Shown here: piece after piece, positions 1 to 34,064 of the stretch | How the letters are laid out: each line of letters opens with the position of its first letter | Numbering within the stretch: position 1 is the stretch's first letter | The notes under the pieces: generated by a model | Databases searched by the model: none | The model's input: the letters and a program-made list of their open reading frames with translations, nothing else | What the model was told of the DNA's origin: nothing | Assembly: GCA_003819755.1 (NCBI GenBank) | Contig: RPQK01000003.1 | Coordinates: 1-34,064 of the forward strand | Length of the DNA: 34,064 nt | Reading direction: 5' to 3' | DNA from: Acidobacteriota bacterium | GTDB lineage: Bacteria; Acidobacteriota; UBA6911; RPQK01 | Program-made: the position numbers and the translations under genes

Positions 1-57
1 AGGAGCACGATGGACAAGCTAACACATATTGCGGTAAATTGAGCAATGACGATTGAG

Positions 58-472
58 AAGAAGACAGAAGACAGAAGACAGAAGACAGAAGTAAGAAGTC
101 AGAAGTCAGAAGTCAGAAGACAGAAGACAGAAGTCAGAAGTCAGAAGTCAGAAGTCAGAATGGGAAGGGCTGCTGCTCCTGTCACCTAACTTGCTTCGCT
201 CTTCTGATCTCTTTCTCTTCTGACTCTGACTTCGGCTCCGTCCCCATTCTGACTTCTGTCTTCTGCTCCGTTCCCATTCTGACTTCTGACTTCTGACTTC
301 TGACTTCTGCTCCGTTCCCATTCTGACTTCTGACTTCTGACTTCTGACTTCTGACTTCTGACTTCTCGATTTTCCGACTTCCGACTTCGGCTCCGTTCCC
401 ATTCTGACTTCTGACTTCTGACTTCTGACTTCTGTCTTCTGCTCCGTCCCCATTCCGATTTCCGACTTCGAC
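58..472. repeat. Inverted heptamer microsatellite array (GACAGAA/GTCAGAA arm, then TTCTGAC arm with interspersed 16-bp motif)
   Basis: About 14 G(A/T)CAGAA units at ~62-160. The reverse-complement unit TTCTGAC repeats over ~200-472, interrupted by GCTCCGT(T/C)CCCATTC at 235, 265, 309, 390 and 441. The array ends at the stop codon of the 473..1003 gene. Confidence 0.95.
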
Positions 473-1003
473 CTACTTTTCCGGCGCCCGTTCCCGCGGC
501 TCACGTCGCCCTCCGGGCGCGCCGCCGCCACGACGAACCGCTTCGCGGCGTTCCTGCGGTTCCAGGAGCTGGAAGAGCGGGCTTCGGACGCCGACCAGGT
601 GTGCGGTTTCCGACAGTTCGGCGAGCTTGGTCTGCTGTTCGGGCGTCAGAATCGCACTGATACGAGACTCAAAGCCCTCCTGTTCGGCTCTTATCTGCTT
701 CTGAACCGCGATTTTCTGGAGAACCAGTTTGCCGACAGCGGTGGGATCGCCGGTGTTCTCGGCCGCGTGGTAGATCTGCTCCTCAAAAACCTGGACCTGG
801 ACGTGAAGGTCACCCGTTCTGACCTCCATCGCCTGTTGTTCGTGCCGGATCGCCTGGACCTGCTGTTCGGTCAGTCCGAGCACTTCGCGCAGCCCTTTGG
901 ACCGTTCCTCTCGAATCTCCTGGCCCGCCCAGACAGACGCCGCCCAGGAACAAACGAGGACAACCACACCCAATGCCATCGCAAGCTTCAACCTGATTTT
1001 CAT
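473..1003 (-). CDS. Periplasmic Spy/CpxP (LTXXQ) family protein
   Basis: ATG at 1003 with AAAGGAG SD; signal peptide MKIRLKLAMALGVVVLVCSWAASVWA; two LTxxQ motifs (LGLTEQQ, ILTPEQQ); helical composition. Confidence 0.8.
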   Translation of the reverse strand: MKIRLKLAMALGVVVLVCSWAASVWAGQEIREERSKGLREVLGLTEQQVQAIRHEQQAMEVRTGDLHVQVQVFEEQIYHAAENTGDPTAVGKLVLQKIAVQKQIRAEQEGFESRISAILTPEQQTKLAELSETAHLVGVRSPLFQLLEPQERREAVRRGGGAPGGRREPRERAPEK

Positions 1004-1071
1004 AAAAGACTCCTTTCGTCCTTCGGCGACCAAGTTAGAACGGAGTCGGACACCAGTCATCAAAGCGCTGA

Positions 1072-1092
1072 AAAGAAGTTGTAAAGAAGTTG
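1072..1092. promoter_or_regulatory. Tandem direct repeat AAAGAAGTTG x2 (11-bp period), candidate response-regulator site
   Basis: Exact 10-mer at 1072-1081 and 1083-1092 in the divergent intergenic region upstream of the Spy/CpxP-like gene. Confidence 0.35.
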
Positions 1093-1134
1093 ACAAGTCG
1101 ACAAAAGTCGGCGTTCCGGCTTTGCCTGCGCGCC

Positions 1135-1143
1135 TGCTATACT
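1135..1143 (+). promoter_or_regulatory. Extended -10 promoter element (TGnTATACT)
   Basis: TGCTATACT lies 11 nt before the ATG at 1155 with no SD, consistent with a short-leader or leaderless transcript. Confidence 0.4.
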
Positions 1144-1154
1144 CTCTTACCCTG

Positions 1155-1643
1155 ATGACCCCCATCACGCATCTGCTTTTCCCTGCGGTCCTCGCGTCTC
1201 CTTTTCTTCCAAAATCCCGGCCGCGGGAGTTCTACGTCTCGGCCGGAATCGTGGCCCTTTCAGGAGTTCTGCCGGATATCATCAACCCGCACATTTCCCT
1301 GGCAGCGCGCTACGCGAGCTGGTCTCACAGTGTCTTCGCCCTGGCCGGTTTCACTCTGGTGGTTCTCGGCCTGACGGCGGCGATGCCTAAACGATTTCCG
1401 CTTGTCGTCGCCGCCCTCGCTTGTCTGGCCTACCTGAGCCACCTGCTGCTTGACGGCATATCCGGGGGCATCGCCGGCCTGTATCCCCTTTCCCGGGAGA
1501 TCCACGGCGGGCGGTTCATACGCTTCCGTTCCTGGCTCTACTTTGATGCCGTGCTCCTGTTTGCCGCCTATGTCGTGATCCGCCTGGTCCCCTCCATGAT
1601 TCGCAAGCGCGGACGAGCAACGAGAGCGACTGACGAAACATGA
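1155..1643 (+). CDS. Membrane-bound metal-dependent hydrolase (YdjM/DUF457-like)
   Basis: Motifs M-x4-H (MTPITH), LPD, SHS and SHLLLD, with hydrophobic helices. Confidence 0.8.
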   Translation: MTPITHLLFPAVLASPFLPKSRPREFYVSAGIVALSGVLPDIINPHISLAARYASWSHSVFALAGFTLVVLGLTAAMPKRFPLVVAALACLAYLSHLLLDGISGGIAGLYPLSREIHGGRFIRFRSWLYFDAVLLFAAYVVIRLVPSMIRKRGRATRATDET

Positions 1644-1704
1644 AGGCGCAGGCGGCGTACTCTGTTTCTTGAAAGCACTCAGCCGGTTAGTGAGAGGAGA
1701 CGAG

Positions 1705-2790
1705 ATGAATCGCAGGGAATTTCTGAGCTCTGCCGGTGCTGCGGTAGTCGCTGCCGGCACTGTCGCGGGCAGCAATCAGACGTCGGATGATATTAGTGCG
1801 ACAACTATTCCCCGGTGGAGGGGTTTTAATCTTCCGCCCAAATACAGAGGCCCGAAGTTCCTGGAGGAAGATTTCGCCCTGATAGCCGAGCTCGGCTTCA
1901 ATTTTGCCCGGCTCCCGATGTCTTACTGGTTGTGGGCCCGCCCGACAGACTGGTTAAACATCGACGAGAAGGCCCTCGAAGATGTGGACAAGGCTGTCGA
2001 GTACGGTCGCCAATACGGTGTCCATGTCAACATAAACTTCCACCGGATCCCGGGATACTGCGTGAACGGGCGAGAGCGAGAGCCCTTCGATCTTTTTCAG
2101 GGGCCGGAAGAAGGCCAGCAAAAGGCGCTGGACGCCGCCATCCATCACTGGAAGGTGTTTGCCGGGCGGTACAAGGGAATCCCCAACCGGCGGGTGAGTT
2201 TTGACCTGATGAACGAACCTCCGTTTTCGAAAACCGAGGATCGATATGTGCAGGTGGTGCGGGCGTTGGTGCAAGCCATCCGGGAGAAGGATCCGAACCG
2301 ACTGATCGTCGCCGATGGTCTGGATATCGGACAGACGCCGGTTATAGGAATTGTCGACTTAGGCCTGGTGCAGAGCACGCGCGGGTATCTGCCGAAGATG
2401 GTGAGCCATTACACGGCGACCTGGGTTCCGAAGAACGAGTTTGAAAGCTTCGCCACGCCGGCCTGGCCGATGACGGATGACAAAGGCCAGCTCTGGAATC
2501 GAGACAAGCTGAGGGCGGAGCTGATCGACAAATGGAAGCCGCTCGTGGAGAAGGGGGTCAAGATCCACGTCGGGGAATGGGGCTGTTACAGCAAGACTCC
2601 GCACGCCGCCGCCCTGGGCTGGATGGGCGATCTCATGTCCCTGTGGAAAGAAGCCGGCTGGGGTTACGCGATGTGGAACCTGTCCGGCGATTTCGGCATC
2701 CTCGACAGCCGCCGGGCCGATGTCGAGTACGAAGATTTCAAAGGCCACAAGCTCGACCGGAAGATGCTCGAGCTGATGAAGGAGTCGTGA
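1705..2790 (+). CDS. Glycoside hydrolase family 5 (cellulase family) protein with Tat signal
   Basis: GAGGAG SD then MNRREFL twin-arginine signal; GFNFARLP, acid/base NEP and nucleophile VGEWG motifs. Confidence 0.88.
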   Translation: MNRREFLSSAGAAVVAAGTVAGSNQTSDDISATTIPRWRGFNLPPKYRGPKFLEEDFALIAELGFNFARLPMSYWLWARPTDWLNIDEKALEDVDKAVEYGRQYGVHVNINFHRIPGYCVNGREREPFDLFQGPEEGQQKALDAAIHHWKVFAGRYKGIPNRRVSFDLMNEPPFSKTEDRYVQVVRALVQAIREKDPNRLIVADGLDIGQTPVIGIVDLGLVQSTRGYLPKMVSHYTATWVPKNEFESFATPAWPMTDDKGQLWNRDKLRAELIDKWKPLVEKGVKIHVGEWGCYSKTPHAAALGWMGDLMSLWKEAGWGYAMWNLSGDFGILDSRRADVEYEDFKGHKLDRKMLELMKES

Positions 2791-2813
2791 AGAGCTGATA
2801 GCCTGTCACCCTG

Positions 2814-5800
2814 TCACCGCAACGGCGTCGGCGGGACGGCGGACATCCTCGGGGTGGCGGTGTCGGCGAAGATCTCCTGCGTTATCACCGGTCCGTTGGC
2901 CGCTACGTGGACGAATCCCCGCACCTGGCCGGTTGTCGACGGAACGAGCTCGTGGAGGAGTGCGCTCTTCCGCGTCTTTGGCTGCAAGACGAACTCTCCT
3001 TGCCCGCTTTTCACCGCCTGGTGATCGAAAACAGTCAGCCGGACCGTAACAACCGCGTTGCCCGGGTTGTAAAAAGCCAGCCCGGTATAGTATCCCGCGC
3101 CATTGGCCAGATGGCTGAACACGGCCTCGCGGAAAAACGGTTCCGATTGAAGAGGCAGAGCGGCTGCGGATGCAATTCCGGGCTCGTCCCCAAAAATCAC
3201 GCAACCCGACACTCCGGGCCCATCCGACTGGATATCGAGCGAACCGACTATTCCCGTCTGAGATAGATCGAGACTGCCTTTGCCGTCCAATCGAACCATG
3301 AAGCCAGGACCGATTGAGATCGGGCCGGCGAGCGTCAGGCGGAGTCCGGTTTCCGACCGCACGGCCAGCGTCACCCGTCGATCATGCTCGGATTGATTGA
3401 GCAGGACGATTTCGGTGAACACGCCGGGGACAGTCGCAAATTGCGCCGAGAAGAGCCTCGAGCTGGCGCTTGGATACTGGGGAGGCACGCAAAAGAGGCT
3501 TGATCCTCCTCCGACATCCACCCAGTGAGAGGCGATCACACCACCTCCGTTCAGAACATCGACGGCAATGTAAGCCTGAGACAGAACATCATTAGCGCCA
3601 AACAGGTCGGATACGGTCGCGGATAGCATTCCCCGAGCCGGCAAGATTTTTTCAGCCTGAAGCGGTTCAGCAATCGGATCACCTCCCCGCTTCAGTCTCA
3701 ACCGGACCGTAACCGGCTCGTCGTTTGGGTTGGCGAGGTTCACGTGAGTGACCGCGTCTTGTGACCGGAAAGCGCCGGGACCCGAGAAAACGGGCGCGAG
3801 GAAGAAGGTCCGTGATGAGACGGTAAAGGTGGAGCCGCCATCAAGTTGGCTCGGACTCCCGAGCATCTGTATGCTTCCCACCCGCCTGTTCTCACCGAGG
3901 ATTTCGACCCAGCCTTGAGATGCTAAACCGGGGAAAAGCTCGTCGGCCATCTCTGCCATCTGGCCGTTTGCGGGGAGAAGCCGCCTGGCTGTTGACGAAG
4001 CGCCGGTCGTCGTCCGGGCCTTAAGCTCCAGCCAGCCCGGCTCACCGGCGTTTGCGAACGCGAGGCTGGCCATAGGCCAGGGCGAACCGGTGAACAGAGG
4101 GATGAAACTTCGGAACGACATAGCATCCGAAACGGTGTTCTGTCCGCCGGGACTTCCGCCCAGCCGAGTGCTTGCAGCCCAGCTGGCAGCCGAAGTTGCC
4201 GGGCCGTCCGGGTCAGCTCGCTCAAGCGATGGCCCACTCCCGCCTGGTGCGGCGGGCCAGGGAAATTGGCTCGAATAGATGACCGTATCGATCACGGACT
4301 TGGATGGGTTCGCCAGCGTCAGCGTGCCGCCGGTGTCCGGCAGACTGCCCTTGTACTCCCCCGCCAGGTAGAGGCCGCTCCCGTATACCTGACGGAAGCG
4401 GGTATCCTTCTTCGCAAACAGAACACGATCCCGCGGCAGGATGACCGTTCCCGGCGGAACTGTGAGGCTGATTTCGGCGATAGTCCAGCTCGAGAGGTCG
4501 ACCGATTCTTCGAAGGAGCAGTTGAACAACTCGATGTATTCGTCGTCGGTCCCGTTCGTCGGTGCGTACATGATCTCGTTGATGACCACCCGCAGGGTGC
4601 TCGACTGTGGCGCGGGGATTCCGTCCGGGACTCGATGCGTGACGAACAGGTGCTCTCGACGGGGCAGGAGGTAGCCCTCTTTCAGGTGTCCCACCGCTTC
4701 GGCCAGACTCTGCTCTTCTCCGTACTGTCCCCAGCGCGCGGCATCCTGCTGGGCCTCGGGTGCGAAGAGCGGGACCAGGGCGTCGATTCGACTCTCGTAC
4801 TTGCCGGGTACCAGGAGAAGGTCCATCAGGGTGCGAAGTCGCCGCAGGTACATCTGTCGGATATCGGCCTCATCCAGCAGGGCATCGATCAGCCGGTTCC
4901 ACAGGAAATCCCACTTCTGATGCCGCCGGTCGCCGAAGAGCGGGTGGCTGGGTGTCACGTCTTCCCGCTCGGGGATAACGTCCACGTCAGCCCAAATGGA
5001 GTCGTTGAGGACCAGGCCGTATTGGTCGTAGGGCGGGCCCACATAGTTGCGGCCAAAGGTCAGGTCGAGATCCCAGGGGAACATCGTCCATCGCCCGGTT
5101 CCCACAGTGTCGCGGTACAGGTAGTAGTTCTTGTTCATGTGATCGTTGTTGTGGATGATCACATTCACGGCCAGGTAGTTGATCACGGCGGGGATGTTGA
5201 CATTATCGAAAAGGTAACGTCGACGCGCCTCCCGGTCCGGCCCGTTGATTTTCTGCAGGAATTCCGCCAGGTCCGTATAGTCCTCCCACTCCCGGTTCTC
5301 CTTTTCGTATGAGAGCCTCAGCTCGGCTTGAGAGGCCGGAGAGGCGTCCGCTTCGACGTCGGCCTTGTAATGAGCCCCTTCGTCGCCGAGCCCGTGCCGT
5401 CCCAACCAGTCTTCGTCGGGCTGTTCCAGAAAGACATAGAGCCCGAAGAACTTGCCGTTCTGATGCAGGCGGACGTGAAAAACCCGGTTGGCCGGTACAC
5501 CGGCTTCCTCGAAACTCTCCCAGGACAGGATCTCTCGCGAATAGGTCTTGTCCGAGTAGCTGCCTTGAAGGTTGAAACGGTCGACTGGAGCAGGGAGCCG
5601 GCCTGTTATCTTGAAATCGTGACTTTTTGCCGCCATGAACTTCCAATGGAGCTTCGGCCACCAACGGGCGGACCCGCCTCGCACTCGGCACTGCACTGAA
5701 TCGTAAACGTCGCCGTCGTACACGAGGGCGGCCGGCTCGGTCAGGTCTGTGTGGGCATGCTCGAGCGCCCGTTCGTACCGGCTCGGGTCGATGAACCAGT

Positions 5801-6680
5801 GGACAACCGGAAGCTGCGTCACGAGCCTCGGGTCCTCGACGAAGTACCCGGTGTTCTGGATCGTGTCATCGAATCGGGGGTAGCCGTTCTGGCCGAGCGG
5901 GCCGAGTGCGTGGACTCGAAACCGGACCAGGGAACCACCAGGCTGGGCCGGGATGGTGGCCTTGTACAACAGGGTGCCGGGGGCACCGGCTCCGGCCGCT
6001 GTCATCGACATCGAATGCTCGCCGTCCACATTGACGCGGTAGATGAGAAGAACCGTGAAGGCATCTGCCACTGTCGCGGTGACTTCCACGGCTTCGCCCG
6101 GAGACGGTTTCTTAGCGAACTCGACTTTGCTTATCCAGGCAGGCAGGCCGACGGCGCTGACACTGTTCCGCCGTCCCGGAGTCTGGCTTCCTCCCTGGGC
6201 GGCCCGCCAGTTGCGCGGCGTGCCATTGTCCGAGAGGGGGTCAATGACTTCCAGGGAGGGGCCCAGTCCGTCGGGCAAAACCGGCCAAGGCCACTCGTCG
6301 GAGTACTCGACCTCGTCGACGACCGCGCCGGCGGAGTCGGTCAGCCTGACCAACTCTCCTCCGTCATCCAGTTTCCCCGTGTAAACGAAATTCGGCCAGA
6401 ATCCATACGCTTGTGCCACAGCCGAGGCGTCACGGGCAATCACCAGGTGCTGGCCTGCACCGATCAGACCTCCCGGCGGGAAAGTGAAGCGGACCCCGGC
6501 GGAGAAGCTCCAGCCGGCAATATCAAGTGTTTCCGTTCCCGTGTTCAGGAGCTCGATGTATTCCGCTTCTTCGGGAACTCCCTCGCCAGGGCTGTACATC
6601 AGCTCGTTGATGACCACTTGGCCCTGGAGGTGGATGCAACAGGCGACACACAAAGCGACGCAGGCGGCAAGCTTCAACAT
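2814..6680 (-). CDS. Secreted CotH kinase family protein with two lamin-tail domains (LTD) and C-terminal beta-rich domains
   Basis: Signal peptide; two VVINE(L/I)MY...EYIEL LTD motifs; CotH motifs RVRGGS, NG-FFGLY, HNNDHMNKNYYLY and PWDLDLTFG. Confidence 0.88.
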   Translation of the reverse strand: MLKLAACVALCVACCIHLQGQVVINELMYSPGEGVPEEAEYIELLNTGTETLDIAGWSFSAGVRFTFPPGGLIGAGQHLVIARDASAVAQAYGFWPNFVYTGKLDDGGELVRLTDSAGAVVDEVEYSDEWPWPVLPDGLGPSLEVIDPLSDNGTPRNWRAAQGGSQTPGRRNSVSAVGLPAWISKVEFAKKPSPGEAVEVTATVADAFTVLLIYRVNVDGEHSMSMTAAGAGAPGTLLYKATIPAQPGGSLVRFRVHALGPLGQNGYPRFDDTIQNTGYFVEDPRLVTQLPVVHWFIDPSRYERALEHAHTDLTEPAALVYDGDVYDSVQCRVRGGSARWWPKLHWKFMAAKSHDFKITGRLPAPVDRFNLQGSYSDKTYSREILSWESFEEAGVPANRVFHVRLHQNGKFFGLYVFLEQPDEDWLGRHGLGDEGAHYKADVEADASPASQAELRLSYEKENREWEDYTDLAEFLQKINGPDREARRRYLFDNVNIPAVINYLAVNVIIHNNDHMNKNYYLYRDTVGTGRWTMFPWDLDLTFGRNYVGPPYDQYGLVLNDSIWADVDVIPEREDVTPSHPLFGDRRHQKWDFLWNRLIDALLDEADIRQMYLRRLRTLMDLLLVPGKYESRIDALVPLFAPEAQQDAARWGQYGEEQSLAEAVGHLKEGYLLPRREHLFVTHRVPDGIPAPQSSTLRVVINEIMYAPTNGTDDEYIELFNCSFEESVDLSSWTIAEISLTVPPGTVILPRDRVLFAKKDTRFRQVYGSGLYLAGEYKGSLPDTGGTLTLANPSKSVIDTVIYSSQFPWPAAPGGSGPSLERADPDGPATSAASWAASTRLGGSPGGQNTVSDAMSFRSFIPLFTGSPWPMASLAFANAGEPGWLELKARTTTGASSTARRLLPANGQMAEMADELFPGLASQGWVEILGENRRVGSIQMLGSPSQLDGGSTFTVSSRTFFLAPVFSGPGAFRSQDAVTHVNLANPNDEPVTVRLRLKRGGDPIAEPLQAEKILPARGMLSATVSDLFGANDVLSQAYIAVDVLNGGGVIASHWVDVGGGSSLFCVPPQYPSASSRLFSAQFATVPGVFTEIVLLNQSEHDRRVTLAVRSETGLRLTLAGPISIGPGFMVRLDGKGSLDLSQTGIVGSLDIQSDGPGVSGCVIFGDEPGIASAAALPLQSEPFFREAVFSHLANGAGYYTGLAFYNPGNAVVTVRLTVFDHQAVKSGQGEFVLQPKTRKSALLHELVPSTTGQVRGFVHVAANGPVITQEIFADTATPRMSAVPPTPLR

Positions 6681-6719
6681 GTCCTCACCCCGCGCCTACA
6701 ATGGCACGGGTGCGACGTC

Positions 6720-6817
6720 GCAAACAAGGGTTATCCACGAACGGCCACGGACCAACACGGACCCAATTTCCAAACGTCGATGTTCGTTCGTGTCAGTCCG
6801 TGTTCGTCGGTGTTTGC
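6720..6817. repeat. Inverted 10-mer microsatellite hairpin (CACGGACCAA-type)
   Basis: Left arm CCACGAACGGCCACGGACCAACACGGAC; right arm GTTCGTGTCAGTCCGTGTTCGTCGGTG; outer GCAAACA/TGTTTGC; 20 nt identical to 32169-32188. Confidence 0.75.
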
Positions 6818-6863
6818 TTGCTGTTTTTTAGTCCCTCATGAAAAAATCGCCCGCGGAGGGGAA

Positions 6864-7754
6864 ATGCTCTTATCTCGACGATACTTCGCCTGTCTTCTTG
6901 TCACTCTGACTGTTTGCCCAGCCCTGCGCGCGCAAGAGAACTCAAACCTCGATACCCGCATCCGTGCGGAAATCAGCCGGTTCGAGGGCAAGGTCAGCCT
7001 CTTCGCCAAGAACCTCGATACCGGCACGACGTACGCCTTTGGGGCGGACGATATGGTTCGCACGGCGAGCACGATTAAGATCCCCGTGTTGGTCGAGGCT
7101 TTTGCTCAAGTGGCTGAGGGGCGGGTCCGGTGGGCCGACAAAGTCATTCTGAAGGACGCTAAGAAGATTTCGGGCTCGGGGGTTTTGCAGGAGCTGTCGG
7201 ACGGGCTGGAGTTAACGTTGCGTGACGCCGTGACACTGATGATCGTCTTGAGCGACAACACGGCGACTAATCTCGCCCTGGACGTGCTGACGACCGATGC
7301 GGTCAATGCGCGGATAAGCGGGCTGGGCTTGAAGCACACCTTCCTTTTGAGAAAAGTCGGCGGCGGAGGGGTGAGCAAGGCGGGAGAAGACCCGGCGAAC
7401 GCGCGCTTCGGCCTTGGTGTCACCACCCCGCGGGAGATGGTTTTCCTGCTCGAGAAACTGGAGCGCGGAGAGGTGATATCGCCAGCCGCCTCCGCAGAGA
7501 TGATCAAGCTGTTAAAGCGCACCCAGGGCCACGAAGGGCTCGGGCGCACTCTGCAGGGTGTAGAGATGGCCACCAAGCCCGGCGCCCTCGACCGACTGCG
7601 CAGCGAGGTCGGGATCATTTACACCAAGCGCGGCCGGATCGCCGTCGCGATTACGTGTGATGATATGCCCAAACCGGAGTGGACGGTTGATAATCCCGGC
7701 TACCTGCTCCTATCCCGGCTTTCCCTCATCCTCATCGAGGGGCTGGCGAGCTGA
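6864..7754 (+). CDS. Class A beta-lactamase-like serine hydrolase (Beta-lactamase2 fold)
   Basis: GGAGG SD; signal peptide; SxxK (ASTIK), SDN, TTP and K-P-G motifs. Confidence 0.85.
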   Translation: MLLSRRYFACLLVTLTVCPALRAQENSNLDTRIRAEISRFEGKVSLFAKNLDTGTTYAFGADDMVRTASTIKIPVLVEAFAQVAEGRVRWADKVILKDAKKISGSGVLQELSDGLELTLRDAVTLMIVLSDNTATNLALDVLTTDAVNARISGLGLKHTFLLRKVGGGGVSKAGEDPANARFGLGVTTPREMVFLLEKLERGEVISPAASAEMIKLLKRTQGHEGLGRTLQGVEMATKPGALDRLRSEVGIIYTKRGRIAVAITCDDMPKPEWTVDNPGYLLLSRLSLILIEGLAS

Positions 7755-9285
7755 ACCGGGCCGCCGTTGCGGCGGCGAAAATCACCAGAACTCCGAGCGC
7801 CAGAAAGGTCAGGTCGAATTCCCTCCCGCCTTGCCTGCAGTGGAGAATCTCGGCAACGAGCAGGAGGATCACCGCCAGGGCAGGAGCCACCCAGGCGGCG
7901 CTCAGGAAGGAGCGTGGGCCCGGGACGTTTCTTCTCGCCAGGAAGGAAGACCAGGCGAGCGTAAAGGGGAAAAAATAGAAGAAGGCGTACGCGATTCGGG
8001 CGCCGTTGGTTCTTTTGGTGAACATCCCTGGGAGCGACTCCCGGCGCAAATCGAGACTTCCCGAAAGCACTCCGTTGACGAAAATCTTCAGGCGGCCTTC
8101 CCGAAAAACGACGATGGCCTGCGTCAGCTTCCGAGTCAGAGGTTGGTTCATGGTCGTGGCCGACAAAGCGCTCAGGCCGAGACCGGATACCGGCGTTCTT
8201 ACCCAGAAAACCAAGTCCCTGGAACTCTGCCCCAGCAGGAAATTCGTGCTGTCCTCCGCTCCTGCCAGATTAAAAATGAGCGCTGGCCCCTTTTGAATCA
8301 GATTCCGAGGGGCAAACCAGACTTCAACTGAGAACTCCTGGCTATTGCGCAACTTGTCAGTGATGCGGGAGCCGGTCAGTCGACCGGTCGAGAGGCGCGC
8401 CGGGTGGCGGATGTGGACTCCGCTCGCGGTCTTCCTCCAGCGCAGTCGCCCCGACCCCTCAAGATGCAGGTCGCCCCCCTGACCGGTCTTGTCGGCCAGA
8501 CCTGAACGCTGAGGCGGAGAGAATTCGTAGAGCGCGATTGGTTCGCCCGCGGCGTCCGACGCGACATGCGTTCCTTTTTGCATACAGGACAAATGCCGGC
8601 GGGCGCATTCCTCGTTCAGGGCGCGGCTGTAGATGGCGATGCGGTGCAAGTCGCCGTACCACGGCCGGGTCAGGCTCGTATTGTTTCCCGCATGGAAGCG
8701 GGCATCGCCGGACCATAATTGCGCCAGGTGCCAGTTTGGAAAGACGATCGGCATCGCCAGCGGCACCAAGGCGAGGATGGCCGCGATGGCGAGGAGGATT
8801 GGCCAGGTCAGCCTCGGATGCCACGCTCTGAACCAGCGCCGTATGTAGGCACTGGGCAAAGAGGCAACCACCACGGCGCCTGCCAGGGCACCGGTCCCAT
8901 TCGAAATAACGTCGGTGATTGAGGAGTGGCGGTTACGCACGAAGAACTGCACGAACTCCACTGAGAAGCTGAGCAGACAGCCGAGCAGCGCGACCACCAG
9001 TATCGGCCACCCCTTCCGCCTCTTGGCTCCCGCAAAATGCAAACAGGCGATCATCCCGAAAGGGACAAACAGGAGAATATTCGCGACGAAGTCCCCGGTG
9101 AAGAAGACCGTGTTGCCACGCTGAAGACGATGGACGAATTCCGGGAGTCTTGAAAGGATCGGACCGGACGACCACTCGAACGGGTACAAGGTGGCAATCA
9201 GCAGGTACCCGACGTAGAGCAAGAGCGGGCCGGTCAGCCGGATCGCAGGTAGTAATGGAGTGCGAGACCAGGTGTAGTTCTTAAT
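7732..9285 (-). CDS. VanZ-family membrane protein with LamG/ConA-like domain (start uncertain: 9285 ATT, 9237 CTG or 9222 TTG)
   Basis: VanZ motifs DFVANILLFVPFG, SFSVEFVQFF, RHSSITDVISNGTGA; LamG-like W-GDLHRIAIYSRAL, FSVEVW and LKIFVNG. The ORF portion above ~9290 is antisense to real genes. Confidence 0.75.
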   Translation of the reverse strand: MKNYTWSRTPLLPAIRLTGPLLLYVGYLLIATLYPFEWSSGPILSRLPEFVHRLQRGNTVFFTGDFVANILLFVPFGMIACLHFAGAKRRKGWPILVVALLGCLLSFSVEFVQFFVRNRHSSITDVISNGTGALAGAVVVASLPSAYIRRWFRAWHPRLTWPILLAIAAILALVPLAMPIVFPNWHLAQLWSGDARFHAGNNTSLTRPWYGDLHRIAIYSRALNEECARRHLSCMQKGTHVASDAAGEPIALYEFSPPQRSGLADKTGQGGDLHLEGSGRLRWRKTASGVHIRHPARLSTGRLTGSRITDKLRNSQEFSVEVWFAPRNLIQKGPALIFNLAGAEDSTNFLLGQSSRDLVFWVRTPVSGLGLSALSATTMNQPLTRKLTQAIVVFREGRLKIFVNGVLSGSLDLRRESLPGMFTKRTNGARIAYAFFYFFPFTLAWSSFLARRNVPGPRSFLSAAWVAPALAVILLLVAEILHCRQGGREFDLTFLALGVLVIFAAATAARFSSPAPR

Positions 9286-9372
9286 ACCTCCATTGTAGAT
9301 TCTTGACGGGTTCAGGAGCGAGGAGTAGTGTAACGTCGGTTTTTTTTCGGCAATTGTCAGAAAGGGGTGAAC

Positions 9373-9747
9373 ATGAGAGTTTCTGGGGTGATTCGAATGG
9401 TGGCCTTGCTGTTGCTGGTTTCCGCTACTGTCTGGGCGGCGGATGTGAGCGGCAAGTGGATCGGGGAGTTTACGAGTCCCGACGGTCAGACGCGTCAAAG
9501 CACCTTCAACTTCCAGGTCAGCGGGGAAACGTTGACCGGAACGGTTGCCAGCACGCGCGGCGAGAGCAAGATCGAGGAAGGGAAAGTCGTCGGTGACGAC
9601 ATTTCGTTCAACGTCACGCGGAACTTCGGCGGCAACGACATGAAGTTCGTCTACAAGGGCAAAGTGGCCGGAGACGAAATCAAGTTCACGGTCACCGTCG
9701 GCGACGGCGACCGCACTTTCGAAATTGTGGCCAAACGGGCCAAGTAG
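9373..9747 (+). CDS. Small secreted beta-barrel-like hypothetical protein
   Basis: AAAGGGG SD; signal peptide ending VWA-AD; ADVSGKW...LTGTV...GKVAGDEIKFT alternating beta pattern. Confidence 0.8.
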   Translation: MRVSGVIRMVALLLLVSATVWAADVSGKWIGEFTSPDGQTRQSTFNFQVSGETLTGTVASTRGESKIEEGKVVGDDISFNVTRNFGGNDMKFVYKGKVAGDEIKFTVTVGDGDRTFEIVAKRAK

Positions 9748-9753
9748 CGACCC

Positions 9754-9850
9754 GAAGGGGCCAAGGATCAAAGGGGCAAAGGGGCAAAGGGAAAAGCGCA
9801 ACGCACCTTTTCCCCTTTGCCCCTTTGCTCCTTTGATCCTTGGCCCCTTC
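9754..9850. repeat. Inverted 8-mer (AAAGGGGC) microsatellite hairpin, ~42-bp arms
   Basis: 9754-9795 is nearly the exact reverse complement of 9808-9850; it starts 6 nt after the upstream stop codon. Confidence 0.9.
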
Positions 9851-9892
9851 CTCCCCCTTCTTCCTTCCCGCCTCTTCTCGTACATTGGATGA

Positions 9893-10537
9893 ATGGAGTT
9901 ACTTGTTGAAGAGGCGATTACGGAATACTCCGACAGGCATACGAGCGAGGTAAATCCCTTGCTCCGGGAGCTTCTGGCTGAGACAGAGGCGAGAACCGGG
10001 AAACTGGACTGGAGCATCGGGAAAGTCCAGGGTCAGTTCCTCAGAATGCTTGTCGGCTTGTCACAAGCGAAGTTCATTGTCGAGCTCGGAACTTTGACCG
10101 GCTTCTCCGCCTTGATCATGGCTGAAGCCTTGCCGCCGGACGGCCGTGTCCTCACCTGTGACAGCGACGCGGTGCACGCTGAGATCGCACGCAGTTTCTT
10201 TGCTCGAAGCCCACACGGGAAGAAGATCCAACTCGAGTTCGGGGATGCGATGAAATCGCTCTCCCGCATCCAGTCGGGGACCGTCGACGGGGTGTTTGTC
10301 GATGCGGATAAGGAGCAGTATCCAGGCTACTACGAAGAATCGCTGCGGGTTCTGAAGGTCGGAGGATGGATCGCGATAGACAACGTGCTGTGGGATGGAG
10401 AAGTGGTTGACCCCGAAAACAATGACCCGGACGTGACAGCCATCAAGCGGTTCAACGACAAAGTCCGTGAAGACAACCGGGTCGACAAAGTGATGCTGAC
10501 CATCCGGGACGGGATCTACCTGGTGCGAAAGCGGTGA
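9893..10537 (+). CDS. Class I SAM-dependent O-methyltransferase (caffeoyl-CoA OMT / Methyltransf_3 family)
   Basis: VELGTLTGFS SAM motif, FVDADK, IAIDNVLW and IRDG. Confidence 0.92.
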   Translation: MELLVEEAITEYSDRHTSEVNPLLRELLAETEARTGKLDWSIGKVQGQFLRMLVGLSQAKFIVELGTLTGFSALIMAEALPPDGRVLTCDSDAVHAEIARSFFARSPHGKKIQLEFGDAMKSLSRIQSGTVDGVFVDADKEQYPGYYEESLRVLKVGGWIAIDNVLWDGEVVDPENNDPDVTAIKRFNDKVREDNRVDKVMLTIRDGIYLVRKR

Positions 10538-10553
10538 AGGGCGGGGTGATAGA

Positions 10554-10723
10554 GTGACAAGGTGACAAGGGACACAAGGGACAAGGGACAAGGGACAAGG
10601 GACAGAAGGGACAGAAGGGACAGAAGGGACACAAGCGAAAGCGACAACGCGATTCCCCGTCGCTGATGTCCCTTGTGTCCTTCTGTCCCTTCTGTCCCTT
10701 CTGTCCCTTGTGTCCCTCGTCAC
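10554..10723. repeat. Inverted AAGGGAC(AG/AC) microsatellite hairpin between convergent genes
   Basis: 7- and 9-bp AAGGGAC-based units at 10554-10635; GTCCCTT-based units at 10668-10717; abuts the stop codon at 10720. Confidence 0.9.
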
Positions 10724-11301
10724 TTCGGCGCGGGCTGTTCGACCCAGACGGACGCCTTCTTGGCCCAACTGGTGTCCTTGTACCTGGACTGGAACTGTCG
10801 GCCGGTTTCGGTCAGCGCGTTGCCATCGCCGGTGTCCTTGTATCTTGACACCCCGGTCCAATACAGAGCCTCGGGGGCCGCCTCCGAGCTCGGGAACTGT
10901 TCAACGACGGACTGAAATCGCTTTTCCGCGTCCTTGAACTGACCGTGAGAGAAAGCGAGTTTCGCGAGTCCGAGCTCTAACTGTGCCAGGAAATCATCCA
11001 CCGGGAGAAAACCTTCGAATCGATGTTGCTCCTTACCCTCTGAATCCAGAATGATCGCCGTCGGCGTCCATTGTGCGCCGAACCTCTGGAACATGTCGGG
11101 TTGTTCCTTCACGTGGATCTTGACGGGGACGAATTCCTGACTGATGTACTTGCGGACTCGGTCATTGGTGTAAACCTCGGCATCCAGCCGAGCGCATCCC
11201 GCTCACATCGGCGCGGCGCTGAAATCGAGCAGCACCGGCCGTTTGTTTTTGCGGGCCTCTGCCAAGGCAGAGTCGACGTTGCGATTCCAGTTTATTTCCA
11301 T
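10720..11301 (-). CDS. Thioredoxin-fold + TPR-like protein with in-frame UGA (UxxC), probable selenoprotein, 193 aa
   Basis: ATG at 11301 gives MEINWNRNVDSALAEARKNKRPVLLDFSAAPM-TGA(11205-11203)-AGCARLDAEVY..., in frame with the 10720..11112 ORF. Thioredoxin cis-Pro motif WTPT; C-terminal helical AAPEALYW. Confidence 0.85.
11176..11192 (-). promoter_or_regulatory. Candidate bacterial SECIS hairpin
   Basis: On the mRNA: UGA, 10 nt, then CUCGGC-UGGAU-GCCGAG (perfect 6-bp stem, G in the apical loop). Confidence 0.6.
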
Positions 11302-11362
11302 GCCACTAGTATTCTGCATAGTGGCACAAAGGGGAAGAGAACCGCCGAGCTTCGCCGCGACC

Positions 11363-11976
11363 CTACTTCTTTTCCGCGAGATCCTTCAGTACGCGGGTCA
11401 GGGTCTGGTTAAAGAGCTCGGGATTCTCGAGCATCGGGTAATGCCCCATATGCTTGAGAACGACGGCGTCGAAATCCCGGTAAACCTGCCGATTTGCCTC
11501 AATGTCCGTGGGAAACAGGTCTCCGTTGATGCAACGGATCGGGATAAGAAGTCCCTTCAAGGGGGCGGTGAAGTCATATGTCCCGAGGCTTTCCATTATT
11601 GACGCAGCCGTCTCGGGCTGGTTGTCCAGCATCTGCTTCTCCACCCATGCGTACAACTTGGGATCGGTGTCGGGATGCAAAAGCGCCCGCACCATCTTCT
11701 TCATTGTCGGCGTGAAATCGTCCCGAAAGGCTTTGGCCTGCTCTTTTGCCCAATTGGCCGGAGGTTTCTGGGCCAGGCTCTGAAGGCTGTCGACCGCAAT
11801 GACGGCCATGGCCCGCTTAGGCATGAGCCGGGTGGCTTGCAGGGCGACCGGACCACCCAGCGAATTGCCCAGGATGACCACCCGGCGCAGTCCCTCCTTT
11901 TCTACTACCGTCTGTACATCCTTCGCAAAGGGCACGATACCCCAAGCTTTCCGGTCAACAGGACCTTGGTTAACAT
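11363..11976 (-). pseudogene. Alpha/beta hydrolase gene with internal deletion/frameshift
   Basis: GGAGGAG SD + ATG at 11976 (MLTKVLL) is out of frame with the hydrolase body DRKAWGIVPFAKDV...GNSLGG...GHYPMLE. The N-terminal HG oxyanion and DLxGHG regions are absent, and an in-frame TGA lies at 12010-12008. Confidence 0.7.
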
Positions 11977-12067
11977 ATCTCCTCCAGGTTTTAGGTTTTG
12001 GGAAAATTCAGCGAGGCGGGCGCTTAGGCAGAGGATACACCAAAACCGGCGGGAATCAAGCGAGATC

Positions 12068-12125
12068 AAAGGGACACAAGGGACATGCGTCCGCCTGCTT
12101 TGTCGCTTGTGTCCCTTCTGTCCCT
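12068..12125. repeat. Short inverted AAGGGAC microsatellite hairpin
   Basis: AAAGGGACACAAGGGACA...TGTCGCTTGTGTCCCTTCTGTCCCT; overlaps the stop codon of the chemoreceptor gene; a reverse-oriented relative of 10554-10723. Confidence 0.8.
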
Positions 12126-15100
12126 ACTCCACCTTGAAAGTCCTGATTTGGCCTTGCAGGCCAGCCGTCATTTTTTGCAGCTGGTCCGCAGTGGCGGCGA
12201 CGTTCTGGGTTCCGGCGGCCACGTGCTCGGCGGTGGTGGCGATGGCCGACACGCTGCTGTTGATGTGCTCGGAGTTGCTTGAAAGCTGGTTGGCCGCTGT
12301 CGCCAGCTGCTCAATGCCGGCGACGACCTGCTGGGAGGCGCGTATGACCTCCTGCAAGGCCGAACCAGCCTGTAAGGTAAGCTCCCGCCCCTTGTCTGCC
12401 TCAGCGGTGCTGTTCGAGATCACCTGGGTGGTGGCCGCGATCCCCTCCTGTATTTTGATGATCGTCTGATTGATATCGCGCACCGACTGCCGGGTCCGTT
12501 CGGCCAGATTGCGGACCTCGTCTGCCACCACGGCGAAACCCTTGCCCGCTTCTCCGGCCCGGGCGGCTTCAACGGCGGCGTTGAGCGCCAGCAGATTGAT
12601 CTGAAAGGCGATGCTCTCGATCACGCTGACAATTTTGCCGATTGAAGAACTGCTCTCGTGGAGTCGTTCGACCAATGAGGATGTGTGACTGATATCGTCG
12701 GTCATTCGCCGCGTACTGTCGAGGGTTTGAGTGAGTACCCGGCCCCCGTCCTGGGCTGTCTCACCCGCCTGCCGGGCATTTTCAGAGGCAAGTGAAGCGC
12801 TTCGGCTGGTCTCCAGTATGGCACTCGACATCTCCTCGATCGCGGCGGATACGCTCTGGGCGTGCGCCGACTGTTCCTCCGAACCGGCCGCCATCTGCGT
12901 GGCATTCAGCAGCAGGGTTCCGCTCGCTTCCGCCGTTGTGTTGACGAGTTGGGTCACCGCCGCCAGCATCGTGCGGATATTGGCGACGGCCCGGTTGAGC
13001 CCGGCGATGAGACTCCCGATCTCGTCCTGGCGTTCCGCCTGAAGACAAATCGTGAGATCGCCGTTGGAGAACTTCTCGATTTCGGTGAGAATCCGGCTGA
13101 CATTACCCCGGAGGTAGGAATGGTTTCGCTCCAGTTCCTGCATGAGGCGGTCGCGTCCCTCCTCGGCCCGCTTCGTTGCGGCAATTTCGTCGTTCAGTTT
13201 GCGGTTGATCTTCTCCAGCCGCTGCCGGCGTCGTCGCGCGTTCAGAGTGATGGTGAAGACGACGGCGGTGACGGTGAGCCCCGCCAGGAGGCGGAACCAG
13301 AGAGTCGCCCAGAAGGGAGGGGCGATATGAAGGGCCACAGACGTGCCCTCTTCGTTCCAGTGGCCGTCGTTGTTTGAACCCCTCACTCGGAACACGTAAT
13401 CGCCTGGATCGATGTTCGTGTAGACTGCGGTCCGTTGAGCGCCCACATTGTTCCAGTCATTGTCAAATCCATCCAGCTTATAGGCGTACTGATTCCGTTC
13501 GGGGGCGGAGAAATCAAGCGCGGCAAATTCAAACGCGAAGGACGACTGGAGATAAGAAAGAGCGATTTCTTTCGTCTCGCTGATCTGTCGCCGAAGGATC
13601 GAGTCTTTGCCGACCGTTACGCTCTTGTTGCCGATCCTGAAATCGGTCAATAGGACGGCTGGTATCGCCTCGTTTTCGAGAATTCGGTCGGGATAAATGA
13701 GGTTGAAGCCGTTGTTGACCCCTCCCAGATAGACCGAGCCTTCTCGGGTGGTCATCGCGGCGGCTCGGTTGAACTCGCTACCAAGAATCCCGTCGGCCTT
13801 GGAGTAGATTCTCACCTGCCCGGATTTCGGGTCCAGCCGATACAGGCCTCTTCCTGTTCCGACCCACAAAAGTCCCTGCCGGTCCTTGGTCAGGCTGGTG
13901 ACTTCGCTGAGTGGCAGACTGGTTTGAACGGGAAGGAATTTGCCGCTGGCTTTCTCGAACCGGTCGAGTCCCTGGTCGGACGCCACGTAAAAAGTCCCCG
14001 GAGACATCTCCTCAACGGCTTGGACGTGATCGCCAGAGATGCTCGACCGGTTATTCTCATCGTGGCGATAAGAAGTCACTTTGTCGGTTCGTGGATCAAA
14101 AACAAGCAGCCCCGCCTCGGTCCCGACCAGAAACTGGCCTTCCGAGTCCTTGAAGACCAGGGTCGCGTGAAGGGTCGACGTCACGCGGGTGCTCCGGCCT
14201 GTGGCCGGATCGAAGACAACCAGGCCGTTCGGATTTGTGGCCAGGACCAGGCGACCCTTCAGATCCTCGTCTATGCCGAAAATGTTATTGTTGGGCAGGC
14301 TGCCGTTCTGGCGAGTGAAGTAACGGAAGGTATTCCGGTCGCGATCGTACAGGTTCAGGCCACCGTCCCATGTGCCTAACCAGAGGTTCCCTTTGCTGTC
14401 CTCAAAGGCCTCCAGAACTGCGTCACGGTTAAGTCCGCTGTTGCCTGTATTAAAGTGGGTAAAACTCCGGGTTCGGGGATTGAATCGGTCTAACCCTCCG
14501 CCGTCGGTGCAGACCCAGATGAAACCTTCGCGATCTTCCAGGAAATCAGTGACCGAGTTGTGGTTCAGGCTGTTAGCGTTACCGGGCACCTTGCTGAAGT
14601 GGAGGATCGCGTCCCCGTTCTTGCGGGTGATGTTGGCCCCGCCGGCGAAGGTTCCCGCCCAGATATCGCCAGACCGGTCCTGATGAATACAGTTGATTGA
14701 CTCGTGATTAAGACTGGAGGGATCGTTCGGATCGGCCCGGTAACGTTCGAACCTGCCGGTTTCGTAATCGTAGCGGCAGAGTCCGCCATTCTCGATGCCG
14801 ATCCAGACCTCGCCGCTTCGGTCCGCGTAAAGACAAAAAGCGTTGAGCCCGGCCAGTTCGTCCATTCGTTCAAACACCGGCTCTTGTCGGCCTAGATTGA
14901 ACCTCGAGACCCCTTCGCTCGATCCGACCCAGAGGTAGTTCCGCCCGTCCAGTGCCAGCTGAGTCAGATTGTTGCTTGGAAGGCTTGACGGATTGGAAGC
15001 ATCAGCCAGGAATCGAGTGGCGCGTTCGGATACGGGATCAAACCGGTTCAGGCCGCCGGCGGTCGCAACCCAGAGTCGCCCGGAACTTTCCGGGACAGCA

Positions 15101-15756
15101 AATCTGACCGTCCCTGCAGTCAGAGTGCTCGAATTGCTGGGATCGTGCCGAACTACCTTCGCCTGCCGGGTCGCAGGATCGAATCGAACGAGCCCGCCCT
15201 CCGTACAGAGCCAAAGGCGGCCGGCCGGGTCACCGGTTATGCAGTGCACGACTGGGCCTATCCCCTCGACCGGAGCAGCGTTCTTTTCCCCCAGCGAAGG
15301 GTCGGCAAAGTTGACGAAATCGTTTGTTTCGGGCTGGTAGAGGCTCAAACCAGCCTCTGTCCCGATCCAAAGTCGCTTTCGGTTGTCCTCGTACAAGCAG
15401 GTGATGTTGTTGTTGATTATGCTGTTGGGGCTATTCTGCCTCTGATACACGACGAAACGGTAGCCATCGTACCGGTCAAGCCCGTTGCCCGTACCCAGCC
15501 ACATGAAGCCCCGGCTGTCTTGGAGAAGCGCTCTGACCAGCGATTTCGACAACCCGTCTTCGGCCGTAAGGTGCCGGAACCGCAACGAGCGGGCTTCGAC
15601 AGTCAGACCTGCGAAGAAACAAACCAGAGTGGCAAGTGTGAGGAGCGGTGGCAGAACACCCGCGCTCCCGAGAGTAGCGCGCCCCCAGTGAGAAGACACA
15701 GCTTGACCCTCGGTGCTGGGGTTCCTCATGACCAGCAGATTATGTACGTTTGCCAC
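12124..15756 (-). CDS. Methyl-accepting chemotaxis protein with Reg_prop beta-propeller + Y_Y_Y sensor domain (start may be 15729)
   Basis: Many D-x-x-G-x-(L/I)W-x-GT-x-x-GL repeats; Y_Y_Y motif YAYKLDGFD...[13 protein letters not shown]; PPFW + TM helix; HAMP (GDLT...DEIG); MCP hairpin [37 protein letters not shown]. Confidence 0.9.
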
Positions 15757-15848
15757 CCAATAGCAAAGTGAAAGTGGAACGCGGTCCGCTAACCTGCGTA
15801 GAATTGGATGTTGACCGGAAGTGAGTCAAGAAGCGGAAGGAGAACAAT

Positions 15849-16376
15849 ATGAGAACCAAGCTTTTGATTCCCGCCGCAGTTATTGCCGCCGCGATCGGTC
15901 TGATCGGGGCCCAACAACGTCAGGCCCCGCTTAGTCCGCCGGCTGAAACCTCCGTCACGATCGACGGAAAGATGATCAGTATCAAATACTCCGCGCCGTC
16001 TATGCGCGGGCGCAAGATTTTCGGTGGGCTTGAGCCGTATGGAAAGGTCTGGCGCGCCGGAGCAAACGCGGCGACCGCATTCCATACCGATGCTGATATC
16101 GATCTTGGAGGCCTCGCCGTTCCCAAAGGCGACTACACTCTCTACGTCTGGTTGGCAGAAGACCAATGGGAGCTGATCGTGAACAAGCAGACCGGCCAGT
16201 GGGGAACCAGGTACGATCAGCAAATGGATCTGGGCCGGGTGAAAATGAAGATGAGCAAGCCTCCAGCGCCGATCGAAACCTTCAAAATAACTCTCTCAGA
16301 GGCGGGCGCCCATGCAGGTAACCTCGAAATGGCTTGGGAAAACACCACCGCGTCTGTGCCCTTTACGGTGAAGTGA
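15849..16376 (+). CDS. DUF2911 domain-containing secreted protein
   Basis: AAGGAG SD; signal peptide; motifs SP, YSAPSMRGRKIFG, PYGKVWRAGAN, GQWG and AWEN. Confidence 0.88.
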   Translation: MRTKLLIPAAVIAAAIGLIGAQQRQAPLSPPAETSVTIDGKMISIKYSAPSMRGRKIFGGLEPYGKVWRAGANAATAFHTDADIDLGGLAVPKGDYTLYVWLAEDQWELIVNKQTGQWGTRYDQQMDLGRVKMKMSKPPAPIETFKITLSEAGAHAGNLEMAWENTTASVPFTVK

Positions 16377-16406
16377 AGGCTGGGAATTACGCTGAAGAAA
16401 CGGTGA

Positions 16407-16516
16407 CGGTTGCCGATTGCGGTTGTTATCCAGAATCACACGAATTACACAAATTGGGACGAAGCTAATTCGTGTAATTCGTGTAATTCCTGGATGACAA
16501 CCGCTATCGGCAACCG
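16407..16516. repeat. Inverted 9-mer (ACACGAATT) microsatellite hairpin with ~27-bp unique outer stem
   Basis: CGGTTGCCGATTGCGGTTGTTATCCAG pairs with CTGGATGACAACCGCTATCGGCAACCG; inner ACACGAATT/AATTCGTGT units. Confidence 0.88.
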
Positions 16517-16613
16517 ATTTGATTTTCCTTCCCGAATACCTTACTCTGCTCAAGTCCTCGACGCCTACCAAACGAGTGACGAAAAAATCAGTGGTTCTCC
16601 AATTGGAGGTTTG

Positions 16614-18380
16614 ATGGGTTCAGACTCTTCCGCCGGACCCGGTCCGGCTTCGGTAATAACGGCGGGTGAAGCGCCAGGGAACGGAGATTCCGGCGGCAAA
16701 TTGATCGTCCTCACCGCCCCGTTGACGGAATGTATCGATCATGCCGGCTACTTCATCCAGATGGCCATTGCCTCTCTCCCGGCTTGGATGGAATGGGTGA
16801 TCGACAAGAAGTACCCGGCCTGGCGTAAGGTGGAACGGCATGAAGACGGTTCAGCCAAATACATGCCGGCCGGACTCAGAGTGCTGGAACAGTCGCTTCG
16901 CCGCCACTATTCAGCGGATGATATCGCTGTCTGCTTTCCCGAAGACCTGGCCCGTTTCCTGGGCCCCAGAACGCGGGTCGTTGCCGTTTCGACCCACAAT
17001 CCGCTGGGCGTGACGTTCGCTGCCGGCGTATACACCTCGATTTTTGGAAACTCGCGGCTGCCGATCAACTCGGCCCACGCTCGCGCCGCCTTCGCCGCCA
17101 TCAAGTCGAGCCCGTACCGTCATTTGTTTAAGGTGATCGTGGGCGGGTCGGGCGGCTGGCAGATCAGTCAAACGGATTCTTACGAGGAGCTGGGCGTCGA
17201 CTGCGTGGTCCAGGGGCGGAGCGAATCGGCCGACTGCATGAATCTCTTCGACATGGCAATCCGGGGCGAGGAACTGCCTCGTGAGATCAGCGTCGCTCAC
17301 CCCCTAAACCGTGACGATATCCTGGTGCCCGAGGCGCGGACGACCTTTGGCGTCATTGAAATGACGACAGGATGCGGTCGCCGGTGCAATTTCTGTCTGC
17401 CGGATCTCAACCCTCAAATAGACGTCCCGAAGGACAAGATAATGGCGGCCGTGCGGGCGAACGTCGCCGCCGGGAACAAGCAGATCTCCCTGGCCACGGA
17501 GGACATGTTCATTTGGGGCCAGGTTCGGACGGGGACACCGTTTTTCTTTCCGAATCGTGAGGCGCTCGTGGACCTGTTCCGCGAGATAGTCGAAACGCCT
17601 GGCGTGGAGCAGCACATTCTCAGTCACTGCACCATGGCTCCTGCCGTCGTCGACCCGCAGCTCATTCGGGAGTTGTCGGAGATCCTCCTGGAGAAGAGTC
17701 CGGTTCATCTGCCGCGGGTCAGCCGGCACCCAAAGAAGAAGATCTTGTCGCCCCTGATCGGGCTCGAAACGGGCTCGGTGCGACTGGCACGCCAGCTGAT
17801 GCCGAGCAAGGCCGTTCCGTTCGCCGTCGACGACTGGCCGAGCGTGGTTCTCGAGGGTCTGCGTATCATGAACGAGAACAACTGGTTCCCGGTCATGACG
17901 TTGATGGTGGGAAACCCCGGCGAGACGGATGACGATGTCATGGCGACGCTCGACGTCGTGTACGAGATTGAGCGGCGCGGTCTTTTCGCCTTCATGGTGC
18001 CCTCGGTGTTCACGCCGCTTCACGACACGCGGATGGAGAACAAGAAGGGAGTCACCGAGACGAAGCATCTCTCGGCGCTTCAGTGGCAGCTGCTCATGAA
18101 GTGCTGGAAGATGAACCTTCGTCCGGGACAGTACAGCTGGTGGGGACCCCTTGCCTGGCGCTTCGGCTCGTTCCTTTTGTGGCTGTTCCGACTCCGGCGA
18201 TTGAACGGACCCTATTTCACCTGGCCGCTCTTGTTGTTCGCCGGTGCGCTGCCGGAGAGTTGGATGGGGAAGCTCAGGAAGATCTACATAGGGAAGCCGC
18301 TAAAGACGAAGACTCGTGCGGAGCTGATCGAAAGCCTCCGGCCCAGCCATCGGAGCTTCATCCGCGAGGACGTGGCCTGA
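16614..18380 (+). CDS. Radical SAM protein with N-terminal B12-binding-like domain
   Basis: CxxxCxxC (GCGRRCNFC), KVIVGGSG and IGLETGS; GGAGG just upstream of TTG/ATG at 16611/16614. The upstream part of the ORF track is the repeat hairpin. Confidence 0.85.
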   Translation: MGSDSSAGPGPASVITAGEAPGNGDSGGKLIVLTAPLTECIDHAGYFIQMAIASLPAWMEWVIDKKYPAWRKVERHEDGSAKYMPAGLRVLEQSLRRHYSADDIAVCFPEDLARFLGPRTRVVAVSTHNPLGVTFAAGVYTSIFGNSRLPINSAHARAAFAAIKSSPYRHLFKVIVGGSGGWQISQTDSYEELGVDCVVQGRSESADCMNLFDMAIRGEELPREISVAHPLNRDDILVPEARTTFGVIEMTTGCGRRCNFCLPDLNPQIDVPKDKIMAAVRANVAAGNKQISLATEDMFIWGQVRTGTPFFFPNREALVDLFREIVETPGVEQHILSHCTMAPAVVDPQLIRELSEILLEKSPVHLPRVSRHPKKKILSPLIGLETGSVRLARQLMPSKAVPFAVDDWPSVVLEGLRIMNENNWFPVMTLMVGNPGETDDDVMATLDVVYEIERRGLFAFMVPSVFTPLHDTRMENKKGVTETKHLSALQWQLLMKCWKMNLRPGQYSWWGPLAWRFGSFLLWLFRLRRLNGPYFTWPLLLFAGALPESWMGKLRKIYIGKPLKTKTRAELIESLRPSHRSFIREDVA

Positions 18381-18391
18381 GGAGGTACAGA

Positions 18392-18424
18392 TACAGAGCC
18401 GCGTCGAATGGGCGCGGCTTTGTA
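18392..18424 (+). terminator. Intrinsic terminator-like hairpin
   Basis: TACAGAGCCGCG...CGCGGCTTTGTA stem, 11 nt after the radical SAM stop codon. Confidence 0.55.
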
Positions 18425-18915
18425 GCTGAGCCCGATACTCTCAGAGAGATGGCCTGACACCCGTGCTGCGCGTGACTCGGGCGCGCTGGACTGCTGTGGC
18501 GTGTGTGCGAAGCCTCTGGCAGCCATCGCACGGGTGTCATTCCCATCTGCTCTCTTACTACGCGTCGCCTGCCAAAAGTGTCTTCGTTCCCGGCACTCTT
18601 AACGAAGATTTAACAACTCGCCTGATCCATTCGCTCGCTCGCTTCATCTCTACAAGTGACGGACACGATCGCAAGAAATAAGTTCAGTTTGGCGTCCCAG
18701 GCGCCAAAGCAGGAGGCACAGGCGGGATTCCCCTCCTCTTCGCTTGTGCCTCCGATTTTGGGATTTGCTTCTTCTCGCCTCCGGTTTGCCGGCGGGTTGA
18801 GCTACGAGCGCTGCGGCCCCCCCAGTCGCGGAAACTTACCCGCTGCCGGTTCGTATAAGGAAGTATCCCTCCTCACCAAGCTCACTTACGGTACTATGGG
18901 GGGACAGGATTGACT

Positions 18916-21129
18916 ATGAAGATCCGCGCTCAACTCGCCTTGAGTTTCCTCTTGTTTACGATAGTCCCGCTTGCCGGGTTAACCCTCTACTCTTACTCGA
19001 CTTCCATCCGGGCTTTCAGGAATGTGGTCCAGGAGGAATCGGCGGCACTCGCGAAGGAGATGAGCCATCGCATGGAAGCGGTCACCCGCGATCTCCAGCA
19101 CCGGATTCACCGATTGGACCGCCGTCCCTTCTATCAGATGGGAGCCGAGGCAAGAGGGAAGGGCCAGGTTCATCCGGCCGATGTGTACGCGCAGATCATG
19201 TCCGGTATGGGCGAGATGGCCCCGTATGTTGATTCCCTGGAATTCCCGACCGCTCCTCCTCCCGAGACGTATCGCGGAGGTGTCCCGGATGCTCCTAACG
19301 TCCCCGTTCCTCCGCCTCCGGCCGAGTCGACGATGGCCCAGCGCCGTCCAAGGCCGAGTCCCGGGGCGCTGGCCATGGTCAAGCCGGGATCCGCAGCCCG
19401 CCATCCGGACTTTTCGGATACCGGACTGCGCAAGAGCGAATTTGAGTCGGTCGTGGTATACCTCGACAACCTTACTGATCGGCTGGGTGCCAAGGATCCC
19501 GGGGCCTTGGCTGCCAGCATCGAGGAAGATAAGAATCGGCTTGTCCTCAAGTGCAGCGATCCCGAGGTGGACGCTGCGGTCAAGGCCAAAGTAAAAAAGG
19601 CCACGGATCAGAAAGTCGACTTCCACCTGAGCGAAGAGCAGGTCCGCAAAATCACAGCAGAGGCGCAACGGGCGGCTGCCGAAGCGATAAGGAACGCCGA
19701 GGAGATGAAACGGTCAGGCGAGACCTTTCAGCGGCAGATCCCGCGTGATCCGGCTTTGTGGCGGCGGAAGGCCGAAAAGATGCGGGCGACCATGGAACTG
19801 TGGGTCAACCAGCAGAACGGTAAGGCCGGCGCGCAGCCGGGAGGCATGGTTAGCCCAATCAAAGCACAGATACGCGCCGACGAGGTACTGGCAGGAATTT
19901 TTGAGCGCGGCCGGTTTGCACACGGCGAAATCCAGTTCGCGGTCGACAAGAAAGGGAACGTGCACTCGCCGGATCAGACCAAGGTTGCCCACCTGGAAAA
20001 GCTGGGATTGAAGACGACGGAAGGCAAGGCCGCTTCTGTACAGTCCTGCCCTGAAGACTGGATCGTGGGGACCGCATTCGAGCCGGTGTCGGGCATGACA
20101 TTCGGCATTGCCCGGCCGATCGGAACGTCCCTGCAGCAGCTCCGGTCTACCGCGCTTCGAAATTTGGGCATCGGCTTCGCTTTTATTGGACTTGCCTTGC
20201 TCGGCATCATTCCGGTTTCCGGGCGGATGACCCGCAGCCTGTCGACTCTGACCCAGGGCGTGGAACGCCTGTCTCGGGGCGATCTTGAAGCTCGGGTTCC
20301 GGTCCGGTCAAAGAATGAGTTTGGCGCTTTGGCCGCCGCTTTCAACAAGATGGCGTCGGATCTGGCGCAGCAGCAGAAAATACTGGTCGAGCAGGAGCGC
20401 CTCCAAAAAGAGCTTGAAATGTGCCGGCGGATCCAGGAGGTCCTGCTGCCGCGCGAGCCGCTTAAAGTCGGATTTGCCGAGGCCCGGGGCGTTTCAATTC
20501 CGGCTCGTCAAGTGGGTGGCGACTTCTTCAATTACTTCGTGTTGCCCGAGGGCGATGTTGCGGTACTCATGGGCGATGTCTCCGGGAAGGGTGTGCCGGC
20601 CGCACTCCTGATGGCGAATCTCCAAGCCAGGTTGCAGGCGCGACTCCAGGTGGAGCGAAACCTGGCACGGCTGGCTGAGGAGATTGATTTCGAGGTCAAC
20701 AGACAGACCGAACCGCAGACGTTTGCGACTCTCTTCATGGGCATTATCAGCCGGGATGGACGCGTTCTGCGCTGGGTTAACGCCGGGCACAATCCGCAGT
20801 TCGTTCTCGGCGTCGATGGCCGGGTGCAGAAGCTCGGGGCAACCGGCAAGCCGATTGGGCTGCTCCCCGGGGATGGGTTCGAGGAACATTCGGTAGAACT
20901 CAAAGCCGGAGATTTCCTTTTTCTTTATACCGACGGTCTCGTCGAGGCCGAAGATCCGCAGGGCGAGGAGTTCGGAATTGAGCGGCTGGAAGCCATACTT
21001 CAAAAGGAGCGCAAGTTCGGCTTGGAACAGATCGTGTCGGACTTGCTCCGGGCCATTCGGGAACACCGCGGCGGAACCGAAGCCGGCGATGATGCCACCC
21101 TGTTGGCGTTAAAGGTGGCTGTGGATTAA
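18916..21129 (+). CDS. Membrane HAMP + SpoIIE/PP2C-family Ser/Thr phosphatase (RsbU-like)
   Basis: Two TM segments flanking a Pro-rich extracytoplasmic region; HAMP (GDLEARV...NEFG); VGGDFF, GDVSGKG, NAGH, YTDGLVE and DDAT motifs. Confidence 0.92.
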   Translation: MKIRAQLALSFLLFTIVPLAGLTLYSYSTSIRAFRNVVQEESAALAKEMSHRMEAVTRDLQHRIHRLDRRPFYQMGAEARGKGQVHPADVYAQIMSGMGEMAPYVDSLEFPTAPPPETYRGGVPDAPNVPVPPPPAESTMAQRRPRPSPGALAMVKPGSAARHPDFSDTGLRKSEFESVVVYLDNLTDRLGAKDPGALAASIEEDKNRLVLKCSDPEVDAAVKAKVKKATDQKVDFHLSEEQVRKITAEAQRAAAEAIRNAEEMKRSGETFQRQIPRDPALWRRKAEKMRATMELWVNQQNGKAGAQPGGMVSPIKAQIRADEVLAGIFERGRFAHGEIQFAVDKKGNVHSPDQTKVAHLEKLGLKTTEGKAASVQSCPEDWIVGTAFEPVSGMTFGIARPIGTSLQQLRSTALRNLGIGFAFIGLALLGIIPVSGRMTRSLSTLTQGVERLSRGDLEARVPVRSKNEFGALAAAFNKMASDLAQQQKILVEQERLQKELEMCRRIQEVLLPREPLKVGFAEARGVSIPARQVGGDFFNYFVLPEGDVAVLMGDVSGKGVPAALLMANLQARLQARLQVERNLARLAEEIDFEVNRQTEPQTFATLFMGIISRDGRVLRWVNAGHNPQFVLGVDGRVQKLGATGKPIGLLPGDGFEEHSVELKAGDFLFLYTDGLVEAEDPQGEEFGIERLEAILQKERKFGLEQIVSDLLRAIREHRGGTEAGDDATLLALKVAVD

Positions 21130-22064
21130 GCCGTCCGCGTCGTGCGGGGCTCAGCGCATTTTCGGGCTCCGCCGCCCAAATGAAAGTCGATCCGGCTCTC
21201 GAGGTGGCGCAGGAAAGCCGTGTCCGCGGCGAAGATGTTGACGACCGAGTCCTGCATTCGGTCAAGAAGCGACTCTCCCTTGGTTAGATCAACCTCGACG
21301 TCATCGGCCCGGCCCCTCTGTCTCTTGTGAGCCTGACCCGCCTCAACCAGTACTTCCGCTGCCTGCCTGAGCTCTTCACGGCGGCCGCGGAACAGGCGAC
21401 GCATGGAGGTCCGAATGAAACGCGGGTCGGCCTCAGCCAGAGCCGACGATACGGCCTCATAGACCCTGACCTGAAGGTCGGCGCTCGAAAGGGTAGTCTG
21501 GGTGACCATACCGGTGCCGATCAGGTAGCGAACGGCGTGGCCCTCCGCAAACACTGAGACGGCCTGATCTGCGGCCGACTTGAGGCCAAGAATGAAGAAA
21601 ATCTTCCGAAAATAGCGACCTACGACGTAAAGGGTCACTGTCAGCGGCAGGAAGAGCAAATAGGCACAACCTTTCCCGAGTGCCCAGTCCCGCTGTCCCG
21701 CTGTTAGGACCTTCAATCCCCGCTGGTCGATCTGAAGCCGGCTGCCCTCCAGAATGTACCCGTACATGCGGCGGCGAACCAGGTTCAGAGTCCAATCATC
21801 CACAAAAGGAACCGGTATCAGGTAAGAAGCGCCTCCCAGCAGGCTGAACAAAGCCAGCCGCCGAGAGACGGGGTCGGTGGGAGTAACGCCTATCGTGACG
21901 GGTTTAGGGTGGGTTTCAGAAGGGACAGAAGGGACACAAGGGACACAAGGGACAGAAGGGACAGAAGGGACAGAAGGGACAGAAGGGACACGAGCTGCGG
22001 AGTCCCTTGGGTCCCTTGTGTCCCTTCTGTCCCTTGTGTCCCTTCTGTCCCTTGTGAAACCCAC
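21126..22064 (-). CDS. Hypothetical membrane-associated protein (start uncertain; reading frame runs through the repeat hairpin)
   Basis: Protein-like body from ~21870 (LIPVPFVDDW, hydrophobic helices). The only SD-supported start is GTG 22064 (GAGGAG), upstream of the 9-bp repeats. Confidence 0.6.
   Translation of the reverse strand: MGFTRDRRDTRDRRDTRDPRDSAARVPSVPSVPSVPSVPCVPCVPSVPSETHPKPVTIGVTPTDPVSRRLALFSLLGGASYLIPVPFVDDWTLNLVRRRMYGYILEGSRLQIDQRGLKVLTAGQRDWALGKGCAYLLFLPLTVTLYVVGRYFRKIFFILGLKSAADQAVSVFAEGHAVRYLIGTGMVTQTTLSSADLQVRVYEAVSSALAEADPRFIRTSMRRLFRGRREELRQAAEVLVEAGQAHKRQRGRADDVEVDLTKGESLLDRMQDSVVNIFAADTAFLRHLESRIDFHLGGGARKCAEPRTTRTA
21909..22064. repeat. Inverted 9-mer (AAGGGACAG/AAGGGACAC) microsatellite hairpin with outer stem GTGGGTTTCA/TGAAACCCAC
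   Basis: 8 AAGGGAC units at 9-bp spacing (21920-21989) and 6 GTCCCTT units (22002-22053). Confidence 0.95.
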
Positions 22065-22065
22065 T

Positions 22066-23202
22066 CTACTCCTCATCTCCCAGCGCCGTGCCGACCAGGC
22101 GCGCGGTCTGCAGCCACGGATGATCAGGCGGCACGGTCTTCCGATTGCCGGCCACTTCCTCGAGGGGGACGGGGACGCATTCGTTGCCCTGCAGTCCGAC
22201 CATCACCCCGTATTGGCCTTCCTGGACGAGCCGGGCACAGACCGTGCCCAGGCGGGTGGCCAGGAGGCGATCCGCAGGTGTCGGGGTTCCGCCTCGCTGC
22301 AGATGGCCGAGAGACGTGACTCTCATCTCTAGCCCGGTCATCTCCTGCAGGTGGTGAGCCAGCCGCGCGCAGTTTTCTCCGCCGACCGGAAGGAGGCCCA
22401 CAGCGGGCTCGTCAGACGGGGAGGCCGGTGCCGCCTTCTTCGAATCCTTCTTCTTCTTGTTCTTCTTCTTTGACTTTTCTTCCCTGGCGTCGCCCTTCGG
22501 CTGGGCGCCTTCCGCCATCGCCACGATACTGAAGCGCTTGCCTTTGCGGTCGCGATGAATGAGGGCGTTAGCGACAGCCTGGACGCTGAAAGGGATTTCT
22601 GGGATCAGGATAACGTCGGCGCCCCCCGCGATGCCGGCGCCGAGGGCCAGCCAACCGGCGTTATGGCCCATGATTTCGACCAGAATGACCCGGTGGTGGC
22701 TTTCGGCCGTGCTGTGAAGCCGATCGATCGCCTCAGCCGCGACCGCCATCGCGGTATCGAAGCCGAAGCTGAGATCCGTTTTGGCAACGTCGTTATCGAT
22801 GGTCTTCGGCAGAGTGATGATGTTGAGTCCCTTTTCCGCGAGTCGCAACGCGTTTTTCTGAGTTCCTCCTCCTCCCAGGCAGATCAGGGCGTCGAGGTGC
22901 TGTTTGTGATAGTTCTCGACGGCAACCTCCGTCATGTCCATTTCTTCACCGCCCACAGTCATCCGGTGAAGCTTGTCCCGACTGGTTCCAAGAATTGTGC
23001 CGCCCACCGTCAGGATGCCGGAGAGTGAGCCGTCCGCGAAACGAGTGATGCGGTTCTCAATAAGCCCACGAAAACCATCGCGAAATCCAATGAACTCCGC
23101 CTGGTACAAGTCCATCAGCGGACGGCCCACTCCGCGGATCGCCGCGTTCAAGCCCGGGCAGTCTCCGCCTGCCGTCAGAATACCAAAGCACTTCGTCGCC
23201 AT
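22066..23202 (-). CDS. pfkA: 6-phosphofructokinase (PfkA family)
   Basis: [34 protein letters not shown] and LGHLQRGG; GAGGAG SD. Confidence 0.93.
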
Positions 23203-23244
23203 AATGTCTCCTCATTCCAGAGAAGACATAGAATGGCAATGACT

Positions 23245-23700
23245 TCAAGCGTGCGCGCGGTCAGCTTCAAGCTGTGAGGTGCACTGCGGACAGCGGGAGG
23301 CCTGGAGCGGAATGCTCGAAAGGCAATAGGGACAGTTCTTCGAAGTAGGGGCCGCCGGCGCGGCCTCGGGCTGCCGCCTCATCCGGTTGATCCAGCGAAC
23401 CAGCAGGAAGACGGCAAAGGCGACCAGAACGAAGTCAAGCACAGTATTAAGGAACAGCCCATAGTTGATGGTTGGCACCCCTGCCTCTTTGGCTTCGGCC
23501 ACGGTCTTGTACCCGGAGCCGGAGAGAGCGACGAAAAGGTTCTCAAAGTTCACACGTCCGGCCAGGAGCCCGATCGGAGGCATGAGGATGTCATTGACAA
23601 AAGAAGTAACGATCTTTCCGAAGGCCACCCCGATGATGAGGCCGACCGCCAGGTCGACGACGCTACCCCGCATGGCAAATTCTTTGAATTCACGAAGCAT
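23245..23700 (-). CDS. mscL: Large-conductance mechanosensitive channel with C-terminal zinc-ribbon-like tail
   Basis: [48 protein letters not shown]; tail CPYC...CPQC; AAGGAGG SD. Confidence 0.95.
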
Positions 23701-23793
23701 GTGCTCTCCTCCTTTTGTGCGAGAGTGTAAACGAAGATGGTAAAGAAGTGGAAGAAATCAGGGAGAAGTTGTTATTGGAGGGCAGGATCTCTC

Positions 23794-23815
23794 CGGGCCC
23801 GAGAATACGGGCCCG
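23794..23815. terminator. GC-rich hairpin CGGGCCCG-N6-CGGGCCCG
   Basis: Perfect 8-bp stem 20 nt downstream of the small ORF; no clear U-tract. Confidence 0.35.
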
Positions 23816-23835
23816 AACCGCCAGGCACGACCGTT

Positions 23836-23976
23836 TCAAGCAACCTTCAGAATCGGGTGGATCATCACGATGAAAACACCGTCTTCTTTGATGATGTATT
23901 CGATCTGATACTCACCTCGTTCTCGGCTGTTCAGCCAGTTGTGCAGTTCTTCAAGGGTGGTGAACCGCTTGCTCAT
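23836..23976 (-). CDS. Small hypothetical protein, 46 aa (MSKRFTTLEELHNWLNSRERGEYQIEYIIKEDGVFIVMIHPILKVA)
   Basis: AAAGGAG SD 9 nt before ATG 23976; codon usage like neighbouring genes; CATAAT -10-like box upstream; hairpin downstream. Too short to appear in the ORF track. Confidence 0.65.
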   Translation of the reverse strand: MSKRFTTLEELHNWLNSRERGEYQIEYIIKEDGVFIVMIHPILKVA

Positions 23977-24351
23977 TCCGACCAACTCCTTTCGAGACTT
24001 TGATTGAGATAGCCAAACGGTTAAGAGTGTTGATCGGTATTATGCCGAGAGAGGGGTGACATGAAGTGACGCCCACCCTTAAAACGGCCGGCAATAAAGT
24101 TTTCTCCAACTTTTTGATTGTAATCAGCACTCAAAAGATCGAGTGAGATGCCGTTCGGAAAGCACCCACTGATTCCATTCTACAACGAAGCCTTCGCCTA
24201 GGTATAACCGGGCTGCCACTGCGACGCAGTCCTTAGCGGCAACCGACAGGGAAATTTTTCCTGCTTCGTCGAGTCTTTGGCTGTCTGGCTCGTCCCTCTT
24301 GTCTGGTCCGCTTCCGCGTGGCACGGCGGTTGGGCACGACCGAGTCCGGGC

Positions 24352-24367
24352 TGGCACGCGACGTGCT
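24352..24367 (+). promoter_or_regulatory. Candidate sigma-54 (-24/-12) promoter
   Basis: TGGCACGCGACGTGCT has GG-N10-GC with a TGGCACG -24 box, ~58 nt upstream of the TPR gene. Confidence 0.45.
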
Positions 24368-24424
24368 GTCTTACCGCCAAAACCCACCCCCCGACCTTCA
24401 CCGGTCAATAAGGAGGACAAACGA

Positions 24425-25417
24425 ATGAAGGCCCTACGGAGCATACTGGCGGCCTTGCTTATTCTGTCGGTTCAGGTCAGAGCTGACAGCAATGCGAGCA
24501 TCAGAGGGCAGGTCTTGCCCGGTCCTGGGGAAACCGATCTGCCTGGAGTCGTAATGGTACGGATCATGGGCCCCGGTGTGCAGCAGGTGACGTACGTCTC
24601 GGGAGGACACTTCTCGTTTAGCGGCCTCCCGCGTGGTGATTACACGATTTATGTGACCGCACAGGGAAGAGAGGATACGGTATTTGAGCTTCCAGACTGG
24701 TCGGCAGACCGATCCGACCTGGTCACAGTCACAATGGGTGCCCGAACCGCCGACGCGAATGTTCCGCCGTCAGGCAATACTGTCGTGGATCTTAAGACGC
24801 TGAAGGTCTCTCCGAAAGCTCACGAGGAGATGCAGAAAGGCCTCGACTGTCTGGATAAGACTGAATTCCAAAAGGCCGAGAAGCATTTCAAAGCAGCTAT
24901 TGGTAAGTCTCCGGAGTTCTACCAGGCTCATAACAATTTAGGGATCGCCTACCTCCGCCAGAAGCGGCTGGAGGAGGCGGAAAAGGAGTTTGCAAAGGCC
25001 GTTGAGATTCAACCGGAGAATGCCATTGGCTTGAAGAACCTCGCTTATTTGAGAATGAACCAGGGACGGCCCAAGGAGGCCATCGATCCTCTGTCGAGGG
25101 CCCTGCAGCTGGAAAGCAATGACGCGACAGCCGAGATGTATCTGGGCGAAGCTTATGTGCAGACGAAAGATTTCGCGGCCGCCAAGGAGCATCTGCTAAA
25201 GGCCGTTCTCTTGAACCCGGCCCTCATTCATGCGCATTACCGGCTCGGGTACATTTTCGTGCAGGAGAAGGTGTACGACGAAGCTTTGAAGCACTTCCAG
25301 GCCTTCCTGAAGCTTAATCCGCCGAGCGGCAAAGAGGAGGTGCAGGCGGTAGTAGGGAAGTTGGAGCAGTATTTCAAGGATAGTCTGGCCCGGACCAGCA
25401 CGAATCCGGGGTTCTAG
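24425..25417 (+). CDS. Secreted carboxypeptidase-regulatory-like domain + tetratricopeptide repeat protein
   Basis: AAGGAGG SD; signal peptide; IRGQV...GHFSFSGLPRGDYTIYV; several TPRs (AHNNLGIAYL, AEMYLGEAY, AHYRLGYIF). Confidence 0.88.
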   Translation: MKALRSILAALLILSVQVRADSNASIRGQVLPGPGETDLPGVVMVRIMGPGVQQVTYVSGGHFSFSGLPRGDYTIYVTAQGREDTVFELPDWSADRSDLVTVTMGARTADANVPPSGNTVVDLKTLKVSPKAHEEMQKGLDCLDKTEFQKAEKHFKAAIGKSPEFYQAHNNLGIAYLRQKRLEEAEKEFAKAVEIQPENAIGLKNLAYLRMNQGRPKEAIDPLSRALQLESNDATAEMYLGEAYVQTKDFAAAKEHLLKAVLLNPALIHAHYRLGYIFVQEKVYDEALKHFQAFLKLNPPSGKEEVQAVVGKLEQYFKDSLARTSTNPGF

Positions 25418-25420
25418 GGG

Positions 25421-25515
25421 TCAAAGGACCTCAACGACCTGAAGGACCTGAAGGGCGACGACAGGCTTAAGGTCCTTCGGATCCTGCAGATCTTTCCGGT
25501 CCTTCAGGTCCTTGA
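25421..25515. repeat. Inverted 9-mer (AAGGACCTG) microsatellite hairpin between convergent genes
   Basis: AAGGACCTC-AACGACCTG-AAGGACCTG, then degenerate CAGGTCCTT units; fills the intergenic gap. Confidence 0.8.
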
Positions 25516-25526
25516 AGCCTGTGCCC

Positions 25527-26594
25527 TCACATCCACCGCAGCGCTACTGAGAAGTCCGCGGAAAGCTGCTCGAGCTTGGCCACCAGCGGCTGGCGGAAGG
25601 GTATACCCGACGCCTCGTACTCGAGCTTGCATCGATGGCTATGTTCGCCCGGCCAGCTGACTTCTCCCTGCTCGGGCGCTGGAGTCGCGGACTTCAAATG
25701 GTTTTTGAGAGCCTCGGTCTTTGACTCAAGCCACGCCCCAAAAGGACGCAGGGCGATAAACGTCTTGCTGGATCCACCTGCAAAATCATCTGGACGTCCG
25801 TCTTTGCCTTGCTCGAAGCAGAGCAGGCCGCCCGCCAACGCTCCCGTCAGCAACTCGATCATGAAAGCCAGACCCGAGCCTTTATGTCCTCCCATCGGGA
25901 GAATACGGCGGCTCTCTAGGATCGCCCGCGGATCCTTGGTAACTCTTCCTTCTTCGTCGACCCCCCATCCAACGGGGACCGCTCGACCTTCGGCGGCGGC
26001 ATCCATAATCTTTCTCACCGCAGCCTGCGTCATCGCGATGTCAAGGACTGCCGGCTCTTGTCCCTCTCCGGCAGGGACGCCGATGGCGATAGGATTGTTC
26101 CCGAGACATGGGTCCTTGGTTCCCCAGGCCGGAAAGTTGACAGTAGCATTCGTGAAGGCCAGGCCGATGTACCCTGCCCTCGCCGCCCGCAGAGCGTAAC
26201 TATAGCCCCGCCCCCAATGCGCCACCCCGCGCACTGAAACGAGGCCGACGCCGTAGACTTCGGCCCGCGTTACCGCTGCATCCATGGCAAGGGCCGATGT
26301 GTAACGCCCAATGGCTCGATCGGCCTGGTAAAGAACGGCAGCGGGCAGCTCAGTCACCACCGTGAGCTGAGGATTGGCGTTTATGCGGCCCGCCCGGAGA
26401 CTCGCAGCGAGACCGGGTACCAGCTGCACGCCATGCGAGTGAACCCCGGCCAAGTCAACTTCGGCCGTAATCTCCGCTTCGATCCGGGCCACATTGTCCG
26501 GTGCCCCGGCTTTGGAGAGGACCTCCCGAATGAAATCGATGAGATCTTTATGCGCCATGCGCTTGGTGGCTTGAACGCCCTTGGAGTGAACCAT
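25527..26594 (-). CDS. Ldh_2 family oxidoreductase (type 2 malate/L-lactate dehydrogenase, YiaK-like)
   Basis: GVHSHGV, HWGR, GNNPIAIGVP, LDIA, GGHKGSGLA and PGE motifs; start at 26600, 26594 or 26558. Confidence 0.9.
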   Translation of the reverse strand: MVHSKGVQATKRMAHKDLIDFIREVLSKAGAPDNVARIEAEITAEVDLAGVHSHGVQLVPGLAASLRAGRINANPQLTVVTELPAAVLYQADRAIGRYTSALAMDAAVTRAEVYGVGLVSVRGVAHWGRGYSYALRAARAGYIGLAFTNATVNFPAWGTKDPCLGNNPIAIGVPAGEGQEPAVLDIAMTQAAVRKIMDAAAEGRAVPVGWGVDEEGRVTKDPRAILESRRILPMGGHKGSGLAFMIELLTGALAGGLLCFEQGKDGRPDDFAGGSSKTFIALRPFGAWLESKTEALKNHLKSATPAPEQGEVSWPGEHSHRCKLEYEASGIPFRQPLVAKLEQLSADFSVALRWM

Positions 26595-26699
26595 GCTCAC
26601 GCCTCTGTTTCCAGTTTGAGAGGAGTGTATCCGACGATCGGCATGAGAGCAATGCTCCAGGGAGCGATTCTGCTACTATAGAAATGCCTTCAAGAATTT

Positions 26700-29186
26700 A
26701 TGAAAAGAGCGCCGTTCCACCTGCTTACCCTGTTGATTCTGACCAACTTCGCATTTCCCGATGTGCGTCCAAGATCGGTCGATGCCGCTGCCTTGAAGCT
26801 CGAGCTGAAGAAACTGACCGTCGTCGGGAACGTTCTTTACCTGGCCGCACATCCGGATGATGAAAACGCCGCCGTCCTGGCTTACTTGTCCCGAGGACGG
26901 TTGCTCCGAACCGGCTACCTTTCTTTGACCCGGGGCGACGGAGGCCAGAACCTGATAGGTTCCGAACAGGGTAAGCTCCTCGGTGTCATTCGGACGCAGG
27001 AGCTGCTTGCCGCCCGCAGCATCGACGGAGCCGAGCAGTTCTTCACCCGGGCGGTCGACTTTGGCTACTCGAAGACGGCCGAAGAGACGCTGCGGCTCTG
27101 GGGCAGGGAAGCCGTATTGTCGGATATCGTTTGGGTGATCAGGAAATTCCAGCCCGACGTGATCATAACGCGCTTCACGACGGAAGGCGGCGGGCACGGC
27201 AACCACACAGCTTCTGCGATCCTGGCCCAGGAGGCCTTTCAGGCGGCTGCAGATCCGACCCGGTTTCCGGGACAGCTTAAATCAGTCAAGCCCTGGCAGG
27301 CCAAACGACTCGTCTGGAACATGTACAACTGGGGTCGATACTCGGACGCCGAGACTACCGGTGCTTTGACCATTGACGTTGGGGAGTACAACCCTCTTCT
27401 CGGCAGGAGTTTCCGTGAGCTGGCCGGCGAAAGCCGCACCATGCACAAGAGCCAGGGAATGGGTGCGCCGGAAGGACGGGGAACGAGCGCCAATTACTTC
27501 AAACCCCAGGCCGGCGAACCGGCGAGATCGGACCTGATGGAGGGGATCGACCTGACCTGGGGTCGCATACCAGGAGGCGCGGCCATTGGCCAGCTTTTGG
27601 GGAAAGCCTGGTCGAGTTATCAGTTCGAGGATCCATCGAGTGTCGTCCCGCTCCTGGTCCAGGCTTACCAGATGATGCAGAAGCTCGAAGCAAATCCCAT
27701 GGTCCGCTACAAAGCCGAGGAGACCCTCGAGGCGATCCGGCTTTGTTCGGGCCTCTGGCTCGAGGCCATCAGCGACCGGGCCTCGGCATCGCCCGGACAG
27801 ACGGTCACCGTCAACCTGGCTGTCATCAACCGTTCGCGCTTGCGCCTGCGGCTGTTATCGGTTTCCGTCGAACCGGGCGCCGCATCCAAACAGCCTGATC
27901 TACGACTCGAGTACAACGTTCCTGCGACCGCCACGATCCCGCTTCCGATTCCAGCCGAAACCGGGTACACGGAGCCTTACTGGCTGGCTGAAGAGGGGAC
28001 TCCTTATCTCTACGAAGTGCGGGATCAGCAAAAAATCGGCCTGGCAGAGAGCGGGCCGGCGGTGCGTGCCAAGGTGCGAATCGCGTTTGAGACGGCGGAA
28101 CTGATGTACGAAGTGCCGGTGCTCTACCGCTGGGTCGACCCTGTCCAGGGCGAACGGTACCGCGCTTTTGAGGTGGCGCCGGAGGTTTCGGTCCGGCTGA
28201 ATGAACCGGTAACACTCTTCGCGAACGGTCAGCCGAAGCGGGTGCACGCCGAAGTGACCAATGGCACCGGTACCGTCTCCGGGACCATTTCAGTGAGGCT
28301 CCCGGCCGGCTGGGCGGCGGATCCGGCCAGCATTCCCCTGAACCTGTCCGTCAAGGGAGAAAAGCGAGACTCCGAGTTCCGCATCTCCCCGGCCGCGGGC
28401 GCTGTCTCCGGACCGATCAGCGTCGTGGTGGAGGCCGAGGGAAAACTCCTGGCCCGGTCCGTCGCCGCGGTAGAGTACCCTCATATTCCGGCGCAGACGG
28501 TATTCGAGGAATCCAAGGGGGTTCTTCTTCGCCTGGATGTCAAGAAAGTAGGCCAACGGGTTGGCTACATCATGGGATCCGGCGATTTCGTGCCCGAAGC
28601 CCTCAGGCAGATGGGATACGAGGTGACGCCCCTGACCGATGAAAGCCTTTTGGTCGCGAATCTTTCCTCCTACGACGCGATCGTCGTCGGCATTCGTGCC
28701 TACAACACCCGGCCTCTTCTCCAGACCGTCCATTCCAGGCTCCTTGACTACGTATCCGCCGGGGGGACGCTGGTCGTGCAATACAACACTCTGCAGGAGT
28801 TGATCACGACCGATCTTGGTCCGTATCCCTTCCGGCTCTCGCGCGAACGGGTTTCCGTGGAGGAAGCCCCGGTCCGGATACTCGCTCCGGAGCATCCGCT
28901 GCTGACGCAGCCAAACCGCATAACCGCGTCCGATTTTGAGGGCTGGGTCCAGGAGCGTGGGCTTTATTTCCCCGGGCAATGGGATCCCAAATACCAGACG
29001 GTGATTTCAACGGGGGACCCGGGTGAGCCCGCGCTCGACGGTGGTGTTTTGTACGCCCGGCACGGGAAGGGAATCTACATCTATACCAGTTATGCCTGGT
29101 TCCGCGAGCTTCCGGCCGGTGTTCCGGGCGCCTATCGTTTTTTCGCTAACATGGTGTCTGCAAGGGGCAGTAAAGATGGCAGTTGA
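26700..29186 (+). CDS. Secreted PIG-L/LmbE-family deacetylase with C-terminal beta-sandwich and GATase-like domains
   Basis: Signal peptide; AAHPDDE, TRGDGGQN, RTQEL, DFGYSK, HGNH and HKSQG; C-terminal WVQERGLY and FRELPAGVPGA. Confidence 0.9.
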   Translation: MKRAPFHLLTLLILTNFAFPDVRPRSVDAAALKLELKKLTVVGNVLYLAAHPDDENAAVLAYLSRGRLLRTGYLSLTRGDGGQNLIGSEQGKLLGVIRTQELLAARSIDGAEQFFTRAVDFGYSKTAEETLRLWGREAVLSDIVWVIRKFQPDVIITRFTTEGGGHGNHTASAILAQEAFQAAADPTRFPGQLKSVKPWQAKRLVWNMYNWGRYSDAETTGALTIDVGEYNPLLGRSFRELAGESRTMHKSQGMGAPEGRGTSANYFKPQAGEPARSDLMEGIDLTWGRIPGGAAIGQLLGKAWSSYQFEDPSSVVPLLVQAYQMMQKLEANPMVRYKAEETLEAIRLCSGLWLEAISDRASASPGQTVTVNLAVINRSRLRLRLLSVSVEPGAASKQPDLRLEYNVPATATIPLPIPAETGYTEPYWLAEEGTPYLYEVRDQQKIGLAESGPAVRAKVRIAFETAELMYEVPVLYRWVDPVQGERYRAFEVAPEVSVRLNEPVTLFANGQPKRVHAEVTNGTGTVSGTISVRLPAGWAADPASIPLNLSVKGEKRDSEFRISPAAGAVSGPISVVVEAEGKLLARSVAAVEYPHIPAQTVFEESKGVLLRLDVKKVGQRVGYIMGSGDFVPEALRQMGYEVTPLTDESLLVANLSSYDAIVVGIRAYNTRPLLQTVHSRLLDYVSAGGTLVVQYNTLQELITTDLGPYPFRLSRERVSVEEAPVRILAPEHPLLTQPNRITASDFEGWVQERGLYFPGQWDPKYQTVISTGDPGEPALDGGVLYARHGKGIYIYTSYAWFRELPAGVPGAYRFFANMVSARGSKDGS

Positions 29187-29319
29187 TGACGAAGTTGATC
29201 CCAGTGCCGAGGAAGAGCAGCCGCCGTTCGGGTCGTGGTCTCATTGGTACCTCGCGGTTCTGCTGGCGCTGGTTGTCCTGATCGTCCTGTTCTACGGCTT
29301 TACGCGCGCGTTTGGATAG
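29176..29319 (+). CDS. Small single-TM membrane protein (47 aa) associated with Na+/solute symporter
   Basis: ATG overlaps the end of the LmbE gene with AAGGGG SD; PPFGSWSHWY followed by one TM helix. Confidence 0.75.
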   Translation: MAVDDEVDPSAEEEQPPFGSWSHWYLAVLLALVVLIVLFYGFTRAFG

Positions 29320-29321
29320 CG

Positions 29322-29461
29322 GGATGGTTGCTGACGGGGCGCTAGTAACGCCCTGAAAGACCGGAAGGACCGGAAGGACCAGAAGGACATGAAGGACATT
29401 TGTGTCTTTCTGGTCTTTCAGGTTTCTCAGGTCGTTACAAACGCCCCTTAACCAACCATCC
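29322..29461. repeat. Inverted 9-mer (AAGGACCGG) microsatellite hairpin with long unique outer stem
   Basis: GGATGGTTG..GGGGCG..GTAACG..CCTGA pairs with TCAGG..CGTTAC..CGCCCC..CAACCATCC; five AAGGAC-type inner units. Confidence 0.85.
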
Positions 29462-29483
29462 AGCCCTTTACACGTTCAAGCTC

Positions 29484-31175
29484 ATGAGGCCTCTTGACTG
29501 GGTCGTACTAGTTGCCTTCCTGCTCTTTTCCGTCGTGTTCGGCATTCGCCGGGGTCGGGGGACCCGCGACATCCGGGCTTACATGCTCGCCAACAAGAGC
29601 ATGCCCTGGTATGCAGTCGCGCTCTCGATCATGGCTACCCAGGCCAGCGCCATCACTTTTGTCTCGACGACCGGGCTGGCGTACGCCGATGGAATGCGCT
29701 TTGTGCAATTCTACTTCGGCCTCCCGATAGCGATGGTCCTCCTCTCGATCTTCGCCGTCCCAATCTTCCATCGCCTTAATGTCTACACGGCCTATGAGTA
29801 CCTGGAACAGCGGTTTGACCTGAAGACCCGGGTGTTGACGTCCGTGATTTTTCTGGTCTCGCGCGGGCTGGCCACCAGCCTCTCGCTCTATGCCCCCGCC
29901 CTGATCCTCTCGGTCGTCCTGGGGTGGGACGTGCGTCTCACGATCTGGCTCATCGGACTCCTCGTCATCCTCTACACGACGCTGGGCGGGGTGGTCGGTG
30001 TGAACTGGAACGACTTTCAACAGTTCATCGTCATCATGGGCTCGATGTTCGTGGCACTGGTCATGATCATCCACCTGCTACCCAACGATGTTTCCTTCGG
30101 GGAAGCCTTGTCGGTCGCGGGGGTGATGGGCCGTTTAAACGCCGTTGATTTCTCCTTCGACTGGCAGAATCGGTACAACTTCTGGTCGGGCCTGATCGGC
30201 GGCCTTTTCCTCGCCCTGGCTTACTTCGGAACCGATCAGTCCCAGGTGCAGCGCTACCTGACCGCCCGCTCGGTGGCGCAGAGCCGTATAGGACTCTTGT
30301 TTAATGGCCTCGCCAAGGTCCCAATGCAGTTCTTCATCCTGTTTGTCGGCGCCATGGTCTTTGTCTTCTACCAGTTCAACCCGGGGCCGATTTTCTTCAA
30401 CCCCATAGAGGAACAACGGATCACCACGAGCTCACTGGCACAAGAGTATGAGCGGGTTCAGGTCGAATACCGAGAGGCGCAAGCGGCAAAAGGAGAAAGG
30501 ATACGAAATTGGCTCGCGGTATCCAGGCTCGACAATCCTGCCGCAGAAAGCCGCGCCCGGACCGAACTGCAGGCTGCCGACCAAAAGGCGCGCCAATTGC
30601 GGAGCGAAGCTCTGGGCCTGATGAAGCAGAATGACCCTGCCGCCGACACGAACGATACGAACTATGTCTTCCTGACGTTCGTGATCCGATACCTTCCCGC
30701 CGGATTAGTCGGGTTAATCATCGTCGTCATTTTTGCCGCCACCATGTCGGCCATTTCATCCGCGTTGAACTCACTGGCCACGAGCAGCATCGTCGACGTG
30801 TATAAAAGGCTGTTGAGGGAAGAGGCTTCGGACAAGCACTACCTGCTCGTCTCCCGCCTGACCACCGTGGGTTGGGGCATCTTTGCGATTCTGGTTTCCG
30901 AGCAGGCCGCGCGGCTCGGCCCATTGATCGAAGCCGTGAACATCCTCGGATCGCTCTTTTACGGCACCGTTCTCGGAGTGTTCATTGTCGCCTTTCTGCT
31001 CAAGCGCGTAAGAGGGACGCCGACCTTCGTCGGCGCGCTGGTCGGTCAAGCCTTCGTCATCTGGCTCTTTCAATACACCACGGTCGCTTACCTCTGGCTG
31101 AACGTTTTTGGGGCTTTGGCCGTGGTGGGGGCAGCGGTGTTGCTCGCATTCCTGACGAGGGGGCGAAAAGTCTGA
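29484..31175 (+). CDS. Sodium:solute symporter (SSS) family transporter
   Basis: SIMATQASAITF, YTAYEYLEQRF, YFGTDQSQVQRYL and AATMSAISSALNSLA; many TM helices. Confidence 0.93.
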   Translation: MRPLDWVVLVAFLLFSVVFGIRRGRGTRDIRAYMLANKSMPWYAVALSIMATQASAITFVSTTGLAYADGMRFVQFYFGLPIAMVLLSIFAVPIFHRLNVYTAYEYLEQRFDLKTRVLTSVIFLVSRGLATSLSLYAPALILSVVLGWDVRLTIWLIGLLVILYTTLGGVVGVNWNDFQQFIVIMGSMFVALVMIIHLLPNDVSFGEALSVAGVMGRLNAVDFSFDWQNRYNFWSGLIGGLFLALAYFGTDQSQVQRYLTARSVAQSRIGLLFNGLAKVPMQFFILFVGAMVFVFYQFNPGPIFFNPIEEQRITTSSLAQEYERVQVEYREAQAAKGERIRNWLAVSRLDNPAAESRARTELQAADQKARQLRSEALGLMKQNDPAADTNDTNYVFLTFVIRYLPAGLVGLIIVVIFAATMSAISSALNSLATSSIVDVYKRLLREEASDKHYLLVSRLTTVGWGIFAILVSEQAARLGPLIEAVNILGSLFYGTVLGVFIVAFLLKRVRGTPTFVGALVGQAFVIWLFQYTTVAYLWLNVFGALAVVGAAVLLAFLTRGRKV

Positions 31176-31179
31176 TTTC

Positions 31180-32079
31180 CTAGATCCTCACCCGGCTGAA
31201 ATCTGACGCGCTGTCGTTGGCTCGAAAGCTCCAGAAGAGAATTCCGGAGTAGCCTTCCCTTTTTGCTTTTCGGACATATTGCGCCGGCTGGATGCCCGTT
31301 CCGGCCGTTGGGGCCTCACCCACGAGGCACGGCCGGTCAAGCGTGCGGATACCCGCCCGAAGGGCGGCGAGCCGGAGACGCAGGCGTCCCAGATACCAGT
31401 GACACTGATAGAGATCGAGCCCAAGGTTGCGCCAGTAGCGAAGCCATTGAGGTCGAGCACTCCCGACGGTGACCGGTTGCCCGGCCTCCTGGTGAATCAT
31501 CTCAGTACATTCGCGGACAAAGGCACGCATCGATTCGAGGTCAACCGAGCTCCCATTTGGTCGCTCGAATCGGCGCACAACCCATTCCGGTTCGTTGATC
31601 AGGTCCCAGGCGAATATCTCAGGACATCTTCCGTACCGGCCAAGAAGCGGGGCAAGGGCGTTCTTCAAAAAGGACTCGCGCCTGGCCGGCTCTGCGACGA
31701 CTTCAGAATGCCCTCCCAGTTGCACCCCCTCAAGGACCGAGCCTTGGCGGCACCAATGGAAATCGAGCAGAACCGGCATGACCTGAACACGGCTCTGTTC
31801 GGCGGTGTGAACCAGCGTGTCGAAGTCCCTAAAAAAGAAATCGTCAAAGCCCATGACATTGCCGGCGCTATCGAACTCCGGCGACGAACGCCCGTCGGCA
31901 AAAACGAAGACGCGAATGACCTTTTTCCCGCCAGTCCCCAGCACGGACTCAATTTCGCTAAACTCGCGATAAAGCTCTTTCTTGGCGCTCGCCAGCCCCC
32001 GGTAGCACCACCCGGAAGTGCCGAAGTCCTGTCCATAGTGCCGCCACGGGTAATTCGCGCCGATGATGAATTCTTTCAT
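31180..32079 (-). CDS. Clan GH-A (GH5-like, mannanase-like) glycoside hydrolase without signal peptide
   Basis: GANYPW, IRVF, WDLINEPEW, HWY, LVGE and GILFW motifs. Confidence 0.75.
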   Translation of the reverse strand: MKEFIIGANYPWRHYGQDFGTSGWCYRGLASAKKELYREFSEIESVLGTGGKKVIRVFVFADGRSSPEFDSAGNVMGFDDFFFRDFDTLVHTAEQSRVQVMPVLLDFHWCRQGSVLEGVQLGGHSEVVAEPARRESFLKNALAPLLGRYGRCPEIFAWDLINEPEWVVRRFERPNGSSVDLESMRAFVRECTEMIHQEAGQPVTVGSARPQWLRYWRNLGLDLYQCHWYLGRLRLRLAALRAGIRTLDRPCLVGEAPTAGTGIQPAQYVRKAKREGYSGILFWSFRANDSASDFSRVRI

Positions 32080-32083
32080 AGTG

Positions 32084-32205
32084 CGACAGGGACGAACACG
32101 GCCGAACAAGGCCGAAGACGGACAAACACGGACAGGGACACCACCAATTCAGTGCCAGCGCCTCCGTGCGTGTCAGTCCGTGTTCGTCCGTGTCCGTCCC
32201 TGTCG
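32084..32205. repeat. Inverted 10-mer (CACGGACGAA-type) microsatellite hairpin
   Basis: Outer CGACAGGGACG/CGTCCCTGTCG; 10-bp periodic arms; overlaps the 3' end of the 32173..33054 gene. Confidence 0.85.
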
Positions 32206-33054
32206 GTCCATTTCAAGCAAAAACCGCAGTCCCGCCCGACGGCAATCGCCGGGATGCGAATCCCACATTTCGTGTCCGGCGTCTTCAATAACGGTGATCC
32301 TGACGGCCGGATTAAGTTCCAGGATCCGGTCAGTAATCGCCTTGAAAAACGGCAGGCTCCGCTCTCCCTGGAGAAGCAGCGCGGGCACCCGGAGGGCACG
32401 GATGCTGTCCTCCGGGATCACGCTGAACGGGTCGCGGGAAAAGGCAATAGCTTCCCACTCCAGAGAATTGTCAAGCAGGGCCTGTCGGAGGTGGAGAGGG
32501 AACCGATCGTACTGTCCTTCCCCCTGGAAATACGCAATTGTCGATCGCACGGCCGCTTCGCGGTCTTTGCGCAACCAGGCCTTCCTGACCGGCTCCCAGA
32601 GATGCGTCATATGCTCGTCGTAAAGCTGCTGCAGCGAGGGCTCGGAGGTGCGAAGGAGTGGAAGAACGGGTGGCTCGGACAACACGAGCGAGTGGACGAG
32701 CCCCGGCTCCTGGATGGCGAGATACAAGGCGACGTAGGCACCCAGAGAATGAGCCACTATTCGAGCAGGCACGAGCTGAAGGCCGCGCAGCAGGGAAGCA
32801 AGATCCTCCGCCTCGATCGCCACCGAATGATCTTCGCCGCTCCAGGAGTTCAGGTTCGGGTAGTTGTACCGCCGGCTATACGCCAGGGTTTTGAACCGTC
32901 GCGAGAAGGCCTCCACATGCCTGTCCCAACTCCGCACGTCGACAAGAGAGCCATGGACCAGAACCAGGTTCCGTTCAGAAGCGGCGGAGTCGGCGAGCGA
33001 GTAGTGAAAACCGAGGTTTCCAACCCTGAAGAGACGCCAAGCCGTTTCAGCCAT
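32173..33054 (-). CDS. Alpha/beta fold hydrolase
   Basis: LVHGS oxyanion motif, AHSLG nucleophile elbow and DAGH catalytic His; start may be 33084. Confidence 0.88.
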   Translation of the reverse strand: MAETAWRLFRVGNLGFHYSLADSAASERNLVLVHGSLVDVRSWDRHVEAFSRRFKTLAYSRRYNYPNLNSWSGEDHSVAIEAEDLASLLRGLQLVPARIVAHSLGAYVALYLAIQEPGLVHSLVLSEPPVLPLLRTSEPSLQQLYDEHMTHLWEPVRKAWLRKDREAAVRSTIAYFQGEGQYDRFPLHLRQALLDNSLEWEAIAFSRDPFSVIPEDSIRALRVPALLLQGERSLPFFKAITDRILELNPAVRITVIEDAGHEMWDSHPGDCRRAGLRFLLEMDRQGRTRTNTD

Positions 33055-33118
33055 TCCTTTGATTCCACGTCCTTTCCACCGCACAAAATACGATATCCTG
33101 TTTTAAAGGACCTTGCCT

Positions 33119-33862
33119 ATGCTCAAAATCATGACGCTCAATCTCAATTACCTCGTTGACAAGCACGGAGCCTGGCCTGAAAGGCGTGGTCTTATCGCCC
33201 GAACGATCGAGCAGAACGGGCCGGACATCATCGCCTTCCAGGCCGTCCGTGCCATGGGAGGCGGCTTGACGCAGATCGAGGAGCTGTCTCGCCTGGTGTC
33301 CGGCTATCCCTATCGGGTCTTTATCGCGGCCGTGGAACACGGCGACGGGACGGCGGACGGGTCGGCTTTCCTTTCCCGAGTGCCGTCATCCAGCGTGGAT
33401 TCACTCAGGCTCAGCCTCCCGGACGACCCCGATGATCCAACCCCGCGGGTCCTGCTTCACGGCGTCTTCGTTTTGCAGCAAGGCATTCTGGACCTGCTTA
33501 ATTGCCATTTTTCCTGGATTTCGCCTCAGGCGGTTCGAAGTGTCTCCGAAGTTCTTCCCTACGTTGGCGGCATCAACGGTCCGGTGATGCTGGTCGGCGA
33601 CATGAATTCGACGCCCGAAACCGAGGCGATGAAGAAGCTCGCGCAAGCCGGCTTCATTGATGTCTGGTCGGAGCTCCATCCGGGCGACACCGGGTTTACT
33701 TTCGAAGCCGACAATCCGAGCATTCGGATCGACTACGCCTGGATTAACCCGCTCCTGCAGCCGCTTCTCAAGGGAATCGAGCAAGTCGGGGAACTATCGC
33801 CCCATCCGCCCAGGCTGTCTGACCACCTTGGGCTGGTGGTGACGCTGGAGTTGGCGGCGTAG
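33119..33862 (+). CDS. Endonuclease/exonuclease/phosphatase (EEP) family protein
   Basis: MTLN, PDIIAFQ, NCH, VGDMN, RIDY and SDH motifs; AAGGA SD. Confidence 0.9.
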   Translation: MLKIMTLNLNYLVDKHGAWPERRGLIARTIEQNGPDIIAFQAVRAMGGGLTQIEELSRLVSGYPYRVFIAAVEHGDGTADGSAFLSRVPSSSVDSLRLSLPDDPDDPTPRVLLHGVFVLQQGILDLLNCHFSWISPQAVRSVSEVLPYVGGINGPVMLVGDMNSTPETEAMKKLAQAGFIDVWSELHPGDTGFTFEADNPSIRIDYAWINPLLQPLLKGIEQVGELSPHPPRLSDHLGLVVTLELAA

Positions 33863-34008
33863 TGGAGTAACCACGGCCCGGCTCTGCAACTGTTCGGACT
33901 GTTCGCATCCGCCCGTCCTCGCCCCGCCTCCAGCTGACAATGTTATCCACGAATTACACGGCGCGGCGTAGCCGCAACCAAAAACCTGCCCGATGAAGAA
34001 GAAAGACA

Positions 34009-34050
34009 GAATGTCGAATATCGAATATCGAATGTCGAATGTCGAATGTC
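34009..34050. repeat. Heptamer tandem repeat GAAT(G/A)TC x6
   Basis: Six contiguous copies near the window end; any inverted arm would lie outside the window. Confidence 0.9.
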
Positions 34051-34064
34051 GAAGTGAGGAAGAA

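Follow-up and report, generated by a model that had tools for sequence, protein, structure and literature searches.

Inverted tandem arrays in the window

The window, a 34,064-nt stretch of an acidobacterial contig, carries 11 elements built from tandem arrays of short units, 10 of them complete inverted pairs (Table 1). The original prediction had described all 11, and each was found at the expected position with the expected unit by Tandem Repeats Finder and direct reading. Its observation of unequal copy numbers in the two arms was also recovered with Tandem Repeats Finder. Only two to three units per arm are present in E2 and E5. As predicted, the window encodes no mobilising enzyme, and none was found beside the elements elsewhere in the genome.

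On either strand, each of the 10 complete elements folds into a single long hairpin, with minimum free energies of -30 to -200 kcal/mol and z-scores of -2.4 to -20.6 relative to mononucleotide shuffles. Values range from E1 (-188.8/-200.2 kcal/mol) through E3 (-83.6) and E6 (-73.8) to the weakest fold, E2 (z = -2.4/-3.9). The predicted locus-specific outer stems proved real on folding at E6, E7 and E9. That elements begin at a stop codon holds for seven of the 10 complete elements when only genes with Pfam or codon-usage support are counted; E2 and E3 lie between divergent gene starts, and the nearest well-supported stop is 136 nt before E9.

Table 1. Array elements of the window and their surroundings
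Element	Positions	Strand	Type	Left arm	Right arm	Further features	Neighbouring genes
E1	58-472	.	AGAAGTC (AGAAGWC) 7-mer hairpin	59-160 (14.6 units)	218-470	spacer 161-217; right arm with higher-order periodicity of 30/44/81 nt	adjoins stop of gene 473-1168(-)
E2	6720-6823	.	weak CACGRAC 10-mer hairpin	6735-6764	6781-6814	short outer stem GCAAACA/TGTTTGC	divergent starts of CotH-like gene 2814-6680(-) and beta-lactamase-family gene 6837-7754(+)
E3	9754-9850	.	AAAGGGGC 8-mer hairpin	9755-9791	9806-9849		between divergent gene starts
E4	10554-10723	.	AAGGGAC 7/9-mer hairpin	10556-10635	10667-10717		fills gap between convergent genes 9893-10537(+) and 10720-11112(-)
E5	12068-12125	.	short AAGGGAC-family hairpin (7/9-mer)	12069-12086	12101-12125		adjoins stop of chemoreceptor gene 12124-15756(-)
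E6	16407-16516	.	CACGAATTA 9-mer hairpin	16433-16455	16466-16489	locus-specific outer stems of ~25 bp, 16407-16432 and 16490-16516	starts 31 nt after stop of gene 15849-16376(+)
E7	21907-22066	.	AAGGGAC 9-mer hairpin	21917-21990	22002-22056	outer stem GTGGGTTTC/GAAACCCAC	adjoins stop of phosphofructokinase gene 22066-23202(-)
E8	25421-25515	.	AAGGACC 9-mer hairpin (unit AAGGACCNN)	25424-25454	25466-25513		between convergent genes, 4 nt and 12 nt to their stops
E9	29322-29461	.	AAGGACC 9-mer hairpin (unit AAGGACCNN)	29355-29397	29404-29433	imperfect locus-specific outer stems, 29322-29354 and 29434-29461	upstream of symporter gene 29484-31175(+)
E10	32084-32211	.	CACGGAC (CACGRAC) 10-mer hairpin	32086-32133	32163-32209		right arm overlaps last codons and stop of hydrolase gene 32173-33084(-)
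E11	34009-34053	.	GAATRTC 7-mer, lone left arm	6.4 units		cut by contig end	

Abundance and unit families

The 7.34-Mb genome has 843 loci with this architecture. Intergenic DNA holds 686 inverted-array loci as compared with 0 after dinucleotide-preserving shuffling, and a chance origin is excluded. The elements are not assembly artefacts either, because a 1.75-Mb contig of the relative G004 carries 17 of them in a 400-kb sample. The assembly under study, 91% complete, is interrupted at arrays: 314 of its 1906 contig ends lie in them. Among internal arrays of 7- to 10-mers, 604 have no detected inverted partner.

The original proposal that architecture rather than sequence is conserved is only half right. 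Far from being arbitrary, the 117 canonical units group into 23 clusters that recur genome-wide, and about 12 of these are large, with tens to hundreds of copies each. Each family keeps to one order of arms. All loci agree in the families AAGGACC (168/168), CACGRAC (61/61), AAGGGAC (59/59), GAACGGT (81/81), GTCAGY (56/56), AAGGATG (43/43), AGAAGTC (30/30), AAGGGGC (48/48), CACGAATT (41/41), CGCGGAT (19/19) and GACGATT (13/13); the GAATATC family agrees at 10 of 12 loci, and 207 of the 843 loci were left unclassified in this tally. The prediction that the purine-rich arm always comes first is true of all 10 complete window elements but of only 692 of the 843 loci in the genome, with 137 pyrimidine-first and 14 ties. 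Since order is fixed by family, purine-first is a family property, and the ACCGTTC family is pyrimidine-first.

A three-unit AAGGACC pattern matches 160 times in this genome (G000), six times each in G003 and G004, twice in G001 and once in G009, and is absent (0 matches) from the remaining 71 of the order's 76 genomes. The AAGGACC expansion is a burst in one lineage.

Association with four-helix-bundle genes

All six TIGR02436 matches of the genome lie between or beside arrays. The four strong ones are each enclosed by an inverted pair of 7-mer arrays, an arrangement that the original prediction had proposed to look for. Their units (AGAAGTC, GCTGACG, GTTCACC and AAGGATG) also make up the arms of the four largest 7-mer hairpin families, which have 30, 56, 81 and 43 loci, respectively. 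The other two genes encode long four-helix-bundle proteins of 188 and 196 amino acids with a TIGR04258 suffix domain, and they adjoin AAGGGAC and AAGGACC hairpins, members of the two AAGG-type 9-mer families. The units at the six genes are thus the units of six large hairpin families. Because the units match the arrays flanking four-helix-bundle genes, the hairpins look like gene-less copies of a selfish element, in support of the earlier suggestion of cargo-less versions of repeat-flanked cassettes. Among proteins of known structure, the one nearest to a four-helix-bundle protein of this kind (C306) is X. campestris XCC0516 (PDB 2GSC). A cognate four-helix-bundle gene was not found in the 91%-complete assembly for the large families CACGRAC, CACGAATT, AAGGGGC, CGCGGAT, GACGATT or GAATATC.

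The arrays alone are shared between the two forms. Loops of gene-less 7-mer elements gave one marginal match to cognate cassette interiors among 208 loops, so the hairpins are not recent internal-deletion derivatives of the cassettes.

Relatives (counted without G007) have the same arrangement. Among 23 short-type loci, 6- to 8-mer arrays occur on both sides of 15, on one side of five and at neither side of three, and each of the 12 long-type loci is within 900 nt of a 9- or 10-mer array. Across relatives, short proteins go with 6- to 8-mers and long proteins with 9- to 10-mers. The cassette units of G004 (ACTGCGC, GATTGCG, GACCAGCT and AAGGACA) recur in eight of the 17 gene-less hairpins of its 400-kb sample.

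As judged by sequence comparison, protein relatedness tracks the unit and not the host. The long-type tree has clades with TCGGATC (G003 and G010; support 100/99), with AAGGRAC (two proteins of G000 and one of G004; 99/98) and with CACGGAC/GGACCG (G003, G008, G010 and G001; 100/99). The nearest cross-genome pairs of short-type proteins share near-identical units, such as GTTCACC/GTTCAGG (76% protein identity) and AGAAGTC/AGGAGTC (61%), and the flanks of such pairs are mostly unrelated. A gene that is physically linked to arrays is co-inherited with them whether or not its protein binds them.

Genomic location and flanks

Only 15 of the 843 elements lie inside genes, though 89% of the genome is called coding, and their median distance after a stop codon is 8 nt. 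They occupy 191 of 763 convergent, 406 of 3367 tandem and 85 of 826 divergent junctions. An RNA-level role is plausible. They might even be host-serving RNA elements, iterated bidirectional 3'-end hairpins that terminate transcription or stabilise mRNA and perhaps double as putative binding sites of the four-helix-bundle proteins, with their number set by selection rather than selfish spread. We think this unlikely. Such a role would favour the closeness to stop codons and the occupancy of convergent junctions, which is double that of tandem ones, but elements also fill 10% of divergent junctions. The left flank is A-rich or the right flank T-rich on 35-40% of sides as compared with 14% for the wrong base, and conventional terminator-like sites in window positions 9001-29000 (18) are not above shuffles (20.6 +/- 5.2), both of which are in line with such a role. 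However, T-runs of at least five of six occur on only ~10% of sides. A-run/T-run flanks of at least four of six are independent of transcription direction (0.36 against 0.35), which gives no sign of locus-by-locus selection for termination. The 160-versus-6 AAGGACC burst in one species and the different units carried by related junctions in sister species look like turnover and not conserved function. Orthologous junctions in relatives have 66-78% nucleotide identity, too diverged for clean filled and empty sites.

In the 8- to 10-mer families, an arm resembles its partner at the same locus more closely than it resembles arms at other loci, with mismatch of 1.4% versus 7.2% for CGCGGAT and 4.1% versus 11.6% for CACGRAC. 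Arm-to-arm co-variation of this kind would suit host-serving hairpins, but it was not seen in the 7-mer families. It could also reflect independent local growth, in which a terminator or quasi-palindrome already in place expands by replication slippage and intramolecular template switching keeps the arms alike. The unequal arm copy numbers and the locus-specific variants mirrored between arms are consistent with such growth, and template switching could lengthen a palindrome into the outer stems of at least 8 bp that are found at 142 of 757 loci as compared with five of 757 shuffled pairs. Yet the same units, numbers of units per arm, variant order and end motifs (TTTATC...GATAAA) recur at tens to hundreds of loci with arm order fixed per family, where locus-specific units in both orders would be expected. 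We consider independent growth highly doubtful as the origin of the elements, and as a sole explanation it is already refuted by these recurrent families, fixed arm orders and repeated end motifs. Local growth may nevertheless follow insertion.

No target-site duplication was detected: direct flank matches of at least 5 nt occur at 10 of 217 AAGGACC loci (2 in the control), 0 of 41 CACGAATT loci, two of 57 CACGAAC loci and two of 18 CGCGGAT loci. Y1 transposases work on hairpins and leave no such duplication. The hundreds of extragenic palindromes could accordingly be REP/REPIN-like elements moved in trans by a Y1 enzyme (IS200/IS605-type, RAYT-like), with the four-helix-bundle genes as passengers, and the genome has 10 PF01797 (Y1_Tnp) matches at eight loci. 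Only one of these eight has a hairpin within ~500 nt, though, and at no locus do hairpins stand on both sides in the way that REPs bracket RAYT genes. About a dozen unrelated unit families would require as many specificities, and it would be left unexplained why four-helix-bundle clade and repeat period track the unit. Movement by a Y1 enzyme therefore seems improbable to us.

The missing duplications, together with fixed arm order, unique loops and unequal arms, would also fit scars of double-strand breaks at which templated repeats were added to both 3' ends before end joining. The original prediction had raised templated repeat addition, which found no support here: an RVT_1 reverse transcriptase was not found in the 91%-complete assembly. 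Break scars would leave unexplained both the gene-bearing form and the complementary unique flanks at 15-19% of loci, and could account for the strict avoidance of coding sequence only through selection. This origin is very improbable.

Proposed origin of the elements

The elements are probably gene-less members of a selfish cassette family related to intervening sequences (IVSs) that carry four-helix-bundle genes. In the full cassette, such a gene stands between two tandem arrays of a single short unit in inverted orientation, and its protein belongs to TIGR02436 (the 'S23p / 23S rRNA intervening-sequence protein' family), in some cases with an added TIGR04258 suffix. The window elements would retain just the two arrays and a short locus-specific loop, and each unit family would be paired with its own four-helix-bundle paralogue. 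The gene-less copies may spread in trans, and the four-helix-bundle protein may recognise its own unit; no transposase, reverse transcriptase or nuclease was found in the cassette or linked to it. Once transcribed, the long stems may act like intervening sequences, as substrates of double-strand RNases, or as 3'-end hairpins, and such behaviour would make them tolerable directly after stop codons.

Comparison with known systems

Like REP/BIME and REPIN-RAYT systems, the elements form extragenic palindromes that number in the hundreds, frequently stand at gene 3' ends and lack target-site duplications. Their arms, however, are tandem arrays, a RAYT-type gene flanked by the elements was not found, and the only linked genes are four-helix-bundle genes. 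They resemble MITEs in being short and non-coding with inverted ends that a gene-bearing counterpart shares, and in their copy burst in one lineage. Unlike MITEs, they lack target-site duplications, their interior shares nothing with the gene-bearing form, and that form encodes no recognisable transposase.

The short four-helix-bundle proteins share a fold class with Avd of diversity-generating retroelements, and they match NF033474 (DivGenRetAVD) weakly (E = 1.9e-6 and 1.5e-4, both below the model cut-off). In contrast to those systems, a reverse transcriptase was not found in the genome and a template/variable repeat pair is absent.

ORF-less stem-loop IVSs exist alongside those that encode a protein. 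A published account regards the 23S intervening sequence as selfish and of unknown mobility, with a stem of terminal inverted repeats, a loop that holds the S23p ORF, and RNase III as the excising enzyme (PMC4990558). As in the S23p-bearing IVSs of Leptospira, Coxiella and others, a four-helix-bundle gene of the same family sits in a loop closed by terminal inverted repeats in the full cassettes of this genome. The present elements differ in being intergenic rather than in rRNA, in having stems made of tandem arrays of 6- to 10-nt units, and in that gene-less copies number in the hundreds and span about a dozen unit families. A 23S gene is absent from the assembly, and those of G004 are free of insertions.

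The GGGAATC heptamer arrays of Xanthomonas are described as intergenic, with 70-75 close 'convergent' inverted pairs per genome that favour convergent over divergent gene pairs; they showed no association with insertion sequences, and the unit was read as G-quadruplex-forming, without a four-helix-bundle link in the main text of that report (PMC4692102). As far as that account goes, the two systems have in common intergenic tandem short units in close inverted pairs and a bias toward convergent genes. Where Xanthomonas has one unit, the genome studied here has numerous units, 7-10 nt long and mostly free of G-runs, and a correspondence between protein and unit.

Repeat-armed hairpins in the window

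The window is the entire contig C22 of a draft genome (G000; 7.34 Mb, 953 contigs, 59% G+C), and Tandem Repeats Finder (TRF) together with direct reading locates all 11 repeat-armed elements where the original prediction had placed them, with the units it had assigned. In ten of the 11, a short unique spacer separates a tandem array from its reverse complement. Each of these ten complete elements folds into a single long hairpin on both strands (MFE -30 to -200 kcal/mol), with z scores against shuffles from -2.4 to -20.6, the weakest being that of the element at 6720. Outer stems specific to each locus, originally described as often closing the elements, are present at three of the window's elements (16407, 21907 and 29322). 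No ORF of the PF05635/TIGR02436 family occurs in any of the 11 elements (tblastn of six proteins against C22 gave no match), and no Rfam family matched the window or six cassette loci, a cassette being a four-helix-bundle gene bracketed by inverted tandem arrays.

The right arm of element E1 has a higher-order period of 30/44/81 nt that comes from a GCTCCGTYCCCA insert repeated between TTCTGAC runs. Some genes extend into an array arm, among them the hydrolase gene at E10 and the C90 four-helix-bundle gene, whose protein tail is encoded by repeat units. The neighboring genes for the lamin-tail and beta-lactamase-family proteins are ordinary chromosomal genes outside the finding. For the window's phosphofructokinase gene, the best named matches reach 57-65% identity and are spread over several phyla.

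Coordinates of features in the window and in related loci (C, contig; L, excised locus; G001 and G004, genomes of relatives)
Feature	Location	Strand	Description
Element E1	58-472		
E1 right arm	218-470		2.5 times the length of the left arm
Protein gene	2814-6680	-	1288 aa; lamin-tail and CotH kinase domains
Neighboring gene	6837-7754	+	beta-lactamase family
Element E5	12068-12125		
Element E6	16407-16516		
Mis-called gene	31279-33159	+	called over the hydrolase gene
Element E10	32084-32211		
E10 right arm	32163-32209		covers the hydrolase gene's final codons and stop
Hydrolase gene	32173-33084	-	Pfam-supported
Element E11	34009-34053		left arm alone, truncated by contig end
G001 (C147) hairpin	L104:781-1029		GAAGCCA 7-mer; junction related to window 25421
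G001 (C147) array	L104:2180-2231		AGTCCTTGA; junction related to window 26600
G004 palindromic repeat	C14:264920-265100 (L036:4920-5100)		GGAGCGCGGACATC-type
G004 palindromic repeat	C14:270270-270530 (L036:10270-10530)		GGAGCGCGGACATC-type
C90 four-helix-bundle protein, tail	L005:1999-2037		KGPQGPQRPQGQ, encoded by AAGGACC units

Genome-wide frequency

A locus was called where two adjacent TRF arrays (period 5-14) lay no more than 150 nt apart and the consensus unit of one was the reverse complement of the other, with at most one mismatch and in any rotation. G000 contains 843 such inverted-array loci, about one per 8.7 kb, which confirms the original observation on a scale much larger than the window implies. 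Their periods are 9 (402 loci), 7 (282), 8 (87), 10 (63) and 14 (9). Chance does not account for them: the intergenic DNA (815,708 bases from our own gene calls) holds 686 loci and its dinucleotide-preserving shuffle holds none. No inverted partner was detected for a further 604 internal 7-10-mer arrays, which may be half elements or form a class of their own.

Arrays are a major cause of short-read assembly fragmentation in this lineage. The sequence stops within 60 nt of a 6-14-mer array at 314 of the 1906 contig ends in G000, so the true number of loci must be above 843, and contigs from public DNA runs are short, low in depth and broken at arrays. That the inverted arms are themselves assembly artefacts is ruled out, since the elements are internal to contigs and have unique flanks, and a 400-kb sample of a 1.75-Mb contig from G004, which represents another genus of the same family, contains 17 hairpins of the same architecture with partly different units.

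Unit families and arm order

The 117 canonical units form 23 clusters, about 12 of them large. The proposal that architecture alone is conserved was not borne out, because the units belong to recurrent sequence families with fixed arm order. Besides the unit itself, members of a family agree in how many units an arm contains, in how unit variants are ordered and in their end motifs. Arms of the AAGGACC family typically comprise four units, often with AAAGACC in third position, and elements of the two CACG families are bounded by TTTATC and GATAAA. From copy to copy, the loops are unrelated.

Arm order is specific to the family in all but 2 of the 636 loci that could be assigned by core motif (the other 207 were left unassigned), and it is a real property because a palindrome reads alike on both strands. 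The expectation that the purine-rich arm comes first holds mostly as a property of single families: 692 loci are purine-first genome-wide, 137 are pyrimidine-first and 14 are ties, and the second-largest family, ACCGTTC, is pyrimidine-first. A fixed arm order is also what any element copied whole would have.

The two arms of a locus are closer to each other than to the arms of different loci in the 8-10-mer families, and no closer in the 7-mer families. At 142 of 757 loci, predominantly those of the 9- and 10-mer families, the unique flanks are complementary over 8 bp or more; among shuffled pairs the figure is 5 of 757. Both properties are compatible with insertion at the tips of hairpins already in place, and also with symmetrisation at a later stage through template switching. 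One family is nested in the loop of another at 12 of the 843 loci under a strict test, with more cases seen by eye; this frequency is about that of random insertion into intergenic DNA, and nesting was therefore set aside as evidence of loop targeting.

Four-helix-bundle genes with the same units

Six TIGR02436 matches are present in G000, four strong (85-135 aa) and two weak. A suggested check was whether some copies hold such a gene between their arms: inverted arms enclose the gene at all four strong loci (C306, C546, C528 and C94), where the arrays are 7-mers. Their units, AGAAGTC, GCTGACG, GTTCACC and AAGGATG, are those of the four largest 7-mer hairpin families (30, 56, 81 and 43 loci, respectively). 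The weak matches are proteins of 196 and 188 aa that are 67% identical to each other and that both carry a TIGR04258 suffix domain. The gene for one is flanked by two AAGGACC hairpins (a family of 168 loci) and the gene for the other adjoins an AAGGGAC hairpin (59 loci). Families with a cognate gene in the assembly make up 437 of the 636 assigned loci; no such gene was found in this 91%-complete assembly for CACGRAC, CACGAATT, AAGGGGC, CGCGGAT, GACGATT or GAATATC.

The agreement between hairpin units and the arrays around four-helix-bundle genes supports the suggestion that the hairpins are gene-less counterparts of repeat-flanked cassettes. Terminal inverted repeats that give a long stem are present in both forms. 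The loops are not remnants of a cassette interior, to which they have no similarity, and the arrays alone are common to both.

Correspondence of unit and protein among relatives

Short-type loci encode TIGR02436 proteins and long-type loci encode proteins that also carry the suffix domain. Among 23 short-type loci (from G000-G004, G008-G011, G018 and G019), 6-8-mer arrays lie on both sides of 15, on one side of 5 and on neither side of 3, counts that, like the others for relatives, leave out the unpublished genome G007 and are non-independent trials because the genomes are kin. Two-sided arrays are inverted wherever the period permits a test, and the sole 9-mer near a short-type gene is a weak array of 2.4 copies at a distance of about 370 nt. 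Each of the 12 long-type loci has a 9- or 10-mer array no more than 900 nt away, and one of them, a 73-aa fragment, also has a 7-mer array. The correspondence extends to gene-less copies in G004, where 8 of the 17 sampled hairpins are built from the units of the cassettes (ACTGCGC, GATTGCG, GACCAGCT and AAGGACA).

A tree of ten long-type proteins contains one clade with the unit TCGGATC (G003 and G010; support 100/99), a second with AAGGACC, AAGGACA and AAGGGAC (G000, G004 and G000; 99/98) and a third with CACGGAC 10-mers and GGACCG 9-mers (G003, G008, G010 and G001; 100/99). The nearest short-type partners from different genomes have near-identical units, as for GTTCACC/GTTCAGG (76% protein identity). 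Identity is 61% for the pair AGAAGTC/AGGAGTC, 56-59% for GCTGACG against ACTGCGC and ACTGACC, and 62% for the two ACCATTG copies of G019. Protein relatedness tracks the unit rather than the host. The DNA beside short-type partner genes is mostly unrelated between genomes, so a gene and its arrays move as one and change place. Long four-helix-bundle proteins are found in several phyla in a protein atlas.

A pattern of three AAGGACC units occurs 160 times in G000, 6 times each in G003 and G004, twice in G001, once in G009 and not at all in the remaining 71 of the order's 76 genomes, a distribution that constitutes a lineage-specific burst. Elements also turn over between species. Genes neighboring the elements are 66-78% identical between the source and its same-genus relatives G001 and G002, and syntenic genes of G003 and G004 are 74-84% identical, so that junctions cannot be aligned base by base; related junctions nonetheless have other units (GAAGCCA) in G001 and no array in G002. 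At the two junctions listed for G001, the window has an AAGGACC hairpin at 25421 and nothing at 26600. Taken together, hairpins and gene-bearing cassettes are one system that is old, relocates and expands in bursts.

Two further arrangements were observed in relatives. In G004, inverted GCAGAGG arrays bracket a dispersed palindromic repeat of about 100-210 nt, of which G003 has dozens of copies (75-99% identity), so array pairs can enclose content other than four-helix-bundle genes. In two long-type genes (G010:C7, L159; G003:C371, L148), the part of the reading frame that separates the suffix domain from the N-terminal bundle contains a CACGGAC 10-mer array, and the frames are uninterrupted (262 and 421 aa).

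Position relative to genes

Genes were called with our own codon-usage finder (5909 genes, 89% coding), which mis-called at least one gene in the window. By these calls only 15 of the 843 elements lie inside genes, and the others occupy 406 tandem, 191 convergent and 85 divergent junctions and 146 contig edges. Convergent junctions are occupied most often (25%), followed by tandem (12%) and divergent (10%; 85/826). The median distance from the upstream stop codon to the element is 8 nt, and 47-48% lie no more than 10 nt from it. The prediction that elements start at stop codons holds for 7 of the 10 complete window elements, which adjoin a supported stop; of the remaining three, two are located between divergent starts and the third is 136 nt past a stop.

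The stop-proximal position and the convergent enrichment agree with a role as 3'-end hairpins. The elements resemble intrinsic bidirectional terminators in this placement at the 3' ends of transcription units, although divergent junctions are occupied as well. The hairpins are very stable, and a T-run (at least 5 of 6) follows about 10-12% of hairpin sides irrespective of the direction of transcription. The A-run/T-run flanks are symmetric, being the same upstream, downstream and at divergent junctions, which counts against selection for termination at individual loci; T-runs that depend on the direction of transcription, which would have pointed to such selection, were not seen. A consensus terminator scan called none of the elements except fragments of E5 and E6, and a 20-kb part of the window had no more conventional terminator-like sites than chance predicts.

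Mobility and a possible mechanism

No target-site duplication was detected. Direct flank matches of at least 5 nt occur at 10/217, 0/41, 2/57 and 2/18 loci in four families, where shuffled-pair controls gave 2, 1, 0 and 0. There are no RVT_1 (reverse transcriptase) matches in the genome. Y1 transposases are present and were considered as a linked mobiliser, but they are unlinked to the elements: none of the 8 Y1_Tnp loci is flanked on both sides and one has a hairpin about 450 nt away. The gene-bearing form encodes the four-helix-bundle protein only.

How the elements spread and what the protein does we can only infer. It is conceivable, if improbable, that S23p/Avd-type four-helix-bundle proteins recognise tandem nucleic-acid units by their sequence and that the elements are a new class of protein-guided mobile hairpins. 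In such a scheme, one subunit of a ring or stack would bind one unit, and subunit size would set the period, units of 6-8 nt matching subunits of about 120 aa and units of 9-10 nt matching suffix-bearing subunits of about 190 aa. Bound to one arm in single-stranded form, the protein would either open the hairpin or lock it, in a manner reminiscent of the ring proteins that control attenuation by reading spaced triplets. The proteins would also promote copying of array pairs into new intergenic sites. If correct, this scheme would assign a role to the ORFs within 23S rRNA intervening sequences, for which none has been available since the 1990s.

The most interesting result is the correspondence between protein subtype, period and unit, of which full-text literature searches returned no published account. 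As far as these searches reach, three aspects appear to be new: a separate four-helix-bundle paralogue belongs to each repeat unit, the period tracks the protein subtype, and protein relatedness tracks the unit across bacterial families. Full-text searches for TIGR02436 and for tandem repeats flanking intervening sequence protein gave no match. Nor did they find a source for the original statement that heptamer arrays are described flanking four-helix-bundle genes, which may derive from a database family comment. The correspondence joins two old loose ends, the overabundance of 7-9-nt tandem repeats seen in certain bacterial genomes and the function of S23p-type proteins, and it turns the latter into a direct question of binding with predicted cognate and non-cognate ligands.

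Comparison with known systems

The elements are like REP/REPIN-RAYT systems in being extragenic palindromes with many copies, and differ in that no Y1 gene is flanked by the repeats. They differ from MITEs in the absence of target-site duplication, in a gene-bearing form without transposase and in loops unlike its interior. Unlike in diversity-generating retroelements, no reverse transcriptase lies beside the Avd-like gene. The TAACTGA repeats of Beggiatoaceae, as outlined in PMC4679880, were rejected as the same thing because they are direct rather than inverted and lie upstream of start codons.

Inverted pairs of GGGAATC heptamer arrays, 70-75 per genome, are reported for Xanthomonas (PMC4692102), whose main text makes no link to four-helix-bundle genes. 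Among solved structures, the nearest relative of the C306 protein also comes from this genus: X. campestris XCC0516 (PDB 2GSC, five chains), described in its paper as a homopentameric toroid. The GGGAATC pairs and the elements here share an architecture. Both comprise tandem heptamers arranged as close inverted pairs, on the side of G000 in the period-7 loci, E1 among them. G-tracts of at least 3, as in quadruplex-type units, are found here only in the AAGGGAC and AAGGGGC families and are lacking in AAGGACC, ACCGTTC, CACGAATTA, CACGAACCAA, AGAAGTC, AAGGATG and CGCGGAT.

Of the systems described, the 23S rRNA intervening sequence comes closest; PMC4990558 presents it as a selfish stem-loop with terminal inverted repeats, sometimes with an S23p ORF in the loop, that is excised by RNase III. 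The long stem built from terminal inverted repeats is common to both. An S23p-type ORF is found only in the cassettes (C306, C546, C528 and C94) and not in the window elements, all of which lie between protein genes rather than in a 23S helix; the 23S genes of G004 are 2964 nt, compared with a model of 2925 positions. By this analogy, we read the window elements as intergenic, gene-less, array-stemmed relatives of intervening sequences, and not as strict members of that class since they lie outside rRNA.

Follow-up and report, generated by a model that had tools for sequence, protein, structure and literature searches.

The locus and its reading frame

The window analysed here, a stretch of 34,064 nucleotides of an Acidobacteriota assembly (GCA_003819755.1, contig RPQK01000003.1), contains on its minus strand a 193-codon coding sequence for a predicted selenoprotein (10723..11301). 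The frame starts with ATG at 11301-11299, is closed by a TGA stop at 10722-10720, and contains a single further TGA (codon 33, 11203..11205, minus strand), which is predicted to be read as selenocysteine (Sec, U33) at position 1 of a UxxC motif. The resolving Cys of this motif, C36 (11194..11196, minus strand), is invariant in all 108 aligned family members. Translation gives PVLLDFSAAPM-U-AG-C-ARLDAEVY around U33, in agreement with the initial annotation, which had placed the TGA where the first Cys of a CxxC motif is expected, and re-derivation of the coordinates returned the same extension of the frame through this one TGA to the ATG at 11301. The program-made list of open reading frames begins the gene at GTG 11112, giving 130 residues, and the stored database protein for the same locus (P0002, 124 residues) starts later still.

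Directly after the stop codon, between the selenoprotein gene and a convergent O-methyltransferase gene, lies a long palindrome built of tandem 9-nt units, GGGACAGAA (10599..10718). Across the genome the 9-nt motif is found 155 times, spread over 62 contigs, and in orthologues the corresponding position is taken by other long palindromes; the palindrome is probably an element of terminator-like or repeat type. When similar flanking frames were clustered, the largest group took in 7 of about 105 loci, and thus no conserved partner gene is apparent in the neighbourhood of the gene.

The AF2 model of the protein is one continuous fold (pLDDT 96.4, pTM 0.91). Residues 1-100 (11002..11301, minus strand) form a thioredoxin-fold domain, as seen by Pfam (Thioredoxin_2, PF13098, the best match at 58.5 bits; Thioredoxin_7, 45.9 bits), by Foldseek, with 224 PDB matches at E <= 0.001 that are nearly all thioredoxin-fold among the top ones listed, and in the model itself. 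The modelled strands (23-28, 58-63, 81-85 and 91-96) and the helix 34-43, which follows immediately after U33, reproduce the thioredoxin beta-alpha-beta-alpha-beta-beta-alpha arrangement with the motif at the N-terminus of helix alpha1, bearing out the UxxC thioredoxin fold that had been proposed for the gene. Pro80 in the WTPT loop (codon 11064-11062), which precedes strand 81-85, does not vary among the 108 members and is the candidate for the cis-Pro of thioredoxin folds, whose loop faces the active site.

Residues 101-186 (10744..11001, minus strand) form a helical tail, with modelled helices at 101-118, 122-135, 141-157, 161-172 and 178-186. The initial annotation had called this tail TPR-like, and the evidence is divided by method: the family profile matches YbgF (2xev, 5e-12) and CpoB (6g5s, 1.2e-9) over positions 113-185, and the model is helical throughout this region, whereas single-sequence Pfam TPR matches fall under their gathering scores (TPR_16, 23.6 versus 32.7 bits). 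The NCBIfam model tol_pal_ybgF is matched below its cut-off by 92 of the 108 members. Neither a signal peptide nor a membrane segment was found, the N-terminus being polar, and the absence of a hydrophobic N-terminus points to a cytoplasmic location.

The UGA column and the hairpin downstream of it

Of 102 distinct homologous sequences, drawn from 104 of 105 loci, 101 have TGA as the codon at the U33 column, and the single exception has CGA. A search for Cys or TGA at this column, proposed at the outset as a check, returned TGA in all 8 orthologues of related genomes, in all 80 metagenome loci (78 via a pattern, 2 by eye) and in 26 of 27 matches within a 401-genome sample of the phylum, the remaining match carrying CGA, while Cys occupies the column in the proteins P0007 and P0010. 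In a second phylum, TGA is present in 14 of 14 matches, with the column itself confirmed for G418/L022 only. A distant clade (30-36% identity, motif xPG-U-xGC) likewise has TGA at the column in 8 of 8 members. Contigs of three soil runs show variants around the TGA and the hairpin behind it, and none inside either.

Trp at this column had been named beforehand as evidence that would count against Sec. TGG was found in none of the homologue DNA examined; by contrast, among the best 120 of the 3182 proteins of the family, the 18 full-length ones have 14 W, 2 Cys, 1 S and 1 R at the column. All 14 W-bearing proteins are JGI protein calls. None matches a fetched locus exactly (best 88%), and since their nearest relatives at the DNA level, with identities of up to 88%, have TGA at the column, the W probably arose when the gene caller applied a Trp code to TGA.

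The SECIS-like hairpin (11176..11192, minus strand) falls within codons 37-42 (ARLDAE) and consists of a 6-bp stem, CUCGGC (11192-11187) paired with GCCGAG (11181-11176), and a 5-nt loop, UGGAU (11186-11182). The stem begins 10 nt past the UGA, and every position given for it in the initial annotation was reproduced. The published constraints for bSECIS elements, as set out in the passage of PMC13188914 that forms the legend of Fig. 2, comprise a loop of 3-9 nt, a stem of 4-16 bp, a G in the first two loop positions, a spacing of 16-37 nt and an MFE <= -7.5, and the hairpin lies within all of them (loop 5, stem 6, UGG, UGA-to-loop spacing 16 nt, MFE -10.0 kcal/mol), in answer to the suggestion of a bSECIS search. 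Its spacing coincides with the lower limit of the published range. At gathering thresholds, Rfam gave 0 matches anywhere in the window, and a 12-bp hairpin across the start codon was unconserved in the four close orthologues compared.

Folded alone, the 61-nt region is not distinguished from shuffled sequence (z = -0.14; 85 of 200 shuffles fold as well or better), and the case for the hairpin being more than chance therefore comes from comparison across homologues. The stem positions pair in 99.3% of 570 cells (95 distinct sequences), against 26-48% when the partner is slid, with a U-A pair broken in 4 of the 95. Compensatory double changes occur once each in L058 and L152, a count of at least two being reached by 0 of 500 shuffles; because the stem is nearly invariant, support from covariation is limited to these two events. 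The stem codons +4, +5, +6, +8 and +9 are almost frozen at the third position (entropy 0.28, 0, 0, 0.08 and 0.08 bits), whereas the loop codon +7 is free (1.46 bits). Judged from the aligned homologues, selection acts on this hairpin at the RNA level. The distant clade has a different hairpin, UGGAUGC-N(4-6)-GUAUCCA, about 6 nt further downstream and on other codons, in 7 of 8 members; it is partly broken in L157, is unfolded in L161, and has undergone a compensatory A-U to G-C change in the stem of L158.

Upstream of the TGA, the 102 homologous sequences have conserved codon positions 1 and 2 and a variable position 3, a coding signature that extends to the invariant residues Ala-4, Ala-3 and Pro-2, whose third positions have entropies of 1.28-1.89 bits. 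This pattern bears on the possibility that the UGA is a real stop, in which case the product would be a protein of about 124-150 residues initiated inside the gene, and the 32 codons before the UGA would encode a separate peptide or none. Database practice follows that arrangement, 102 of the best 120 proteins being calls shortened at the UGA, as does the start at 11112 in the program-made list. The stop reading is nevertheless very improbable: the 32 upstream codons are conserved in two phyla with a protein-coding substitution pattern; the shortened proteins vary in both the residue at which they start and the start codon used, and hence share no conserved internal start; the confidently modelled fold would lose strand beta1 and the active-site turn if cut at the TGA; and a stop at the same column in nearly every sequence, with a selected hairpin behind it, is unexpected for a gene boundary.

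Decay of the gene, with the TGA as a nonsense mutation or an error of assembly, is scarcely credible. The bare stop codon is the only point in its favour, and against it stand the recurrence of the same codon at the same column in 101 of the 102 distinct sequences and a frame that is intact on either side. An independently assembled Logan contig of run X1 is identical over 10688-11344, with 0 differences in the gene, and so does not have the TGC or TGT that had been named as a refuting observation in reads, though X1 may be the source sample and its match is for this reason not independent support.

Selenium machinery and the decoding of UGA

The initial annotation implied the presence of selA, selB, selC and selD elsewhere in the genome. 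For two of these the expectation holds: selA (549 bits) and selD (366 bits) are present in the source assembly (91% complete, 953 contigs), and selD itself has a TGA at its active-site Cys position, followed by its own hairpin. By contrast, selB and tRNA-Sec were not found there. The best match to the selB model TIGR00475 in the assembly is EF-Tu-like (209 bits, under the cut-off), and the SelB wing domains PF09106 and PF09107 were not found in it. The TIGR00475 matches are all translational GTPases other than SelB and appear, when read from sequence rather than by family scan, to be EF-Tu, CysN, IF-2, TypA, LepA and EF-G. On contig C85, selA is adjoined not by selB but by a convergent 673-residue frame, which on a similar reading is RNase R-like. 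For tRNA-Sec, the best matches to Rfam RF01852 in the assembly are tRNA-Ser, ARAGORN returned none over all 953 contigs, and tblastn and blastn of the assembly with the SelB and tRNA-Sec of a same-genus genome (G002) found neither. The tRNA set of the assembly is visibly incomplete, with 41 tRNAs and none for Trp, Asn or Ile.

The same-genus genome G002 contains both selB (354 bits) and tRNA-Sec(UCA), while two genomes of the same family with a TGA orthologue (G003 and G004) contain tRNA-Sec, with selB not above the cut-off. In the phylum sample, selA is present in 26 of 26 genomes that carry the gene, compared with 299 of 401 overall, the carriers being relatives and not independent of each other. 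A release factor 2 gene (prfB, 518.9 bits) is present in the source assembly, and TGA ends 16 of the 25 long open frames of the window, where it is the commonest stop, as well as the selenoprotein gene itself. Genome-wide reassignment of TGA is rejected on these two grounds.

An alternative to Sec insertion is that a near-cognate or suppressor tRNA reads through the UGA, placing Trp, Cys or some other amino acid there, and that the hairpin is a general stimulator of read-through. Such read-through would fit the failure to find selB and tRNA-Sec in the source assembly, the lack of a selB above the cut-off in G003 and G004, and the W seen at the column in 14 database calls. It is set against the presence of selA, a selD that itself contains Sec, the occurrence of selA in every carrier genome of the sample and the complete selB and tRNA-Sec of G002. 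The hairpin also fits SelB-type bSECIS constraints as described in PMC13188914, the column is the position of a catalytic Cys for which true Cys forms are known, TGG is absent from the homologue DNA, and RF2 is present. On balance, read-through without Sec is considered improbable.

Sec insertion at U33 is thus the favoured reading, and the gene very probably encodes one 193-residue cytoplasmic thioredoxin-fold oxidoreductase with a predicted U-A-G-C36 motif. The proposal of a 193-residue redox selenoprotein split by gene callers is supported by the TGA column, the fold and the conserved hairpin. In the proposed mechanism, the UGA at 11205-11203 would not be taken as a stop during translation; the hairpin, lying within the ARLDAE codons, would recruit SelB and Sec-tRNA(Sec), leading to insertion of Sec. 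By analogy with the general chemistry of the thioredoxin fold, Sec33, positioned where helix alpha1 begins, would attack a substrate disulfide or other oxidised sulfur to form a mixed selenosulfide, which Cys36 would resolve to give an internal Se-S bond, subsequently reduced by a reductase system. The C-terminal TPR-like domain is likely to be the surface on which a partner or client protein docks.

Distribution and relation to known systems

The family is widespread among soil bacteria. It comprises 3182 proteins at E <= 0.001 in a large protein collection and was confirmed in at least 567 metagenome stretches; among the genomes sampled, 26 of 401 from the source phylum and 14 of 201 from the second phylum have it. 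A scan of genome contigs with the single protein yielded 3 loci, including 1 orthologue. Members taken from NCBI go under the names 'thioredoxin fold domain-containing protein' or 'tetratricopeptide repeat protein', and no NCBIfam model covering the family was found. A full-text literature search found no published thioredoxin-plus-TPR selenoprotein family, although an earlier description is possible, and the terms TPR, tetratricopeptide, DUF255, PF13899 and PF03190 do not occur in the text of PMC13188914. According to PMC13188914 and PMC13326102, the known selenoprotein families of bacteria number more than 100, most of them thioredoxin-like. The present finding is not categorically new, being a further member among the known bacterial selenoproteins.

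A family profile would correct thousands of database records. The near-exceptionless use of Sec, together with the occurrence in two phyla, means that the family may serve to mark the demand for selenium among soil bacteria. Its SECIS is very small, near-invariant and located inside the active-site helix, and in the distant clade the hairpin has moved to other codons; the family is a clean natural case for the mutual constraint of SECIS and protein sequence. A more speculative reading, which we regard as rather unlikely in its entirety, is that of an uncatalogued family combining a DsbD-gamma-like thioredoxin domain with a CpoB-like TPR tail as a seleno-'chaperedoxin', in which the minimal 17-nt SECIS is constrained enough to fix the ARL(D/E)AE sequence of helix alpha1. 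Such a family would be common in soil and sediment bacteria of Acidobacteriota and Gemmatimonadota type, with Sec near-universal and Cys forms rare, and its tail may hold clients while Sec33 makes reversible mixed selenosulfides.

The protein resembles bacterial UxxC thioredoxin-fold selenoproteins in having a predicted Sec in place of the first redox-motif Cys at the start of helix alpha1, and in having the decoding hairpin just 3' of the UGA. The inventory in PMC13188914 includes a 'thiol:disulfide interchange protein' selenoprotein class (PF13098, UxxC), which shares its best Pfam match with the present protein, the two being compared by description rather than by reference sequence. Other UxxC thioredoxin-fold examples are the VPGUxxT, Trx7/PDZ and TsoB (seleno)proteins of NCBIfam. 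NF045694, NF041383 and NF041199 show weak, consistent similarity to the family, with the curated NCBIfam cut-offs approached by 0 of the 108 members scanned (e.g. 54 versus 805 and 43.7 versus 275 bits). For VPGUxxT types 1 and 2, the query protein scores 43.7 and 36.8 bits against cut-offs of 275 and 350, and the best E-value for type 2 among all 108 members is 1.9e-13; on these scores, the family appears to lie outside both types. Unlike the listed UxxC selenoproteins, it has its own motif, (S/T/N)AAP(M)-U-x-G/A-C-ARL(D/E)AE, followed by the TPR-like tail.

In shape, the best match is the C-terminal (gamma) domain of DsbD: Foldseek aligns 2fwg, 1uc7 and 1vrs over about 118 columns with rmsd 2.0-2.7 A and a target-based TM of 0.73-0.78, and for the thioredoxin-fold domain 2fwg and 1uc7 stand at TM 0.75 on the target and rmsd 2.0-2.4 A. 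DsbH (2ju5) is among the top Foldseek matches. A sequence-profile match to DsbD-gamma, DsbH and Thioredoxin_7-type domains was also obtained (2.5e-10). DsbD-gamma contains Cys and forms the periplasmic end of a membrane protein, whereas the protein described here is stand-alone, with a predicted Sec, a TPR-like tail and no signal peptide. Membership in DsbD is rejected on the length of 193 residues, the polar N-terminus and the lack of a membrane part; the score against NF001419 (DsbD) is 35.6 bits, compared with a cut-off of 330.

The CnoX/YbbN chaperedoxin is cytoplasmic and has a thioredoxin domain followed by a TPR domain, in the same order as here. The YbbN structures 3qou and 3qdn turn up in the fold search, and one family member bears the CnoX/YbbN name in one of the source databases. 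Membership in CnoX/YbbN is rejected on the poor superposition of these two structures (rmsd 10.9-11.8 A, TM 0.41-0.44 on the query). E. coli YbbN is not known to have a CxxC motif. The tail of the present protein, of about 85 residues, is CpoB/YbgF-like rather than of the YbbN TPR type: its profile matches BamD chains as well as the C-terminal TPR domain of CpoB (YbgF), and the tail has matches to NCBIfam TIGR02795 and TIGR03302, in each case under the cut-off. CpoB and BamD belong to the Tol-Pal and Bam systems and reside in the periplasm or the outer membrane, whereas here the tail is without an export signal and is fused to a redox domain.

A continuous frame across an internal TGA, with a thioredoxin fold

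On the minus strand, a conserved frame of 193 codons runs continuously from ATG 11301 to the stop codon TGA 10722-10720, except for a single internal TGA at codon 33 (11205-11203), in the local sequence PVLLDFSAAPM-U-AG-C-ARLDAEVY. A hairpin with a perfect 6-bp stem, CUCGGC/GCCGAG, and the loop UGGAU starts ten nucleotides 3' of this codon (11192-11176, minus strand). The initial annotation had read the gene as a selenoprotein missed by gene callers; re-reading and translation of the sequence confirmed all its coordinates, and callers do cut the gene at the TGA, the mechanical ORF list holding only the portion from GTG 11112 (130 aa) and the stored database protein (P0002) being shorter still, at 124 aa. 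This reading is judged right overall, and the gene is very likely a genuine selenoprotein gene.

A Pfam search with Cys substituted for selenocysteine (Sec) matched residues 3-108 to Thioredoxin_2 (58.5 bits), Thioredoxin_7 (45.9), Thioredox_DsbH (42.1) and Thioredoxin (28.8). The AlphaFold2 model, built from 108 family sequences, is of very high confidence (pLDDT 96.4, pTM 0.91). Its front part comprises an N-terminal helix, strands 23-28, 58-63, 81-85 and 91-96, and helices 34-43, 47-56 and 68-73; its rear part comprises a long helix (101-118) and four further helices as far as residue 186. U33 of the active-site motif U33-x-x-C36 directly precedes helix 34-43, where thioredoxin-fold proteins canonically have their attacking Cys, and Pro80 is invariant. 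In a Foldseek search of the PDB the DsbD C-terminal domain ranks first (2fwg, 1uc7, 1vrs; TM 0.73-0.78 on target, rmsd 2.0-2.7 Å), with DsbH close after it, and the front of the family profile matches 2kuc (4.8e-13) and DsbD-gamma among PDB sequences, in line with the fold originally proposed. The TPR-like tail holds up in part: it is favoured by the modelled helices and by profile matches at positions 113-185 to YbgF (2xev, 5e-12) and CpoB (6g5s, 1.2e-9), whereas the single-sequence Pfam TPR matches (residues 102-156) are sub-threshold. Inspection of sequence and model by eye shows a polar N-terminus, with no signal peptide or membrane segment seen there.

Conservation of the internal TGA and its hairpin

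TGA occupies the Sec column in all eight orthologues of related genomes (G000-G005, G007, G033), two of which are merely 32-33% identical. Metagenome contigs were scanned with patterns that exclude the column itself; among the matches listed, the pattern shows TGA in 78 of the 80 loci taken, and inspection shows it in L058 and L066, the remaining two. An even set of 401 genomes from the phylum gave 27 matches (E <= 1e-20) in 26 genomes, 26 of them with TGA; the remaining one (L147, in genome G206; database protein P0012) has CGA (Arg), a single base from TGA. Of 105 pooled loci, 104 could be used over 65 codons, giving 102 distinct sequences, at most two of them from unpublished genomes (G007, G182), and the column reads TGA in 101 and CGA in one. 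The family extends to a second phylum, represented by an uncultured Gemmatimonadaceae bacterium (L022): 14 of 201 sampled genomes match, including two unpublished (G475, G575), with TGA somewhere in every match, the column itself having been checked for L022 only.

Database proteins give a different picture. Among the best 120 of 3182 (E <= 0.001), 102 are truncated, starting at varying residues past the column, and the 18 full-length ones have Trp (14), Cys (P0007 and P0010), Ser (one) or Arg (one). Trp in 14 full-length proteins counts against selenocysteine. All 14 (P0004, P0006, P0008, P0014, P0018, P0028, P0029, P0035, P0036, P0044, P0051, P0053, P0058 and P0075) come from a single source (JGI), and no match to their own DNA was obtained for any of them. 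The Trp calls are taken as a caller artefact because TGG is absent at this column from all DNA examined, and because their nearest DNA relatives (identity <= 88%) have TGA. Judging from the DNA of these relatives, the codon is probably TGA in these proteins too, translated as Trp by a gene caller that probably switched to a TGA=Trp code on their short contigs. The Ser form (P0011) and the CGA copy may have lost activity recently or may reflect errors; in the latter the hairpin codons are unchanged, its genome keeps selA, and L124, a nearly identical relative from the metagenomes, has TGA.

From the window sequence alone, the hairpin fold is indistinguishable from chance (z = -0.14), and the case for the hairpin therefore comes from comparison among homologues. 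Across the 102 sequences, third-position entropy is 0.28 bits at stem codon +4 (GCU), 0 at +5 (CGG) and +6 (CUG), and 0.08 at both +8 (GCC) and +9 (GAG), as against 1.46 at loop codon +7 (GAN) and 1.28, 1.89 and 1.30 at the invariant Ala-4, Ala-3 and Pro-2; Arg CGG and Leu CUG are used without exception, despite six codons for each. In 95 distinct sequences, leaving out unpublished genomes, 99.3% of 570 stem cells are paired, versus only 26-48% when the partner is slid by 1-3 columns. Base changes at pairs 14/30 or 17/27 occur in two sequences only, and in both the partner has changed: in L058, G-C became A-U, an Arg-to-Gln change being offset by a synonymous GCC-to-GCU change, and in L152, C-G became U-A. 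None of 500 shuffles gave two such compensatory events. The U-A pair 15/29 is broken in four sequences. The hairpin is thus a selected RNA structure. It also satisfies every bacterial SECIS constraint in the Fig. 2 legend of PMC13188914 (loop 3-9 nt, stem 4-16 bp, G within the first two loop positions, UGA-to-loop 16-37 nt, MFE <= -7.5 kcal/mol), with a 5-nt loop, 6-bp stem, UGG, -10.0 kcal/mol and a spacing of 16 nt, the lower limit.

Contigs from three unrelated soil runs, which can hide rare variants, match the window around 11170-11236 only, differing at 11197, 11200, 11201 and 11206-11208 and identical in UGA and stem. A distant clade (xPG-U-xGC...MDAVTYP) keeps the UGA with another hairpin, UGGAUGC-N(4-6)-GUAUCCA, ~19 nt downstream, which folds in seven of eight members (partly broken in L157, unfolded in L161); in L158 an A-U pair of this stem is replaced by G-C, a compensatory change.

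Decoding machinery and genomic surroundings

TGA is a normal stop codon in this genome: RF2 is present (518.9 bits, cut-off 370), and TGA ends 16 of the 25 window frames of >= 250 aa, some of them spurious, as well as the selenoprotein gene. The Sec machinery that the initial annotation expected elsewhere in the genome is established in part, with selA (549 bits) and selD (366 bits; C164:6270-7190). The selD gene has a single in-frame TGA, in the motif AG-U-AS-K at the catalytic Cys/Sec position of SelD; a hairpin of its own, with the loop GGA, comes after this codon, and the genome thus has two or more Sec-type genes. Neither selB nor tRNA-Sec was found by six approaches over this 91%-complete assembly of 953 contigs, whose tRNA set is plainly incomplete (41 ARAGORN genes, zero for Trp, Asn and Ile), and absence is therefore not concluded. 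ARAGORN also labelled one tRNA as Asp with the unusual anticodon ATC, possibly a mis-call.

Among relatives, G002 (same genus) has selB (354 bits) and tRNA-Sec(UCA), G001 a selB fragment at a contig end, and the Gemmatimonadaceae genome selB. tRNA-Sec is present in G003, G004 (same family; both UCA) and G005. In G003 and G004, both carriers of the TGA orthologue, no selB match exceeded the family cut-off, the best (~190-205 bits) being EF-Tu-like; the gene either lies in a gap or is divergent, the G004 assembly having ~30 contigs. selA occurs in 299 of the 401 phylum-sample genomes versus all 26 carriers, which as relatives are not independent.

The gene appears to stand alone, its neighbourhood giving no functional clue: an alpha/beta-hydrolase fragment lies upstream on the same strand (11363-11935), an O-methyltransferase (9893-10537) is convergent, and no flanking gene is shared by more than seven of ~105 loci. 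Directly past the stop codon is a long palindrome (10599-10718) in which 9-nt units, GGGACAGAA and its complement, repeat in tandem; it is found also near 12110 and at 21922-22037. A 15-nt piece of the motif has 155 copies across 62 contigs of this genome, and many other contigs pile up on the element in sequencing run X1. Long palindromes also occupy this site in orthologues elsewhere, but they are different ones. No obvious Shine-Dalgarno sequence precedes the ATG here or in four close orthologues (L026, L027, L028, L045), which also do not share the window's 12-bp start-codon hairpin. All five have (A/G)ATACT(A/T) ~7-12 nt 5' of the ATG (window 11302-11316), a possible -10 box for an mRNA with little or no leader. 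Farther upstream, a minus-strand frame of 1210 residues (12124-15756) combines many 'two-component regulator propeller' repeats with Y_Y_Y, HAMP and methyl-accepting chemotaxis signalling domains, seemingly an unusual sensor architecture.

Proposed mechanism and relation to known families

In the proposed mechanism, SelB and Sec-tRNA(Sec) would bind the hairpin and insert Sec at the UGA. Sec33 would attack the oxidised sulfur of a substrate; the resulting mixed selenosulfide would be resolved by Cys36 and the Se-S bond then recycled by a reductase of the cell. The CpoB-like helical tail may dock a partner or client. The likeness to CnoX/YbbN is in domain types only, with a poor global fit to 3qou and 3qdn in Foldseek (rmsd 10.9-11.8 Å).

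In public databases, members of the family are recorded truncated or with Trp. None of the 108 members scores near the cut-off of any NCBIfam release 20.0 model, and the part of the 2026 selenoprotein inventory consulted (PMC13188914) contains no TPR-bearing entry. UxxC thioredoxin-fold selenoproteins are well known, many being in that inventory, and the protein is assigned to this known kind; set against NCBIfam models and inventory descriptions, novelty at the family level is plausible, though unproven. The discovery is of an expected kind, and gains value because the family is abundant, relies on Sec almost completely and is systematically misannotated. Among the selenoproteins of the inventory is the 'thiol:disulfide interchange protein' class, placed there under PF13098 (PMC13188914), the same Pfam family as the best match of the window protein.
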